Shown here: one piece after another, positions 1 to 64,000 of the stretch
Numbering within the stretch: position 1 is the first letter of the stretch
Layout: each line of letters opens with the position of its first letter
Virus record (IMG/VR): IMGVR_UViG_3300031741_000001
Location: 1 to 64,000 of that record
Direction: 5' to 3' (one strand)
Source of the DNA: a virus
Length of the DNA: 64,000 bases
Program-made: the position numbers and the translations under genes
The notes under the pieces: model-generated
What the model saw: only the letters and a program-made list of their open reading frames with translations
Database searches by the model: none
What the model was told of the DNA's origin: nothing

Positions 1-446
1 ACTGTTAAATCTATAAAAGTATCTTCGTATTGAAGACTTGCTCCGGTTCCGTCAACGTCTTCCAGAGCGTTGGCTGAAATCTCTTTAAAAAGATCTTCCA
101 TATTTTTAATAACCACTCTATAAGTATACTGAAAAAACGGACTGGAGCTTTTATTCACAGTCTCGTTAGACGCGTTAGAAATTAAAATAGTACAGGTAAG
201 TCCTTGGAAATGTTTAAAGAGTAATAAATATTGCTGGATAGTTACTTTAAAGAATACCATGAAAATATCACTGAATTTAGCATTGAAATCCTGCTCTATT
301 AGAATATCAGTTAATAGTCTATCTACAGTAAGGATGTTCTTTTTATCTTTAGAGTTAAATTCCAAAACGATTTGGAAAACTCCGGTTTGAGGATCAGCCA
401 GTATTTCCTTAACGGCTTTATCCATTGTTTTACTAACACCTATCAT
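1..446 (-). CDS. Partial CDS (runs off window start), putative virion structural protein
   Basis: Not in ORF track. ATG at 446 with GGAG Shine-Dalgarno (452-456) just after the stop of 457..906; frame MIGVSKTMDKAVKEILADPQTG... stays open to base 1. Confidence 0.7.
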   Translation of the reverse strand, partial: MIGVSKTMDKAVKEILADPQTGVFQIVLEFNSKDKKNILTVDRLLTDILIEQDFNAKFSDIFMVFFKVTIQQYLLLFKHFQGLTCTILISNASNETVNKSSSPFFQYTYRVVIKNMEDLFKEISANALEDVDGTGASLQYEDTFIDLT

Positions 447-456
447 AGCCTACTCC

Positions 457-906
457 TTATATAAACGGCTCTACTAGATCCAGTAGAGTTTTAGGGGTTG
501 GTAACTTAGCATCTTTAGGAACAAAATACTCTAGTTTCTCATAAGCAGCTGGGCATCTATTTATAAATTGCTTTAACTCAATACTCACCTCACTTAAAAC
601 TGAAGGACAATTTATTGTTACTTCCCTAACCGTTTTTATATACTCTCCTAAAATAAAAACTATTTCAGAAAAATCAGCTGGGTCAGTTAATGAGAAAGGG
701 ACACCAAGAAAAACTAGATCTACGATTTTAGCTACTGAGATATAAGTAATAGATTCCCCATACTCACAACTATCCAACGGTTCTACGTTGTTTTCTAAAC
801 AAAATTTAGATATAGCAGGAGTGTAAGTTTCAGGTACTACCACTTCGAAAGTTCTATTCTCCAAAGCTTTAAAAAGATCGTCATATAGGAATGAATCTTT
901 ACTCAT
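457..906 (-). CDS. Hypothetical protein in structural operon
   Basis: 149 aa ORF, ATGA overlap with the upstream gene. Confidence 0.7.
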   Translation of the reverse strand: MSKDSFLYDDLFKALENRTFEVVVPETYTPAISKFCLENNVEPLDSCEYGESITYISVAKIVDLVFLGVPFSLTDPADFSEIVFILGEYIKTVREVTINCPSVLSEVSIELKQFINRCPAAYEKLEYFVPKDAKLPTPKTLLDLVEPFI

Positions 907-1355
907 CGTAACCCTCCCATTTTAAAAGAAAATCCTTTACTTCCTATAATTTGAAAAAGGGAACTTATGGGATCGGTTACTTTAAGCCTCACGAATCCGT
1001 CTTGTCCCAAATCTCCAAATGAGGTACTCAAAAATCTCATAGAAGTAATTTTTTTATTTAAAAGGAATACAGTCTGTCCTTGTGATAAGCAATTAGATTT
1101 TAAAGTCACTGGGAAGCTAGAAGTGTTTACTATAATGAATTCTTTAAATGGTAAATAATCCATCCTTAAATACACACTCATGGCGACTGTAGATCTTATA
1201 ACTTGAATATTATCTAAACTTAAAATACCGCTTTTGTTTAGAATATTAACTCGCTGAGCTTCATTGTGAACTCTTTTGAATGAGTTTTCGGTATCCAACG
1301 AAAGATCCCCATTCTCTTCAATTAGATAGTTAGACAGGTTTGTTAAAAGTTCCAT
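903..1355 (-). CDS. Hypothetical protein
   Basis: 150 aa ORF, AGGTG SD, co-oriented in operon. Confidence 0.7.
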   Translation of the reverse strand: MELLTNLSNYLIEENGDLSLDTENSFKRVHNEAQRVNILNKSGILSLDNIQVIRSTVAMSVYLRMDYLPFKEFIIVNTSSFPVTLKSNCLSQGQTVFLLNKKITSMRFLSTSFGDLGQDGFVRLKVTDPISSLFQIIGSKGFSFKMGGLR

Positions 1356-1366
1356 AAAATCACACC

Positions 1367-3061
1367 TTAATTTAAAATAAAACCATTGCTGGCTTCAGCT
1401 AGCCAAGTTGAGTTTTCAACATCTACCAAAACTAAGGTGACGTTGCCGTTTACGAGTAGAGTCCCTAGAGGTATAGCAGATCTATTACTCTTGACTCCTG
1501 TCTTTGAGAATTCAACTATTTGCTGTTCTGCTATATAGATATTGCTGTAAATATACACCACACCTATTGACGTGTTGGTGACATTTAAAGTGGTACCTAT
1601 AACTAAACATTCAGGAATCGTACTTTGAACTAAAGGTTCACTTACTTGAACCTTAACGTTGATAGGTAATAGATCATTCTCAGTTAATATAACTGGAGTA
1701 TTAACTTCGCTTATAAAGTTTTCTATATCTGAGGATGTAGTTATTTTTATATTATCTCTCCCTGTAGTAATACTTAAAATTATTTCATTAAGGAAATGAA
1801 TAAGTACTGGTATCATATAGAAAAGTTCTATCTCGGTGAAATCGTTCCATTCTTGTAGTAGTTTACATAGAGTAAAAACATTAGTTGGATTAATAGTTTG
1901 ATTATTTAAATACTGAGAAAGCATCTTTTCAAAATCCGTAGATGCGTAATCTCCCATTATCCCTATATAGAAAGGGAAATATTTAAAAACAGGATATTTA
2001 CTTTTAGATCCGGCTATGAATTTACATATAGATAACTGGTTTTTGTTTATTAGTGTTGAAATAGTAGTATCTGCAAAAGTATAAAGAGTCGGCATTGAGT
2101 AATAGAAAAGATCCACATTCTGCCAAGATATAGCATTCGTAGATTGTAGTTTCTTCCATATTGTTTTTTCTTTATTAGCATACTCATGTAGTAACTGTTG
2201 AGGGATATCAGAACATGAAGTTATAGTAAAAACATCAGTTATAAAATCTACAATATATGGATCATAGATCCCATCTGGTCTTATATAAGAGTGGAGTATA
2301 TCATTATTATAAAAAGATTTATTATACTGTTTCAGTAAAATGCTCCTCAAAAAAGTAGAATCCGATAGAATCATTTTTTCATTAGAAAGAATAAGGGCTG
2401 TTTCTTCAGTTAAGAATCTTTTCTTATTAAACCAAGCTACTTCTTTGACTGATTTTCTAATATCGTTTATTTCTTCTACGGTTGCGAATTTGATAAGCTC
2501 AAAAGTTACTTCATGGAAAGAAGATGTTCTGATGCTTAATCTACTAGGAGCTTGTGTTACTTTAAAAAGAGAAATCCTTCCATCGTTCATAGGTTCTATT
2601 TGATAAATAAAACAATCCCCCATATTAGGTACAAACCCAGGATATACTAACGCTGTTCCTGTAATAGTAGATAACGTCTTATCAGTATCATAATTGAATT
2701 GAAACTGATCTTGTAATTTTATTTCAAAGTTATTAATCTGTAAAAAACTTTTATGTATCGGAGATAGCTCTGTGCTAATATCAGTATCCATACTATTGTT
2801 TGCTGTATTAGTGTGTATCTTATGGAAGTAAGTAGTATTGATTTCTGATCCTACCGCATATCCTTTTAGTTTCTTTAAAAGATTATTAAACCTATCAGCA
2901 TTAACCGAATTACGATTAAAAAAACTCTTAGTAACATAATTCTCTTCAGATAGTATTTTATCGAATGTTGGGCGTGTTGAGATTACACCATCGACGTATT
3001 CATTGGTGTTGGAAGTTATTTTAACTCCCGTGGATCCTCCAATAGTACTAGGTATTGTCAT
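1367..3061 (-). CDS. Putative virion structural (neck/baseplate-type) protein, phiKZ-like
   Basis: 564 aa; YPGFVPNMGDCF motif resembles conserved phiKZ-like virion proteins; beta-rich C-terminus; downstream of a late-type promoter motif. Confidence 0.55.
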   Translation of the reverse strand: MTIPSTIGGSTGVKITSNTNEYVDGVISTRPTFDKILSEENYVTKSFFNRNSVNADRFNNLLKKLKGYAVGSEINTTYFHKIHTNTANNSMDTDISTELSPIHKSFLQINNFEIKLQDQFQFNYDTDKTLSTITGTALVYPGFVPNMGDCFIYQIEPMNDGRISLFKVTQAPSRLSIRTSSFHEVTFELIKFATVEEINDIRKSVKEVAWFNKKRFLTEETALILSNEKMILSDSTFLRSILLKQYNKSFYNNDILHSYIRPDGIYDPYIVDFITDVFTITSCSDIPQQLLHEYANKEKTIWKKLQSTNAISWQNVDLFYYSMPTLYTFADTTISTLINKNQLSICKFIAGSKSKYPVFKYFPFYIGIMGDYASTDFEKMLSQYLNNQTINPTNVFTLCKLLQEWNDFTEIELFYMIPVLIHFLNEIILSITTGRDNIKITTSSDIENFISEVNTPVILTENDLLPINVKVQVSEPLVQSTIPECLVIGTTLNVTNTSIGVVYIYSNIYIAEQQIVEFSKTGVKSNRSAIPLGTLLVNGNVTLVLVDVENSTWLAEASNGFILN

Positions 3062-4427
3062 TTTCTTCTCCAGGTTGGCATAGTATTGTGGCGTCTAGAA
3101 CGTAGAATCTGAAAAGATAAGGAGCTGGGTAATTCTTTTCAGATATAACCAGATGATAAATTTTAGTTTTATCCCTACATGGGATAGTCAGCTTAGTTCC
3201 GCCAGTAAGCGTTAAAGCCGATGGCTCATACGCGTAGTTATCTGAAAATACAGAAATGTTATATTTTTCAAAGTTTAGAAGACTAGCATCGCCTTGTATT
3301 TTTAAAGTATCTAAAACTTCTTTTTTGAGACTCACTCCAGCCATAGGTTCTGCTAAATCTATGACCGTATCTGGGGTGTCTAATAAAACTACCGATATTA
3401 GAAAAGGGATGTAATCTTGAGAGATAGTTAAAGCTATCTTAGATGGAGCCCATTCGTCATACCATGGTATCTTTACTGGCTTTTGAATACTACCAATATC
3501 GTAATTTCTAGTTCCTTCATTAAACGATACGTCGTTATACGTTGGTTGGATACATTTAAGATTACTATTATTAACAACCGGTATCGCCATTGCTGGAACA
3601 AGGACGTTATTAACAACCACAGGATATCGTAAAATAGTCATTTTGGGGCAATTGAATTGAACTGTTAGCGTACAGTTTAAAATAAATAGATCTGGGGATG
3701 TTGCTGATTTTTCGACTTCAGGTTCATCTTGCGTGAAATCTATATTGACTATCGTTTGAGCTATATTCTTTTGAATGATTATTTCAGCATCTTTTTTTGT
3801 ATCCCTACCAACTTCCATACTTATAAAATTATTAGACCATATTCTTAAGTTAGTTAGAAAATCGCTAAGTGGCTTCTTAGTCATTTTATATAGAAGGAAT
3901 AGAATACCTAATGTTGTAGGAGGCATCGCATAACTATATACAAAATTAGCATTAATAATATTCATTCCCGTTTCGGAATATTTGGTGTATAGTTTTGATA
4001 GTGTAGTTACCGCATCTATTTTATTAATAAAATATAATTTACACTCCATAACTAAATTTGTTGGCATAGCATGCTCATGTATCGTTATCTGATTTGTTTC
4101 ATTATTCAAAATAGGATATTGTCTTTTCTCATATACTGGAGTCAGACTGAATCCTCTATAATCATTACCTTTATCGTTATTCCATTTAAGATTTTTAGTA
4201 TTGAATACCTCTCTAGCTACACATTCAAATTTATTATCTTTAAGTTTAGGTCGAGCTGAAAAAGCTTCACTAGAGTCAGAAGCACCCATACTATTAGAAT
4301 TGATATAAACCTTATCTTTAAAGATAAGGTCTAATCCTAAATCCTCTATGAGCTTATACACCGTTTGAGAAACTAAGGGTTTTGTAATATACGTGGTTAT
4401 TTCTTTAAGTTCTTCATTAAAATACAT
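3048..4427 (-). CDS. Putative conserved phiKZ-like virion protein
   Basis: 459 aa, strong GGAGGAG SD, YPVVVNN and IPWYDEW motifs, preceded by AAACATTCTATATAA. Confidence 0.55.
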   Translation of the reverse strand: MYFNEELKEITTYITKPLVSQTVYKLIEDLGLDLIFKDKVYINSNSMGASDSSEAFSARPKLKDNKFECVAREVFNTKNLKWNNDKGNDYRGFSLTPVYEKRQYPILNNETNQITIHEHAMPTNLVMECKLYFINKIDAVTTLSKLYTKYSETGMNIINANFVYSYAMPPTTLGILFLLYKMTKKPLSDFLTNLRIWSNNFISMEVGRDTKKDAEIIIQKNIAQTIVNIDFTQDEPEVEKSATSPDLFILNCTLTVQFNCPKMTILRYPVVVNNVLVPAMAIPVVNNSNLKCIQPTYNDVSFNEGTRNYDIGSIQKPVKIPWYDEWAPSKIALTISQDYIPFLISVVLLDTPDTVIDLAEPMAGVSLKKEVLDTLKIQGDASLLNFEKYNISVFSDNYAYEPSALTLTGGTKLTIPCRDKTKIYHLVISEKNYPAPYLFRFYVLDATILCQPGEENDNT

Positions 4428-4437
4428 GTTCTCCTCC

Positions 4438-4453
4438 TTTATATAGAATGTTT
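4438..4453 (-). promoter_or_regulatory. Putative late promoter (AAACATTCTATATAAA)
   Basis: Near-identical motif recurs upstream of other structural genes (9671, 39601, 50605, 56195). Confidence 0.55.
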
Positions 4454-4519
4454 TTAAAGTGAATTAAAAAACCGAATTTCGCTATATTATATAACAAATT
4501 AAAACAAAAAAGGAGATAT

Positions 4520-5881
4520 ATGTTTAAAGCATTAGATAATATAGAACGACCATACCCTATTACATTTTTCAATACAGGAACAATGTATGATTTACTCAGC
4601 GGATCAGTTACTCAAGGGGTGAATGGCGAATACTTAATTAAAGGAGGGATAGCGAATGCTCCTATAGGGATTGGTGGTAGAACCAATACATACAAATCAA
4701 CATTCGCTAACGATCTGATGATTAGAGCATTAAAAAACTATCCAGGAACGATGCTCATAATAAATGAAACCGAAGGCTCTTATGACGAACAACGTATCCT
4801 AGATCTTAGCGGGACTAAAGAATTACCAGGACTCAAGTTTATATCGGGATGTATTTACGGAATGGAATCTATTTTTGAAATCCTAAAAGATATAGGGAAT
4901 GAAAAACAAAAAAGACGTAAAGCGTTTACCGCCGTTACTCCATTCGAAGATGTCGTAACTGGGGAAGCTGCTAAATGTTGGATACCTACTTTTGGTAATA
5001 TTGATAGTTTTTCAATGATGTCCAGTGAAGAAGAAGATAGCATGATAGAAAAGGGAGGGTTGAGAGACAAGAAAAATAAAACAGTTTTTATTCTGGATGG
5101 GAATAAAAAAACAATTTTCATAAGAAACATGAGAAAGCGTTGCGAACGTCACGGGATAGCTCTTATGTTATTATCTCATATAGGTGAGAATTCTTCTATA
5201 AGCGACACTGAAAAATATCCTACTAAACAAATGCCTAGTATGAAACCTAAAGATAAGAATAAACATTGCGGTCCTTTATACAATTTCTTAACTAAGAATT
5301 TCTGTCAAGTATCCTCGGCAACTTTACAGAGTGCTGATAAGACAGCTATGTATAAACTAGGATCGACTCCTCCTAAAGATTTACACACGCTAAGCTTAAT
5401 AGTCCATCGTGGTAAGAATGGAGGATCTGATATATCATTTCCTTTTGTAGTATCACAAACGTACGGGCTGCTTAACACCACTACTCATTTTAACTACCTT
5501 AGAGAGTACGGTAACCATTTTGGATTAACTAGTAGTCAAGGATCGAACTGTACCACTCCAAGTAATTCGGTATTCTTGCCAGATATAAAACTTTTCAGAC
5601 ATACTATTAGAAAAGTAGGCAATGAAAATTATCAAGTAGCTAGAGCATTGGAATTATCAGCAAGGTATTATTTCATTAAAACATATTGGGATATTTCTAA
5701 AATAGGATTAAACTTTTCCCAATCTATGGAAGTCATAGTAGAGAAAATTAAAAAATCAAAAACATTAACGATGGATGAAGTTCTAAATAGTGAATCTATT
5801 TGGAGATATGATAGAACTGATAAGCATAGAAAGTATTTAAGTATTTTTGATATAATTAAAGCAATAGAAGGAGAGAAGTAA
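4520..5881 (+). CDS. uvsX: UvsX/RecA-like recombinase
   Basis: Walker A-like GGRTNTYKST, catalytic ETEGS, Walker B IDSFS; size matches phiKZ-type RecA. Confidence 0.85.
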   Translation: MFKALDNIERPYPITFFNTGTMYDLLSGSVTQGVNGEYLIKGGIANAPIGIGGRTNTYKSTFANDLMIRALKNYPGTMLIINETEGSYDEQRILDLSGTKELPGLKFISGCIYGMESIFEILKDIGNEKQKRRKAFTAVTPFEDVVTGEAAKCWIPTFGNIDSFSMMSSEEEDSMIEKGGLRDKKNKTVFILDGNKKTIFIRNMRKRCERHGIALMLLSHIGENSSISDTEKYPTKQMPSMKPKDKNKHCGPLYNFLTKNFCQVSSATLQSADKTAMYKLGSTPPKDLHTLSLIVHRGKNGGSDISFPFVVSQTYGLLNTTTHFNYLREYGNHFGLTSSQGSNCTTPSNSVFLPDIKLFRHTIRKVGNENYQVARALELSARYYFIKTYWDISKIGLNFSQSMEVIVEKIKKSKTLTMDEVLNSESIWRYDRTDKHRKYLSIFDIIKAIEGEK

Positions 5882-6148
5882 ATGGGAGTATTAGGAGGAT
5901 TGGTGCTTTTAGGAGCTGCCGTAGTTATAGGTCTAGCTAAAGATATAGGAAATCCAGATAACCCTATAAATAAATTTTGTTACTGGTGTGGTTCATTTGA
6001 AAGATCTGACGTTAAAACTAAAACATTCTGGTCTGGTCGCGATGGAGTAGATGTTGAAGACCACGATGAGTTCTGGTTAAAAAAAAGAGAACAAGAGAGG
6101 TTGCGTTTAATTGAAGAGGAGGAGGAGGATGATAGCGTCATTTTTTAA
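5882..6148 (+). CDS. Small membrane-anchored hypothetical protein
   Basis: N-terminal hydrophobic helix, CxxC, acidic tail; abuts the recA-like stop. Confidence 0.65.
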   Translation: MGVLGGLVLLGAAVVIGLAKDIGNPDNPINKFCYWCGSFERSDVKTKTFWSGRDGVDVEDHDEFWLKKREQERLRLIEEEEEDDSVIF

Positions 6149-6314
6149 AAAGATTGTAGAGTGGAGCGGGTTAGTGTGGGCAAGATTATTCGCTTATAGA
6201 TTTACATTTTTAGTAACTAGAAACTATATGGAAGAAGATGCTTGGTATGTAGTTAGTTTTGAAATAAGGAAAAAGATACCTCGAATAAGAAATTTTGAAA
6301 TAAAAAAAAAATAA
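6129..6314 (+). CDS. Small hypothetical protein
   Basis: ATG 6129 follows a GAGGAGGAGG run; ends just before a terminator hairpin. Confidence 0.5.
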   Translation: MIASFFKKIVEWSGLVWARLFAYRFTFLVTRNYMEEDAWYVVSFEIRKKIPRIRNFEIKKK

Positions 6315-6318
6315 AATA

Positions 6319-6359
6319 CACCTCTAAATACATCCGATTAAAGGATGTATTTAGAGGTG
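6319..6359. terminator. Intrinsic terminator hairpin (17 bp stem)
   Basis: CACCTCTAAATACATCC-gattaaa-GGATGTATTTAGAGGTG; A-tract on the left gives a U-tract on the minus strand. Confidence 0.8.
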
Positions 6360-6402
6360 ACTTATAAAAATAAATATTATAATTTTATTAATATTATACA
6401 TA

Positions 6403-6629
6403 TAATATCACTCCTTCAATTATAATTAACACTCGTGGGTTTACACGATAAGATAAATGGTTTCGTCTATAGTAATGTCTGTTTTACTATTTAAGCAGTT
6501 GTATTCGAATTGAATTTTATACAGTTCTAACTGTTCTTATAGATAATTTTATACTAGCTAGAAGCCTAGTTTGATTCGATATCATAAATGTAATGGTGAA
6601 TCTGCATTACGTTTAGAGGGGTGATATTA
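6403..6629 (-). ncRNA. Candidate structured ncRNA, copy C (two tandem H-type pseudoknots plus ACAGACA-loop hairpin)
   Basis: Minus strand ACUAG-G-CUUCUAG-CUAGU-AUAAAAUUAU-CUAUAAG (6570-6536); second ACAG-UUAGAA-CUGU-AUAAAAUUCAA-UUCGAA (6534-6504); hairpin AUAGUAA-AACAGACA-UUACUAU (6490-6469); flanking 13-nt inverted repeat 6403-6415/6617-6629. Confidence 0.55.
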
Positions 6630-6656
6630 CTATCGGTATAGATCCTACTACTTTAC

Positions 6657-6881
6657 TCATACTGCAATTCCTTTCTTTGTAAACATTTTAGAAAATTTAG
6701 TTTTAAGTTTAGAAAACTTAGTAACTACATAATCTTTAAACTCTATTGCTTTTCCAACTACTAACTCTATAGAGTCAACTATAGAACTTTTTAAAGATCT
6801 GGTTACCTTAACGCTCTTAATCTCAGCACGTTTAGATTTTCTATTGAAGGATCTAACCACCTTCTTTGATGTTATACGCAT
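6657..6881 (-). CDS. Small basic hypothetical protein
   Basis: 74 aa, K/R/S/V-rich, GGGAG SD; frame stays open about 58 codons further upstream. Confidence 0.6.
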   Translation of the reverse strand: MRITSKKVVRSFNRKSKRAEIKSVKVTRSLKSSIVDSIELVVGKAIEFKDYVVTKFSKLKTKFSKMFTKKGIAV

Positions 6882-7066
6882 AGTACTCCCTTTTCTATTA
6901 TTCTTGTTTATTTTTTCTTGTTTTAATCTTTCGCGATACTCGACGTGTTCACGCGAGTATGCTTCATGCTCTTTAGCACGCTCGTCGCGCTTCAGCTCAT
7001 CGTGAGCGAGCTCTTTTTCGTACTCTTGTTTATCCTCACCCCTTTTAATTATTACTTAAATCTTTA

Positions 7067-7089
7067 TTGATTCGCAATAATAATGTATA
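7067..7089 (-). promoter_or_regulatory. Putative early-type promoter TATACATTA-N7-GAATCAA
   Basis: Same two blocks and spacing at 16893-16915; resembles the TATATTAC-type early promoters of phiKZ. Confidence 0.5.
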
Positions 7090-7122
7090 TCTAAGAAACG
7101 AATGACCTATACTAATAGTAGA

Positions 7123-7161
7123 CTCACTATGTCTTTCCTATTACGGGAAAGACATAGTGAG
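7123..7161. terminator. Terminator-like hairpin (16 bp stem)
   Basis: CTCACTATGTCTTTCC-tattacg-GGAAAGACATAGTGAG right after the stop of 7169..8080. Confidence 0.75.
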
Positions 7162-7168
7162 GTGTTTG

Positions 7169-8080
7169 TTATTTTTTCTTTTCTCTTTGGATCAGCAATG
7201 TGTAAATATTAATAAGGTTATTCTCAAGAACCATAGCGTTAGTACACATAGTACCATATATTGAAATATACTTAGCTAGAAATTCTATAACGTCCATTAT
7301 CTTTAGAACTATTTTTTTAGATAACTCTATTTCTTCATTTTGAATAACTTCTCGCATTCCAATAAAATGAGAATCTATTTTAGAATATTCTTTTTCGATA
7401 AGATTAGCTTTCTGAATAAATTTATTATTCTCCTCTAAAAGATCTTTAGTTTGGGAAAAATCTCTCATTGATGAGAATAGAGTTCTGAAAGGTCTAGAAC
7501 TTTCACTTATCTCTAAGTCGTATAGTTTTTTAAATTTTATAAAGTCTTTTTCTAGAACTGGATCTATTTTAATAAACGATGTTTCGTTAAGAAGACTTTC
7601 AATTTTTTTTAAATCAACAGTTTCTTTTGAAAATTCTTTATATAGAGAAACTGTCAGCTTAGAAGCTATTTCTAAAATAGAAGATATCCTCATATCTATA
7701 AAGAATTTATTAATCGATCTTCCAGCATCGCTAAAATCCTTTACTAGCCCTCTAGGACAAGGAATGTCGACATCCATTACTTTGTCATAGGATAGACCGT
7801 CTATCTTGTTTATAATCGCTCTATTCGATTTAATAAAATAAGTTAAATTAGATTTGGGTATTTGAAAGTTATTCAATACTTTAGTTTGTAAAGTATTTAA
7901 AGTCTGAGAAAAACTTTTTGTTACCTTAGTATAAATAGCTACTAGGTCTAACCCTTCCTCCGATCCTCCTATATTCTCAAAAGAATATTCATTACTATTA
8001 ATTATTTTCCTCAATTCTTCAAAGACTGAAGAAGTTACCATAGCCGAATCAATCTGTGTTAAATTCATTTTTTCCTCCAT
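7169..8080 (-). CDS. Putative head-associated protein
   Basis: 303 aa, helical; N-terminal SFE/GSE/SEE motifs fit (S/A/G)-x-E prohead protease sites. Confidence 0.5.
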   Translation of the reverse strand: MEEKMNLTQIDSAMVTSSVFEELRKIINSNEYSFENIGGSEEGLDLVAIYTKVTKSFSQTLNTLQTKVLNNFQIPKSNLTYFIKSNRAIINKIDGLSYDKVMDVDIPCPRGLVKDFSDAGRSINKFFIDMRISSILEIASKLTVSLYKEFSKETVDLKKIESLLNETSFIKIDPVLEKDFIKFKKLYDLEISESSRPFRTLFSSMRDFSQTKDLLEENNKFIQKANLIEKEYSKIDSHFIGMREVIQNEEIELSKKIVLKIMDVIEFLAKYISIYGTMCTNAMVLENNLINIYTLLIQREKKK

Positions 8081-8104
8081 AATGGTTTATAGGTATATAT
8101 AATT

Positions 8105-9613
8105 TTAAATAAGTTGGATATTATTAGTAGTTGTCTTCTCCCCATAGATATCTTTAATAGAGGAATCCTTTCCGTTCCTATCATCCAGTATTCCTTTCCC
8201 TGGTATAAATTCATAAGCACAATACTTATCTTCCTCTAGAGTCTCCTCTCCTTGTCGTTGCTTATCCTGTTTCAAAGTTAAGTATTTTCTTCCTGTAAAT
8301 TTATTTATTTCAATATGTGCGAATATAAAAATATCAGCTCCTTTTCGCAATCCTTTACAGTCTGCAATATGGTAAGCGGTAAGTCTTTTAACTATATTTA
8401 TTTTACCACTAGCATATAGCTCTTCAGCAGCTGGTCCTAACTGAGCAGCTGATACTCCAAATATTGCATTATGCCTACAGAAATCAGCTACCTTATCTAA
8501 AAGATTCTCTCTTTTCTTAGCATCGTTAACTCCACCTTCTTCCAATCGCATCTTTGAGATATAGTCTAAAAAAGAAGCTACTATTTCACATCCACTACTT
8601 TGAAGTTTAACATGTAAATTTACATATTCTTGATACCCAAAGTTCTCTCCCATTCTTCTGAAAACTTGTACGTTAAAACCATTTTTATTAAACACTTCTT
8701 TTATTACATCTATTATTGCATCGTCCGAAAGCTCTGATCCGTCAGAGCTGAAATAATTCTTGTATGCTGCTCTAAACCATTGCATCATATTCTCATGAAT
8801 TTCATTCTCTAAACTAATAAAAACTATAGTCGGTATTTTACCTTCTTTAACTTTAGGGAAATTATGAGTGATGAGCCATCTTAACATGTCCATTAAAATG
8901 CCAGATTTATAATGATGAGATAGTGCCGCGAACATGATAAATTCTCCACGGAGAGGTCCTCGTTTACCGAAAAGTCTTTCGACTCCCTGTAGTCCTAAAT
9001 TCAATCTACCTTTTGTTATTTTGGTATGGTTTATTTTAAAAGCTTTTTTAATGCTTTCAATTTTAGAAAAATCTATATGTTCTATCATATCTACATTTTT
9101 AGATTCTCTATTGTCAAAGTTATCTATAATTTCTCGTGCTGAATCCACAACGCTGGTAAGGTGGATATCTTTTTTAAGTTCATTAGTGGTTTGAAAACTC
9201 TTATTACATTCTGAAAACATTTTATAAATACATTTATTAGTTTTAAATTGAAGTATCCATAGATTCAAACTCTGCTTCAACCTATCCAATTTCATATCTG
9301 TTATGTTGTTTCCAGTATTAACAATATTCATTAACTTACCGGCAAACTCGGGAGATTCCCTTGTAATAAACTCTTCTAATTTTAAAATAGTAGTTTGATA
9401 ATCGTTTTTATTTTGGGGATCTAATTCTTCATTCATTATTTCAGAAATAAGAGCAATGCATGTCCTCACCATATCGGTTTTAAGGAATTCATCTTTCTCT
9501 TTATACGTATCGTAGATGCCTATCATCGCTAAAAGAATTTTACGAATCCCTTTAGTTTTAGGATGCATCGCTAAACATAACGCATCCAGAAATATCGAAG
9601 CTCCTGTTTCCAT
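8105..9613 (-). CDS. dnaB: DnaB-like replicative helicase (phiKZ gp118-like)
   Basis: LRGEFIMFAALSHHYKSG (variant Walker A), FISLEN, FLDYI, SAAQL, ADIFIF and KQR motifs; lies near the MCP gene as in phiKZ. Confidence 0.85.
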   Translation of the reverse strand: METGASIFLDALCLAMHPKTKGIRKILLAMIGIYDTYKEKDEFLKTDMVRTCIALISEIMNEELDPQNKNDYQTTILKLEEFITRESPEFAGKLMNIVNTGNNITDMKLDRLKQSLNLWILQFKTNKCIYKMFSECNKSFQTTNELKKDIHLTSVVDSAREIIDNFDNRESKNVDMIEHIDFSKIESIKKAFKINHTKITKGRLNLGLQGVERLFGKRGPLRGEFIMFAALSHHYKSGILMDMLRWLITHNFPKVKEGKIPTIVFISLENEIHENMMQWFRAAYKNYFSSDGSELSDDAIIDVIKEVFNKNGFNVQVFRRMGENFGYQEYVNLHVKLQSSGCEIVASFLDYISKMRLEEGGVNDAKKRENLLDKVADFCRHNAIFGVSAAQLGPAAEELYASGKINIVKRLTAYHIADCKGLRKGADIFIFAHIEINKFTGRKYLTLKQDKQRQGEETLEEDKYCAYEFIPGKGILDDRNGKDSSIKDIYGEKTTTNNIQLI

Positions 9614-9670
9614 TGTTTCTCCAAATTTTAAGTTTTATACCTATATGATATAGTGGGTTTTGGTTTTTTT

Positions 9671-9686
9671 AAACTATTCTATATAA
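9671..9686 (+). promoter_or_regulatory. Putative late promoter (AAACTATTCTATATAA)
   Basis: Identical to the motif at 50605-50620 on the minus strand. Confidence 0.55.
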
Positions 9687-9708
9687 GGTAACAAACGAAA
9701 GGTATTTT

Positions 9709-11166
9709 ATGGATTCTATAATACAAACAGCTATGTTAGTGAATACAAGTACCAACCTTAAAAAAGGTTGGTCTGAACCTAACGTCAATCAAGAATATAT
9801 GAGACTAGATCCTTTAGGTAGAGCTACTCATCTATTAAGACAAAGTTTTTTAATTAAATACTGTTCCATAATTTATGGAAAGTACCTACCTCCACTAATA
9901 GAGAATTATAAAAAAGCTTTAGCTAACACTATTCAAATTGAAATAAGAAACTGTAGAAGTAAAGACATTAAAGTTAAATTTGGATTGCAGACCGCTTCTA
10001 CCTTCATCCGGTTAGAAGATTTTATTAAATTTAATAGTAAGAATATACTCTCATATTTTGATGATAATTCCCCAGCTAATATGAAAAGTAATATTCCCAA
10101 TATCGGCGAATCGCCATTTATTGAAATGTGTCTTAACTTTTGGAACAACAATCTCGCTCTATCTCAAAGAAAATTTGAAGATATCGAAACTCCTCTTATC
10201 TCAGGAGTTAAAATTCCTAAAATAGACATAACTAAAAATTGCATTTTACTTAATACTGAAGATACGAACTATCATTTTATTGGGTATGTTTACTCTCCAG
10301 AATTAATCAATACGATATACATGAATTCTCCTATTGATAATAATGATACTCTATGTTCTTTATCTGCTTCTTTGGATTGGAATGGTAAGTCGTTTTCTAA
10401 TCTTTTAGGATTCTTTGCTAGGAATGTTTTGACTATGGATGTTTTCTCTCCATTGAAAATAAACACTACTCAAAAAAATAAATTAATCCAATATAGAAAC
10501 CTAATCAACGCCAGCTGTTTCTATGTTCTCTTTAACGATATGTATAAGTCTCTTATTAATCCTACTATCTTTATTAAAAGAAATGATCCTAAGATAATGG
10601 ATGGATTCTTAAAGACAATAGAACTTTTAAAAACTACTTATAATTTAGAAATGGATGATTTAGGGGCTCTTAATAAATTAGCTTCCGCATCTAGCGAGTT
10701 TGGCGATTTCCTTTTTAATAAAGATAATAATAATCATGTTAAATCTGCTGACGGTGGAACTTACCCAACTATCCTCGATGGGTTAGAAGGATTAGAATCT
10801 GAAGACGAGACTGGTTCCATAGAGGAACCTGCAGACGATATGGAAGAAGATGCTCCTGAACCGGTAGTTGAAGCAGATCCAGTAGCTCCTAAAGAGGCTA
10901 CTTCTTTTAGAAGTAAACTTAAAAATGATAAATCTAAAAAGATTAAAATAGAATTAGAAAAAGAAGTTACGTTAGACGTTATTCTCCTTAGAGATGAATT
11001 TTATGAATTCATCACTCAGATTCTAAAGAATCCTGAAGATAAGGTAGACTCTTTAGAATTAAGAGCTCTCAAGAAAATCAGAGATTACTGGTTAAATGTT
11101 CTAAGCATTAAAACTATCTACGATATCATTTCTAGTGTTGTCTCGTGCCCTATTGTTATAAAGTAA
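9709..11166 (+). CDS. Putative head protein upstream of MCP
   Basis: 485 aa with an acidic linker containing GLE-GLE and SIE protease-type sites; sits between helicase and MCP. Confidence 0.55.
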   Translation: MDSIIQTAMLVNTSTNLKKGWSEPNVNQEYMRLDPLGRATHLLRQSFLIKYCSIIYGKYLPPLIENYKKALANTIQIEIRNCRSKDIKVKFGLQTASTFIRLEDFIKFNSKNILSYFDDNSPANMKSNIPNIGESPFIEMCLNFWNNNLALSQRKFEDIETPLISGVKIPKIDITKNCILLNTEDTNYHFIGYVYSPELINTIYMNSPIDNNDTLCSLSASLDWNGKSFSNLLGFFARNVLTMDVFSPLKINTTQKNKLIQYRNLINASCFYVLFNDMYKSLINPTIFIKRNDPKIMDGFLKTIELLKTTYNLEMDDLGALNKLASASSEFGDFLFNKDNNNHVKSADGGTYPTILDGLEGLESEDETGSIEEPADDMEEDAPEPVVEADPVAPKEATSFRSKLKNDKSKKIKIELEKEVTLDVILLRDEFYEFITQILKNPEDKVDSLELRALKKIRDYWLNVLSIKTIYDIISSVVSCPIVIK

Positions 11167-11221
11167 TAAACATAATATATAAGTATAAGTAAACCTAAAA
11201 AAGAAATATAAGGAGAAGAAG

Positions 11222-13369
11222 ATGAAACAAACATCATCGATTGACTTTTTTCTAGAAAAAGTCAGAGAAAACATGCACCCACAGACAGATGGTCCCATAG
11301 CTGACTTAGCTCTAGAGGCAGCTCGGATTGAATCTAAAGTAGATGAGTTCTTAAGTTCTAATGGTTTTGGAATGCACCGCGAAATCGGTGGGCATATGAT
11401 GACTATCGCAACAGAATCTCTATCCTCAGAAATGTTAGTATATGATGAAATAGAAGAATTTGTAAAAAATGTTAAGGGTATTCATCCTGACCATGTAGCA
11501 TCAGCTACCGGACTTGTCGGAATCATTCTTAATAGAAATGCTAAATTCAAAAATAACTACGGCGCCGGACAGAATCTTAAAATCAACCGCACAGATCTTA
11601 AACAAGATCTAGTTGGATTAGAATCTCTATATCCAAGTTATTTAATGAGCGATCCTACTTGCAATCTAAGTAATGCATCTACTGAATCATTCGGTGTTGA
11701 TATTGATATGGCTCTTCCTGATCTTAAAGTTTCTATAACTATCGCGTTGATGAGATTCCATACTTCTATCTTAGATAGACTTATGCCTACTATCCCAACA
11801 AATCAACCGTATGCTCAGTATGTTAAGAAAAAAGAATTTGTTGTCGATACTACTACAAGCAAACAGGTTAAAATACTAGACCTATATGTCAATCCTGAAA
11901 TTATTGATAATGTTCTTAAACCTATTATTCCACTTTTAAAGAATGAACCTAGTCTTTTAGTTGCTGATAATATTATTAAACCTAATATTGAAATAAACAT
12001 TATTAAAGCATCAGTTGACGCTAACAAACCAGGTTATGGTAAAGTTAACTCTACTGACAAAATCGCTGATGGTGTTAAACTTCAAACTGTTTATGTTAGT
12101 TTAACTACATCTAAAGCTACTGAAACTTTCGCACTTGACGTTCCTGGTGATCTCGGTAGACTATCAATGTCTCCAAATACAATGGGTAGTAGTAACTCAG
12201 GTACTCGTGTTGGTAATATTGATTTTAAAACATTCCTTACTAAAGGTCAAGAAACTACAAAAGGGACTGTTTCTACAATCCTAGGTGTTTGTCAACCTAA
12301 TGAAGGTATTGCTATATCTACTAGCGCTAGACCTACAGTTAACGTTATCAGTTGTGTTGCTGAATGTTTATTCAATATCTCAGTAGCTGCTCATACTCAA
12401 GTTATTGGACAAGCTCCAAGTACAGCTCTCGACGCATTAGTGGTAGTATTAGAAGCAGCCAATGCTAGTACTGTTTATGGATATGCCCTAGATGCAAGAT
12501 TCAGAGAAGACAACTTTAGAAAATCGAATAAGCTTGCTAGGATGGAACAACAGCCTTTAGCTTACGAGATCCCAACCGCTCCAAACATTTTCTACGACCA
12601 GGCTATTAGTCAGACTAATCCTGAAACTAATACTAATAACTTAGCTAAGCTTGTTAGTATCGGTAAAGACTATCGTGGTATTAATATTATTAAAGGAACA
12701 CTAGCATCAGTATACGCCTCTAGATTAGCTGCTGGTGGAAACCCTCTTTATAATTACGATATCGGTGCTAATTACGTTAGTGGTGACATGGTAAAACCAT
12801 ATGTATGGCAGGACACCTTCGACGCTAATCCTACAAAGATGATGCAAGACTCTGATCACTCAGGTGATGTTAAACAGCATTTCGTTACTTATATAACTTA
12901 TGCTATCGATCAGATCCATAGTAAATCTTTATATTGTCAACAGCTTCCACAAGGCGCTGTTCCTACATATAGACTACTTACTACTAATCCTATCCTTGGT
13001 GGTATTATTGGTCAGCCTCATTATCATACAGCTCTTGATAACGGTGTATGGGGAAATGCAGCTGGAGTTGAATATACTCTCGTTCTCCCTAATGGTGTTA
13101 GACTTGAATGTATTACTACAACATTCGATATTATGGAAAACCAGATGCTAATCATTCCTATGGTTGCTGGAGAACCTACTAGTGAACTTAACTTTGCTCA
13201 TAACTGGAACTATGGAACAGTTGTTGGACAATATGTTCAAGGTAGTGGCGGAGTTCTGAAAAGAATGTTCTTAAACTCTCGTGAAATTCCTATTCCTATT
13301 AATCCAATAGGTGCTTTAATAACAGTTAGTAATTTAGCAGCTGCTTCATTCGTAACTGAACCTAAATAA
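11222..13369 (+). CDS. Major capsid protein (phiKZ gp120-like)
   Basis: 715 aa; N-terminal propeptide with ATE/GLE/STE sites (ASTE|SFG); strong T/A third-position codon bias; own promoter-like motif and terminator; synteny with helicase. Confidence 0.8.
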   Translation: MKQTSSIDFFLEKVRENMHPQTDGPIADLALEAARIESKVDEFLSSNGFGMHREIGGHMMTIATESLSSEMLVYDEIEEFVKNVKGIHPDHVASATGLVGIILNRNAKFKNNYGAGQNLKINRTDLKQDLVGLESLYPSYLMSDPTCNLSNASTESFGVDIDMALPDLKVSITIALMRFHTSILDRLMPTIPTNQPYAQYVKKKEFVVDTTTSKQVKILDLYVNPEIIDNVLKPIIPLLKNEPSLLVADNIIKPNIEINIIKASVDANKPGYGKVNSTDKIADGVKLQTVYVSLTTSKATETFALDVPGDLGRLSMSPNTMGSSNSGTRVGNIDFKTFLTKGQETTKGTVSTILGVCQPNEGIAISTSARPTVNVISCVAECLFNISVAAHTQVIGQAPSTALDALVVVLEAANASTVYGYALDARFREDNFRKSNKLARMEQQPLAYEIPTAPNIFYDQAISQTNPETNTNNLAKLVSIGKDYRGINIIKGTLASVYASRLAAGGNPLYNYDIGANYVSGDMVKPYVWQDTFDANPTKMMQDSDHSGDVKQHFVTYITYAIDQIHSKSLYCQQLPQGAVPTYRLLTTNPILGGIIGQPHYHTALDNGVWGNAAGVEYTLVLPNGVRLECITTTFDIMENQMLIIPMVAGEPTSELNFAHNWNYGTVVGQYVQGSGGVLKRMFLNSREIPIPINPIGALITVSNLAAASFVTEPK

Positions 13370-13378
13370 AATAATACC

Positions 13379-13412
13379 CTATACTCTTATCCTCGTTAGG
13401 ATAAGAGTATAG
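13379..13412. terminator. Terminator between convergent genes (15 bp stem)
   Basis: CTATACTCTTATCCT-cgtt-AGGATAAGAGTATAG followed by a T-tract. Confidence 0.85.
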
Positions 13413-13421
13413 TTCTTTTTT

Positions 13422-15047
13422 TTAAACCATTTCTAAGATCTCATCGTAGCTAGGTAGATTAAAAAACTCGTTACATATTCTAACAGCTGAAATATCATAC
13501 GTCGGAAGGAAAATAAAAAGTTCTTCTATTTTTCTATCGTGATTGTTTTCAAAGTATAAAGCTGTATAGATTTTAGTCTCTTTTGCGATATTGAAAGCAT
13601 CGGTGATGGATGGGTAATCACTAACAACGTCTACATCGATAGTAAACTTAATTAACTTAGTTGGCGCATCTAACTCTTCTATAATAGGTATCCCTATATC
13701 ATCCATCAGATACGGAGATAGTACATTCCCTCCAGTGTTCTTTATAAACTCATCTTCTATCTTCAACTGACTACCTGAAGTAGTAGCTATTACTGCTTTA
13801 TTCTCGGTACAGTAAGAATAGAAGTCATCTTTCAACTGAATAGTCTGTTTATTAAAATTCTCTAATAAACTAGTTGAGGATAACCCTATAGCCGATTCTA
13901 CATCATGGGTTACCATATTCATTAATAATATTATTAATGTATCAAAAATATTATAAACTGTATATTCTATAAAATATTCACTTAACATCTCATAGTGAGT
14001 TCTATCATTATCAAAATCTATCTTCCCAACTCCTAATATTTTCTTAGACACATACTGAAGAGTATAAGATGGTAGAATGCCTTTAGCTTTTCTTAACAGG
14101 CTATGTAGTCTCATACTATCAATAAATTGAGTCTTTCCACTTATTCTGCAATAGTCCCAAGAATACGACCAATGTTCTTTCTTATTAACTCTACCTTTAT
14201 CATATTTATAAAATCTATATTTCTTAGGTATTTCATCTGAACAAAAAATATCAGCAATGTCTCCGCCTCTAAAAACTATACGATCAGCTAAAGTTGGAAT
14301 ATCATATCCCATGTTCCAAATAGAAATATAGTCTGGAGCTTTCTCGTGTATCCTTTTAAATATCCACTTAATAAGTTCCAACTCATCATCTGAGAAAAAG
14401 AAAGTAATCTTAGGATTTAATGTATCGAAGATAGTTTTTACTTTATCTTTTAATTTCTTTCTATATTTAATTTTCTCTTCTTTAAGTTTTATTAAAATAT
14501 CTTCTTCTGTCCCTCCTTTTAAAAGACTTTTAAGAGCTGCTGTGAATGTCTCACCATCCCCGTTCGTAAACGAAATTAAATTAACTATTTTAGTATCAGT
14601 AACGTCTTGCTCTATATCTAAAGTTCCAATATTGAATTTTAAGGCAACCTTTTCTTTAGAGTTTAATTTCTGTTTTAAAAGTACCCTAGGATCGATATCC
14701 GCACCGTATACAGAGACATCGTTGAAAAGATCAGCTCTTGATACATATTTCCTGCTAGGGATATCTAATGCTTCTTTAAGGATTGGTATAAGCTCATGTT
14801 GGTTAGCAGAATATTTATCTACTCTACTCAATAACTCATAATCCTTTTTTCTATTATGTTGTTTAAAGCAATCTTGCGTTAAATAAAAAGGTCTTTCTAC
14901 AGGATCTATTATCTTAAGCGTTGTTTCGTTGGTGTGGATATTCTTAAGAGAAGCTATTATAGAGTAATGATCTTTCTCCGAAATACCAACAGCATGAACA
15001 TATCTATAATCGTCATAGTTCATTTTTGAATTTTTATCTTTTTCCAT
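13422..15047 (-). CDS. Family-B DNA polymerase, exonuclease plus motif A half (split polymerase)
   Basis: ExoI TLDIE, ExoII WNMGYDIP, ExoIII YNIFD, motif A DVDVVSDYPS; ORF ends without motifs B/C. Confidence 0.85.
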   Translation of the reverse strand: MEKDKNSKMNYDDYRYVHAVGISEKDHYSIIASLKNIHTNETTLKIIDPVERPFYLTQDCFKQHNRKKDYELLSRVDKYSANQHELIPILKEALDIPSRKYVSRADLFNDVSVYGADIDPRVLLKQKLNSKEKVALKFNIGTLDIEQDVTDTKIVNLISFTNGDGETFTAALKSLLKGGTEEDILIKLKEEKIKYRKKLKDKVKTIFDTLNPKITFFFSDDELELIKWIFKRIHEKAPDYISIWNMGYDIPTLADRIVFRGGDIADIFCSDEIPKKYRFYKYDKGRVNKKEHWSYSWDYCRISGKTQFIDSMRLHSLLRKAKGILPSYTLQYVSKKILGVGKIDFDNDRTHYEMLSEYFIEYTVYNIFDTLIILLMNMVTHDVESAIGLSSTSLLENFNKQTIQLKDDFYSYCTENKAVIATTSGSQLKIEDEFIKNTGGNVLSPYLMDDIGIPIIEELDAPTKLIKFTIDVDVVSDYPSITDAFNIAKETKIYTALYFENNHDRKIEELFIFLPTYDISAVRICNEFFNLPSYDEILEMV

Positions 15048-15059
15048 ACATCTCCCTTT

Positions 15060-15266
15060 TTATAAAATATTAGGATATATTATTTTTAGAAAATATCCTA
15101 TACACACTAGCGCTAATGTTGAAATAAATAAAACAGTACAGCATACAAGCACCCACAAGAAAATAAAATCGGTTCTCTCATCAGTATCCATATCCCTAAA
15201 CTTTTTACAGATCGGTTTTTTCTTTTTCTTCTCAAAATATTCATATTTCATTTTTCTTTTTTTCAT
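15060..15266 (-). CDS. Small membrane protein
   Basis: 68 aa, basic N-terminus and one long hydrophobic helix; AGGAG SD. Confidence 0.65.
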   Translation of the reverse strand: MKKRKMKYEYFEKKKKKPICKKFRDMDTDERTDFIFLWVLVCCTVLFISTLALVCIGYFLKIIYPNIL

Positions 15267-15336
15267 AACTCTCCTTTCATATACTATAGTGATTTTATAT
15301 TAAAAAATACATTAAAAAAAAATATATAAGAATACT

Positions 15337-15363
15337 TCTACTGATCTCTATTAGATCAGTAGA
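15337..15363. terminator. Hairpin (11 bp stem)
   Basis: TCTACTGATCT-ctatt-AGATCAGTAGA with an A-tract on the left. Confidence 0.55.
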
Positions 15364-15489
15364 TGATGTGTTTATAAGGAATTAACTTTGTTTTTAAAAA
15401 AAAAGAAAAAAAGTTTAGAAAGCTACGGTGTTGTATAGGACGGTATAAACAGAGGAACAAACATTGATGGTTTATATACTATGTATGTT

Positions 15490-15509
15490 AACAGTTATTA
15501 ATAACTGTT
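15490..15509. promoter_or_regulatory. Perfect 20 bp palindrome, possible operator
   Basis: AACAGTTATTAATAACTGTT about 40 bp upstream of the nuclease start. Confidence 0.35.
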
Positions 15510-15551
15510 TAATAAAATAATATAACTAATATAAATGAAAAAGGATAATTT

Positions 15552-16283
15552 ATGGATAATATTATAACAGAGCATAATGGCATACAAATATTCTTCAATG
15601 AAGAACTACATAAATACTTTAATGACGATTGTGATAATTTCACTTCAGCAACTAGACTTTTAAAAAAATACTTCCCTTTCGATACTGATGGGTTAAGTAA
15701 AAAACAAGCTAAGAAATTAGGAGTTACGCAAGAGAGTATTCTAGCCAAATGGGACCTACTTAAACAAGAAGGTTGCGATCTTGGAAATAACATCCATAAC
15801 TACCTTGAGAATTATCTTAGTGGGAAACCATTACCTTCTCCTATCAGTGAGAGAGCTGCTATTAGTTTTAAGACATGTAAGCAGCTGTGTGATAAAGTTT
15901 TAACTGATTATGATATAATAGCTCTTGAGAAAATAATATTCTCTCAACTCTTGGGGGTAGCTGGCACTATAGATTTAATATGTCGACATAAGAAAACAAA
16001 GGTATTGAAGATAGTAGACTGGAAGACCAATAAAAAAATAGTAACAGCCAATTACTTTAAGTCTTTTGGATTATATCCAGTAGATCATATCCCGAATATT
16101 AATTTCTTTAAATATAGTTTACAGACAACTTTCTATAAATATCTACTTCTGCTAGAAGAGTATTATGATGAGGAAATTGAAACTTTTATTTTCCATATTC
16201 GAGAAGATAAAACCAAAGTTTATAGAACAGAGTATTATGAAAACGAAATCAAAAAAATGATAAAAGGTTTAAAGACTGATTAA
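15552..16283 (+). CDS. PD-(D/E)XK superfamily exonuclease (RecB/Cas4-like fold)
   Basis: GNNIHNYLE, GVAGTIDL, IVDWKT and YSLQ...Y motifs. Confidence 0.85.
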   Translation: MDNIITEHNGIQIFFNEELHKYFNDDCDNFTSATRLLKKYFPFDTDGLSKKQAKKLGVTQESILAKWDLLKQEGCDLGNNIHNYLENYLSGKPLPSPISERAAISFKTCKQLCDKVLTDYDIIALEKIIFSQLLGVAGTIDLICRHKKTKVLKIVDWKTNKKIVTANYFKSFGLYPVDHIPNINFFKYSLQTTFYKYLLLLEEYYDEEIETFIFHIREDKTKVYRTEYYENEIKKMIKGLKTD

Positions 16284-16306
16284 ATTAAAAAAAAAAATAA
16301 TATCGT

Positions 16307-16345
16307 TCCCCAATCATTATCGACTACTGCGATAATGATTGGGGA
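16307..16345. terminator. Terminator hairpin (16 bp stem)
   Basis: TCCCCAATCATTATCG-actactg-CGATAATGATTGGGGA, preceded by an A-tract. Confidence 0.8.
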
Positions 16346-16380
16346 TAATCCTATGGATCATATTTGATTCAATCCTTTTT

Positions 16381-16558
16381 GTGAAGAATTGACTAATTTA
16401 TTAAGTATGAGATAGCGGTATCGAGGTATCTTCTAACAAGTGGCTGTGCTTGTATTATAGAAAGGAATAGAGGTTCGGTTCATTAGGAGCTTTATACTAG
16501 CTAACGATCTAGTAATTTTCAATTAATAATATAAATCAATCAATTCTATATTATTCAC
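16381..16558 (-). ncRNA. Candidate structured ncRNA, copy A (pseudoknot plus ACAGCCA-loop hairpin)
   Basis: Minus strand ACUAG-A-UCGUUAG-CUAGU-AUAAAGCUC-CUAAUGA (16513-16480); hairpin ACAAG-CACAGCCA-CUUGU (16453-16436); AUACCUC tail; nested flanking inverted repeats (16385-16392/16540-16547, 16398-16404/16523-16529). Confidence 0.6.
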
Positions 16559-16608
16559 TTTATTCATATTGCCAGTAAATCATCCTTGCGGAAGGGCAGT
16601 GTAGCTAT

Positions 16609-16836
16609 CTAGGCTAGAGTAGTAGCTCTAACTAGGGTAACCATAGCATATACGAATTCAGCGAGTTCAATTACGGCTAAGACCCCAATAGCGATCAGTA
16701 ACATTGGAGTAAGCGTTGGACATAAGCAAACTATAGTTACGATCCCAACCGCAGGTCCTACTGAAATAACAGTTTGTACTACTGCTTTAGTTATCTTTTT
16801 TACTACATTCCATATTGTTGTTAGTGTGTTTTTCAT
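16609..16836 (-). CDS. Small hydrophobic (two-helix) membrane protein
   Basis: 75 aa, amphipathic N-terminus then two hydrophobic segments; AAGGA SD. Confidence 0.7.
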   Translation of the reverse strand: MKNTLTTIWNVVKKITKAVVQTVISVGPAVGIVTIVCLCPTLTPMLLIAIGVLAVIELAEFVYAMVTLVRATTLA

Positions 16837-16892
16837 GATATTATTCCTTATTGGAGTTAATGAATCTTTAGATAGATAAGAATAATCTAACT

Positions 16893-16915
16893 TTGATTCA
16901 TAGGAGTAATGTATA
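16893..16915 (-). promoter_or_regulatory. Putative early-type promoter TATACATTA-N7-GAATCAA
   Basis: Matches 7067-7089. Confidence 0.5.
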
Positions 16916-16920
16916 ACTCA

Positions 16921-16956
16921 AATAAGACGAACTACACTTCAGTAGTTCGTCTTATT
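16921..16956. terminator. Terminator-like hairpin (15 bp stem)
   Basis: AATAAGACGAACTAC-acttca-GTAGTTCGTCTTATT directly after the ruvC stop. Confidence 0.75.
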
Positions 16957-16963
16957 ATAAGTA

Positions 16964-17557
16964 TTATATTAAAAGATCTAATATCATTTTCTTACAGAAA
17001 TGGAACCCTACAGATATAGCATCTGCTTCGTCTTGGGTCATCTTCAACTTAAGCTTCTCACTTCGATATGTAAGCTCTGGATGATTGATCACTATATTCT
17101 GAACACAATCCTTTTTAATACTACCATTTCCAGTCACCGTTTCCTTATGGGATTTGGTTGGTATTTTATAAATCTTCTTATTAAAACTTCTGAAGATGAG
17201 TAACTGTATAGTGGTAATGCATTGGAGAATTATACCATAAGCGTTAGGGAATTTTGGATTATAAAAAGCATCTTCAATAGCAATAAATTCGGGATTGTTC
17301 TCCTCAATTATATCACTTATCTCGTTTCGTAGAAGATCTATTCTTAAAATTCCACCACCAAATTTCTCTCTTCGGTCATCCATAGCTACTCTGGAGACTA
17401 TTCTTCTAGGGTGGATAGTTCCTAATTTAGCTATTGTTATTTCTCCAGTTGTCGTGACGTATTCTAAGATGCTCCATCCGCAATTTGTAGTACCTGGATC
17501 TATCGCCAGAACTTTGATTTTCTTTTTTGGTCCCACACCCTCTTTATTTTTTTTCAT
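16964..17557 (-). CDS. ruvC: RuvC-like Holliday junction resolvase
   Basis: LAIDPGTTNCGWS, IAIED, K..VTGNG and DEADAISVG catalytic motifs. Confidence 0.9.
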   Translation of the reverse strand: MKKNKEGVGPKKKIKVLAIDPGTTNCGWSILEYVTTTGEITIAKLGTIHPRRIVSRVAMDDRREKFGGGILRIDLLRNEISDIIEENNPEFIAIEDAFYNPKFPNAYGIILQCITTIQLLIFRSFNKKIYKIPTKSHKETVTGNGSIKKDCVQNIVINHPELTYRSEKLKLKMTQDEADAISVGFHFCKKMILDLLI

Positions 17558-17626
17558 AATATCCTTTATAGTCTAATATTTATAGTTTACTTATACTATA
17601 GTAGAAAGAATAAAAAAAAAAATAAA

Positions 17627-17655
17627 AACCTGATAGCTTTAAAAGCTATCAGGTT
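17627..17655 (-). terminator. Terminator hairpin
   Basis: AACCTGATAGCTTT-a-AAAGCTATCAGGTT with a long A-tract on the left, just after the 17665 stop. Confidence 0.8.
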
Positions 17656-17664
17656 GATGGTTAG

Positions 17665-18132
17665 TTATTTAGAAAAATGTTCATTGAGACGATCTTCGTT
17701 CTTTTGTATCTCGTCTTTTTGGATATCTTTATCCAAAATCCCACCGGTTATTTTCCAAGAGAATTCGGGTTTTACTTTTTCTCCAATTTTACGATTGGTT
17801 TTATTACCGTCTTTATCTTCCTTATACTCCCTAATTGGAATAACTGCTGACGGAGACCATCTAGCTCTGGTTCTATCAAGACCATTATCTATCGTTAGAT
17901 CGCATCCTTTCTTATTGTTATTATCTATACACGCATCCGCACAGAAGTTAATAGCGGCAGCAGCTATCTTTTTCTTAACAGCCAAAACGGCATTCAGGGT
18001 TTCTTCATCGATAGCTTCACCGGCGAATATTTCTTTATACTGCTTTTTGCTAATGCTATACTTTAACGTCCCATCCTTCGGGGTCTTACCTACCAACTCC
18101 ACATTCAAAAACTTTCTTTTCAAAGCGCTCAT
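17665..18132 (-). CDS. Hypothetical basic protein
   Basis: 155 aa, co-oriented with 18135..18845, ends at a terminator. Confidence 0.7.
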   Translation of the reverse strand: MSALKRKFLNVELVGKTPKDGTLKYSISKKQYKEIFAGEAIDEETLNAVLAVKKKIAAAAINFCADACIDNNNKKGCDLTIDNGLDRTRARWSPSAVIPIREYKEDKDGNKTNRKIGEKVKPEFSWKITGGILDKDIQKDEIQKNEDRLNEHFSK

Positions 18133-18134
18133 AC

Positions 18135-18845
18135 TTACCCTACTTTCTTTACATTTAGTTTATTTAATTCGTCGGAGAAACTTTTCCCAATGTTTGTAAT
18201 TCTGGTCGATGATATATTCGAAATCAAAAAATCTTTTAATATAACTCGCACAGCTTGGAGAGTTCTTACATAGAGCTCCTCTTCCTTTAACCCCACCTGT
18301 TTTTTAATCGAAAATAATTCAAAACAATCGGTGATATAACCTTGAAGATATTTCGATCTCATTCTATACGCGTCATCTACTTTATTAAGACTAAGCAAAA
18401 CTGATCTGAAGAAGGGATAGTTATTTCGCTTACCTATCATTTTAGTATGTACGTGTTTTAGTACATCGAAGATAATTATTTTCTTACCCATAGACATTCT
18501 AAGGTTTGCAAACAGTTGTTTTAATTTATCACACGTCTCTTGAGTATTAAAGATCTTTTCGATATCAGCTACTAGTTTCTTTTGTTTTAATTGATATAGA
18601 TACCGCTTTCTATATTCTAAAACTGCAGAAACTAAAATGTAGTCATTTTTATCAATACTATCCGCAATAAAGGCACTCCCATCAGGGAAAATGCAATGTT
18701 GCACTAATCTATCCCCGAACGTTCGGCAAACATATCTAATAGGAACAGCTAGTGATTCTAAAACAAAATCGTTACTGGTTCTAATTAGAGTGTTAAACTC
18801 ATTATTCCACGAGCTTCTTAAATTTTGATTTCCTACGTTTTTCAT
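18135..18845 (-). CDS. Hypothetical protein
   Basis: 236 aa; upstream TATATATTA motif on the minus strand near 18903-18912. Confidence 0.7.
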   Translation of the reverse strand: MKNVGNQNLRSSWNNEFNTLIRTSNDFVLESLAVPIRYVCRTFGDRLVQHCIFPDGSAFIADSIDKNDYILVSAVLEYRKRYLYQLKQKKLVADIEKIFNTQETCDKLKQLFANLRMSMGKKIIIFDVLKHVHTKMIGKRNNYPFFRSVLLSLNKVDDAYRMRSKYLQGYITDCFELFSIKKQVGLKEEELYVRTLQAVRVILKDFLISNISSTRITNIGKSFSDELNKLNVKKVG

Positions 18846-19006
18846 GATGTGACTTTCTCTAATTTGTAGCTAAAATTATATGGGCTAGTTCGTCTATACT
18901 AATAATATATATTTAAAAAATTATTGAGATTTCTTAGTAGTTATTTTAAAGGTATTTTGTCTATATTATAGTATGATTGTATTAATTAAAACGTATTGGA
19001 GAGAAA

Positions 19007-21547
19007 ATGTATATTAGAAAAATATATCTTAAAGATTATAAACCTTTAATAACAATTAGTAATATTCATGAGATTACTTTGATACTAGACGAGAGAAGCA
19101 TCAATTGTGTGTTGGGGGATAACGGTAGCGGTAAAACGTCAATCCTTAAAGAACTCACCCCGTTTCCTCCAGTAAGCACTTCCTTCTTAAATACGGGTAA
19201 AAAAGAATTAGAGATTGTTCATGACGAAATAGATTATGTTATTAAAACGGATTTTAATAATAAAGAACATACTCATAGTTTTATGAGAGGGGCTGAGGAA
19301 CTTAATATATCTGGGAAGAGTAATGTTCAATTAGATCTTTGTTTAAAGCATTTTGGATATTCTACTTTTATAGATAAGCTATTTTCTAATAATTTTAAAA
19401 TATCAGAACTTAGGAAGCATGAACGTAAAGAATTATTCTTTAAGATATACCCTTCAGATATTACTTTTATTTCGGACACGTATAAAAAGGTCATATCGAA
19501 GATAAAAGAAATTAAAAGTAACATTAAAATGTTAGAAGATAGAAAATCAGATCTTAAAACTAGAATGATAAGTAAAGTTGAATATCGGAGTATGTTAAAT
19601 GAGAAAGAAAATCTAGAAGCGATTAATAACAACATAGATCAATTAATTTTTATTTTAAATTATTATAATGACGATAAAGGAAAACAGATAACCAATAGTC
19701 CAACCCTTAATGAACTTCAGAAATCTTCAAATCTTATATACAGAAGAATAACTGATCTTAAAAAACAAACTACTATCAATCTTACAAATAATCCAGAAAA
19801 AAGATTAGCTATTCTAGAAAGTAAAAAGGTTTTTCAGAATAAGAAATTTAAAGATCTACTTAACGATCTTGATAAAGAAAAAGAAGCTTTGAATAAATTG
19901 GAAGAATTAGATAGTATAGATTTAGTAGTTCTAATAAAAGAATTAGAGGATAATATTGATTCCAATACAACTTTCCAAAACGATCTTAATATAGATAAAA
20001 CCATATCGGTTATAGTTGAGGATAGATTAAGTGATTTTGCTTCTAGAGTTTTTGTTATCAGTAATCGATTGAGAGATATATCAGAAGATAATCTAACCTT
20101 TCTAGATCCCAAAGAAGCTAGCGATTTAAATAATGAAGCTTACTCCATATCTAAAGAGTTAGAGTTCTTTATTTCTAACAGGAATCAACTAGAAACTCAA
20201 CTGGATAAAAAGCTTTCAGATCAGAATAGAAGAACCCGATTTTCATACCCTAAAGAGTGCGAATTGAAATGTGGATTAAGAACTCACTTCAGTAAAATTA
20301 AAAAAGAAATACAAAGCGAAATAGACGTGTTTTGTGAAAAAAAGATTAAAATATCCAAAACTATTTTAGATTTGGAAACTCGTCAAAATGAGGTCAAAAC
20401 CTTGCTCCAATACGTCTATATTACCGAGCCTATTTATGCAGAAATAAGCTCCATTTTATCCTCGTACACCTGCAAAAACTACGTACTTGAAGACCATCTT
20501 CTTAATATCGCACTTTCGCGAAGTCCGTTAAAAATAGCTTTTAAACTTAAAAAAATAATAGAGAATTCTAAAAACATTGTTCTATTTGAAAAAAAGAAAA
20601 ATCAGATAAGTAAAGATTGCTATAAATTAGATATACTGAAGAAAACTAAGCTTCCAGTTCAGGAACTTTTAAACTCCACCATCTTAGAAAAAAGAGCTAT
20701 AATGGCTGAAAAAGAAATAGAATATTTAACTATTCAAAAGGAAATATTTATAGATGAAAAACACACTAATCTTTTAAAACAATTCACATCAAATAAGAAA
20801 GAGTTTGAAAACCTTAAAAAAGCTTTTGAGGAAACATCAATTTGTGAGATTCTTAAAAAAGAAATTCTATTTAATAAAAAGAAGATTGAAGAACTTTCTT
20901 TCTATAAGAAAAAGACAAACGCTTCTTTAAAAGTTCTAGATGATGAAGTTTTAGATCAGAAGAAAATAAGAATAAAGTTAAATGAAGAAATATTACCATC
21001 TCTTAAAAAATGCTATACTGAATTAAATGATGTTGAAAATTTAGAAAAAGGATTATCTCCTAGTAGAGGGATTCCGCAGATTTATATAAGTCGACTTCTT
21101 AATTCCATTATAGAGATAGCTAACGAATTCATTAAAGATATCTGTACATACCCGATGGAGATATCAACACTAGATGAGAATCAACTTTTAGATTTTAACT
21201 TCGCTGTTCTTTTCGATACCCATCCAGTTAGTGAAATTAAACTATGCTCAACTGCCCAAAAAAGAATAATAGATATATCTTTTACAATAGCGTTATGTGT
21301 CTTTACTAACATGAGTGAACATTTCGGATTGAGGATAGATGAGATGGATAGTTTCTTAAATAATGCTCACACCGTTAGGTTAGCTGCCTTCTTAACTAAG
21401 ACAGTTAAGAAATATAACATGACTCAATTGTTTATGGTAGCCCAAAGAACTATTCTTCTAAACTCATTTAAAAAGGATAATATCTTCTGCTTAACCGACG
21501 GGATGTGTATAGATCAGAGCATGAATCCTAAGATGATCAAAAAATAG
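19007..21547 (+). CDS. sbcC: SbcC/Rad50-like SMC ATPase
   Basis: Walker A GDNGSGKTS, long coiled coils, central CELKC hook, CSTAQK signature variant, Walker B RIDEMD. Confidence 0.9.
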   Translation: MYIRKIYLKDYKPLITISNIHEITLILDERSINCVLGDNGSGKTSILKELTPFPPVSTSFLNTGKKELEIVHDEIDYVIKTDFNNKEHTHSFMRGAEELNISGKSNVQLDLCLKHFGYSTFIDKLFSNNFKISELRKHERKELFFKIYPSDITFISDTYKKVISKIKEIKSNIKMLEDRKSDLKTRMISKVEYRSMLNEKENLEAINNNIDQLIFILNYYNDDKGKQITNSPTLNELQKSSNLIYRRITDLKKQTTINLTNNPEKRLAILESKKVFQNKKFKDLLNDLDKEKEALNKLEELDSIDLVVLIKELEDNIDSNTTFQNDLNIDKTISVIVEDRLSDFASRVFVISNRLRDISEDNLTFLDPKEASDLNNEAYSISKELEFFISNRNQLETQLDKKLSDQNRRTRFSYPKECELKCGLRTHFSKIKKEIQSEIDVFCEKKIKISKTILDLETRQNEVKTLLQYVYITEPIYAEISSILSSYTCKNYVLEDHLLNIALSRSPLKIAFKLKKIIENSKNIVLFEKKKNQISKDCYKLDILKKTKLPVQELLNSTILEKRAIMAEKEIEYLTIQKEIFIDEKHTNLLKQFTSNKKEFENLKKAFEETSICEILKKEILFNKKKIEELSFYKKKTNASLKVLDDEVLDQKKIRIKLNEEILPSLKKCYTELNDVENLEKGLSPSRGIPQIYISRLLNSIIEIANEFIKDICTYPMEISTLDENQLLDFNFAVLFDTHPVSEIKLCSTAQKRIIDISFTIALCVFTNMSEHFGLRIDEMDSFLNNAHTVRLAAFLTKTVKKYNMTQLFMVAQRTILLNSFKKDNIFCLTDGMCIDQSMNPKMIKK

Positions 21548-21578
21548 TATATAACCAACTTATTTGAAAGGGAGCAAT

Positions 21579-22391
21579 ATGCCAAATAGTACTATGGATG
21601 TGACGTTAACTAGGATACGTCATAATATTCCTGAGGAGATCTTAGAAGTAGCTTTTGCAACAGAAGAAGATAATCTTTTAGAACGTGGACAGATTCCTCT
21701 ATTAGAAAAGATTAAGAAAACAGTAATTCGTGATAGATTGATGGTCGATTGTAATCTATTTGGAGGGACCAGTACAAAGATTCCTTTAGTCTTAGAGTAT
21801 CATGAGAGAACGGCTGGGTTTTGGAAGGGGGGAGTTTACACCTCTCCATTATATTGTATCTATAGAATACCCCCAGAAGCTAGGAATGGGTTACCTATAG
21901 TAGCCGTTAACGGATTGTCTTTAAATCCTGGAACTGGAAACTTCTCCAGTGGTTGGGGTGGAGCGAGTATCTCAGGTATTGGTGGGGAAATTCTATCTTC
22001 TAGAACATTCGCTAACGAACCAGTATACCCTATCCCTAAACTATTAGCTGGCGATTTGATAAAGCTTCAACCTGGACAGATGAGCCATATGGATTTTGTT
22101 CTTTCATGTAAACTATCTCACGATCCCGACTTCTCTAATATGGGAGCATCTGCTATCAATGTATTCGCCGAGTTAGCTCTATGTGCTGTTAAAGCGTATA
22201 TCTATAATAAATTAAAAATAAAAATAGATAAAGCTTTTATAAGTGGCGGATCTGAGATAACGTCATTTAAAGAGATAGTAGACGGTTACGCTGAAGAAAA
22301 CACAAGATACTTAGAATTACTAGACGAGTATTTCGGCGCGTCATGTTTAGAACATGAAACACTCATGTCTTTGGCTCTCTTTATGGTCTAA
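21579..22391 (+). CDS. Conserved phiKZ-like virion protein (gp164-like by synteny)
   Basis: ATG 21579 with GGGAG SD; IPEEILE...F and LCAVKAYIYNKL motifs; adjacent to sbcC. Confidence 0.6.
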   Translation: MPNSTMDVTLTRIRHNIPEEILEVAFATEEDNLLERGQIPLLEKIKKTVIRDRLMVDCNLFGGTSTKIPLVLEYHERTAGFWKGGVYTSPLYCIYRIPPEARNGLPIVAVNGLSLNPGTGNFSSGWGGASISGIGGEILSSRTFANEPVYPIPKLLAGDLIKLQPGQMSHMDFVLSCKLSHDPDFSNMGASAINVFAELALCAVKAYIYNKLKIKIDKAFISGGSEITSFKEIVDGYAEENTRYLELLDEYFGASCLEHETLMSLALFMV

Positions 22392-22448
22392 GTCCAACTT
22401 AATCCTACATGTAGTTATTGTATAATTTTAATAAAAAAAAATAAAACT

Positions 22449-22481
22449 ACCATCTACATATCTTTAAGATATGTAGATGGT
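22449..22481. terminator. Terminator hairpin between convergent genes
   Basis: ACCATCTACATATCTT-t-AAGATATGTAGATGGT with an A-tract on the left. Confidence 0.8.
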
Positions 22482-22493
22482 GTTGGGTTTCTC

Positions 22494-22658
22494 TTATAAT
22501 TTTCTTTTAACAATATTCTCTATTCTCCGCTGTAAATTTTTATTCTTTTTCTTCAAATTCTCTTTTTCTTTTTTAGATTCTTTAATCACGTGTTCTTGAT
22601 AAAAGACATAAATTAAGATTGCAGTTATTGGAATTATTACTGGAAGTAATTCTGACAT
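22494..22658 (-). CDS. Unannotated 54-aa membrane-anchored coiled-coil protein
   Basis: MSELLPVIIPITAILIYVFYQEHVIKESKKEKENLKKKNKNLQRRIENIVKRKL; GGAG SD; fills the gap between 22661 and the terminator. Confidence 0.7.
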   Translation of the reverse strand: MSELLPVIIPITAILIYVFYQEHVIKESKKEKENLKKKNKNLQRRIENIVKRKL

Positions 22659-22660
22659 TC

Positions 22661-22951
22661 TTATTCTCCCTTTTTAATAAATTTAAGTTGATTAAAATTA
22701 AAATCTTTTCCTAGATCGCATTCTCGGTGATCTAGGAAAAGAGAGGTATATGGGTATCCTTTGTATGTCCATCGTTTGGTTTCAGTATTAAAAATTATCG
22801 ATCCTCCCCTACGGAGCTTCCGAGTATTCTGAGATAAAAACCAATAGTATTCAGTATTCCGATCTGTCAAAACCCGCAGAGTATTTAAATTTGCTTCTAG
22901 GGATGTTTGATCTAAACACCCCACATATTTTAAATACCGTAAAACTAACAT
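22661..22951 (-). CDS. Hypothetical protein
   Basis: 96 aa ORF overlapping the upstream stop. Confidence 0.6.
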   Translation of the reverse strand: MLVLRYLKYVGCLDQTSLEANLNTLRVLTDRNTEYYWFLSQNTRKLRRGGSIIFNTETKRWTYKGYPYTSLFLDHRECDLGKDFNFNQLKFIKKGE

Positions 22952-23490
22952 TTGATATGACCTAAAAGAATTTTAGAGAACTCTTCCGATATTTCCTCTA
23001 CGAGACTATACTGTAGTCGGCAGGGTCTCTTCTCTCTCAATACCTTAATGAACTTTTTCTTAATTATATCAATATCTATCTCTCCTATTTCTTTTTTAGG
23101 TATGGTTTTATAAATAGGTTTACCGAGAATATCTCCAAAGTGCCTACCCTGTCTAAAAATATCAGAGATTCCAATCTTCGTTTTTTCAGGAATTAGCATA
23201 GCTATAATATAGTTAGCTTTAATCTCCAACGGACTAATACCCATGTTTGTTACTACCACACCAATTTCATTAGAATCAGAAAGCTCTGGATATTTGAGGA
23301 TTAGTGTTTTCTTTCCAAATTTTTTAGAAGGTGGTTTAGCGATGTGGAATTCTATTTTAGAATTCGGCTTCAAAGACAATCCGGTTCTTATAGTCGCTGA
23401 ACTCTTTGGTAGAATAGTAACATTCTCCATCGAATACAACTCTAAGTGTTTACACACACTACTCATGACGTAATAGATATCGGTAACCAT
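22945..23490 (-). CDS. Trimeric dUTPase-fold protein with degenerate catalytic motifs
   Basis: LELYSMENVTILPKSSATIRTGL...EIGVVVTNMGISPLEIKANYIIAML follows the dUTPase scaffold, but the RSG and GxIDxDYRG motifs are lost. Confidence 0.65.
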   Translation of the reverse strand: MVTDIYYVMSSVCKHLELYSMENVTILPKSSATIRTGLSLKPNSKIEFHIAKPPSKKFGKKTLILKYPELSDSNEIGVVVTNMGISPLEIKANYIIAMLIPEKTKIGISDIFRQGRHFGDILGKPIYKTIPKKEIGEIDIDIIKKKFIKVLREKRPCRLQYSLVEEISEEFSKILLGHIKC

Positions 23491-23492
23491 AC

Positions 23493-23915
23493 TTATATTC
23501 CCTTTATATATTTTATTCCATTGACTTCAGATATGCGTATTCGACATGCACTATTGATCGCTGTCTTATTTTTGAACGGACAAGTCCCAACATTACAGAG
23601 ATGATTGCATATTTTCTTTTTATAGAAATTAGCAAAAATGAAATCTAGTAATCTATCATTCACTCGCTGTATGTTTAGTTCATCGATTTTGGGTTCCATG
23701 ATTTTACACACTAACTCTGGAGGAGTTTTTAGGGCTTTGGATATTTTCCTTCTAGCAAACCCGTGACCAAACAGGAATTTTTTTATTTTACCATAATTCA
23801 TAAAAACTAACCTATCGTTACTTTTTCCCCAAAGTATGAAACCCGATTCGTTCTTACAGGATCCCCATGTGATTTTATTCTTTAACCTGGGGATCTCAAT
23901 AGAGTTATCTTTCAT
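23493..23915 (-). CDS. Hypothetical protein with Cys cluster
   Basis: 140 aa; C-terminal CNHLC..GTCP...C. Confidence 0.65.
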   Translation of the reverse strand: MKDNSIEIPRLKNKITWGSCKNESGFILWGKSNDRLVFMNYGKIKKFLFGHGFARRKISKALKTPPELVCKIMEPKIDELNIQRVNDRLLDFIFANFYKKKICNHLCNVGTCPFKNKTAINSACRIRISEVNGIKYIKGI

Positions 23916-23916
23916 A

Positions 23917-25722
23917 TCACTCCTTTAACCATTTTTTAATGGATATTATTTCAATGCCATACTTAATAGCTTTTTTGGTTTTAGATGAAGTGCTATTCTC
24001 ATCTGCCACTACTAAGAGATCAACATCTTTAGAAAGTCCACTAACTGGAGTGAATCCTTTATTCAACGCTATCTCTTCGAGTTCTTTTCTTGGTAATTCC
24101 ATTTTCCCTGTAAAGACAACTTTAGGTCCGGTAGTTTTAGTCACAGTTCCTTTAATACCTTTAAGAGTTATCTGCGAGAGCTGTCTATCTATTAAGTCTT
24201 TATTTTCGGATAACCCATCCGATATTGTGAAAGACATTTCTTCGCCTAAATCTTTTATCTGCATTAAATCATCTTTTGTTTTAGTAAGTAGTTCGTTAAA
24301 AGACATAAAACTTAAAAGAACTTTTGAACATCTTAGACCTATTCCATGGAATCCTAAAGATGCTAAATATTTATAATCTTCAATTACTCTAACACTCTGA
24401 ATATTATTGAAAAGTTTAGTAGCTGATTTTTCGCCATATCCTTCCAATTCAGATATATCTTTAATAGTTAGATTTAAAAGATCATCTATAGCTATCTTTT
24501 TAAATTTCTTTAAAATCTTTCTAAGAGTAGGGACTCCCAATTCTTCTATATCCAGTCTCTTTATCGATTTCAATGCTCTATTCAATACCATCTCCTCACA
24601 CTCGTCGTTTAGACAAATAAGCTCTGTCCCTACTTCCATAACATCTCCTTTACAATAAGGACATGCTGTAGGGATATTCATATATCCTTTTCCCGTATGA
24701 ATAACTTTAAGCATATGTGGAATTACATCCCCAGCTCTTTCCACTTCTAGTCTATCAAGAACATGTATCATATTATCCTTTACATGTTTTAGATTATGGA
24801 GAGTCACATTCGTTATGGTTACTCCGGAGATAATTATAGGAGTTATCTTAGCTACTGGTGTTAGACAACTCGTTCCCGCTGTCCAATTGATATCCTCAAT
24901 TGTAGATACTTTAGAAACCCCTGTGAATTTAAAAGCTATCGCTCCCTTAGGGAAACTTCCAGTAGATCCTAATTCTTTATAATACGTATCGTCTTCAACC
25001 TTAACTACAACCCCATCTATCGGGTATCCAGCGCTTTTAATAAGATTAACATGAATGTCCCATTCCTTTTTAAAGTTCTTCTTAGATACTCTAAAATGGA
25101 AATGATTGAAGTCTATTAAAGTTAATGGTTTAATATTAATATCGGAGATGTCTTTCATCCCTAAAATACCAGCTACAGCACTACGTTGGTTTTTATACTT
25201 TTCACCGTTGCTTCTTTTAAGTTGACTAAAATATTTATTATAATCAGCGTTAGTTATAATTATCTCCCCTCTAATTTTATGATCACAGCTACTTGAAAGG
25301 AATTTCAATATTTTAAGCTTATCAGAAATATTCTGACTTTCGGTTCCTTGTCCTTTAGTAGTGAGCATCTTATTATTCAAAAAAGCACTTACCCCATCAT
25401 ACTTCGGTTGAATAAGAAATATTTCATCTTTGGTTCTAGCTATTTGCTCTACCCAAGCCATCAAAGATTTTTTACCTTTAGGAGCATTATCAGCATGGTA
25501 AGTTTTATTCAAACTTAACATATCTTCATCAATCGATCCCATCGAGTGCACTTTAGGAACTTGAGGTTTTAATAACGCGTTATCTGGGTCAAGATCTTCT
25601 AATTCTCTAAGTATAAAATCATACTCTATATCTGTAATCTTAGGATCGCTATCTTCCCAATAAGCTTTATTATGCTTCTTTATTTCTTTTTCTAGTTTTT
25701 TAATATCGAAAACTTTTCCCAT
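23917..25722 (-). CDS. ligA: NAD+-dependent DNA ligase
   Basis: Domain Ia (HNKAYW...DIEYD), KYDG adenylation motif, RGE, DGVVVK, AFKF, OB fold, C4 zinc finger, HhH repeats, C-terminal BRCT. Confidence 0.95.
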   Translation of the reverse strand: MGKVFDIKKLEKEIKKHNKAYWEDSDPKITDIEYDFILRELEDLDPDNALLKPQVPKVHSMGSIDEDMLSLNKTYHADNAPKGKKSLMAWVEQIARTKDEIFLIQPKYDGVSAFLNNKMLTTKGQGTESQNISDKLKILKFLSSSCDHKIRGEIIITNADYNKYFSQLKRSNGEKYKNQRSAVAGILGMKDISDINIKPLTLIDFNHFHFRVSKKNFKKEWDIHVNLIKSAGYPIDGVVVKVEDDTYYKELGSTGSFPKGAIAFKFTGVSKVSTIEDINWTAGTSCLTPVAKITPIIISGVTITNVTLHNLKHVKDNMIHVLDRLEVERAGDVIPHMLKVIHTGKGYMNIPTACPYCKGDVMEVGTELICLNDECEEMVLNRALKSIKRLDIEELGVPTLRKILKKFKKIAIDDLLNLTIKDISELEGYGEKSATKLFNNIQSVRVIEDYKYLASLGFHGIGLRCSKVLLSFMSFNELLTKTKDDLMQIKDLGEEMSFTISDGLSENKDLIDRQLSQITLKGIKGTVTKTTGPKVVFTGKMELPRKELEEIALNKGFTPVSGLSKDVDLLVVADENSTSSKTKKAIKYGIEIISIKKWLKE

Positions 25723-25762
25723 TATATTTCTCCTTATAGTATAATATGGTATTTTTAAGTTA

Positions 25763-25972
25763 TTATTTACGTACGATACTAGTATTGATATCTAAAACCC
25801 CCGTAACCATATCGAGAATTATTTCTTTCTCCATGGTGTGTTTAGCGGGGAATAACTTTTTAAAAATAATATCTAAAGATTCTTGTAGTTTAGTAATATT
25901 TAATTTATCATCTTTAGTATTTTTAAGAATACAATTATTCGTCTCGGCTTTAAATAGCGCCTGCTTATCCAC
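25763..25972 (-). CDS. Small hypothetical protein
   Basis: 69 aa, GTG start coupled to the upstream stop. Confidence 0.5.
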   Translation of the reverse strand: MDKQALFKAETNNCILKNTKDDKLNITKLQESLDIIFKKLFPAKHTMEKEIILDMVTGVLDINTSIVRK

Positions 25973-26277
25973 TATCTGCCTCTCGATAACTCTAAGTATT
26001 TTTTACTATATTTAAGATTCTTATAAATCTTTTTAATATCTTTTCTAGATAGCTCACGAGAGGTCCTGACGGTCACATGCACCGAGTAGACACCGACACA
26101 TTTTTCTTGGTGGATGCTGAAGCAGTCCCCATAGTTATTAAAACTATTTATTGTTCGAGCATCGTCTAAACGCATTCTTTTTGGATGTCCTAACTCTTTT
26201 AGTAAAACGCATATCTTTTTTATCGTTTTCTTTTTACTGATTATTATCATTTTTATTATCCTTATAAAGTTTAGCAT
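25972..26277 (-). CDS. Hypothetical basic protein
   Basis: 101 aa (true start probably an internal Met); part of a tight operon. Confidence 0.55.
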   Translation of the reverse strand: MLNFIRIIKMIIISKKKTIKKICVLLKELGHPKRMRLDDARTINSFNNYGDCFSIHQEKCVGVYSVHVTVRTSRELSRKDIKKIYKNLKYSKKYLELSRGR

Positions 26278-26665
26278 GTTCGGAAGAACAAAAACTATTA
26301 TTATGATTTTTCTCTTTTCCGCAGTAAATACAATAGCTTACCTTAGTTTTTGTTCTATGCCTTAACCCACTTAGCGGTCCTAGTGTGGGAGAATTAAGTC
26401 CTCCCAAAGAATCCATTATCGTTTCAATTTTAGGTTTTTTATTCATTATCACTGCCTCACATTTTTTAAGTTGCTCATCGTTGGGATTATATCCAAGTAA
26501 TACTACATCATATCTATTCCGTAAAGCTTCCATAACCATAGGAGTTGCTTTACCCGTTCCTATTATCCCTATTCGTGGCTTTCCGACTCCAGCCATAGCG
26601 AATTGAGGTTTAGGTAATTCATGCTCATCTAACTTTACTAAGTTTTGTATAACATCGTCGTTCAT
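26234..26665 (-). CDS. Hypothetical protein with C-terminal zinc ribbon
   Basis: RIGIIGTG Rossmann-like strand; CIYCG...FCSSEH treble-clef-like motif. Confidence 0.65.
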   Translation of the reverse strand: MNDDVIQNLVKLDEHELPKPQFAMAGVGKPRIGIIGTGKATPMVMEALRNRYDVVLLGYNPNDEQLKKCEAVIMNKKPKIETIMDSLGGLNSPTLGPLSGLRHRTKTKVSYCIYCGKEKNHNNSFCSSEHAKLYKDNKNDNNQ

Positions 26666-26685
26666 AAATCTATATCCTTTAAGAC

Positions 26686-27387
26686 CTAAGTCTTAGATTT
26701 TTTCAATACTATTCCATATCTCCAGTTGCCGTACGGATGTTCTAGCGTAGGGGCTAAGAAGTCGTCTATACTAGTTCCTCCGTAAGAAATTCCAATCGCA
26801 TTAAAAAGTTCTTCATTTCCCCAATCCTTTGGAGGATGCCCTCCCATGCATGGAAAGATATGTTCTTTTTTAAGTTCCTCCATAGTCTTGCTTTTAGGAT
26901 AACAAACAAAATCAAAACGCTGGTTTATGTTTTTTAAAAACAGTTCATCAGCAGTAGGTTCTCTTTCAGTTTCAATAACTGGTGTCATGAAAGGGAATTC
27001 AATATTGATACGTTTCAGTTCTTGTTTTAAGATATTAGCCATTATAGCTAACGAGCTTTTAGGCATTGAAAGACTTCTAAAATCTTCTATTTTTAAAAGA
27101 TCTGATACCGTGTACTCTCCAGCTGATTTATCAGGAGTAGTATCTTCAATATCTTTAATAATTCTATATGTTGTAGAGATTGCGTGAGATCCCATCTCTC
27201 CCAAAGTAATACACGCTATAGTATTCTTAATGAATCCTACTCTAACTACAGTCTGTATTACTCCTCCCTCAGATCTATGTATAGCAATACATGTGTATTT
27301 CTCGTTTAGTTTAAATTCTTTAAATAGTTTATTGCCATTTTTCTTTAACCATTCCGATATATATTCAAGTTTTTCTCCAGTATCCAT
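26686..27387 (-). CDS. Hypothetical protein
   Basis: 233 aa ORF, coupled start/stop. Confidence 0.7.
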   Translation of the reverse strand: MDTGEKLEYISEWLKKNGNKLFKEFKLNEKYTCIAIHRSEGGVIQTVVRVGFIKNTIACITLGEMGSHAISTTYRIIKDIEDTTPDKSAGEYTVSDLLKIEDFRSLSMPKSSLAIMANILKQELKRINIEFPFMTPVIETEREPTADELFLKNINQRFDFVCYPKSKTMEELKKEHIFPCMGGHPPKDWGNEELFNAIGISYGGTSIDDFLAPTLEHPYGNWRYGIVLKKSKT

Positions 27388-27857
27388 TAGAATGTACTCC
27401 TGTCTATTTCCGAGAATCGCTCGACCGTTTTAGGATATTTAATCTTTAAAATTTTACAAATTAAATCTAGACTATCTTCGAAGATAGCTTCATCGTCAGA
27501 ATCTCCAAAACCAGTATTGCTGTATTTTTTAAAAATTTCATCTAACTTTTTCTTAGCGTCTGTATCATTAATAACTTTTGGTTTTGGAAAGACTTTATTA
27601 TGAATTATCTTATTCCAGTCCCACGCCAATTCGTGTTTTTTAAAACTAAAATTCTTTTTAACTTTAGTTCTTATTCCCCGTAAAGATATTCTAGTATGGA
27701 TTTCTTCTTCTCTAACGGTTTCGAAAATAAGTTCACCATCTTCTATTTTTATATAATTTAGAGTATATCCGCAACTGAGATATATCGGATAATTGATGCT
27801 ATCGGGATCTTCTTTGACTTTTTCAGTTATTTCTTTTAATTCTCTTTTATATTTCAT
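27387..27857 (-). CDS. Hypothetical protein, paralog of 27854..28309
   Basis: Shares EI...V...P(D/E)SI.YPI.L and SL......K..(Y/F)PKT..R with its neighbour. Confidence 0.7.
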   Translation of the reverse strand: MKYKRELKEITEKVKEDPDSINYPIYLSCGYTLNYIKIEDGELIFETVREEEIHTRISLRGIRTKVKKNFSFKKHELAWDWNKIIHNKVFPKPKVINDTDAKKKLDEIFKKYSNTGFGDSDDEAIFEDSLDLICKILKIKYPKTVERFSEIDRSTF

Positions 27858-28309
27858 AGCGCACCTCCCTTACTCTTGCATATTCTCGCATAAGTTTTAG
27901 GGAATCCTCGTTTTATTAAACTATTAAGACGGGTGAGAGATTCCCGTATATGATTCTTTTTAATATGGTTACCTGTTTCAGATTCTATTATAGAATCTGA
28001 TTTAATGAATATAGAATAATGAATTGCTACAATCCACACATCGCTCATATCAGAAACAGATTCGGCTAGTCCCCTTGGCGTGTTTATAAAAAGCCTCTTT
28101 ACTTCAGCGTAGTTATCGCTAATATCAAAAGCCAACGCTTCCTCTACTATTTCCATTTTTACTAAAAGCCATTTATCATCCAGAATTATAGGATATTTAA
28201 TGCTTTCAGGTTTATTATTGACTCTAGTTAAGATCTCGTCAAAGATATTATTTATCTCAATAGATTTACTAAATTCGCTCATTAGCTTCGACATTTTGTT
28301 TCTCCTCAA
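27854..28309 (-). CDS. Hypothetical protein, paralog of 27387..27857
   Basis: See neighbour; likely start at MSKL after GAGGAG. Confidence 0.7.
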   Translation of the reverse strand: MRRNKMSKLMSEFSKSIEINNIFDEILTRVNNKPESIKYPIILDDKWLLVKMEIVEEALAFDISDNYAEVKRLFINTPRGLAESVSDMSDVWIVAIHYSIFIKSDSIIESETGNHIKKNHIRESLTRLNSLIKRGFPKTYARICKSKGGAL

Positions 28310-28385
28310 TGTAGTTATGTTATTTTAAACCTTCTTCTAATAATATAATATATTTCTATTTTTCGTTTGAGAAAAAAAAAGAAAA

Positions 28386-28411
28386 ACAGCTCTTCCGTAC
28401 GGAAGAGCTGT
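28386..28411 (-). terminator. Perfect 26 bp palindrome/terminator
   Basis: ACAGCTCTTCCGTACGGAAGAGCTGT with an A-tract on the left. Confidence 0.8.
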
Positions 28412-28623
28412 AGATAGATCTGACATAAGAACAGGGTAACTCTTATATGAAATAACTTAAACTGATAAGTATCCCAACTTTCCTATTTTGCGAATATAGT
28501 TTCACACCTAGTATATGTTGCACATTGTTATCCACGTTAATATGAAATAACACGTTTCTACTTTTTATGTATATAGTAAAAACGCTACGTGATGGTGGTC
28601 AGTCCAGACCTAAAATTTAAAGG

Positions 28624-28743
28624 TTAATCATCGTCATACATCATATCATCGTCGTCACAATCCATATCTCTACGCATCATTTCATCATTATCATCATCCA
28701 TATCTTCTTTACTATTTCTGTTATTTACACCTAAAATATTCAT
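28624..28743 (-). CDS. Unannotated 39-aa acidic microprotein with MNIL leader
   Basis: MNILGVNNRNSKEDMDDDNDEMMRRDMDCDDDDMMYDDD*; ATG overlaps the TGA of 28740..29303 (ATGA coupling). Confidence 0.65.
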   Translation of the reverse strand: MNILGVNNRNSKEDMDDDNDEMMRRDMDCDDDDMMYDDD

Positions 28744-29303
28744 AATATTTCTAAATCCTTTCGTGAGACTTTTATATAATTACTAAAATTAACTATCTGC
28801 GGCAAGTATTTAAAATGCGCTCCTGGGGCTCTGTCCCACAGTTCTTTATTTTTTACTTTATTGGTATACGCTTTCGTAAGCTGTAGTAGTCTACTTCCAG
28901 ACTCTATCAATTCTACTTTTCTAGAAATTTGAAGTACCGAATCTCCTGTAAGTTTAGAAAAATCCAATCTAAATCTATATTTTATTTTAATTATCCCTGC
29001 TAAATCTATGGGAGTAAAATAAATACCATAATTGATGTAAGGCTTATTTAACGCTCCTCTATAGAAAAGATTATAAGCTGCTTTCCAGTATATTTCTGCG
29101 TTCTCTAAAGGTGTGTTGTATTCGGAAACCCCCTTTAGTTTTAATGAAATAGCTCTTTCAGCATAACCATATACTCTTTCATGGCTTAGATTTCTATTGA
29201 CTGGAAGCAATTTTCCTAGTTTTAAAATTTTATCTAAACTAGCTTCATCAAAAACATAGTGATATATAGCCACTTTCTTATTCAACCCTAAAACGCTCAT
29301 CAT
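28740..29303 (-). CDS. Putative ADP-ribosyltransferase-fold protein
   Basis: IYHYVFDEASLDKILKLGKLLP and GIYFTP resemble the YH..…l..Il..G.L.p and gvYft strands of H-type ART folds. Confidence 0.45.
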   Translation of the reverse strand: MMSVLGLNKKVAIYHYVFDEASLDKILKLGKLLPVNRNLSHERVYGYAERAISLKLKGVSEYNTPLENAEIYWKAAYNLFYRGALNKPYINYGIYFTPIDLAGIIKIKYRFRLDFSKLTGDSVLQISRKVELIESGSRLLQLTKAYTNKVKNKELWDRAPGAHFKYLPQIVNFSNYIKVSRKDLEIL

Positions 29304-29308
29304 ATCTC

Positions 29309-30619
29309 CTATAGAAATTTAAATGATTGTAAAATTATATATTGGATAAAAGCTATTCTCAATGTGGCTTTAGTAGATTCTCTTTTTACTTTAATATTTT
29401 TATCTATAAAAATACCAACACTATCCTTTATAGAAAGTAGATCTTCATTGAGTATCCTACTACTCTTATAAATATCTGAAGTCTTTTTAAGGATAGCTAA
29501 TTTCGATTTAAAGTTAACTGTTTTATCCAACATGCAGAATCTTAAAGTTTTTTGGACTATATAAGATATTAGAACTTTATATCCTTTAAGATAAGTTATA
29601 TTGTTTTTCTTAAGTATTTCATTTTGAGTTTGGTTCTTATATTGTAAAATAGCCAAATCTGAGAAATGAGTCAAAAGGGTTCTTAGTATAGTAGGATTGA
29701 TATTCTTATTAAGCCCTACCACTAGCTGTATCATTTCATGATCTATGAATTGATTCATATTAAGAGCACTACTAGCAACATTTAAGATAATATTATCAAA
29801 AGATGAAGTGAGTTCTTTAATTACTTTCTCTCCTGCAATATTCCCGACTAAGTCTTCCTGTCTGAATTGTTGCTTCTCATCTCTCACTCTATAAAACTCT
29901 CTTACTATTTTTCTTATCTGTAATCGCATCCTAGTATTTATATCAGTAATGACATAAACTACTTTTTTATCCGAAGTGAAATTAATCAATGTTTTATAAT
30001 GGATAGAATCAATCTTCATTAATTCTTTGCATCTATTCTCTAGAACAGCTTTCCATGTCGGAGTTCTAGGATTCTTAATATCGAACTTATAACTAAGCTC
30101 ATCTATAGTTTGTTCCATTACAGTTTGTTGAGGAGTATACGGGAACATATAATTCACACAAGAAGTGAAAAATTTATAATTTAACATTTTTAAAAGTGTG
30201 AAGATAAATATTTCTTTTTCTTTACTAGACACCGATGATTTATATCCGCAATGACAAAGCCAGATTGTTAGAATGTTGTACGCATCGCAGAAAACACTAT
30301 TGGTTGGATCTTTAACTTTCTTTCTTAGATAGATAAGATATTCCGTAGTGTATATAGTTTGTCTAAATTCTTCAATATTAATATCAAAGATATCAAAAAT
30401 CATATTGTATTCTGTTGGTAAAAAATACATCCTATTAACACCCAATAGTCCTGTATTGAGAGCTAAAGGATGTTCTTTCTTAACTTCAAAAACTGAACAC
30501 ATCTTTACTAATTGAGCTATTCTAGAAGAAGTAATAGGAACGTTATATTTTAAACTAAGCGCTTTCTTCAATGTCGGTAGTTGGTTTTCCATCATTATCT
30601 CTTTCAGTAGTTTGAACAT
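29309..30619 (-). CDS. Conserved phiKZ-like hypothetical protein
   Basis: 436 aa helical protein (likely start MMENQ at 30595); YKFFTS, L..KFDIK and W..VLE.R motifs recalled from phiKZ-like core proteins. Confidence 0.6.
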   Translation of the reverse strand: MFKLLKEIMMENQLPTLKKALSLKYNVPITSSRIAQLVKMCSVFEVKKEHPLALNTGLLGVNRMYFLPTEYNMIFDIFDINIEEFRQTIYTTEYLIYLRKKVKDPTNSVFCDAYNILTIWLCHCGYKSSVSSKEKEIFIFTLLKMLNYKFFTSCVNYMFPYTPQQTVMEQTIDELSYKFDIKNPRTPTWKAVLENRCKELMKIDSIHYKTLINFTSDKKVVYVITDINTRMRLQIRKIVREFYRVRDEKQQFRQEDLVGNIAGEKVIKELTSSFDNIILNVASSALNMNQFIDHEMIQLVVGLNKNINPTILRTLLTHFSDLAILQYKNQTQNEILKKNNITYLKGYKVLISYIVQKTLRFCMLDKTVNFKSKLAILKKTSDIYKSSRILNEDLLSIKDSVGIFIDKNIKVKRESTKATLRIAFIQYIILQSFKFL

Positions 30620-30803
30620 AGTGGGGACACGCTATAACTGAAACGAATCCTTTCTTATGCTTACATTCTTTTCTACAATAATCGCAAGTTTCACAAGTTT
30701 CATTGAATGGATTTTTAAGACAAGATGAGTAATGTCCGTTATAGAATTTCTCTTCTGTGAAAGTTTGAAAGCAATATTTACAAGTGTATGTTTTTTTATT
30801 CAT
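30555..30803 (-). CDS. Small zinc-finger protein
   Basis: YTCKYCFQTF......H...C (C2HC type) plus a second CETCDYC..C.H...CPH cluster. Confidence 0.65.
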   Translation of the reverse strand: MNKKTYTCKYCFQTFTEEKFYNGHYSSCLKNPFNETCETCDYCRKECKHKKGFVSVIACPHYVQTTERDNDGKPTTDIEESA

Positions 30804-30857
30804 TTATGAGTCCTTTAAGGTTAATTGTTTTCCTATACTATGTTATATAATAGCTTT

Positions 30858-32960
30858 CTAAAACCTTAAGTTAGCGAATACCTGTAGACTGCGTTCTGAG
30901 CCATCAAAAAGATTAAACTCTACATTTTCAGTTTTCTTTTTAGCTTGATCCATAGATATTATTTTTGGTTCAATAATATCTTTATCTAATAGAGACTCTA
31001 AAGATTTAATTTCATTTTGATAACCCATCTTTAAAGTAGGAGAAAAACATTCTTCTTCTTTTTTCTTTATCCTTTGAAGTCTATCGAAGATCTTCAGTTG
31101 CTGTTCTTTATATTTAGGGTCTACTTTAGCCCCATCGTGGGTGATATTCTTTAAGAAGATATTTCTATCTACTCCATAAAGATTAATATTCTTACCGTGA
31201 AGAATAAAAAAACAAGATAATAAATACGCTATAGTTAAATCGTCATTCGATCCTACCATATGATCTATTCTATTGTTTTTAATTATCAATCCTAATATTT
31301 CTGAAATAAGATCGGGATCGAATATTTTATCATAGTTGGTATCTAGAGCTTGGGGCATTACCGTTTCAAATAGAATATCTCTAGAAGCAGCTCCTGTCCA
31401 AAAACCAAACTTTTTAATAATATCTCCATCGACTGATGGAATTTCGGTAATCAATTCTTTATCTTGAGTATACTCCTGATAGTAGGCATTATAAATACGC
31501 TTTAATGGATTTAATTCTTTTTCCAATAGGGCTAATATTAGAAAGTCTAAAAGTACTTTACCATTTTTATTACGCTCTGGAATAAATATAGATTTCGGGA
31601 ATTCTAATAACATACTTAAAATATTTTTCACAACATAAGCAAAATTAGTTAGATTACATTTCCAAGTACACACCACGGACATATCTCTAGGGTCTGTCAT
31701 GACCATAGTAGTGAAATCTATCCCTACATTATCGCTAGTATCGGATCCTATAACGAATGGGATATTTTTCTCTTCATACTTTTTGAACTTTGAAGGGTGA
31801 GTAAACCACCTTATAACTATTCCATTTTTAACTTCAACGAAAACTGGTTCTTTAATATTATCTTCTAACTTCTTAGACATATCTTTACTTATTGCTGATA
31901 GTCCTGACGTATGCTCCCATTTATTTAAAAAGTCACAGGCTATAGTAGCTGGATCTTTATCTACAGTAACCTTCTTGAGCCAAGCAGCGTCTTTGCCTAA
32001 TTGTAAATGGCTATATTCCAAATAACACATTTGGTTATTAGAATTAGAATCTACTACAGTTTTAAGCTCTTCAACGTTTTTAGAATCATATAACTTCTCA
32101 GTAAACCGCATACAATTATTCTTAATACCGTAAGCGTATAGCCCGCAAGGATCTGATAATCTACCAGCTGTTGTAGTAATCATGTTAGTACAAGGAAACC
32201 CAGTTGCTCTAATTTGATCTGCAGCTGCGGTTATAGCTGATGTAGCTGAAGGGTAAGATAGATCGTTATTGATATAATGTCCGAACTCATCCCAATGCTC
32301 AAGACCTATCGACGGACCTCTACCTTGACTACTAGCTCTTAATTTACTTGTTTGAGCAACGAAAGTTTTATACTTAGTTTTTAAGAAGTTATAACTAACT
32401 CCTTCTTTATTATTTGTATCGACTACTGAATTTTTAATTAGAAATTGCGGTAGAGCGTCTCTTATTAGTTTTAATCTCTCTACATTCTCTAGAACCAGAA
32501 TATTATCTTTAGCAAAAAGTGCTGCTGATAAATCCTGTCCAGCTAAATAACATACCCAAACAAAAACACTGATAGCTGCGATAGTTTTACCTATCTGCCT
32601 AGGCATTGTTAGAAATGGAGTAATTGAATTACAAAAAAGCCAAGTTAATCCAACATTGGCTCTATTGAAAATATATGGAGAAGTTCCGGATCCCTGCGAG
32701 GGAACTCTAGCCACTTCTCGTAACATATACCATATATTGATTTTACATTCAACAGCTATCCTAAGCTTCATCTCAGCTGATAAATCTTTACTGAACGGGT
32801 CAACATTTATTAATTGCGGTTGATAGAGAGCGAGAACAAATTTATTATTCTCTACTCCCATCCGTTTTAATAGCGTAGCAAATTTTACCGCAGAAAGATT
32901 ACTAGTCTGATAATGGCATATGGCATTCTTCTTAGAAAAATCTTCCTTAAATAAAATCAT
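30858..32960 (-). CDS. terL: Terminase large subunit (phiKZ gp25-like)
   Basis: Walker A MPRQIGKT, Walker B WDE, TTTAG coupling motif, RNase H-like GSDTSD, PERNK and NDDL motifs. Confidence 0.9.
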   Translation of the reverse strand: MILFKEDFSKKNAICHYQTSNLSAVKFATLLKRMGVENNKFVLALYQPQLINVDPFSKDLSAEMKLRIAVECKINIWYMLREVARVPSQGSGTSPYIFNRANVGLTWLFCNSITPFLTMPRQIGKTIAAISVFVWVCYLAGQDLSAALFAKDNILVLENVERLKLIRDALPQFLIKNSVVDTNNKEGVSYNFLKTKYKTFVAQTSKLRASSQGRGPSIGLEHWDEFGHYINNDLSYPSATSAITAAADQIRATGFPCTNMITTTAGRLSDPCGLYAYGIKNNCMRFTEKLYDSKNVEELKTVVDSNSNNQMCYLEYSHLQLGKDAAWLKKVTVDKDPATIACDFLNKWEHTSGLSAISKDMSKKLEDNIKEPVFVEVKNGIVIRWFTHPSKFKKYEEKNIPFVIGSDTSDNVGIDFTTMVMTDPRDMSVVCTWKCNLTNFAYVVKNILSMLLEFPKSIFIPERNKNGKVLLDFLILALLEKELNPLKRIYNAYYQEYTQDKELITEIPSVDGDIIKKFGFWTGAASRDILFETVMPQALDTNYDKIFDPDLISEILGLIIKNNRIDHMVGSNDDLTIAYLLSCFFILHGKNINLYGVDRNIFLKNITHDGAKVDPKYKEQQLKIFDRLQRIKKKEEECFSPTLKMGYQNEIKSLESLLDKDIIEPKIISMDQAKKKTENVEFNLFDGSERSLQVFANLRF

Positions 32961-33700
32961 TTTTTACCAATCCTTTCATTGAGAGCCGATGCTGGTATAA
33001 GCACAACCGCATTTTCTTCAAAGACTTCTTTAGCCTGGGCTTTAGTAATAATTTTTTTAGTTATTAGAAGATTTTTAATTTTAGTTTCTACTTTAAGTAA
33101 CATTTTATTATGAACTGTTATATCGTTAATATTTCCTCCAGCAGCTGCCATACTATTCTTAAGAATAATAAAGACCACGCTAGACCAAGTTAAAATATCA
33201 CCAGAAGCCCAAATCGCTATATCTGATAGTGAGAGGAGCGCGTTAGCGTGAGTGGTGACTTTAGCTTTACATGCTTTAATAGAACTTAATAATGCTAGAA
33301 CTCCTAGCCCATTAGTCCCCATGCTAGTTATTTCTATAATCAAATTAGAATTCTTGGGAACCGTTTCTAGTAAATGGAGAATGAATGGAAGAAACGTCAT
33401 AGATTTTCTATTAAGGTATAGTCTAAAAGTTAATTTCTTATCCGCTGATATAGTTTGTGAGACAAAAACATTAGCTGGAATCTGCTCAATTTTAGATAGA
33501 GCTCCATATGTTGGATCTAAAGGAGTTAAATCTTCCATCGCTGGAATCAATTCGTTTTCTAACAAAAAGTCTTCTTCCCATCTTTTAGATAACTCAAGAA
33601 AATCTCCTTTAGGTATACCTTCTTCTTCTTTTTTACCATTTAGAACTTTAGGTTTTAAGCTCTCTATTGATGTTAGATCAATATCATCTATTATATTCAT
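32957..33700 (-). CDS. ClpP-fold protein lacking catalytic residues (ClpR-like)
   Basis: IEITSMGTN...LLSSIKACKAKVTTHANALLSLSDIAIWASGD aligns to ClpP, but the nucleophile Ser and catalytic His positions read L and K. Confidence 0.6.
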   Translation of the reverse strand: MNIIDDIDLTSIESLKPKVLNGKKEEEGIPKGDFLELSKRWEEDFLLENELIPAMEDLTPLDPTYGALSKIEQIPANVFVSQTISADKKLTFRLYLNRKSMTFLPFILHLLETVPKNSNLIIEITSMGTNGLGVLALLSSIKACKAKVTTHANALLSLSDIAIWASGDILTWSSVVFIILKNSMAAAGGNINDITVHNKMLLKVETKIKNLLITKKIITKAQAKEVFEENAVVLIPASALNERIGKK

Positions 33701-34392
33701 TTTTTGATGATTCCATTTCTTTTAGTTTTTAGAATAGCTTTTTCAATTCTCTTTTTCATCTCGGGAGCTGATATGAAAACATTAAGCTTTTTGAACATAA
33801 CATTTTCATACTCCACTTTAGTCATATACCCCATATCTAGATAAAAACGATATCTATCATCGAACCATTCTAGAATTGAAACTATAGTGTTTTCAATGTC
33901 TAAAGACTTACCTTTTATCATCTGAGTAGGTCCATGAATCATTATCTCAGCCCACTCCCTTATTTCAATGCATTCTGGAGGGGCTTCAAGTAATATTAGT
34001 GATCCACATGATGCACAGAGTCCATTAGCTACAACTTTAAGCTTAGCCCTTGTTCTATGCATTGCAGAGGCTATCCCTATCCCACCGAAGACATCCCCTC
34101 CAGGAGTTTGGATTATTATATCTATCTCATCATCTTCAGTTGCCGATAATAGCTCGTCTATCGCTTTGACGTAGACATAATTAGATAAGACGTCGCTGGT
34201 AAGATATATCTGTATTTTAAAACCAGTTTCGGTTTTAGTTTTTGATATATTCAACGCGCTAGGGAAAACTGTCCCCATCACCATACCGTTCTCTGCTTCA
34301 ACTATATTTTCTTTAGTCATTGCAATGTGTTGGTTATTCATTGGGCATTCCTTAATTATAACATGAGTGAAAAATTGATTTGCGTTTTCCAT
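33697..34392 (-). CDS. clpP: ClpP-family (S14) protease
   Basis: IIIQTPGGDVFGG, GLCASCGS (Ser), IMIHGP (His), FISAPE; true start may be internal (MNNQ). Confidence 0.8.
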   Translation of the reverse strand: MENANQFFTHVIIKECPMNNQHIAMTKENIVEAENGMVMGTVFPSALNISKTKTETGFKIQIYLTSDVLSNYVYVKAIDELLSATEDDEIDIIIQTPGGDVFGGIGIASAMHRTRAKLKVVANGLCASCGSLILLEAPPECIEIREWAEIMIHGPTQMIKGKSLDIENTIVSILEWFDDRYRFYLDMGYMTKVEYENVMFKKLNVFISAPEMKKRIEKAILKTKRNGIIKK

Positions 34393-35173
34393 CGGATGTT
34401 AGGATATGGTTTTTATTTTTAACACCACGATAACTATTTTCAATAATTATTTTATCCGTCCCCAACATCTCGAATAGCTCTTCCGACTGTAATGATTCAA
34501 ACCCGACAGCAGTTCTATAAAAATCATCTTCTCCAGTAAAGTCTTCAAATGGTATTGGGCATTCTAAACTTTCAGTAGCTCCCATGAATCTTTTAGAAGC
34601 TTCAGCAAAACCGCCTGATTCTACAGCGTCGAAAGTGATAAGAGCAATAACCTTCTTAGTCATTATTCCATTTACAAGAGTTGGTGGGTGAGTTAATGCT
34701 CTTAATGAAAAAGCAGTATTTCTTTTTGGATCTGCAAAAGAGTCAACTAATTCATCTTTATAAGGTCCGCAAGTTCCAATGTCTCCTTCTATCAGCAAAA
34801 GACCATCTTCAGTTTCTCTACTATTGACATGAGTAAAGAAATGGGATAATCTAGTTCTATCTATGAACGCGACTCTTTTAACTATCTCTCTAGGATTACC
34901 AGCGCAGAACGGATGTCCCCATTCTCCTTCTAGTCCTCCTTCAACTAACTTTTTATAGAAAGTTGTTTTGGGATTAGTCATCCCATTTACGAAACTCGTT
35001 TCATCATACTGGACATTATTCCTAGAAGGTTTTCTAAGAATAGCTAATGGAACTTTTTTAAATATTCCATCCTTATCTGGAGTAATTGTTTTTAAACTTT
35101 TACCGTCAATAGTATGCAGTGTCTGCATATTAAAAATTACATTTCCCATACTTTCAAGTGCTGGATTAGACAT
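34352..35173 (-). CDS. Prohead (head maturation) protease, phiKZ gp175-like
   Basis: SRNN..Y, GEWGHP (His), AFSLR (Ser), TFDAV; self-cleavage-type ALE/ATE/SLE/GFE sites at both ends. Confidence 0.88.
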   Translation of the reverse strand: MSNPALESMGNVIFNMQTLHTIDGKSLKTITPDKDGIFKKVPLAILRKPSRNNVQYDETSFVNGMTNPKTTFYKKLVEGGLEGEWGHPFCAGNPREIVKRVAFIDRTRLSHFFTHVNSRETEDGLLLIEGDIGTCGPYKDELVDSFADPKRNTAFSLRALTHPPTLVNGIMTKKVIALITFDAVESGGFAEASKRFMGATESLECPIPFEDFTGEDDFYRTAVGFESLQSEELFEMLGTDKIIIENSYRGVKNKNHILTSDGKRKSIFHSCYN

Positions 35174-35175
35174 AG

Positions 35176-36234
35176 TTAACCTTTCGAGTCGTATTTTGAA
35201 ATTAGAATCCCTTTTCCCCTTAAGAATAGAGGCTTTTTAAAATTAGTTATCTTTAAACTAAAAAACATTTTAGGAGTAAACGTTGCGGAACTCCTTTTCA
35301 TATTGGATAGTGATAATAGTCCATGACTTTGTAGAAGCATCGCTAGTAATTCTGAACAGAACACCTTATTAGGAGAAACTTTTCGATTTCCTAAAACTAT
35401 AGTATTTCCAAAGATAGCTCTAGTGAATTTTGTAAAACTAGCAAATTCAGCTCCTAAGTATTTCTTGATAAAGTCTTTAGTATCTTTATTCTTTTCACAA
35501 TTAAACATTTCTGGAGTAGAGCATCTTCTGACACATATGTATTTCTCGTTCAACCCGTATTTCAGAACTGAAGTTAATTTAACTCCATTATCCATAGTAG
35601 CATCGAACATCCATAATTTATTTTGATTCTTTACAACTATACCAACATGAGTGAATATAGATCTAGTTAAGAGTACGGTAAAAACATTAGCTAGTTTTTT
35701 AAACTTAGTAAATTCTGAAAAAATAATAATATCTCCCGCTTGCAGATCTAATTTAGAGACGACTGAAATACTTTCAGTAGAAACTCCAAAACATTCTTTA
35801 ATGATATCAGGAGAGATAGTATTGAAATTTAAAGACAATGTTTCGTCGGCTTCAATATCTCTAAGACTTTTTATTACATATCCGCTATCTTCTTTAAGTA
35901 TAGTAATATTACTATCGAAAGATTGTTCTACTATCTGAAAGAATAAATTATTCTCGTCTTTATTGATATAATTAAATATATGATTTTTCTGTACTTTATT
36001 TTTAATGAAAAATCTCTGTTGATCTTTAATAATATCTATCTCTAGATTTAAAGAATTTAGATTATTAGAAACACTCTTCAAATCTTTTAAACAATTATCA
36101 GCTAAGTCACACCTAGCCAGTTGTGAAAGGTTCTCTTCAGATGATATGAAATTCTCTAAAGATGGAGACATGCCCTCAGCCTTTACTTCCTCTATGAGTA
36201 AATTAATATTTTCTATATCCGTTACAAGACTCAT
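35176..36234 (-). CDS. Permuted papain-like (YiiX/YebB, NlpC/P60) amidase with N-terminal propeptide and SET-like remnant
   Basis: LQAGDIIIF, FTHVGIV (His), FCSELLA (Cys); upstream QSFDSN...SLRDIEADETLSLNF. Confidence 0.7.
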   Translation of the reverse strand: MSLVTDIENINLLIEEVKAEGMSPSLENFISSEENLSQLARCDLADNCLKDLKSVSNNLNSLNLEIDIIKDQQRFFIKNKVQKNHIFNYINKDENNLFFQIVEQSFDSNITILKEDSGYVIKSLRDIEADETLSLNFNTISPDIIKECFGVSTESISVVSKLDLQAGDIIIFSEFTKFKKLANVFTVLLTRSIFTHVGIVVKNQNKLWMFDATMDNGVKLTSVLKYGLNEKYICVRRCSTPEMFNCEKNKDTKDFIKKYLGAEFASFTKFTRAIFGNTIVLGNRKVSPNKVFCSELLAMLLQSHGLLSLSNMKRSSATFTPKMFFSLKITNFKKPLFLRGKGILISKYDSKG

Positions 36235-36245
36235 GAACCTTCCCT

Positions 36246-37022
36246 TTATTTAAATTTTAAATATCCGTTATCTTTAAGAAAAGCTTTAAAGAATTTATGA
36301 ACTTCAAAAAGGAATTTACCGAAGTCTATCATTCTTTGTGCAACTTCTTGAGTTAATAAGCACATTAGTTTAAATTCTTCTTCTCTATTCTTACGCTCAT
36401 CTCCTTTTGATCCATCTATCATCTTTTTTATTTTTAAAAGATTGATTTGATTAGCAGTTGCTATTTTCATGTTATCTAAGAGATCATATTTCCGCCCTCC
36501 GTAAACTTCGATGAAGTCTAGATATGCGGAACCGTATCCTAAAGTTTTAAGCGTTTTAAAATAAGCTATGTCTTTATTCAAAGGTTGTAGCTTAATAGGC
36601 TTTCCGTAAGCAACTTTAAGATTGACTTTCTTTAATCTTTTATTAAGCTCATCTGTTGGGTTAACTGTAAAGATAAAATCTTCTCGTTTATATCCAAAAA
36701 CTTTTAAAGCACTGTTATATGCATGCATACTATCTTTAAGTAGCTGAGCCGTGAAAGGTCCCTGTTTAAAATCTAATTTTAAATCCATAAACTCATTTGC
36801 TAGTTTAGTTTCTTCTCCTTTAAATTTAGGAACTTCTTTTTCTGAATTGATTACCTGCTTATTCATAATACTAAAAACAAGAGCAGCATATTTCCCATAG
36901 TCATCTAACCAGACATTATAGTTTTTCCACATAATGTCGGAGCTTTCACCTATTGAGATATTAGGAACTGTTGGATATCCGAAAACTTCCATAGATGTAT
37001 TTTTTATATTTAAAATATTCAT
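36246..37022 (-). CDS. Putative internal head protein (MNIL leader family)
   Basis: Starts MNILNIKNTSME|; helical, with the LKTLGY motif shared with the paralog family. Confidence 0.55.
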   Translation of the reverse strand: MNILNIKNTSMEVFGYPTVPNISIGESSDIMWKNYNVWLDDYGKYAALVFSIMNKQVINSEKEVPKFKGEETKLANEFMDLKLDFKQGPFTAQLLKDSMHAYNSALKVFGYKREDFIFTVNPTDELNKRLKKVNLKVAYGKPIKLQPLNKDIAYFKTLKTLGYGSAYLDFIEVYGGRKYDLLDNMKIATANQINLLKIKKMIDGSKGDERKNREEEFKLMCLLTQEVAQRMIDFGKFLFEVHKFFKAFLKDNGYLKFK

Positions 37023-37510
37023 ATAGTTTTCCCCATCATATAATCTATAGGCTTAAATCCCATTTTCGTGTAAGCTGCGACTGCTTGTCTATTTTTAACT
37101 ATAACTCCTAAAATAACCATATCCACTTTTGGGTATTGTTTCTTATAAAGCTTCAAAGCTTTATCCATCAGCAACGGTCCAAGCCCTTGATTTCTAAAAT
37201 CCTTATCCACAACAAGACTAGATACGTAAACGCAATCCCTATAATCGGATGGACCTAATAATACAAATCCTATTAATTCATTTTTATTAAATAGAAGAAA
37301 GACTTTTTTACCTTTCCTCATCCAGTGTAAAACTTCTTTGTCGGTATCTAGAATGCTTAAGTTTGAAGGCATTCTATCTCTATATAAAGTAATTTCTTCT
37401 CTATGGTGAGCATCTAACTGTTCGTCTAACTCCATTATACGTTCTGAAAATTCTCCAATCCGATTCTGCTTCAACTCACTTACTGTTATTTTAGGTTTTA
37501 AAATATTCAT
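37019..37510 (-). CDS. GNAT family N-acetyltransferase
   Basis: YVSSLVVDKDFRNQGLG acetyl-CoA motif A; N..A...Y.KMGF motif B. Confidence 0.9.
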   Translation of the reverse strand: MNILKPKITVSELKQNRIGEFSERIMELDEQLDAHHREEITLYRDRMPSNLSILDTDKEVLHWMRKGKKVFLLFNKNELIGFVLLGPSDYRDCVYVSSLVVDKDFRNQGLGPLLMDKALKLYKKQYPKVDMVILGVIVKNRQAVAAYTKMGFKPIDYMMGKTI

Positions 37511-37511
37511 A

Positions 37512-38204
37512 TTACATCCTCAATAGATTTTCTATCTCAGCTAGATTTTTATTATCTTGCACTAGTGAGGCGTTTATTCCATTAGCAAAATAAGTACCTA
37601 TCAATCTACTACTTGTCGATACGCTAGCATGACTAACGTCACTTAAAGGTATTTGTAATTCCCTACCTTCCATTGCAGTGTGCCTATATTGAATGGTCGG
37701 ACTACCTTGTTTTCTACTAAGATGAGCAATCAATATTTCAAAGATAGAATGATCTACATTAAAGTTAATTCCTGTATGTCTACTTACCTTATCGAACATG
37801 AATGCTTTATCGTCATATGTAATGAATGAAGGAGTTTTTGTAGAATTGATATATTCATAGAAAACTACCCATCCGATTCCTGCCATTTGAATTAACTCAG
37901 TAGTCTCAATAAAAGCATTTCCCTTTTTAAGAGTAAGTAAAATATATTTTTCTTCGTCTTTATTAATTTCTTCTATTTCCGTAGATTCCATTACTATAAT
38001 TCTAGGAAGGAAAAACCCACTCTTATAAGTCTTACCTTTGTCTATAACTTCCAATTCAAAAATAGCTAAAGTGCTAATCTTATCGGATATCTTTAAACAT
38101 GCAAAATTCTTAAATCTTTTAGCTATGTATACTTTAAGAGTCTCGCCTATGAAGATAACTTTAGATCCTTCTTTTTTAAAAAACTGTTTAACCTCACTGT
38201 TCAT
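37512..38204 (-). CDS. Conserved phiKZ-like virion protein
   Basis: 230 aa; KTPSFITYDD, SRLIGTYF..GI..SL and IENLLR motifs typical of a gene near the phiKZ head protease. Confidence 0.55.
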   Translation of the reverse strand: MNSEVKQFFKKEGSKVIFIGETLKVYIAKRFKNFACLKISDKISTLAIFELEVIDKGKTYKSGFFLPRIIVMESTEIEEINKDEEKYILLTLKKGNAFIETTELIQMAGIGWVVFYEYINSTKTPSFITYDDKAFMFDKVSRHTGINFNVDHSIFEILIAHLSRKQGSPTIQYRHTAMEGRELQIPLSDVSHASVSTSSRLIGTYFANGINASLVQDNKNLAEIENLLRM

Positions 38205-39585
38205 TTAAACCTCCAACGATAACTGGGGTGATTATATTAGGAGATGCTCCGTATATTACCATTAATGAAATCTGATAATTATTAAAGTTATCATACACCT
38301 CATTAAAATTACGATAAGCAACATCTAGATAGTTGTTTTCTAAATCATCTAAAATCTTGTAGCTTGTTTTTAAAAATCCAGTACTTGGAATAGGCGTCTC
38401 GCTACTATTAAGAATATTATTTCCAAGATACGGTAAATCCATAATGGCTCTAGTCTTATCTGGATATATCAGTCTTAAATAATCTATAATTTCTTTAGTT
38501 GTTTCTTGAACTAAAAGACCACCTAGGTCCTTTGGAAAAAGAATATCATTTACGTTTATCTTTCCGTGACTAGAGTAGAACATTGGTCTCAGATGAGAGT
38601 TCTTTACTAAAATAATATAATTTTCGAAATTAACCGGATCCGAAATACTTTTACCATATTCCTCTATGGTTTTAGAAGATACTATATTTGAATTATATTC
38701 AAAGTCTGATAAAATAATATCGTTACTCATTAGTATTTTCTCTAACCCTATATTATCTAGATCTACTTCTATAGTCGAAGTATTAGGCATATTGTAATCT
38801 TTAGAGAAAAACATTCTACCAGCTATCACTACTATTGGAGTAGCGTCCCCTATATCTTTAGGCATGACAGCAGATATTCTATTTTTGGTTACTGTGTTCT
38901 TACAGTCGCTAAATCTAATGGTAGTCATCCCACCAACGTTTGAAAAATCAACTAGTAATAGATTTAGATTTCTATTTGCTGTAGTTGTTAGATATCGTGT
39001 AGTGTCTTTAGCCCAGAGCTCGTTATCAAAAACCATAGGGTATCCAACTACTCCATTAATTATAGGAATAGTATTTTCAAATGAAATCTCGTCTGCTGTT
39101 TGAGAGAAAAAGATATCGGTAAGCATATATTTTAAATTTGGATTATTTTTAACTGTAGGGTTTGATGTTATAGAATATCCGCATGTGATACTCTGAGAAT
39201 TCTCTACTGATATTATTTCAGGAGTTTTCTGTATTATTGAAGAGAATGGTAGGGGAACGTATAACAATTTCCCATTCTGATTATCCAACATCGTGATAGG
39301 AGTAAATGTTTGAACTGTATAAGTTAGTATATCAATATCTGTAATTTTAGTTATAAATTCTATCCATGTTAATGAACCAGATGTACTATTCGGTTCTCTT
39401 AACATTAAAGTTAAATTTAAAAAAACATTCTTGGCGGTGCTCCCGTTGGTAATACAAACTACAAACTTCTGATTAAATCCGACAGTCGATAATATCGAGT
39501 CTAGCGATAAAGTGTTCGATGAGAATGCTAATATATCAGTATCTGTTATTTTAAGTGTGTATAAAAAGGCGTTATTGTTTTTCAT
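38194..39585 (-). CDS. Putative virion structural protein
   Basis: 463 aa beta-rich (PIINGVV, VVIAGR); late-type promoter at 39601-39615. Confidence 0.55.
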   Translation of the reverse strand: MKNNNAFLYTLKITDTDILAFSSNTLSLDSILSTVGFNQKFVVCITNGSTAKNVFLNLTLMLREPNSTSGSLTWIEFITKITDIDILTYTVQTFTPITMLDNQNGKLLYVPLPFSSIIQKTPEIISVENSQSITCGYSITSNPTVKNNPNLKYMLTDIFFSQTADEISFENTIPIINGVVGYPMVFDNELWAKDTTRYLTTTANRNLNLLLVDFSNVGGMTTIRFSDCKNTVTKNRISAVMPKDIGDATPIVVIAGRMFFSKDYNMPNTSTIEVDLDNIGLEKILMSNDIILSDFEYNSNIVSSKTIEEYGKSISDPVNFENYIILVKNSHLRPMFYSSHGKINVNDILFPKDLGGLLVQETTKEIIDYLRLIYPDKTRAIMDLPYLGNNILNSSETPIPSTGFLKTSYKILDDLENNYLDVAYRNFNEVYDNFNNYQISLMVIYGASPNIITPVIVGGLNEQ

Positions 39586-39600
39586 AAGTATCTCCTATTC

Positions 39601-39615
39601 TTATATATAATGTTT
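39601..39615 (-). promoter_or_regulatory. Putative late promoter (AAACATTATATATAA)
   Basis: Member of the recurrent motif family. Confidence 0.5.
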
Positions 39616-39637
39616 CCAAATAAAAAGAAAAAGAAAA

Positions 39638-39669
39638 ACACTAGGTGGAGTCGGAACTCCACCTAGTGT
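39638..39669 (-). terminator. Terminator hairpin (14 bp stem)
   Basis: ACACTAGGTGGAGT-cgga-ACTCCACCTAGTGT with an A-rich tract on the left. Confidence 0.85.
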
Positions 39670-39699
39670 ATTAAGCATAGATTATTTTAAAGATTTTAC

Positions 39700-40380
39700 T
39701 TAGAAACGTTTTCCTAACATAGATCTACGTTCGTCAGCTCTGTCTTTAGCAGATTGTTTTTTATAAGCTTCATGTCCGTAGTCATGACCCTTCATACTGC
39801 GTGATTCGTCAGCTCTTGATTTTGCAGACTGTTTCTTCATGTCAGCATAACCTTCTTTTCCATAATACTTATCAAGACCGCGAGCATCATCTTCACGAGC
39901 TTTAGCACTTTCATTATATTTCTTTTCGTGAGCATAATCATCTCCGCGCATTCCACGTGATTCATCAGCTCTTGATTTTGCAGACTGTTTCTTCATGTCA
40001 GCATAACCTTCATGCCCGAAATGTTTTCCGATCATTGATTTACGCTCGTCGGCTCTATCAGCAGCTGACTGTTTTTTCCAACCGGAAGCTTCATGTCCGT
40101 AGTCGTGACCCTTCATACTGCGTGATTCGTCAGATCTGTCTTTAGATGTCTGAGCATATTTTTTCTTTTCAAGAGCTAAAAGAACTTCTTCAAGAGATAT
40201 TAAAGCATCTTCTCTACAGTTAAGATCTACTACATCACGAAGAACTTCGTCTTCAACGATAAAATTTCTAATAGTTTCAGATAGACCGTGCTGGTCAACC
40301 ATGTCGAAAATATTACAGATGATATCTGTCTGTGAATCTAGATCTGCGCTTCCGTTACTTTCTGTGCCGATGTTAAACAT
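39700..40380 (-). CDS. Repeat-containing putative internal head polyprotein
   Basis: Six charged repeats of about 22-28 aa (KKQSAKSRADESRSMKGHDYGHE); the first five end in (G/A)-x-E. Confidence 0.7.
   Translation of the reverse strand: MFNIGTESNGSADLDSQTDIICNIFDMVDQHGLSETIRNFIVEDEVLRDVVDLNCREDALISLEEVLLALEKKKYAQTSKDRSDESRSMKGHDYGHEASGWKKQSAADRADERKSMIGKHFGHEGYADMKKQSAKSRADESRGMRGDDYAHEKKYNESAKAREDDARGLDKYYGKEGYADMKKQSAKSRADESRSMKGHDYGHEAYKKQSAKDRADERRSMLGKRF
39703..40165 (-). repeat. Imperfect in-frame tandem repeats
   Basis: For example, an identical 47 bp block at 39809-39855 and 39965-40011. Confidence 0.85.
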
Positions 40381-40473
40381 GTTGTTCGTCTTTCTTTGTT
40401 TGTTTTTATTACTTAGGAAATTTATTAAATAGATATATTATTAGCTTATATAATATATTTAATTTTTTTTTAA

Positions 40474-42117
40474 TTACTGATGTGCTTTTTGTACAATTAA
40501 AACTGGAACAGCATAAATTATTTCATATTGGGTAGCTGTTTTAAACAAAAACTCTACTAGAACTGTTTTATTGGAGTAGAGAGTGGGAGTAGCTAAATTA
40601 AATAGAGCATTGTATTTAGAAACTTCTATAGGTGAGGTTATTAAAATCTTTCCTGTTGTAGCATCTCTCAGTACAAAATGAGTAGGCACCTGCGGTACGG
40701 TATCGATAGCGGCAACGTATGGTGGGGATGCTTGAGAGTAGAAATTAAAAAGGAAACTTTTTTCTGAGAAAAGATTAGAGGATATATAATATTGTTTTAA
40801 TATCGCGTCATAGAATACCGTTGGTCTAACAAAAGCACCGTAACTTCGTCCATATATTAATTCGTCAGTAGAAGCGTCTGCTAATAAATAAGGCATATCC
40901 GCTACTGGTAAATCTAAATGAATCGAGAATGCCTGAGTGAAGTTTGGATTACCTGAGACAAACGATTTAGTAGTTATCTCTAAGTTCTGCCATACGCCCA
41001 ACGAAGCTCCGTTGAATTTAGTAGCTCCAAAAGTAATATCGGAACTAGGGATTATTTTCATCGCTTTTTCATTTTGAGAATATCCCGCATATCCTAGAGT
41101 CCAAGATTTAGAAATGCCATCATAGGTTGGTATTATTGAAATCTTAGAATAATCAAGTAATGGTGTTGGTAGTATTTTAATAGTTTTTTCAAAAACTAGA
41201 ACCCTATTAACGTTCTCGTCAAAGATACTACATATTGAATTATCGGATAAGAAGTATTTAATCATTATCTTAAAATCAACATTAGGTGTATCTGTAGATA
41301 CATCTTCAAGACCGTAAATAAAACAAGTCTTTCCATCTATCGGAACAAGTTGTTCTGAACCATCTTGGAAAATAAGCTTAGGCCAGAAGGTCAAAGCTGT
41401 TACATTCTGATTAAGATATAGAGCCCAATCAGAACCCGTAATTTGATTAGCAGTAGCGACGAAACCCGTAATAGGATTAGACGTATCCTGAAAATCTGTA
41501 AGTATAAGAGCTTTTCTTGAAATTAAGCGATACTCGGATATCTGCATTCCAGCAGCGTCATATAGTTCTAAGTAAACAGTATTACCTGGGTCCATAGGGT
41601 ATGCGGTATAGCAATTTAAGCATCTGCTAATATTAGCTACTCCAGTAGGGACTATCGGTACTAGACTCCCCTCTACCTTTCCTTGACTATCCACATAGAT
41701 ACTTATAGGGACTTTTGTACCATCCGTTGTCGTGACGACTAATTGATAATTAGCAGCATCCCCGCCGTCGAATGTTATTTTTTCATCAACTACTAATCTA
41801 GTTCTAGTTTGTCTAGTATCATAGAAAAGCATACATATTTGATTTCCATATCCGGATACTATAGGACCACCTTTTGAAACAACGCCGATAGGTTCAATAT
41901 CAGATTCGAAGGTTACTGGATTAACAGCTACTACAACGTACAACATTTTACTATTAACATCAATAGTCTCAATTATCAACGAATCTACTGCTGGTATAAA
42001 ATACCCTTTTATCGACGGTCCATTATTAGGATTGAAAATCTTCTCTAAAGGATAAACTTGAGGGAGATCATATCCTATAAGTTTTATACTCTCACTTCCT
42101 AGCTTTTCTTCTTTCAT
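40474..42117 (-). CDS. Virion structural protein (phiKZ gp26-like)
   Basis: 547 aa beta-rich; C-terminal PTHFVL motif; order gp26/27/28-like opposite sheath and tube. Confidence 0.55.
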   Translation of the reverse strand: MKEEKLGSESIKLIGYDLPQVYPLEKIFNPNNGPSIKGYFIPAVDSLIIETIDVNSKMLYVVVAVNPVTFESDIEPIGVVSKGGPIVSGYGNQICMLFYDTRQTRTRLVVDEKITFDGGDAANYQLVVTTTDGTKVPISIYVDSQGKVEGSLVPIVPTGVANISRCLNCYTAYPMDPGNTVYLELYDAAGMQISEYRLISRKALILTDFQDTSNPITGFVATANQITGSDWALYLNQNVTALTFWPKLIFQDGSEQLVPIDGKTCFIYGLEDVSTDTPNVDFKIMIKYFLSDNSICSIFDENVNRVLVFEKTIKILPTPLLDYSKISIIPTYDGISKSWTLGYAGYSQNEKAMKIIPSSDITFGATKFNGASLGVWQNLEITTKSFVSGNPNFTQAFSIHLDLPVADMPYLLADASTDELIYGRSYGAFVRPTVFYDAILKQYYISSNLFSEKSFLFNFYSQASPPYVAAIDTVPQVPTHFVLRDATTGKILITSPIEVSKYNALFNLATPTLYSNKTVLVEFLFKTATQYEIIYAVPVLIVQKAHQ

Positions 42118-42120
42118 AAT

Positions 42121-43050
42121 TTAAACCTTCTTTATAGCTGATCTACAAATCTGAACCATTTTGTAAAGAAGAAGATCTGTTTCGCTCACACAGACCCTCA
42201 GTACTTTTTTATAGATGAGAGAATTTTTCTTAAAAAGAACAGCATCTTCTTTAGATAAAGATCCTTCACCTTTCATATTCAAGTTAGCTTGTAGAAGAGC
42301 TTTGATTTTACTATAAAGATTTTTAAAGAAATGCTCGTATTGTTTAAATGTCAAACAATCATCTAATGATCTTTTAATAGTTTCTTTAGTCCAAGCGGCT
42401 TCTAGTAGAGTTTTTTTTCTACGATCGGGGCTTTCTGTAGCTATTATTTTACCTGAAGAATTCATTTCGAATCCTATTTTTGGAAGATCTTTAACGATAT
42501 CCGGTATTCCTTCTTTCAAAACCTTTTCAACTGAAGTTTTTTGAAACTTCTTGATGATAAGATTTAATTCTCTAAGTCTTCCATTAAACTCGGTCGGAGT
42601 CGGTATCTCCAAAGATCTATTCGAGAGATATATCACTGGATTCTCATCTATTAATTTTTTAAAATCTTCAAGAACTATAAGATTACCAAAAAATCTATTA
42701 AAAAATGAGAGTAGGACTTTCTCAAAAGAAGAAGATATATTACCAACTGAGATTAAGCTCTTTGCGAAGAACTCTAATGAGAAATCAAAATCCTCGCTAA
42801 TGATGTCAAGATTCTGCTGGTGAGTCAGTCTAGGATTAATAAAATTAGAAAGCATCGCCAGCCCGTCAAGAGATGCTGTTTTTGAAACTAATATATTTTT
42901 AATTTTAGAAATCTCTTCTAAGTAATTGATTTTAGAGCTTTCTTCATTACACTCGCAATCAAAACTGTTGAGATCTTGTATGAATATGAGCATCTCGGTC
43001 GTTTCCGGAGTTTCGTTCTTCGGTCTTAATAGTGATAAATTTAAAGACAT
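42121..43050 (-). CDS. Putative internal head protein, paralog family
   Basis: 309 aa; FSLE| site; C-terminal domain similar to neighbours (P....F...+, L.K.G, L.+.(G/A)W....+). Confidence 0.6.
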   Translation of the reverse strand: MSLNLSLLRPKNETPETTEMLIFIQDLNSFDCECNEESSKINYLEEISKIKNILVSKTASLDGLAMLSNFINPRLTHQQNLDIISEDFDFSLEFFAKSLISVGNISSSFEKVLLSFFNRFFGNLIVLEDFKKLIDENPVIYLSNRSLEIPTPTEFNGRLRELNLIIKKFQKTSVEKVLKEGIPDIVKDLPKIGFEMNSSGKIIATESPDRRKKTLLEAAWTKETIKRSLDDCLTFKQYEHFFKNLYSKIKALLQANLNMKGEGSLSKEDAVLFKKNSLIYKKVLRVCVSETDLLLYKMVQICRSAIKKV

Positions 43051-43063
43051 TACGAATCTCCGT

Positions 43064-43963
43064 TTAAATATTCTCGATACTATTTACTAAAATAGCTAGT
43101 TTTTTCATTAAAACAATACCACGACCTGAAGCATGTCTTATAATACTTCCATATTCAGTACGTTTCTTAACATTATTTTTAATGCTAAATTTATCTTCTT
43201 TTTTATCCCGTCTATCTTCTTTAGAAAGCATTTCAACTTTTTTAAGATAATTCCTTATTTGAACCCCAACTCCAGTAAGAGCAATACATGATTTTAGAGC
43301 TACTATTATATTACTCTTTGTCCACCCACTATCCATCAGAACAATATCGGCGTTTCTCTTTTTAGGAATTTTAATCTTCCCTCTCTCAGTATTTACTCTT
43401 AGACCTGTCTTTTCTAAGTCTTTTAAGAATGGGGTTAAGTCTGCTTGGATTCCTTTTTCTGGCGATATGGCAAACATCTTTTCAAGAACTCTTGTTACTA
43501 CTCTAATTTGCTCGATAAATTCTTTAGCTGGCAAAATCGCCATAGTTTTATTAGCATATTCTTTCAATCCGTATTTCCCAATGTCCGATAAGTTTCTAGT
43601 AAATCTTCCATTGAATTTTTCCATAGATTTCTCAAACTGTTTGGATACTACTAAAATCTTACTTAGAAATGAATTTTCTAAAACTAGAGCTTCGTTAGCT
43701 ATTTCAATATCTTCAATATTTTCTAAAGCTATTTGTTTTCTAGTAGTACAATCTATTTCTATTTCTTTAAGCGAATCTCCATGCAAGTCTAGAAGTTCTT
43801 TGGTGACTCCAAAATTAAAAATATGCTCTTTAACTTTCTGCAAATTAGCTAATGATTCTAATTGAGCCTCATACTCTTCAAAATCATCTAGACTATCTTT
43901 AAACGCAACTAGATCATCATAAAGAGTCGTTGATTCTTCTGTCTTAATATTAAGTAAATTCAT
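43064..43963 (-). CDS. Putative internal head protein, paralog family
   Basis: MNLLNIK leader, SLA/ALE/ANE-type sites, LMDSGWT motif. Confidence 0.6.
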   Translation of the reverse strand: MNLLNIKTEESTTLYDDLVAFKDSLDDFEEYEAQLESLANLQKVKEHIFNFGVTKELLDLHGDSLKEIEIDCTTRKQIALENIEDIEIANEALVLENSFLSKILVVSKQFEKSMEKFNGRFTRNLSDIGKYGLKEYANKTMAILPAKEFIEQIRVVTRVLEKMFAISPEKGIQADLTPFLKDLEKTGLRVNTERGKIKIPKKRNADIVLMDSGWTKSNIIVALKSCIALTGVGVQIRNYLKKVEMLSKEDRRDKKEDKFSIKNNVKKRTEYGSIIRHASGRGIVLMKKLAILVNSIENI

Positions 43964-43972
43964 TTGTTTATC

Positions 43973-44659
43973 CTATCTTATTGTTTTTTTAACCAATCGT
44001 AAAATATTATTTGTTATTATTAAGTATTCTTTAAAGACTAAGAATACTATTTTTTTATAAAAAGCAAATTCTTTTCTGTTGCTACGTAATGCTAACTGCA
44101 CATTTTTACCATTATTTTCAATACTATCAGAAAGTTCCTTAATATCTGAAATCTCTCGAAAGGCTTCTTTGAGAGTGTTAGGATTCCAACCAACTGACGC
44201 GATATCGACTTTTTCTATCTTCTGGGCATCGAGTTTAAGAGTTTTCCCTAAAACTAGAGATACGTTTAAAGAATGCAGATCCGTCTTATACTTCGATATA
44301 TTAAAATTCGTTAACTCTTCTTCTGATAGTTTACTGAATTCAGTTAATATTTTTCTACACGTTCTTATTTTCTGTAATGTTATGTTGGCAGATTCTATCC
44401 TAACAGATACGTTTTCTAGGTTCTTAAAACCTTTAATCTCTATCCTTTTTCTATACTTATCTATCTCGGATTGAGCAACCCGTATTGTGGATGTTAAATT
44501 GCTAGCTTTACTGAAGTGTTTAATTTGTCCAAGTATTAATGTCTTTTTATTATCACTACTCTTATCGTCCACGAATATACCTTCAGTAGCCACGCAATCT
44601 TCATCTTTCAACAAAGAATTCAATTCGCTTTCAAACAAATCGATTTTTAAAATATTCAT
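43973..44659 (-). CDS. Putative internal head protein, paralog family
   Basis: MNILKID...VATE|GIF; clear paralog of 44661..45335. Confidence 0.6.
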   Translation of the reverse strand: MNILKIDLFESELNSLLKDEDCVATEGIFVDDKSSDNKKTLILGQIKHFSKASNLTSTIRVAQSEIDKYRKRIEIKGFKNLENVSVRIESANITLQKIRTCRKILTEFSKLSEEELTNFNISKYKTDLHSLNVSLVLGKTLKLDAQKIEKVDIASVGWNPNTLKEAFREISDIKELSDSIENNGKNVQLALRSNRKEFAFYKKIVFLVFKEYLIITNNILRLVKKTIR

Positions 44660-44660
44660 A

Positions 44661-45335
44661 CTATCTCCTTGTCGCTTTGACCAATCTTAAAACGTCGCGG
44701 GTAAGAACTAAATACTCTTTTAATAAAGAAAACATTAGGTTGGTATAAACGGCAAAAGGTCCTTTATGATCTTTAACTTCTTTCTTTAGAGTTTTAGCTT
44801 TGCCATCTATGTTTTGTATGAATTTTTCAATATCGTAAATATCCCCAAACGCCTTTGTAATATTTTCAGTAGACCAACCATTCTCCAATAAATTTATTTT
44901 TTTATTTTTAGTTTTAACATTCTTAAACTTAAAATAATCTACTGTAGATATGTTTAAAAATTCTAAATCTTTTTTATATCTTTTGAAACTACTATATTGT
45001 AAATCTTTAGCTGAATAATTACTAAGCTGATCTATTAATTTTTTACATCGTGTTATCTGAGGGATAAGAACCCTGGCTGTAGGTACCGCTACTTGTATTC
45101 CGGTTAAATCTTTAAACCCCTTTTTATCTAATCTTTTCTGATACCTCTTAATTTTAACTTTAGCAGCTTTTACCGTATCCGTAATTCTTGAAGTTCTCGT
45201 CCATCTAGGTTGGCCTATACGAGCTCCGAAACCATGATAGAAAATCCCTTCTAATGAGAAATCTATATCTCCGAAATCTTCGTCTAATAAAGCGTCTACG
45301 TCTTGGTCAAAAATATCAATGTTTAAAATATTCAT
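44661..45335 (-). CDS. Putative internal head protein, paralog family
   Basis: MNILNID...FSLE|GIF; shares KGFK.L, YK.DL..LN, GW and L.KEYL with its neighbour. Confidence 0.6.
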   Translation of the reverse strand: MNILNIDIFDQDVDALLDEDFGDIDFSLEGIFYHGFGARIGQPRWTRTSRITDTVKAAKVKIKRYQKRLDKKGFKDLTGIQVAVPTARVLIPQITRCKKLIDQLSNYSAKDLQYSSFKRYKKDLEFLNISTVDYFKFKNVKTKNKKINLLENGWSTENITKAFGDIYDIEKFIQNIDGKAKTLKKEVKDHKGPFAVYTNLMFSLLKEYLVLTRDVLRLVKATRR

Positions 45336-47995
45336 TTCAATCCTTTAAATTCGGTTAAGTATCCCTTAACTCCGATTGTTGGTTCTTGTGGTAGTTCGTC
45401 TACAGCTATCATAGTTAACGCTATATAATCTTTCATATCAGTAGTGACATAATTATAGAAAATGGGGTAAGCGTCTATGAAATTAAAATCTAAATCTCCA
45501 TTAAAAATTAAATCAAAATCTTTTAAATAATTATAAGTTTTAATCTGAGCTAATAGAGCGGTTATATTTGGATCAAAAACTACTGATTTCTCACCGGTCA
45601 CTATATCTCTAAACACTATCGATAGGAATAAACTATATAGTTTATAAGGTCTAGGTATTATAACTTTAGCGGGAATCTTTTTTACTGAAATAAAATAATC
45701 ACGTAAATAAGATATTCGCTTAGTATCTGGCAACTGAAGAATACTTTCCTTGAAAAATTCCAAAATATTAGGATTGATAAATGTTCTAGTGCCATAAATA
45801 GATCCGATCGGAGAAACTGTATCAGTAGAAAATAAATTAATAGAATGATTCTGAACTTCAACATTATTTTTAACATCTCCGTTTATAGAAAACATACTTA
45901 TTTGAGGGTAGTATGCTACTATACTCTCTAGAGGCAACGTGTCCCTTTCGGTATTGAAAAACCCACCATAGTCGGTGAAATCCTCTGCCCTATATGCATA
46001 GAATTCTACTTTATTATCAGTAGGTTTTAAATAATCCATATTTTGAATAACTGCCTGGGTTGATACTATACTTCCAGATTCCCCTTTCGATATATAGATC
46101 TTATAATCTATATCTTTAATTAAAGTTTTTCCATTCAAAAAACCTAACGTGCAGAATTCTCCTAAGATGGGATACGGCGTTCCGTTATATGCGGTCACTA
46201 AGTCAATGACAAATGGATCTTTATCAGACGATATATCATTAATATCTAAAGTAAAACTATATAGACCTTTAGAATTTTGTATAATGAATGTTTTCCCTAC
46301 AGTGTTTTCTGGAAAAGTTACAATATAACTAAGCCCGCTAGGTGAGATAGAGAATAACGAATATGGAACATATCCAATATTGGAGGTCTTCTCTATGAGT
46401 TGAATGGCTACACTCTCAGAGATCTCTTCATATACTAAAATATCACCATAAGGAATCACAACAGATAACGATACTGCTTCTGGTTTAAATGCAATAGTAT
46501 GTATAGATGAATTTAAAAATAACTCAGTTGCCGACTCGTCGCCGGTAGTGAAGACTACGGAGCTATTTACTTCTGCCACTAAAGAGTTGTCCTTTATCCC
46601 GGTTACTGTAATAAGATCGTCGTTTATTTTTAATCCGTTGATATAGAACATCAAAGCTAATTTCTCATTTCTGAAAAATGTAGGTATCGGAACAACTATC
46701 TCATGCGATAGCCCTTCAGGTATAGTCCCTCTCACAATACTTTCGCTAAGTAGCGAAATGCTATTAAGAACTCCCAACTCTTTAAAATAATCAGCTGGTA
46801 TTGTTTTTCCATATTCCTCTATATTGAAAGGAACATTATTCACCATTTGAACATATAGAGATTCTTCTAAAGAAGATCCTTTCCAGAAAGATAGATTAGG
46901 ATATTGTTTAGTTAAAGCTTCCGAAATGAATTTTAAAATTATCTCATCACTCTGAGTGTATAGCAGATCCATATAGTAGCTATTTCTAACTAGATAGTTA
47001 ACTTGACCATGATCTCTACAGATAACATGTAGAGTAACCTGATCGCATTTTAAATACGCCTTATAACTTTCTATAACATAAATAGGTATAGAGAAATCGT
47101 TATGGGTAATCTGAGCTATCGGTACTTTGGTCTGACACCGATGCATGAATAGACCCTTAAGACTACCTGAAGGTATCCCTACGGGTCTTATAAACACATC
47201 ACATGTGTTATTAGTAATAACTCTCCCATTAGGATTAAGAGCTTTGGGGATGTGGACTATCTGCTTAAAGCAATTATCTTTCGTGCTAAAGAATTGGTAA
47301 CTATCAGAACTGTCTTGTAAATCGATATCAAAAGTGCATATAACATTATTATCTACTAAGGTTTCAACATAATCACCTATTGAGATATCTGTTAGTTTAG
47401 TCACTTGAGCCTCGTACCCGTTAAGATAGATAGTAGTGGCTTTTAAGCAAGATGCGAATGCTAATTGAAGATCGTTTATTGTTTTAGGATTAAAACAAGA
47501 TAACGTGGTTTTCCCCGATTCTTTACTATCATAGTACGGTGCTATAAAAATACTCTTAGGTAGACTTCCAAAAGGAGCATCGATAGCTTCTATCATAACT
47601 TTATCGGCGGCTAGATAATATCCATTATTATTAAAATCGTTTGAGATATACATCTCTCCACGATAGAACATCTGACCGTTATCGCCATGGACTCTTAAAA
47701 TTAAATTACTCAAGGCTAAGAATTTATCCATCTCTATCCATTGAGTTTCCGTTTCTACCACAGGACCTTCCATAGCGCTTCTTGGAATATAGTAGAGATA
47801 ATAAGCTTTTCTATTATTTGGTAATCGTATAGTGCGGTGATTGACGGTAGCAGAAGATGTAAAGTATCCATAAAAATGAGGAATGATATTATGCCTATAT
47901 TCGGCAGATGTAGCATTCCAAACTTTCTGAGTCAAATAGTCATCTAGAGCTATCGATACCGTTGGTATAATATCTATTGGAGTCGTTTCCATCAA
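45332..47995 (-). CDS. Large virion structural protein (phiKZ gp27-like, probable baseplate)
   Basis: 887 aa; VWNA...EY, F.STKD...KQIVHIPK, QITHNDFSIP and FLNGKTLIKDIDY motifs; synteny. Confidence 0.6.
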   Translation of the reverse strand: MMETTPIDIIPTVSIALDDYLTQKVWNATSAEYRHNIIPHFYGYFTSSATVNHRTIRLPNNRKAYYLYYIPRSAMEGPVVETETQWIEMDKFLALSNLILRVHGDNGQMFYRGEMYISNDFNNNGYYLAADKVMIEAIDAPFGSLPKSIFIAPYYDSKESGKTTLSCFNPKTINDLQLAFASCLKATTIYLNGYEAQVTKLTDISIGDYVETLVDNNVICTFDIDLQDSSDSYQFFSTKDNCFKQIVHIPKALNPNGRVITNNTCDVFIRPVGIPSGSLKGLFMHRCQTKVPIAQITHNDFSIPIYVIESYKAYLKCDQVTLHVICRDHGQVNYLVRNSYYMDLLYTQSDEIILKFISEALTKQYPNLSFWKGSSLEESLYVQMVNNVPFNIEEYGKTIPADYFKELGVLNSISLLSESIVRGTIPEGLSHEIVVPIPTFFRNEKLALMFYINGLKINDDLITVTGIKDNSLVAEVNSSVVFTTGDESATELFLNSSIHTIAFKPEAVSLSVVIPYGDILVYEEISESVAIQLIEKTSNIGYVPYSLFSISPSGLSYIVTFPENTVGKTFIIQNSKGLYSFTLDINDISSDKDPFVIDLVTAYNGTPYPILGEFCTLGFLNGKTLIKDIDYKIYISKGESGSIVSTQAVIQNMDYLKPTDNKVEFYAYRAEDFTDYGGFFNTERDTLPLESIVAYYPQISMFSINGDVKNNVEVQNHSINLFSTDTVSPIGSIYGTRTFINPNILEFFKESILQLPDTKRISYLRDYFISVKKIPAKVIIPRPYKLYSLFLSIVFRDIVTGEKSVVFDPNITALLAQIKTYNYLKDFDLIFNGDLDFNFIDAYPIFYNYVTTDMKDYIALTMIAVDELPQEPTIGVKGYLTEFKGLK

Positions 47996-48024
47996 ATGCT
48001 CCCTTTAATTTATAAATTTATATA

Positions 48025-48810
48025 TTATCTCTCTGGAGCTCCGAGCACCAGTCTTAGAATTCTATTATTGGAAGTTAATATTTCCATAGTTTGATTGCAA
48101 GCTGTTGCGTTCACCCATAGATAATTATAGAAATTCTTTTTTAACATTCTCTTTTCTTTAGGGGAATTGTCCGATTTCTTAATGAGTCTTTTAGCATCTC
48201 CGAATGTTGTTGGAGCCATATTGAGTGCTCTTATAGTAGCTTCCCCAAGTTTAATAGAGAGCGGAATGAGCTCTCTTATAGTTCTAGGAGTATATCCTGC
48301 TTTCTCTATTGAAATTCTAAAACTCCCTAATCCAAATTTCCTAAGAAATGTTTTAATTTCTCTGAAGTCTACAGGTCCCTCACTATCGGTATTCTTTCTA
48401 TTAAGAGGATCAAGTCCAATCTTTTTAGATAAAACTATTATTCTTTTTAAATTAACTTTAAAAGGATCACTCTTATCAATATGAGATAGTTCTCTGAATT
48501 CTTCCAGTAAAACATTAGTATAGAATTCCACAATATCTAGAGGAATGATAGAAGATTTTTTACTTAAAGATAAATCAATGTCAGACTTGTTTAATGTAAG
48601 TCTTTTAAGAAATCTTACAAAGCCCATAATCGTTTCTATTTTAGATATTCTACCTTCGTCCGTCGTGTGGATAGTAGCCGTCATGCCCGCGGAGCCATCA
48701 AGACCCATTGCTATACCTGGAGTTACTCCGGTTACTCTTGTCATATTATACGTAAGAACTCTCTCCATGGATGCTTCTTCATTTAAACTATTTTTTAATA
48801 AATTATACAT
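48025..48810 (-). CDS. Putative internal head protein, paralog of 48839..49567
   Basis: MYNLLKNSLNEEASME|RVLT; shares KIG.DP.N and AGY/LGY motifs. Confidence 0.6.
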   Translation of the reverse strand: MYNLLKNSLNEEASMERVLTYNMTRVTGVTPGIAMGLDGSAGMTATIHTTDEGRISKIETIMGFVRFLKRLTLNKSDIDLSLSKKSSIIPLDIVEFYTNVLLEEFRELSHIDKSDPFKVNLKRIIVLSKKIGLDPLNRKNTDSEGPVDFREIKTFLRKFGLGSFRISIEKAGYTPRTIRELIPLSIKLGEATIRALNMAPTTFGDAKRLIKKSDNSPKEKRMLKKNFYNYLWVNATACNQTMEILTSNNRILRLVLGAPER

Positions 48811-48838
48811 ACTTAAATATTTCCTTTATTTAAAATAT

Positions 48839-49567
48839 TCATTCTATCCTCAGCGTTTCAAAAATTACTAAAGTTGATGTTAAGACATTCAAAGAGCTAA
48901 AGACAGCCATGCTGTAAATCCACTGCAAATCATTAAGCTTTTCTACAGCTACTTTTTGATCGTATTTAGGCGCTCCTGATTCTTTAATTTTATCTACAGC
49001 CTTCCATAGAGACGCTTCATTGATATTTTTAAAATCTAGTAGTCCTTTACAGAGAGCCATAGTTGATTTTTTTAAAGTCATGAGATTGTTATAATCATAT
49101 CCTAATTCTGCTATATCTTGTTGATTCTTTTTAGAACTTCCAAATGCTCTAGAGAAAAGGTTTTTTCTATCGGTTGGAACTTCACTACTTTTTTTAGAAA
49201 ACTTATTATAAGGATCTTCACCTATCTTGCATGATAGTTTAGCAATAGTCGTCATCTTCCAACTAAATGGACTTTTAGTAGACATCTTCTTTAGTTCATT
49301 TAGAATATTAATAATAGCTGTATTTAGAAAAGCTATTCTATCTTCAGGTAATCCTCCAGTTTTTCTAGTAGATCGTTTTTCGACATCTTCTTTAGAAACG
49401 TTCCATTTTTTAAGAAAATCATATAATACTTGAACAGACTCTAAAGAGTCTACTTTCAATGATCCCATCCAATTAAGTTTTTTTCCGAAACCGCCGTCGG
49501 ATCCCAGAGTAAGATTTCTTTCCATAGCAACATCTTCTGCGGGTAAACTGTTTAATATATTGTACAT
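48839..49567 (-). CDS. Putative internal head protein, paralog of 48025..48810
   Basis: MYNILNSLPAEDVAME|RNLT. Confidence 0.6.
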   Translation of the reverse strand: MYNILNSLPAEDVAMERNLTLGSDGGFGKKLNWMGSLKVDSLESVQVLYDFLKKWNVSKEDVEKRSTRKTGGLPEDRIAFLNTAIINILNELKKMSTKSPFSWKMTTIAKLSCKIGEDPYNKFSKKSSEVPTDRKNLFSRAFGSSKKNQQDIAELGYDYNNLMTLKKSTMALCKGLLDFKNINEASLWKAVDKIKESGAPKYDQKVAVEKLNDLQWIYSMAVFSSLNVLTSTLVIFETLRIE

Positions 49568-49577
49568 AATATCTCCT

Positions 49578-50567
49578 TTAGAAGTTAGTTATTTTAAGAG
49601 AAGCTGTTAAGGCATCCATATCTTTTTTAAATCCAGTTTTCTTTATAGTATTAGTTATAGTCGGATTTTTAAATCCTGAAACGTTTTTAAGTAATACGTA
49701 AACAAAATATGGAGGGTATGTTAACGCCAATAGCATGGTCTGATTATCAGAAGCACTCATTGCAAACATCTTAAAGAGGATAGGCAATCCGAAGAACTTC
49801 ATCCTTGGAGGTCCTGATGTTTTTAAGAAAGAACATATATTTAAAAGAGTAAGTTCTTTATATTCGTCGTGGAATAAATCCAAACGCCCGTTTATTTCAG
49901 ATAACGTTCCTAAGAAAGCGCATCTATTTAATAGGTATGGAACTTTATCGTTACTTTCTCTACCAAGCATTTTGGCGTAGTATGCAGCGAATAATGTTTG
50001 GACTAATCTAAAGTCCTGAAAATCTAAATTGAATGTTATCTGTAAAAGTAAAGAGATTATATTACTGTACATTTTAATAACTATAGAAGCTATAGTTGGA
50101 GATAACCATCCATTACTCACATCGTAAGATTTACAAAGAGTAGCTAATACGACAGTATTAAAAAGTCTCATACTATCACTTATTCTAATCTCTTCGGTTC
50201 TTAATTGTTTTTTAAAAACATATGGAGTTATATTGACCCAGGGTTTCTTTAAGTAGTCAGGACATTGCTTAAGAGCTTCTCCATCAATGACTATCTGTTC
50301 CATCAGAAGTATTTCAGGTATTGAAACAGTTTGAATATCTGAGAAATTCATAAAGTATATCTTATCCAATTTCCTATCTAAAACTATCCTATTGAAAATA
50401 TCAGTAAGTGGAGTACTCGATAGAGTTCTAGCTGCTGCTATTATATTAAGCCCTATAGATCCTACTGTTATTTCCGGTTTAAATTTAATAAGAAACGGAA
50501 TAGCTTTCTGCGCTTGGGTCTGTAGATCTGTCGCTTTCGCGTATTGGCTATTGAAAATAGTTTCCAT
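49578..50567 (-). CDS. Conserved phiKZ-like virion protein (gp28-like)
   Basis: 329 aa, ALTYPPYF motif; divergent from the tail sheath gene as in phiKZ. Confidence 0.55.
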   Translation of the reverse strand: METIFNSQYAKATDLQTQAQKAIPFLIKFKPEITVGSIGLNIIAAARTLSSTPLTDIFNRIVLDRKLDKIYFMNFSDIQTVSIPEILLMEQIVIDGEALKQCPDYLKKPWVNITPYVFKKQLRTEEIRISDSMRLFNTVVLATLCKSYDVSNGWLSPTIASIVIKMYSNIISLLLQITFNLDFQDFRLVQTLFAAYYAKMLGRESNDKVPYLLNRCAFLGTLSEINGRLDLFHDEYKELTLLNICSFLKTSGPPRMKFFGLPILFKMFAMSASDNQTMLLALTYPPYFVYVLLKNVSGFKNPTITNTIKKTGFKKDMDALTASLKITNF

Positions 50568-50604
50568 TTTGCCTCATTTCTATTGTTTTAATTTAGGTTT
50601 CTCT

Positions 50605-50620
50605 TTATATAGAATAGTTT
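50605..50620 (-). promoter_or_regulatory. Putative late promoter (AAACTATTCTATATAA)
   Basis: Identical to 9671-9686. Confidence 0.55.
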
Positions 50621-50719
50621 ATTAGAATCTCTCTTAAGGTTAATAGTAGCTTATTAATCTCACCATATTATATATAGAAAACCATTTAAGTTAATATCAC
50701 ATTATCTAAGGAGGATAAA

Positions 50720-52852
50720 ATGATCATTAAGCCTTATCCGCATGTAGACATAAACGTGGAGGATGAAACCGACGTGGAGGTTTTTCAAACCGCGTTTGAA
50801 CCTCTAGCTAAGGAATTAATTTTCCTGAAATCTGAAATGGGAATACCCTTTGAACCTGTCTGGTGCGAAACTTTTAATGTTGCGCAAAAGAAATTCGGTG
50901 CAGGGACTTTCGACGTAACGAATAAAACTTACTTCTCACAAGCAGCTTACTTCGCTAATACTATCTTCCAGAACAATGGAGCTTTCGTCTGTAGAATATC
51001 TCCGTTCGGTATCCCGATCCCAAAAACCCAGACCGGTAAGACAACCCCTATGGTTTTAGCTACTCAAGCTTTTATGATTCTAGAAGTTTATTACAGACCA
51101 ACAACTATCGTTATCCCTCCAGCCGATCCTAGTGAGATTCCAGCCACTCCTGCTGTACCTAACGGAGTTGAATTGTTTTGGAATTGTAGGACAACTTTTG
51201 AAACTGGTGAAACCATAGCGGATATTAAGAAAATAAAATCAAGATCTGTACCGAGTACTGGAACCGATAAAACAGCATGGACCGTTTTACCGATTGTTTC
51301 ATTTTTGGAAGACACTCCAGGAGCTTGGGGAAACAATACTGGATTTCAACTATTTTACAATTCAGATTTTAATGATCCTGCTTTTGTTCAACGTCCTACT
51401 ATTAATTCTCTACTATTATCGTTTGCTCCAGTTCAGAAACCATCAGGAAGTACAAATCTAGTTTCAATATTCAATAAGTATTCTAGTAAAGTTAATAATT
51501 TTGCAATAGCTCCAGATGTAACAAATCTGGCTACTCAAAGAAAAATTTCTGGTAAAGAACTATTAGCTAATAACTTTAGTGGCGATTGGGCTCTCCCTTA
51601 CTCTCCGTTCTTCTACAGTTCGAATTATGCAGAAATAGGCGAAGCTATTATAAAATACGAATATCCTCCTCCTGCTGACCCAGCAGCTGTCCTTCCAGTT
51701 TATACTATAACTACTGGATATCTTATAAATCTTTTAAGTCTTAAAGACTTAAATAATGTTCCTTATACTAAAGCCGTTTTCTATACTCCATCTACCGATC
51801 CTACAACTCCAGTTACTACATTACCAACACCTGCTCAGATGGCAGACGGGGTTAGTCACTTATTAGCTGGCGGACTCGATGGAAGTATCGATGATACCAC
51901 AATTGAAAGTTTAATTCAAAACTGGTTAGCTGTTAGTATTAATCCTAAAATAACTGATGTGCCTAGATTCCCATTTACCCACATCACTGATCCTGGTTAT
52001 AATATTCTAACTAAGAAAGCAATCATAGCTTTCCAAACTACAAGAAAGCAAGTTAAGAGTATTATATCAACTCAGCAAGTTACCACTGCTAGTTTCGCTA
52101 ACTCTCCTGCTAACACAACTATCAATACTATAGCAGAGGACGAGTCAATCGGCGAAGCTCTAAGAGCATACGCTTTACTTCAAAGAGAGTCTATTATTAA
52201 AGGCACCAGTAGCTGTAGAACAACTATTTTTATGCAGTGCGGTATTGTGAACAATCAGTTATACACCGATTATTTACCAGCAACTTTATGGGCTGCTACT
52301 AAAAGAGCTCAATATGAAAATAGAGATTTTATTAATCAATTTCCAAACGCTCTACCTAACGCTAACGTTGGTATTTTTACAAGTGTGAACTGGACTCCTA
52401 ATAACGCTCAAGAAAAAGAAATGAGTTGGAATGCCGGATTGAACTATTTCCAATTTTATGATCAGAAGCGCATTCATTATGCTGCAATTCGCTCAGTATA
52501 CCCTTACGATAGTAGTGTTCTAGTAGATGATTCTTTCACTGATATTATCGTTTTCACTAAATACAAAATAATAACATGTTGGGCGATATTCTCAGGTATC
52601 AAATTACCAGCAGCAGAATTGCATCAGCAAATAGAAAACGAATTAACAGAATCATTAAATGCAATGTATAATGGAAAAGTCAACTTCACAGTTCTGGCTT
52701 ACCAAAATGCTATAGAAAAACAACTAGGGTATGTGACTCATGTTACTGTCAACATCTACGACACTACAAGTAATAGAGTTTGGGAAGTAGACATTGTCTG
52801 TAAACCTTTAAGTGCTCTAAATGCTCAATCCACTGGCGTGTCAACAACTTAA
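50720..52852 (+). CDS. Contractile tail sheath protein (phiKZ gp29-like)
   Basis: 710 aa; FGAGTFD, PGAWGN, LAGGLDG, DPGY, ES...GT..CR and W..GL...Q.YD motifs. Confidence 0.85.
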   Translation: MIIKPYPHVDINVEDETDVEVFQTAFEPLAKELIFLKSEMGIPFEPVWCETFNVAQKKFGAGTFDVTNKTYFSQAAYFANTIFQNNGAFVCRISPFGIPIPKTQTGKTTPMVLATQAFMILEVYYRPTTIVIPPADPSEIPATPAVPNGVELFWNCRTTFETGETIADIKKIKSRSVPSTGTDKTAWTVLPIVSFLEDTPGAWGNNTGFQLFYNSDFNDPAFVQRPTINSLLLSFAPVQKPSGSTNLVSIFNKYSSKVNNFAIAPDVTNLATQRKISGKELLANNFSGDWALPYSPFFYSSNYAEIGEAIIKYEYPPPADPAAVLPVYTITTGYLINLLSLKDLNNVPYTKAVFYTPSTDPTTPVTTLPTPAQMADGVSHLLAGGLDGSIDDTTIESLIQNWLAVSINPKITDVPRFPFTHITDPGYNILTKKAIIAFQTTRKQVKSIISTQQVTTASFANSPANTTINTIAEDESIGEALRAYALLQRESIIKGTSSCRTTIFMQCGIVNNQLYTDYLPATLWAATKRAQYENRDFINQFPNALPNANVGIFTSVNWTPNNAQEKEMSWNAGLNYFQFYDQKRIHYAAIRSVYPYDSSVLVDDSFTDIIVFTKYKIITCWAIFSGIKLPAAELHQQIENELTESLNAMYNGKVNFTVLAYQNAIEKQLGYVTHVTVNIYDTTSNRVWEVDIVCKPLSALNAQSTGVSTT

Positions 52853-52872
52853 AATAGATAAGAGAGGAAATT

Positions 52873-53724
52873 ATGTCAGGAACAAATAACAATTTTATTT
52901 CGAATGCTTCTATTTTTGGTGGCGGTGCCGGGATTACCGTAGCCAATATGGAAGTGGGAGCTCAGTTAGGGGTTGGGATACAACCTAAGAATTTAGATGC
53001 TGCTACTCCACTTCTTTTTACACCCACAGTGATCGTTGTAATGCAACTACCGACAATGTATAACGATGCTAAGTATTTACCTTTAACTAAAATGATTAAA
53101 GCTTTATTGGAAGGTTGCGCCAAGTCAGTCACCGGTATAGATTTTGAGTATACTCTTGAAACTCTAGATCAACCTGCCGGTAATGATGGTCAGAACCTTA
53201 AAATTCCATCAAAGACTAAAAGATCTGAAGTTACTCCTACTTTCACTATCCCTGAAGTGACAGGTAATTTAGTGTGGAACATTTTCACGCAATGGACTAA
53301 CGATGCTCAGAATGCTGATACTAACGCTTCTATGGCAACTATTGATAAACCTGGAACGTTTACCATGTCAGCCTACTCGATGAGTATGATGGCTATCCAA
53401 TTCGATCCTACAATGATTCCTGAGAATATAGTAGCATCTGCTTACTATACTGGAATGTTCCCAACAAGTCCAGGTGGAACACTCGGGTTAGAAAGACAAA
53501 TTGCAACTCCAAAAGTGATGGATAGGGATGTTGTATTTAGCGGATTAGTAATGCATAATCAATATATTCACAAATTGGGTATTCAAATAGCAAAGATTCT
53601 TCAATTAAGAAAAGCTGTTTATCTCAATGAAAGAACTGGAGTTACTAGTATTAACTCAGCAATAGCGAATGCTGGACTTGTTGAACAAGTTAAAGCAGTC
53701 ATCGCTAATCAAGGAACGACCTAA
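52873..53724 (+). CDS. Tail tube protein (phiKZ gp30-like)
   Basis: 283 aa directly after the sheath; PTFTIPE..GN, IQFDPT and GMFP motifs. Confidence 0.8.
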   Translation: MSGTNNNFISNASIFGGGAGITVANMEVGAQLGVGIQPKNLDAATPLLFTPTVIVVMQLPTMYNDAKYLPLTKMIKALLEGCAKSVTGIDFEYTLETLDQPAGNDGQNLKIPSKTKRSEVTPTFTIPEVTGNLVWNIFTQWTNDAQNADTNASMATIDKPGTFTMSAYSMSMMAIQFDPTMIPENIVASAYYTGMFPTSPGGTLGLERQIATPKVMDRDVVFSGLVMHNQYIHKLGIQIAKILQLRKAVYLNERTGVTSINSAIANAGLVEQVKAVIANQGTT

Positions 53725-53731
53725 AAAAAAT

Positions 53732-53770
53732 AACTCAACTTCTCTCGTTCTGAACGAGAGAAGTTGAGTT
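53732..53770. terminator. Bidirectional terminator (19 bp inverted repeat)
   Basis: AACTCAACTTCTCTCGTTC-t-GAACGAGAGAAGTTGAGTT between the convergent tube and portal genes. Confidence 0.85.
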
Positions 53771-53791
53771 TTAGCTTTTACTATTCTACTA

Positions 53792-56182
53792 TTACCATCC
53801 ACCACCACTTGAACCTTCAGAGTCGCCGTTTAAAACTTTAACTCTATCATTAACACCTTTAGATAGGTTTATTAGATATTGAGTAAGATCGGTTAAGTCA
53901 GAAGAATCTATACTTTCTAATTCTGGTAACTCAAACATTTTATGATATCCAATGTCTTTTATTACTTTCTTAAGATTTTTAGTTTTCATTAACATCTTAA
54001 CGCTAGTTAGTGTATTTTTTAACTTCTGATCGTCCACCGGAATACTATCGTTTGGATATAAAGCATCGAAAATGGTATCTAGGGTTCCTACTATTTCATT
54101 AACCTCAGTATATTTACTTTTATTAGTAGCTACATTACAAGTAGGTAGAGTCACTTTAATATTTCTAATAACGTCTTCTAGAGCTACCTCTTCCTTCTCG
54201 GTACCTTCGGGCACCTTCACATCAGCATCATCCAGTATAGCTTTTATTTTTTCACGCAATGGAAAAGAATACTTTACATAGTTTCTAATAAATTTATTAT
54301 TAATAGGAGCTACTTGTCTTTGCCTAACTCTAATCACATTGGAGAAATGTAAATCCGTAGTTGCAATCGATCTACTATACTCGTTCTGACCCATTTCATT
54401 AATAGCTGATGGCGGAACTCCTATATGGATAATTGCCATCTTAGTTAATCTCTCTAGAAGTCCTGGCTCAGCCTGAGCAATATTAGAATTCCTATGTGTC
54501 TTCTCTACGCTTAAACTACCTTCTAACCCTTTCATATTCTTAGGGAATACTTTTGTAGCTAAACCTATGATATTTTGAGTAGAGGTGTATGGGTTTGTGT
54601 TAAAACGTGGAGTGTTCTTCATCACAGCAATATTCTTATAGGTCTGTAATGTTTCTTCAATATTAATATTCTTTTTATTAACGTCTACTTCTATTATTGT
54701 TTCATCAACTGCATTTTTCATAGTTGTTAAAACATTAGAAATAATCAGAGTAGTTCTTAGAGCTAAAAGGAATTCTATATCTTCTAGAAGCGATTTACCT
54801 GTCCCATCGTCGTTAAACTCGAAAGCGTAATACATCATTAAAGGTTCTGGGACAAAAACTATTTTAGTTTTAATACCATGAAGCATATTATAGAAAAGAC
54901 ATTTGGATAACCCATCATACTGGTGTAGAGTTATTCCTTCTCCAAGATCTAAACTTCCTAATTGTTCTTTAAGTAGTTTCTTAATAGTTAAAGCAAAGAC
55001 AGCTTTAGCTGCTTTCTTTTTTTCGATACCGCTAAAATCAGAGAATATACTTTTATTCTGATATCCGTTACCATAAAGAGCCCTATAATTATCGTTAGAT
55101 AATCCACTTGGGGAATCGTTAACGCTACCCATCATACTCGAAGAGAGAACGTTATCTAAATCGTCAGTGAGAACAAAGTAACCAATATGCTCTCTAGTTG
55201 ATCCTGGAACACAAACCGGAACTGTTAAAGCTGAATCCAATTCTAATACGAATGGATGATCCCCTTCAATAACATCAGCAGTACCGTTCAATGAGAAAAT
55301 CTTGCTCTCACCAAATCCTAGAACTTGAGATTCCATTTTCTTTAATAGATCTCTGGATTTATCTAAACTCTTTTTACTATCCTGTATCCTAAAAGGATTA
55401 CTTACAAACGATAATGAATCGAGATTATCTTTTATAAACTCTAATGAGCCTTGCACTAGAGCTTTAGTACATTTGGATGCTTTTTGCATAGAATCAGCAT
55501 CTTCTATCTCTAAAGATTCAAAAGAGATATCAAGTATTGCGTCCTTTTCTAAATCGTCAGAGAACTCCTTAGTGAAGCTAAGATCTTTAGAATTCGTAAA
55601 GCAATTAAAACTCTCTAATCCTACACCTTTATCGGTTAAGAGATCCAATGCTCTTATTTCCGATCTAGGGACAATCATCACTGGAGCAGCTCCTTCATCG
55701 AAAAGACTTTTATCTAACCACTCTTTAAGTTTTACTCCAAATTGAAATTCGTCATTGAAGTAGTCGTTTAAAAATGTCGATAGGGATGTGTCCAAAGTCG
55801 AGTTACCTGTATCTACTTGAACATTAATAGCATCGGTCTGCATGTCAGTTGGTGACATTATAGAACTTACATAAATCATTTTAAGTTGTGATATTTCTGG
55901 AGAGAGATACGATAGATCTTTTAACCTCTTCTTAACGGTAGATCTTTGAGATGAGATTGTTTTAATATGAGAAACCATATTCCCTATTATCTCATGTTCA
56001 TTAAATCCTTTAGTTTTATCTGAAACTGTCATCTTCTGCAATTCAGATTTACTAAATTGGGATAAAACTATTTTTGAATTCTCATTTGTTTCACTTATTA
56101 CATTTTGCCCACTCAAGATTGGTGATTTTACATCAAAAATATTAAAAACTCTTAAGATACTTCTAAATAAACCTTTAGCCAT
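53792..56182 (-). CDS. Portal protein (phiKZ gp129-like)
   Basis: 796 aa; SSIMSP, PVCVPG...EHIGYFVL.D, YYAF...GTGKSLLE motifs; GLE/SFE/SLE processing sites. Confidence 0.75.
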   Translation of the reverse strand: MAKGLFRSILRVFNIFDVKSPILSGQNVISETNENSKIVLSQFSKSELQKMTVSDKTKGFNEHEIIGNMVSHIKTISSQRSTVKKRLKDLSYLSPEISQLKMIYVSSIMSPTDMQTDAINVQVDTGNSTLDTSLSTFLNDYFNDEFQFGVKLKEWLDKSLFDEGAAPVMIVPRSEIRALDLLTDKGVGLESFNCFTNSKDLSFTKEFSDDLEKDAILDISFESLEIEDADSMQKASKCTKALVQGSLEFIKDNLDSLSFVSNPFRIQDSKKSLDKSRDLLKKMESQVLGFGESKIFSLNGTADVIEGDHPFVLELDSALTVPVCVPGSTREHIGYFVLTDDLDNVLSSSMMGSVNDSPSGLSNDNYRALYGNGYQNKSIFSDFSGIEKKKAAKAVFALTIKKLLKEQLGSLDLGEGITLHQYDGLSKCLFYNMLHGIKTKIVFVPEPLMMYYAFEFNDDGTGKSLLEDIEFLLALRTTLIISNVLTTMKNAVDETIIEVDVNKKNINIEETLQTYKNIAVMKNTPRFNTNPYTSTQNIIGLATKVFPKNMKGLEGSLSVEKTHRNSNIAQAEPGLLERLTKMAIIHIGVPPSAINEMGQNEYSRSIATTDLHFSNVIRVRQRQVAPINNKFIRNYVKYSFPLREKIKAILDDADVKVPEGTEKEEVALEDVIRNIKVTLPTCNVATNKSKYTEVNEIVGTLDTIFDALYPNDSIPVDDQKLKNTLTSVKMLMKTKNLKKVIKDIGYHKMFELPELESIDSSDLTDLTQYLINLSKGVNDRVKVLNGDSEGSSGGGW

Positions 56183-56194
56183 GATAATCTCCTT

Positions 56195-56235
56195 TTATAT
56201 AGAATGGTTTGCTAAAGATTGAACATTTTATATAA
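56195..56235. promoter_or_regulatory. Divergent pair of late-type promoters
   Basis: AAACCATTCTATATAA (minus, 56195-56210) and AACATTTTATATAA (plus, 56222-56235). Confidence 0.5.
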
Positions 56236-56262
56236 TAAATATTTTTAACCGAAGGAAAAATA

Positions 56263-58575
56263 ATGATTACTTTTAATAATATTTTTTGTGAAAACATTAC
56301 ATATTTCCTTAAGACTCTATGTATCAAGAATGATTACTTCGCATCTATAATCAAACAAGAGTACATGTTAAGTAACCAGCTCGATAGTCTTGCCGATATT
56401 AACAATCCGTACTACCTTAATATATGTGGGGAATACGCTCCAGGACAATCCATGATTAAAGTAACTTCAATAGAAACTGGAGAGGTTATAGATTTCACTA
56501 AATCTAATCTAAATAGAGATGCTAAGACCAAATTTACATATAGTGTTAATAATCCAAAATTTGATGAGCTTTTAAATAGATATCCAGGGCAAGAGCATTT
56601 AATATTATCTATAAGATATCCAGCAATAGAAACTCAACTATTACCATATACCAAAGATACAACTATTTTAATGGAAAAACTTATAGCTAGAGAAAACTAT
56701 TCCATTTTAACTTACGATTCCTCATTGTTTTTTAACAATGAGGAATTTTCAATGGTTGAACGTTTAACTCAAACTATGAAACTTATTAGAGATCGATACG
56801 ACATCCCTTCGTTCACTTACGAATTCTACTACCCCCATTTGATGTGGATAAATATATGGAGTTGTTTGTTTTTAAGCTTCGTAACTCAGAGAGTTTGTAA
56901 TTTAAGAACATCTAAAACTATACCTTCTCAGATTTGGGAATTTTTAACGTCTAAAGGGCTATCCAATTATCGTAATGTTTTAACAGAAAAACAAAGTTTA
57001 TTCTTATATAGAAATATAGAATATCTTCTAAAGAATAAAGGCAAGCAGGGAAATCTTTCATATCTTTATGATAAACTACTAAACGAGAGTGGGGTTGCGT
57101 TATGTTCTATAGTTGTAATGCAAAATTCTAAAGGGAGTGCTGAAGATTGCGTACCAACACCTGAAGCTATCCAAGAAATATATAATACATATTCATTTCC
57201 ATCTAATAATTTAGGTCGTGGCGTAGATACTATTGGAGAAATAATAGAAGAGGAATATAAGGTTGGATTAGAACCTATTAATTCCGCTAGCGTGATAGCT
57301 TCTCAAACCGCTTCGTTTAGTAAAAAACCTCAAACCGCAACAATGACAAACCTTATCGATATACAAGGTAGTTTCACTAAAGATTACTATCTTAATTTAA
57401 AATTAAGATTTATTTTGGATACTACACTATCTCTAATATCCGAAAGTGTAATAAAATACAACATAGAGGTGCAAGCGCCTGATAGCGACATTAAGGTTCT
57501 ATTAACTACTGGAGATGCCGTAGCTTTAATGTATTACTGCGCTATGATACAAAACCCTCAGATAGTTCTTTTCACTACAGAAAATATCCAATCTTACATT
57601 GGAGTTAGTTTTGATTGCGACGGTGAGACTATGACTCTAACTGTTGATAATAAGGGAAAATACCTAGGGAAATATGTCGGTATATTAGAACCGATACAGA
57701 TACCTACAAGCACTTATGTCAACTACGCGTTTAAAGAAAATCTAACAGTTTCTATGATCCCCACAACGTTTAGTTTTAGAAACATAACATATGAAATGTC
57801 TAAGTTTTTAGATGCTCAAACGGTAGTTGATTATTTTAAAAACACTAAAAAGAGTTTCTCTACCCCTACTGAATTTACGGACTACCTAAACGCTTCACTT
57901 GTAAACCTAATTAAATATTATGGTGAAATGTATTCGACAATGGATAGAGTTAGGAATAGAGCGTTTTACATAGCTCTACATAGTCTTCTAAACCCTAGGG
58001 ATATAAAATTTGAACTAGTCAATAGGTTCACAACTTATAAGGCTTGGTTCACTGCATATCCAGATCTAGGTAGGATAATTTCTGGATTTAAAACTAGAGC
58101 TAATCCTGCTGAATTATACTCAGCTTTCTCCATTAAGATTCTAGAAACTTTTTTAACAAATTCCACATCCAATACTCTAGAATTCTCAACAAAAAAATAT
58201 GGAAAGATTAAAGAACTACTTATTCAACTATGTAGTTATACTATTGGATTCATTAGTAGTAAAAGTAAGAGTACCGAAAGATTTATCTTCAAAAATAAAA
58301 AAATGTTAACATTAACTAAAAGTATTCATAAATCTCCATTTTTTATTCACCTACCATTATGGAACTTTTCATCTGGGAGTAGGAGTGATGGTAAGGTAGA
58401 GATAAATAATCTAATATCTTTTAACCCTGATCGCACAACTTCGCAATTCAATTCAACTCTAGTAATAAATTTAGATAGAAAGATAGAGATAGGTTCCGAT
58501 AACGCGTCAGTAACATACATACCCAAACAAAATAAAATAAAATATAAAGGGAAATTCTATGTCAACAATATTTGA
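56263..58575 (+). CDS. Virion structural protein (phiKZ gp128-like, probable baseplate wedge)
   Basis: YYLNICGEY, YPGQE.LI and LT.KQSLFLYRNI.YL..NKGK motifs; divergent from the portal gene. Confidence 0.65.
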   Translation: MITFNNIFCENITYFLKTLCIKNDYFASIIKQEYMLSNQLDSLADINNPYYLNICGEYAPGQSMIKVTSIETGEVIDFTKSNLNRDAKTKFTYSVNNPKFDELLNRYPGQEHLILSIRYPAIETQLLPYTKDTTILMEKLIARENYSILTYDSSLFFNNEEFSMVERLTQTMKLIRDRYDIPSFTYEFYYPHLMWINIWSCLFLSFVTQRVCNLRTSKTIPSQIWEFLTSKGLSNYRNVLTEKQSLFLYRNIEYLLKNKGKQGNLSYLYDKLLNESGVALCSIVVMQNSKGSAEDCVPTPEAIQEIYNTYSFPSNNLGRGVDTIGEIIEEEYKVGLEPINSASVIASQTASFSKKPQTATMTNLIDIQGSFTKDYYLNLKLRFILDTTLSLISESVIKYNIEVQAPDSDIKVLLTTGDAVALMYYCAMIQNPQIVLFTTENIQSYIGVSFDCDGETMTLTVDNKGKYLGKYVGILEPIQIPTSTYVNYAFKENLTVSMIPTTFSFRNITYEMSKFLDAQTVVDYFKNTKKSFSTPTEFTDYLNASLVNLIKYYGEMYSTMDRVRNRAFYIALHSLLNPRDIKFELVNRFTTYKAWFTAYPDLGRIISGFKTRANPAELYSAFSIKILETFLTNSTSNTLEFSTKKYGKIKELLIQLCSYTIGFISSKSKSTERFIFKNKKMLTLTKSIHKSPFFIHLPLWNFSSGSRSDGKVEINNLISFNPDRTTSQFNSTLVINLDRKIEIGSDNASVTYIPKQNKIKYKGKFYVNNI

Positions 58576-59389
58576 ATCAGAATATTCAGTAACGACCATA
58601 ATTGGATTATTGAACGAATTTGAAAGCATGACCGCTCTACAACAAACCGTATTATCCAAGTGTACTATTAACGCTCAACATAATGTAATACCTACAGTTA
58701 TGCCAACTAAGACTCCGCAACTATTCTACTTTGGAATAGGGATTAATGGATATTATAATGTTAATCAAGATACTCCACCGTTATCGCAGCCTTATATGCC
58801 AGCAGCTACGGATATGGATTTATATCAACCAATACCTTTTAGAATAGTTCCGATAACTGCTGATCTCTCTCCAACCGAAAGAGCTCAATATAGAATGAGA
58901 ACTATGCAGACATTTAACGGAACGCAATACTTTTGTTACTGGCTTAAATTAATTAATTTCACAACAAAAGAAGTTGAGGTGATGCAAGTTAACCCTACTG
59001 GAGGAGAAACCCCGTACGTTTTCAATCCTAAAAATCTGAAGCCTATACCAAAAAAAAGTAGTACTGGTCAAATAGTCAATGCTTCTGGCGATACCGTGAT
59101 AGTAAGTTTATCAGGGACATGTCCTATTCTGGGTAGCGAGATAGTCGAAGTTATAAATATAATGTATGGGGATCTTCGCTTTGCTAATATAAGCGAATTA
59201 GGATTCTATACTGGTCAGGATGTAACCGCTCAAGGACCCGATGGAAAAGGTGGAGAAATTTCATATACTGAAAGTGCTTATACCCAACTTTCAAGTAAAT
59301 TATGCAGTCTCCCTATTCCACTATCTAAAAGCTCTAAAACTTATATTGAGACAATAGAGTATGTGAATAGTAACGTCATTAATGTTTAA
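58559..59389 (+). CDS. Virion structural protein (phiKZ gp127-like)
   Basis: YFGIGING, LYQPIPFR...DLS..ERAQYRMR and ISELG motifs. Confidence 0.65.
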   Translation: MSTIFESEYSVTTIIGLLNEFESMTALQQTVLSKCTINAQHNVIPTVMPTKTPQLFYFGIGINGYYNVNQDTPPLSQPYMPAATDMDLYQPIPFRIVPITADLSPTERAQYRMRTMQTFNGTQYFCYWLKLINFTTKEVEVMQVNPTGGETPYVFNPKNLKPIPKKSSTGQIVNASGDTVIVSLSGTCPILGSEIVEVINIMYGDLRFANISELGFYTGQDVTAQGPDGKGGEISYTESAYTQLSSKLCSLPIPLSKSSKTYIETIEYVNSNVINV

Positions 59390-59595
59390 TAACTTCAGAT
59401 AGCGTTTAAATGGCATTTAAGACACCATCAAGCGTAATTGTTATGAATGACTCATAATCATTACCATGAAGACATATCTTCAATGAGGTGTGCCAAAACG
59501 ATTAGTTGAATATTAAAAATATCGGATGCTTAAAGTTTCCATTTAAAGTCAGGCGAACTATAAGCGAGGTTTATGCTTTTAATGCATTTTAGAAT

Positions 59596-59633
59596 ACTAT
59601 CTATAGGCATCTGAAAAGATGCCTATAGATAGT
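59596..59633. terminator. Terminator-like hairpin (17 bp stem, GAAA loop)
   Basis: ACTATCTATAGGCATCT-gaaa-AGATGCCTATAGATAGT between convergent genes. Confidence 0.75.
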
Positions 59634-59635
59634 TT

Positions 59636-59720
59636 GAGGTATTCCAGTAAGTGGCTGTTCTTACTATAGTGGTTGTCTGGTTGTTTGCATAGGAAGCTTT
59701 ATACTAGCCTATGCTCTAGT
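59636..59720 (-). ncRNA. Candidate structured ncRNA, copy B (pseudoknot plus ACAGCCA-loop hairpin)
   Basis: Minus strand ACUAG-A-GCAUAGG-CUAGU-AUAAAGCUU-CCUAUGC (59720-59687); AGUAAG-AACAGCCA-CUUACU (59665-59646); AUACCUC. Confidence 0.6.
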
Positions 59721-59729
59721 CTTTAATTA

Positions 59730-61757
59730 TTAAGTAAGCAACACGTGTCCGTTAGACGCTAATGCTGCGAATTGTTTTTTAATGATATTAGTATCCCTTG
59801 TTGTATAGAGGTTTAGTTTAAAACCATTATTAACGTCTTTACTATCTCTTATAGTAAATAATTTATTATTAGCTTTTTCTAGATCTATAAATTTACCAGC
59901 TTCACTTAGAAGCCTAGTGAAAACTTCAGAGACCTCGTCCGGTTTAGTACTTCCTAGATCGCCTTCAGGTACGTCAATATTTGTTAGATATATTCTATTT
60001 GCTTTTACCGTGAATACAGTAAACGTTACTGCCAATGCTTCTATAGCATCACGTGCTTCTTTATTGTTATTATTAGTAGTATTACTTTCAACTATATAGC
60101 TCCAGTAATCTCCAACTCTAAATTGTCCATTTGGAGTATATTTATTACGTAGTGCTTCTATGATAATTTTCCTATCTCTCATATTCTCGAAGTCTAAAAT
60201 AGTAGAATGGTCAGTAATGAATGTTTCCACTCCAATAGAAACTATATTCCGAGTCATCTTAGTATAGTCTGCATTGTTTTTAAATCTAGCGAGTTTAGGC
60301 GCGTCGCATAAGAATAATTCTTTAATGGCACTTATCTCAGTGATACCGATAAAACCATCTTCAGTATCTAACTCACCAAAAAGACCAGAACCTAGAATAT
60401 AAGAATTAACACTAGATACAAGCATCTCTTCAAATATAGCTGCTGTCTTTTTCTTCTCACCATCTAGAATAGCTTCTAGAACATTACCCATCTCTTCCGG
60501 TTTGCAACCGATAAGATGTTTTTTAGTTTTATCTATCAAAGTTTTAAATTCCTCAACTGGAACTTTCTTAACCATGAGCTCTGGGAATTCTACTATCTCT
60601 AAGGATTTCTCAGTCGCTCTATTCTGATTATCAGAACAATCATCTAACTTCTCAACAATTTCTGACTCGAAAGACGGTCTCTTAATTTTAGAAACTTTAA
60701 TCTTAAAATCCGATAGGTCAGTTTTTACTTTTTTCTGAGATATTGATGTGTGGGCGTTTTCCCATTCCTCTAAAGGCTCAATCACCCAATTGAATATCTT
60801 GGGTATCGGTTCCGTATTAAATAAATTATCCATTTTTCCATCCCGATTTCTCGTTTCGCGTTCTGGGTATTCTGTAAAATCTCTAGAATTGCTTTTATTT
60901 TTAAAATTAGTGGCTTTTATTTCAGCCTGAGCTTTCCTAGTGGCTTCTACACTTCTAGCATTGCGGATATTCTGTTCTGCTACAGACACATAACCGTTAT
61001 CATTTCGTGTAGCACCGCAGTCATATTTAGAATGTCTTGGTTGCGGATCATCATCTTCTCTATAGGAACTTATAGTCCTAGGGGCTCTATCTATAGGTTG
61101 TTCTCTACGGAATCCGCCGCTACCATTGTCGAACCCTCTATCGTTGCCGAATCCTCTATCGTTACTATAACGGCTATCGCGACAACCATCACCACCGTTA
61201 CGGTTATAATAACTATTATTGCTATAACTATCATTTCTTTGACGATTATCAAAACTTCTAGGATCTTGATATCTGTTATCGTTATTATATCCACGATCTC
61301 TATTATTTTGATACCTATTATCGTTATTAAATCCGCGATCTCTAGGATCTTGATATCTATTATCGTTACTGTAACTACGATCTCTATTATCTTGATACCT
61401 ATTATCGTTACTGTAACTACGATCTCTAGGATCTTGATACCTATTATCGTTACTGTAACTACGATCTCTAGGATCTTGATATCTGTTATCGTTATTATAA
61501 CTACGATCTCTACCGCCCTGATCTTCTATCTGTTTAAAAAGATTCTGTAACCATACCTTTAACTCATCCTCTATCTGTGAGACAGTAGGAGAACCGTATC
61601 TAGATAACTGTCTCTCATAAAAGGCTCCAACTTCATTTTCTATAGTAGCTAGAATATTTCCGGCATCTATTGCTGTTAAATTATTACTTTTAACATTAGC
61701 AGCTAATAACGTATCCGCTTTCTGCACGATTTGTCTTGTTCCAAAATTATCTGACAT
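59730..61757 (-). CDS. Hypothetical protein with low-complexity R/D/N/Y repeat region (phiKZ gp122-like position)
   Basis: 675 aa; six 14-aa RDRSYSNDNRYQDP repeats; directly downstream of the RNAP beta-like gene. Confidence 0.7.
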   Translation of the reverse strand: MSDNFGTRQIVQKADTLLAANVKSNNLTAIDAGNILATIENEVGAFYERQLSRYGSPTVSQIEDELKVWLQNLFKQIEDQGGRDRSYNNDNRYQDPRDRSYSNDNRYQDPRDRSYSNDNRYQDNRDRSYSNDNRYQDPRDRGFNNDNRYQNNRDRGYNNDNRYQDPRSFDNRQRNDSYSNNSYYNRNGGDGCRDSRYSNDRGFGNDRGFDNGSGGFRREQPIDRAPRTISSYREDDDPQPRHSKYDCGATRNDNGYVSVAEQNIRNARSVEATRKAQAEIKATNFKNKSNSRDFTEYPERETRNRDGKMDNLFNTEPIPKIFNWVIEPLEEWENAHTSISQKKVKTDLSDFKIKVSKIKRPSFESEIVEKLDDCSDNQNRATEKSLEIVEFPELMVKKVPVEEFKTLIDKTKKHLIGCKPEEMGNVLEAILDGEKKKTAAIFEEMLVSSVNSYILGSGLFGELDTEDGFIGITEISAIKELFLCDAPKLARFKNNADYTKMTRNIVSIGVETFITDHSTILDFENMRDRKIIIEALRNKYTPNGQFRVGDYWSYIVESNTTNNNNKEARDAIEALAVTFTVFTVKANRIYLTNIDVPEGDLGSTKPDEVSEVFTRLLSEAGKFIDLEKANNKLFTIRDSKDVNNGFKLNLYTTRDTNIIKKQFAALASNGHVLLT
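61260..61511 (-). repeat. Six tandem 42 bp in-frame repeats
   Basis: Unit encodes RDR(S/G)(Y/F)(S/N)NDNRYQ(D/N)(P/N). Confidence 0.9.
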
Positions 61758-61775
61758 TATATTTCTCCTTAAAAG

Positions 61776-63287
61776 TTATATTATTTCTAAATCTTTAGGG
61801 ATTATGAAATCCCCATTTTTTGTTATTTCCAAATATGGATTAATGTTCCCTGCTTTAATAGGACTACTCGTTGATATACTTAAAACGCTTTCAACTGCCA
61901 ATTGGCTAGTGTGAGATTTCAACAGCTCTATTGGAATGTTAATTTTAGCTTTTTGAGCAACTCCGTCAGCTATTGATATTTCTTCATTTTTTAACGATCT
62001 GAACTTCTTAAGGTGTATCCCTAAAAGAGTATTGTCGTTATAGAAAGATGGATTAGACCTAAACACATTAGACTTACTCATCCAATTTCCTTTTTTAGAA
62101 CTTCTCCTAACAAATTTCAACATCGTTTTAGGAGACAGCCCTTCTTTACTATTCAATACATCATAGAGATTATTAAAAATACTCTCACAAATAAACCCCA
62201 TTATCTGAGAAAGACTACCTAGCTTCTTATCTCTAAAATCTACAGGGTTATACTTTTTAAGATTATCATCAAAGGTATAGAATACGTTTAAAAGAAATTC
62301 TTCTAAAGTCTCAACACCCATACCTAAAGTTTTTAAATTAAAGATAGCTGACGGATCCAATAGCGTATCGTTCATCGCAATACTTTTTTTAGCATGTATG
62401 TAGTTAGACACATCCTTGATATGCGTCCCGTAAGTATATCTTCCATATACTGTCATGAAGTAACTGGGGCGTTCATCATAAACTTGAGATATTGTAAACT
62501 TCTTATAAAAATTTAAAATTGTAAAGATAGAAAACAAAACCCTACGTTTAAAAACATCTATTGTTAGCAATGGGTTAAAAGCTAGATACATATTAGTTTT
62601 AATTTTAATATATTTAAATCTACTCTCTTGAATTGATTCACATAGAAATAAATCTTCTTTATTGATACTGTAAGTCTCTAAGGTTTTGAACCACCCAATT
62701 TTCATGAGATGGTATAAGGGCAATGGTATTTCGTATTTACTTTTCTTCTGGTGGACTTTACCAGTTATTATCGTATCATGATACGGTTTCCCTTCAGTTG
62801 GTTGGAACGTTACTCTTTCGGTTCTACGGAAAGAGAGCCACGCTCTCCTAACTTCAAATCTTAATTCATTCACCCCTCTATAGAATCCTCTTTCTATAAT
62901 AGGGAAGATAGGGAAGTATTTAGTGTCTGACTGAATTATAGCTTTATTTACCATAAACGGTATTTCCACATGTATCGGATACACGTTACCGGAGAATTCT
63001 AAATCGTACCGCATCACATAGAAGCTACTATATGTTGTCTGTATAGTATTTTTAAGATATTTAAAAGTCTTATAATAATTAATACTATCTTCCGGAGATA
63101 GTTTTTGTTTACCTAAATATTTAACTTTGTCTTCTCCAAGAAGAATGATACACTCTTGCAATAATGTTTCAATAAAACTAGGTATCTCTTTTATATTGTC
63201 TTCCCTGTAATCGTTTATTAGATAGTCATTGAACGGCGGTAGATGGTTAGCGTATTCTTCTAAAATATATTTCCACGTATCATTCAT
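61776..63287 (-). CDS. Split multisubunit RNA polymerase beta-like subunit (non-virion, phiKZ gp123-like)
   Basis: 503 aa; LPPFN, Y.G...LSPE, IPF......I....YF..P and C-terminal H.S...V.S......P...G.INPY pattern recalled from phiKZ-family beta N-terminal halves. Confidence 0.65.
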   Translation of the reverse strand: MNDTWKYILEEYANHLPPFNDYLINDYREDNIKEIPSFIETLLQECIILLGEDKVKYLGKQKLSPEDSINYYKTFKYLKNTIQTTYSSFYVMRYDLEFSGNVYPIHVEIPFMVNKAIIQSDTKYFPIFPIIERGFYRGVNELRFEVRRAWLSFRRTERVTFQPTEGKPYHDTIITGKVHQKKSKYEIPLPLYHLMKIGWFKTLETYSINKEDLFLCESIQESRFKYIKIKTNMYLAFNPLLTIDVFKRRVLFSIFTILNFYKKFTISQVYDERPSYFMTVYGRYTYGTHIKDVSNYIHAKKSIAMNDTLLDPSAIFNLKTLGMGVETLEEFLLNVFYTFDDNLKKYNPVDFRDKKLGSLSQIMGFICESIFNNLYDVLNSKEGLSPKTMLKFVRRSSKKGNWMSKSNVFRSNPSFYNDNTLLGIHLKKFRSLKNEEISIADGVAQKAKINIPIELLKSHTSQLAVESVLSISTSSPIKAGNINPYLEITKNGDFIIPKDLEII

Positions 63288-63298
63288 TTAAAAACTCC

Positions 63299-64000
63299 TT
63301 AGACATGTAATACTTTTTTAAGAAAAATATCCTTTAAAACGTCTAGGCATACTCCTAGAATATTCAAGAACGTTTTCCCCATAGTGTCTCCTATCCATTT
63401 CTTCTGCTTCTTCATATTATCGAAGTCTTTAATCTGTTGACTTCTTTTTATATCATCGAAATCCTTTTCTTTCTTATTTTTAATATCAATAATTTCTTTT
63501 TTATACTCAATAATATCCCCACTCAATTTATCTTTTTCGACTTCATGTTTTCTTTTGAGTTCGGTTATTATTTCTACCTGTTGCTTTTTCTCCCAGAGTA
63601 ATTTCTTACTTAGCTCTTTCTTATCCAACCTAGCTTCTTCTTTTACTTTCTCCATTTGAGGTTTGGTAAAGATGTTTTCTAAATCTTTACGGTGCTCTTG
63701 TCTAGCTTTTTCTAAATCTATAAGAGTTACCCCAAACAGTATAGCTTTATTTAAAGACAAATCCATATTATGGACATGGAATTTGTTTTCAACAAATAAA
63801 GTTAAGTCTATATCTTTAACCTCTACTGGATTATTTGGAGTATTGAAAATACTACAGACGTTCTTACCTTCAAAATGAGTCACCGCCACTCTATTAACTA
63901 TTCCGCATAATTCTACATGAACCGCATTAACATCTCTAAATTCTTCACCTGTTAGATTTACACTCATCTTGATATTAGAACTTCTATCACTATCGTATAG
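63299..64000 (-). CDS. Coiled-coil hypothetical protein, possibly 5'-truncated by window edge
   Basis: Frame remains open from ATG 63967 to base 64000 (LYDSDRSSNIKM) with no SD visible; long charged coiled coil. Confidence 0.65.
   Translation of the reverse strand, partial: LYDSDRSSNIKMSVNLTGEEFRDVNAVHVELCGIVNRVAVTHFEGKNVCSIFNTPNNPVEVKDIDLTLFVENKFHVHNMDLSLNKAILFGVTLIDLEKARQEHRKDLENIFTKPQMEKVKEEARLDKKELSKKLLWEKKQQVEIITELKRKHEVEKDKLSGDIIEYKKEIIDIKNKKEKDFDDIKRSQQIKDFDNMKKQKKWIGDTMGKTFLNILGVCLDVLKDIFLKKVLHV

What the first reader, a model, noticed from the sequence alone, without database searches (positions are those of the whole stretch)
6403..59720. Three-locus family of pseudoknotted non-coding RNA elements with covariation
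Seen in sequence: three dispersed intergenic regions (6469-6570, 16423-16513, 59636-59720) share the same two modules on the minus strand. Module 1 is an H-type pseudoknot: invariant 5-bp S1 ACUAG/CUAGU, a single purine in L1, a 7-nt S2 whose sequence changes while pairing is kept (UCGUUAG/CUAAUGA with one G-U, GCAUAGG/CCUAUGC, CUUCUAG/CUAUAAG 6 of 7), and a 9-10 nt L3 starting AUAAA. Module 2 is a hairpin with a variable stem (ACAAG/CUUGU, AGUAAG/CUUACU, AUAGUAA/UUACUAU) and a conserved 8-nt loop (A/C)ACAG(C/A)CA. Each copy lies between a stop codon and a long terminator-like hairpin. Established: the 5 bp/1 nt/7 bp geometry is that of the T2/T4 gene 32 mRNA pseudoknot, and type III toxin-antitoxin antitoxins (ToxI) are small pseudoknots that phage phiTE mimics. 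Inference: this is an undescribed phage RNA family, for example an antitoxin mimic or protein decoy, a nuclease-resistant 3' element, or an RNA localisation tag. The one-nucleotide loop is sterically sensible only on the minus strand.
Basis: partly seen in the sequence, partly recalled or inferred. Interest (0 to 1): 0.88.

Follow-up and report, generated by a model that had tools for sequence, protein, structure and literature searches.

The report
Repeated pseudoknot RNA at operon ends
An uncultured marine giant phage carries four copies of a small knotted RNA motif just before the transcription stop signals of four gene clusters; the fold is well supported by matching mutations, but it was found in no other genome and its job is unknown.

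Summary
The motif ACUAG-R-N7-CUAGU-AUAAA(4-5 nt)-N7' lies on the minus strand at all three stated places. A fourth copy lies beyond the window, at contig 74094-74128. Stem 2 is paired in 27 of 28 cells, and 6 of its 7 pairs change on both sides. None of 96 unrelated matches to the same sequence motif elsewhere pairs 7/7. Stem 1 never varies, so it rests on complementarity and geometry only. The second module, a hairpin with loop MACAGMCA, is present in three of the four copies and also covaries. The four copies occupy exactly the four convergent intergenic regions longer than 200 nt, each upstream of a strong hairpin.

Rfam gives no match. A covariance model finds no homolog in 14 related jumbo-phage records. 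Exact-motif scans of IMG/VR, JGI metagenomes and GTDB genomes give only chance hits. This scan's own index shows no look-alike on other DNA. No expression data could be obtained.

Best reading: a genome-specific, modular RNA element in long 3' tails of phage operons. Stem 2 acts as scaffold, and stem 1 plus the AUAAA loop form an invariant surface that a partner reads. The antitoxin-mimic, gene-32 and riboswitch readings are not supported. Interest is moderate.

The parts
6536..6570 (-). Copy A pseudoknot core: ACUAG-G-CUUCUAG-CUAGU-AUAAAAUUAU-CUAUAAG (S2 6/7)
6521..6535 (-). Copy A second small hairpin ACAGU-UAGA-ACUGU followed by AUAAAAUU. It is shared at 97% identity over 62 nt with copy D (contig 74068-74129).
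6469..6490 (-). Copy A module 2: 7-bp stem, loop AACAGACA
6319..6359 (-). Copy A terminator: 17-bp hairpin with a U-rich tail on the minus strand
16563..16594 (-). Upstream 32-nt block (CUUCCGCAAGGAUGAUUUA...) just after the stop codon. It is shared at 94% with copy D (contig 74138-74169).
16480..16513 (-). Copy B pseudoknot core: ACUAG-A-UCGUUAG-CUAGU-AUAAAGCUC-CUAAUGA (S2 7/7, one G-U)
16436..16453 (-). Copy B module 2: 5-bp stem, loop CACAGCCA
16286..16345 (-). Copy B terminal 16-bp hairpin, followed 10 nt later by a run of 11 U on the minus strand
59687..59720 (-). Copy C pseudoknot core: ACUAG-A-GCAUAGG-CUAGU-AUAAAGCUU-CCUAUGC (S2 7/7). It starts 9 nt after the UAA of the 675-aa gene.
59645..59666 (-). 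Copy C module 2: 7-bp stem, loop AACAGCCA
59596..59633 (.). Copy C 17-bp hairpin between the convergent genes (a likely two-way terminator with a weak U tail)

Best explanation
The element is a transcribed, minus-strand, modular RNA element. It sits in unusually long 3' untranslated tails (about 135-340 nt) of four phage operons, between the last stop codon and the terminator hairpin.

Its core is a compact H-type pseudoknot of the CPK-1 class: a 5-bp S1, a one-purine L1, a 7-bp S2 stacked directly on S1, and a 9-10-nt loop across the S1 minor groove.

Shown: S2 is free to change sequence as long as it pairs, so it acts as scaffold. S1, L1 (always a purine) and the first five loop bases (AUAAA) never change.

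Inferred: the S1/AUAAA face is a sequence-specific surface read by a partner, most likely a phage or host protein (a nuclease or an RNA-binding protein). The element then acts in cis on the fate of the transcript's 3' end. It could set stability or a processing point, possibly releasing a 3'-tail-derived small RNA that carries the conserved module-2 loop.

The isolated helices are weak (-1.7 to -7.1 kcal/mol), which fits a fold that needs tertiary contacts or a bound partner.
For: - There are four exact copies of the sequence core, all on one strand.
- S2 is 96% paired, with 6 of 7 pairs changed on both sides. The chance background is 0 of 96 at 7/7.
- The module-2 stem covaries.
- The two G-U pairs (B, D) would be C-A on the plus strand.
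- A 1-nt loop can span the deep groove of a 7-bp S2 only in the minus-strand order. This follows from the CPK-1 definition in PMC3835772 and established pseudoknot stereochemistry.
- The copies occupy exactly the four convergent intergenic regions longer than 200 nt. The three short ones (52, 67 and 102 nt) lack the element.
- The hairpins of A and B have U tails on the minus strand only, so minus-strand transcripts should run through the element.
- No conserved reading frame crosses the core.
- CTAGTATAAA does not occur upstream of any gene.
- Repeated sequence motifs at transcript ends are known in chimalliviruses (PMC11512511).
Against: - There are no transcription data.
- There is no homolog outside this contig. 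All covariation therefore comes from paralogs: about three independent S2 variants, since A and D are 97% alike.
- S1 has no covariation.
- Nested folding gives unremarkable z-scores, and the helix energies are small.
- No binding partner is identified.
- Module 2 is missing from copy D.
Confidence: 0.42

Rival explanations
1. The copies are stand-alone small RNA genes. Each has its own promoter just upstream of ACUAG, so the pseudoknot caps the 5' end of a 135-250-nt RNA that ends at the hairpin. The conserved module-2 loop would be the interaction loop for a target RNA or protein.
For: - AT-rich -10-like boxes lie 6-13 nt upstream of ACUAG in all four copies.
- Copy B has a good match (TATATTATTA, 16535-16522) to the phage's repeated promoter-like motif TAGAAATATATTATTA.
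- Intergenic small RNAs are known in chimalliviruses (PMC11512511).
Against: - Only B matches the phage promoter motif.
- In a 32% GC genome, -10-like boxes are expected by chance; the promoter scans are at or below shuffle level.
- No terminator separates the upstream gene from the element, so read-through from the operon is expected anyway.
- No complementary target sites stand out in the contig.
Confidence: 0.2
2. It is a DNA-level signal. CTAGTATAAA would be a promoter -10-like box, and ACTAG-N8-CTAGT a palindromic operator for a dimeric DNA-binding protein. Alternatively it is a recombination or roadblock site at convergent junctions.
For: - CTAGTATAAA resembles the core of the phage's own promoter-like motifs (ATATTATATAA, TCTATATAAA).
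- The simple scan calls -35/-10 pairs that use this box in B and D.
- ACTAG/CTAGT is an inverted repeat made of the palindrome CTAG.
Against: - A protein site does not explain why the 7-mer inside the 'spacer' always finds its complement 9-10 nt beyond the box while its sequence changes.
- The box never precedes a protein gene, and one-mismatch variants are at control level.
- The G-U pairs are strand-specific.
- The module-2 stems downstream also covary.
Confidence: 0.1
3. It is a selfish or recombining mosaic repeat, like REP/BIME or BOX elements. The modules spread or are exchanged between intergenic regions, and the fold serves their spread or is tolerated, with no dedicated role for the phage.
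For: - The make-up is mosaic. A and D share 62 nt at 97% with unrelated flanks. B and D share a different 32-nt block at 94%. A, B and C share module 2.
- AGGATGATTT occurs three times in the contig, all in these regions.
- All copies sit at 'safe' convergent gene ends.
Against: - There are only four copies.
- All four are in one orientation relative to the upstream gene.
- The core is strictly invariant beside a freely covarying S2, which argues for selection on function.
- No transposase-like gene was noted, though the contig was not fully annotated.
Confidence: 0.12
4. It is a ligand-sensing, riboswitch-like pseudoknot (preQ1-I-like architecture) that tunes read-through of the terminator into antisense transcription of the convergent genes.
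For: - It is a small H-type pseudoknot with an A-rich loop after a 5-bp P1, followed by a terminator. This resembles preQ1-I aptamers (from my own knowledge of that class).
Against: - No Rfam riboswitch model matches even at E<=10.
- No gene lies downstream on the same strand.
- The terminator lies 20-130 nt away and has no conserved alternative pairing with the core.
- The conserved and variable parts are the reverse of preQ1-I, where P1 varies.
Confidence: 0.04
5. It is an antitoxin mimic or decoy (pseudo-ToxI type) against a host abortive-infection nuclease.
For: - It is a small pseudoknot with an AAA-containing loop.
Against: - The copies are not tandem.
- No ToxN-like gene is in the contig (control silent).
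- The motif is absent from 185,579 species genomes at the exact-pattern level, so no host template is known.
Confidence: 0.03

Closest known systems
CPK-1 class of compact H-type pseudoknots (founding member: the T2/T4 gene 32 mRNA autoregulatory pseudoknot; PMC3835772)
   Same: S2 is 7 bp, L1 is 1 nt, no nucleotide lies between the stems, and an A-rich loop crosses S1. As proposed for the class, S2 and L1 act as scaffold, and specificity sits in S1 and the minor-groove loop.
   Different: The gene 32 pseudoknot is a single copy in the 5' leader of the SSB gene and nucleates gp32 binding. Here there are four copies in 3' tails, with no gene downstream and no gp32 gene found in the contig (control silent). 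CPK-1 is a structural class, not a homologous family.
Conserved terminator-associated sequence motifs of chimalliviruses (motifs A-E of 201phi2-1 and the phiKZ terminator motif; PMC11512511)
   Same: They are repeated, sequence-conserved motifs at the 3' ends of transcription units in phiKZ-like jumbo phages.
   Different: Those motifs are tens of copies of hairpin-forming terminator sequences at mapped transcript ends. Here the terminator hairpins all differ in sequence. The conserved part is a pseudoknot 20-130 nt upstream, present in only 4 copies.
Interspersed mosaic intergenic repeats (REP/BIME of enterobacteria, BOX of pneumococcus)
   Same: They are modular, shuffled blocks that fold as RNA, lie after stop codons and often between convergent genes, and can stabilise upstream mRNA.
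   Different: Those are bacterial, high in copy number and simple hairpins. This element is in a phage, has four copies and has a pseudoknot core with an invariant face.
preQ1-I riboswitch aptamer and pistol ribozyme (small P1-plus-pseudoknot RNAs, often phage-associated)
   Same: A 5-bp hairpin whose loop pairs with a downstream strand after an A-rich linker.
   Different: No Rfam match. There is no downstream gene (preQ1-I). There is no P2/P3 pair flanking the pseudoknot strand (pistol architecture in PMC4604425).
Type III antitoxin RNAs (ToxI)
   Same: Small protein-bound pseudoknots.
   Different: ToxI is a tandem array next to toxN. These copies are dispersed, not tandem, and no toxN is present.

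Membership tests
CPK-1 structural class of pseudoknots | S2 of 6-7 base pairs | tested here: met
   7 positions, 27 of 28 cells paired; definition from PMC3835772
CPK-1 structural class of pseudoknots | L1 of 1-2 nucleotides | tested here: met
   A single purine in all four copies
CPK-1 structural class of pseudoknots | No nucleotide between S1 and S2, so the stems can stack | tested here: met
   The S2 5' strand abuts the S1 3' strand in all copies. Actual stacking is not testable here.
T4/T2 gene 32 autoregulatory pseudoknot | Lies in the 5' leader of the SSB (gp32) gene, followed by an unstructured AU-rich run to the ribosome-binding site | tested here: not met
   All copies follow a stop codon and precede a terminator and a convergent gene. 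No PF08804 hit in the contig (control silent, contig 31% complete).
Type III antitoxin (ToxI-like) | Tandem direct repeats of about 34-45 nt | tested here: not met
   No tandem array at any copy. The copies are 10-43 kb apart.
Type III antitoxin (ToxI-like) | Adjacent ToxN-family endoribonuclease gene | tested here: inconclusive
   No PF13958 hit in the contig, but the control genomes did not ring either
preQ1-I riboswitch (RF00522) | Match to the Rfam covariance model, and a position upstream of a regulated gene | tested here: not met
   No riboswitch hit at E<=10 in the four loci. No downstream gene on the same strand.
Pistol ribozyme (RF02679) | [quoted passage not shown] | tested here: not met
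   No Rfam hit. The 9-10-nt linker leaves no P2 strand with a conserved 3' partner (architecture from PMC4604425).
Chimallivirus terminator-associated motifs | Conserved motif at experimentally mapped transcript 3' ends | not testable with these tools
   No RNA data for this uncultured phage

The most novel reading that the evidence does not exclude
The invariant S1/AUAAA face of the pseudoknot is a sequence-specific tag on a defined subset of early (replication and recombination) transcripts of a nucleus-forming-type jumbo phage. A dedicated phage protein would read it to sort, export, protect or time the decay of those mRNAs. Alternatively, it soaks up a host RNA-targeting defence protein. 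Either would be a new class of phage RNA signal with no counterpart in Rfam.
Probability: 0.1. Interest if true: 0.85.

Novelty: new variant of a known kind. Interest (0 to 1): 0.42.

Why it matters
If the element is functional, it would be a rare case of a multi-copy, sequence-specific pseudoknot signal in the 3' tails of phage operons. Almost nothing is known about how jumbo phages of the phiKZ type control the fate of their transcripts after synthesis.

The clean split between a freely covarying scaffold stem and an invariant stem-plus-loop face gives a ready design for mutants and pull-downs.

Its weight is limited because it is documented in one uncultured marine phage only, without expression data.

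Tried and rejected
- Rfam at gathering level and at E<=10 on the four loci: only miRNA-type noise.
- tRNA/tmRNA scan: none.
- Megablast against the phage collection: no near relative. tblastn gives only about 26-32% identical phiKZ-like phages.
- Close-relative searches with the helicase and the 700-aa gene at 30858-32960 (taken to be the large terminase; not checked by a family search here) in IMG/VR: none.
- Exact-motif scan of IMG/VR: 113 stretches, none with S2 pairing at the right offset.
- Exact-motif scan of JGI metagenomes: 17 stretches, none with S2 pairing.
- Exact-motif scan of GTDB genomes: 10 stretches, none with S2 pairing.
- Covariance model R2 on 14 related jumbo-phage records (2.6 Mb): best E = 1.8. 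On inspection this is a 5' leader, not a homolog.
- A generic pseudoknot descriptor is too permissive (117 hits in the contig). It found nothing convincing in 15 related loci.
- De novo search for shared intergenic words in the closest record G001: only its own, different motifs and plain terminators.
The 157-kb contig of the same phage and the 60% and 48% relatives (P0002, P0003) therefore could not be read.
- Sequencing runs: no RNA holder listed.
- Coding reading rejected: the shared 'LASIK' peptide is just the translated core, and copy C has stops in that frame.
- Recoding signal rejected: copy C is 9 nt past a double UAA, with no slippery site. The other copies are 59-96 nt past their stops.
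- Small-RNA seed targets in the contig: none at ribosome-binding sites.
- The PDB sequence search of the two genes upstream of copy C gave nothing.

Full report
**What the window is.** The window is the first 64 kb of an 81,827-base IMG/VR virus record. CheckV estimates the record as 31% complete, and its G+C is 32%. Two marine metagenome runs hold the stretch.

Its proteins place it among distant relatives of phiKZ-like jumbo phages:
- a divergent DnaB-like helicase, a RuvC-like resolvase, a PD-(D/E)XK exonuclease and DUF7208;
- a UvsX-like recombinase and a DNA polymerase;
- the best tblastn hits are phiKZ-type phages of Erwinia, Klebsiella and Pseudomonas at about 26-32% identity.

No close relative is present in the phage collection or in IMG/VR.

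**The observation.** The layout is ACUAG, one purine, a 7-mer, CUAGU, a loop of 9-10 nt beginning AUAAA, and then the complement of the 7-mer.

The pattern ACTAG-N8-CTAGTATAAA has three exact matches in the window. Shuffles give 0.52 matches on average even when two mismatches are allowed. Searching the whole contig gave a fourth exact copy at 74128-74094, also on the minus strand.

I built a covariance model from copies B and C. I used it to align A and D with the gap in the loop, where it belongs, and then rebuilt the model. On that alignment:
- S2 is paired in 27 of 28 cells;
- six of its seven pairs change on both sides;
- sliding the 3' partner by 1-3 columns drops pairing to 15-48%.

As an outside control I took all other matches to the same sequence pattern in IMG/VR and JGI contigs. 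Of 96 distinct cases, none has 7/7 pairs at the same offset and six have 6/7. This genome shows 7, 7, 7 and 6.

Copies A and D are 97% identical over 62 nt. Their only two differences both fall in S2 strands. In D they repair A's single C-U mismatch to A-U and turn a U-A pair into U-G. About three S2 variants are therefore independent.

S1 never varies. It is supported only by its perfect complementarity, its exact abutment to S2 and the geometry.

Module 2, a hairpin with loop MACAGMCA, occurs only next to copies A, B and C in the whole contig. Its stem is 90.5% paired, with six of seven pairs changed on both sides. Copy D lacks it.

**Further anatomy.**
- A and D share a second small hairpin (ACAGU-UAGA-ACUGU) followed by a second AUAAAAUU.
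- B and D share a 32-nt block just after the stop codon, containing a small CCGC/GCAA-looped hairpin and AGGAUGAUUU.
- The 10-mer AGGATGATTT occurs three times in the contig, all within these regions.
- A, B and C also share a loose GAWACC...TATCT stretch after module 2.

The elements are thus mosaics of shuffled modules around an invariant core.

**Context.** A simple gene map shows seven convergent intergenic regions. The four longer than 200 nt (342, 325, 340 and 211 nt) each hold one copy. The three short ones (52, 67 and 102 nt) hold none.

Each copy follows the stop codon of a minus-strand gene by 9-96 nt. A strong hairpin follows 20-130 nt further on. In A and B the U-rich tail is on the minus strand only, so these hairpins terminate minus-strand transcripts that must have crossed the element.

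The upstream operons carry replication and recombination-type genes. Three of them start at a repeated promoter-like motif, TAGAAATATATTATTA.

No conserved open reading frame covers the core.

**Which strand, RNA or DNA.** Four points favour minus-strand RNA:
- Two G-U pairs (B, D) would be C-A on the plus strand.
- A one-nucleotide loop can cross the deep groove of a 7-bp S2, but the mirror-image plus-strand knot would need one nucleotide to cross the shallow groove of a 7-bp stem. This is established pseudoknot stereochemistry; the CPK-1 definition is in PMC3835772.
- The terminators are oriented for the minus strand.
- The module-2 stems covary on the same transcript.

A DNA reading (promoter box plus palindromic operator) deserves mention because CTAGTATAAA resembles the phage's own promoter-like cores. 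However, that box never precedes a gene, and its one-mismatch variants are at control level. A protein site also cannot explain sequence-free complementarity between the 'spacer' and a 7-mer beyond the box.

**Strength of the fold.** As isolated hairpins, S1 is worth -3.7 to -4.6 kcal/mol and S2 -1.7 to -7.1 kcal/mol. Nested folding of the regions is unremarkable. The knot is therefore marginal on its own. This fits a structure stabilised by loop-helix contacts, Mg2+ or a bound partner, but it is also a caution.

**Search for relatives and known families.**
- Rfam gives nothing at gathering thresholds or at E<=10 on the four loci. The gene 32 pseudoknot itself has no Rfam model (PMC10690425), so that membership was judged on context instead.
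- Model R2 recovers the four copies at 49-52 bits and nothing else in the contig.
- R2 finds nothing in 14 related jumbo-phage records totalling 2.6 Mb. The best hit, at E = 1.8, is a ribosome-binding leader.
- Exact-pattern scans of IMG/VR, JGI metagenomes and 185,579 species genomes returned only chance matches without S2 pairing.
- The closest available record, G001, has different intergenic motifs and plain terminators.
- This scan's own index has no look-alike on other DNA. One overlapping follow-up report exists and was withheld.

**Interpretation.** What is shown:
- a four-copy, one-strand, modular element with a covarying 7-bp helix interleaved with an invariant 5-bp complementary pair, giving a CPK-1 type pseudoknot;
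- a second covarying hairpin with a conserved loop;
- a position in long 3' tails upstream of minus-oriented terminators.

What is inferred: S2 is a scaffold, and the invariant S1, the L1 purine and the AUAAA loop start form a specific recognition surface. The element would act in cis on transcript 3'-end fate (stability or processing, possibly release of a small RNA). I put this at about 0.42.

The rivals are:
- independent small RNA genes (0.2);
- a selfish mosaic repeat (0.12);
- a DNA-level promoter or operator (0.1);
- a riboswitch-like sensor (0.04);
- an antitoxin mimic (0.03).

**Comparison with known systems.** Structurally the element meets all three defining features of the CPK-1 class, but that is a shape class, not a family.
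- It is not a gene 32-type operator (wrong position, no SSB gene).
- It is not ToxI-like (not tandem).
- It is not preQ1-I or pistol (no model match, wrong architecture).

The nearest biological parallels are two. One is the conserved terminator-associated motifs mapped in 201phi2-1 and phiKZ (PMC11512511). The other is the bacterial mosaic intergenic repeats. It differs from both in having a pseudoknot core with an invariant face and only four copies.

**Verdict.** The 'new RNA family' reading is only partly supported, because the family is so far confined to paralogs in one uncultured genome and is unexpressed as far as the data go. The specific functional guesses are untested or disfavoured. 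Interest is moderate.

Noticed in passing
contig G000 74094-74128 (= L004 1489-1523), minus strand, outside the window: A fourth copy of the pseudoknot. It is 97% identical to copy A over 62 nt (contig 74068-74129), has a fully paired S2 and lacks module 2.
   Followed up: yes
window 16563-16594 and contig 74138-74169, minus strand: A 32-nt block (CUUCCGCAAGGAUGAUUUAYUGGYAAUAUGAA) is shared at 94% by copies B and D only, right after the stop codons. The 10-mer AGGATGATTT occurs 3 times in the contig, all in pseudoknot-bearing gaps.
   Followed up: partly
window 4438-4450, 9670-9686, 50603-50621, 56194-56210: A repeated promoter-like motif AAAC(C/T)ATTCTATATAAA lies in divergent intergenic regions, directly upstream of ribosome-binding sites.
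   Followed up: partly
window 18899-18912, 28345-28363; contig 64526-64541, 70391-70407, 75193-75213, 76305-76320: A second repeated promoter-like motif, TAGAAATATATTATTA. It heads the operons that end in copies B, C and D.
   Followed up: partly
window 6352-6402, minus strand: A 16-codon mini-ORF (MYNINKIIIFIFISHL) with a strong GAAGGAG ribosome-binding site lies between copy A and its terminator. Its stop codon lies in the terminator stem. Copy B has a weaker 14-codon analogue that runs into its hairpin.
   Followed up: no
window 28415-28612 (minus) and 59397-59553 (plus): Two larger structured-looking 3' regions were flagged by other readers of this scan as a separate related pair. The second shares the intergenic region with copy C, on the other strand. 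I only read them.
   Followed up: no
window 61257-61512 (inside the 675-aa gene 59730-61757): Six tandem 42-nt repeats encode a 14-aa Arg/Asp/Asn/Tyr-rich unit, followed by RG/GF-rich low-complexity sequence. The gene ends 9 nt before copy C. It has no Pfam, PHROG or PDB match.
   Followed up: partly
module-2 loops at window 16441-16448 and 59652-59659: The loop core ACAGCCA is the antisense of UGGCUGU. From memory, that is part of the universally conserved 16S rRNA segment around position 1053-1059. A 7-mer match to rRNA is expected by chance about one time in three or four, and copy A's loop has a mismatch. I treat it as a lead only.
   Followed up: no
window 6201-16200: A second marine metagenome run from another study holds 97% of the sampled words of this stretch, so a near-identical phage occurs in at least two samples.
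   Followed up: no
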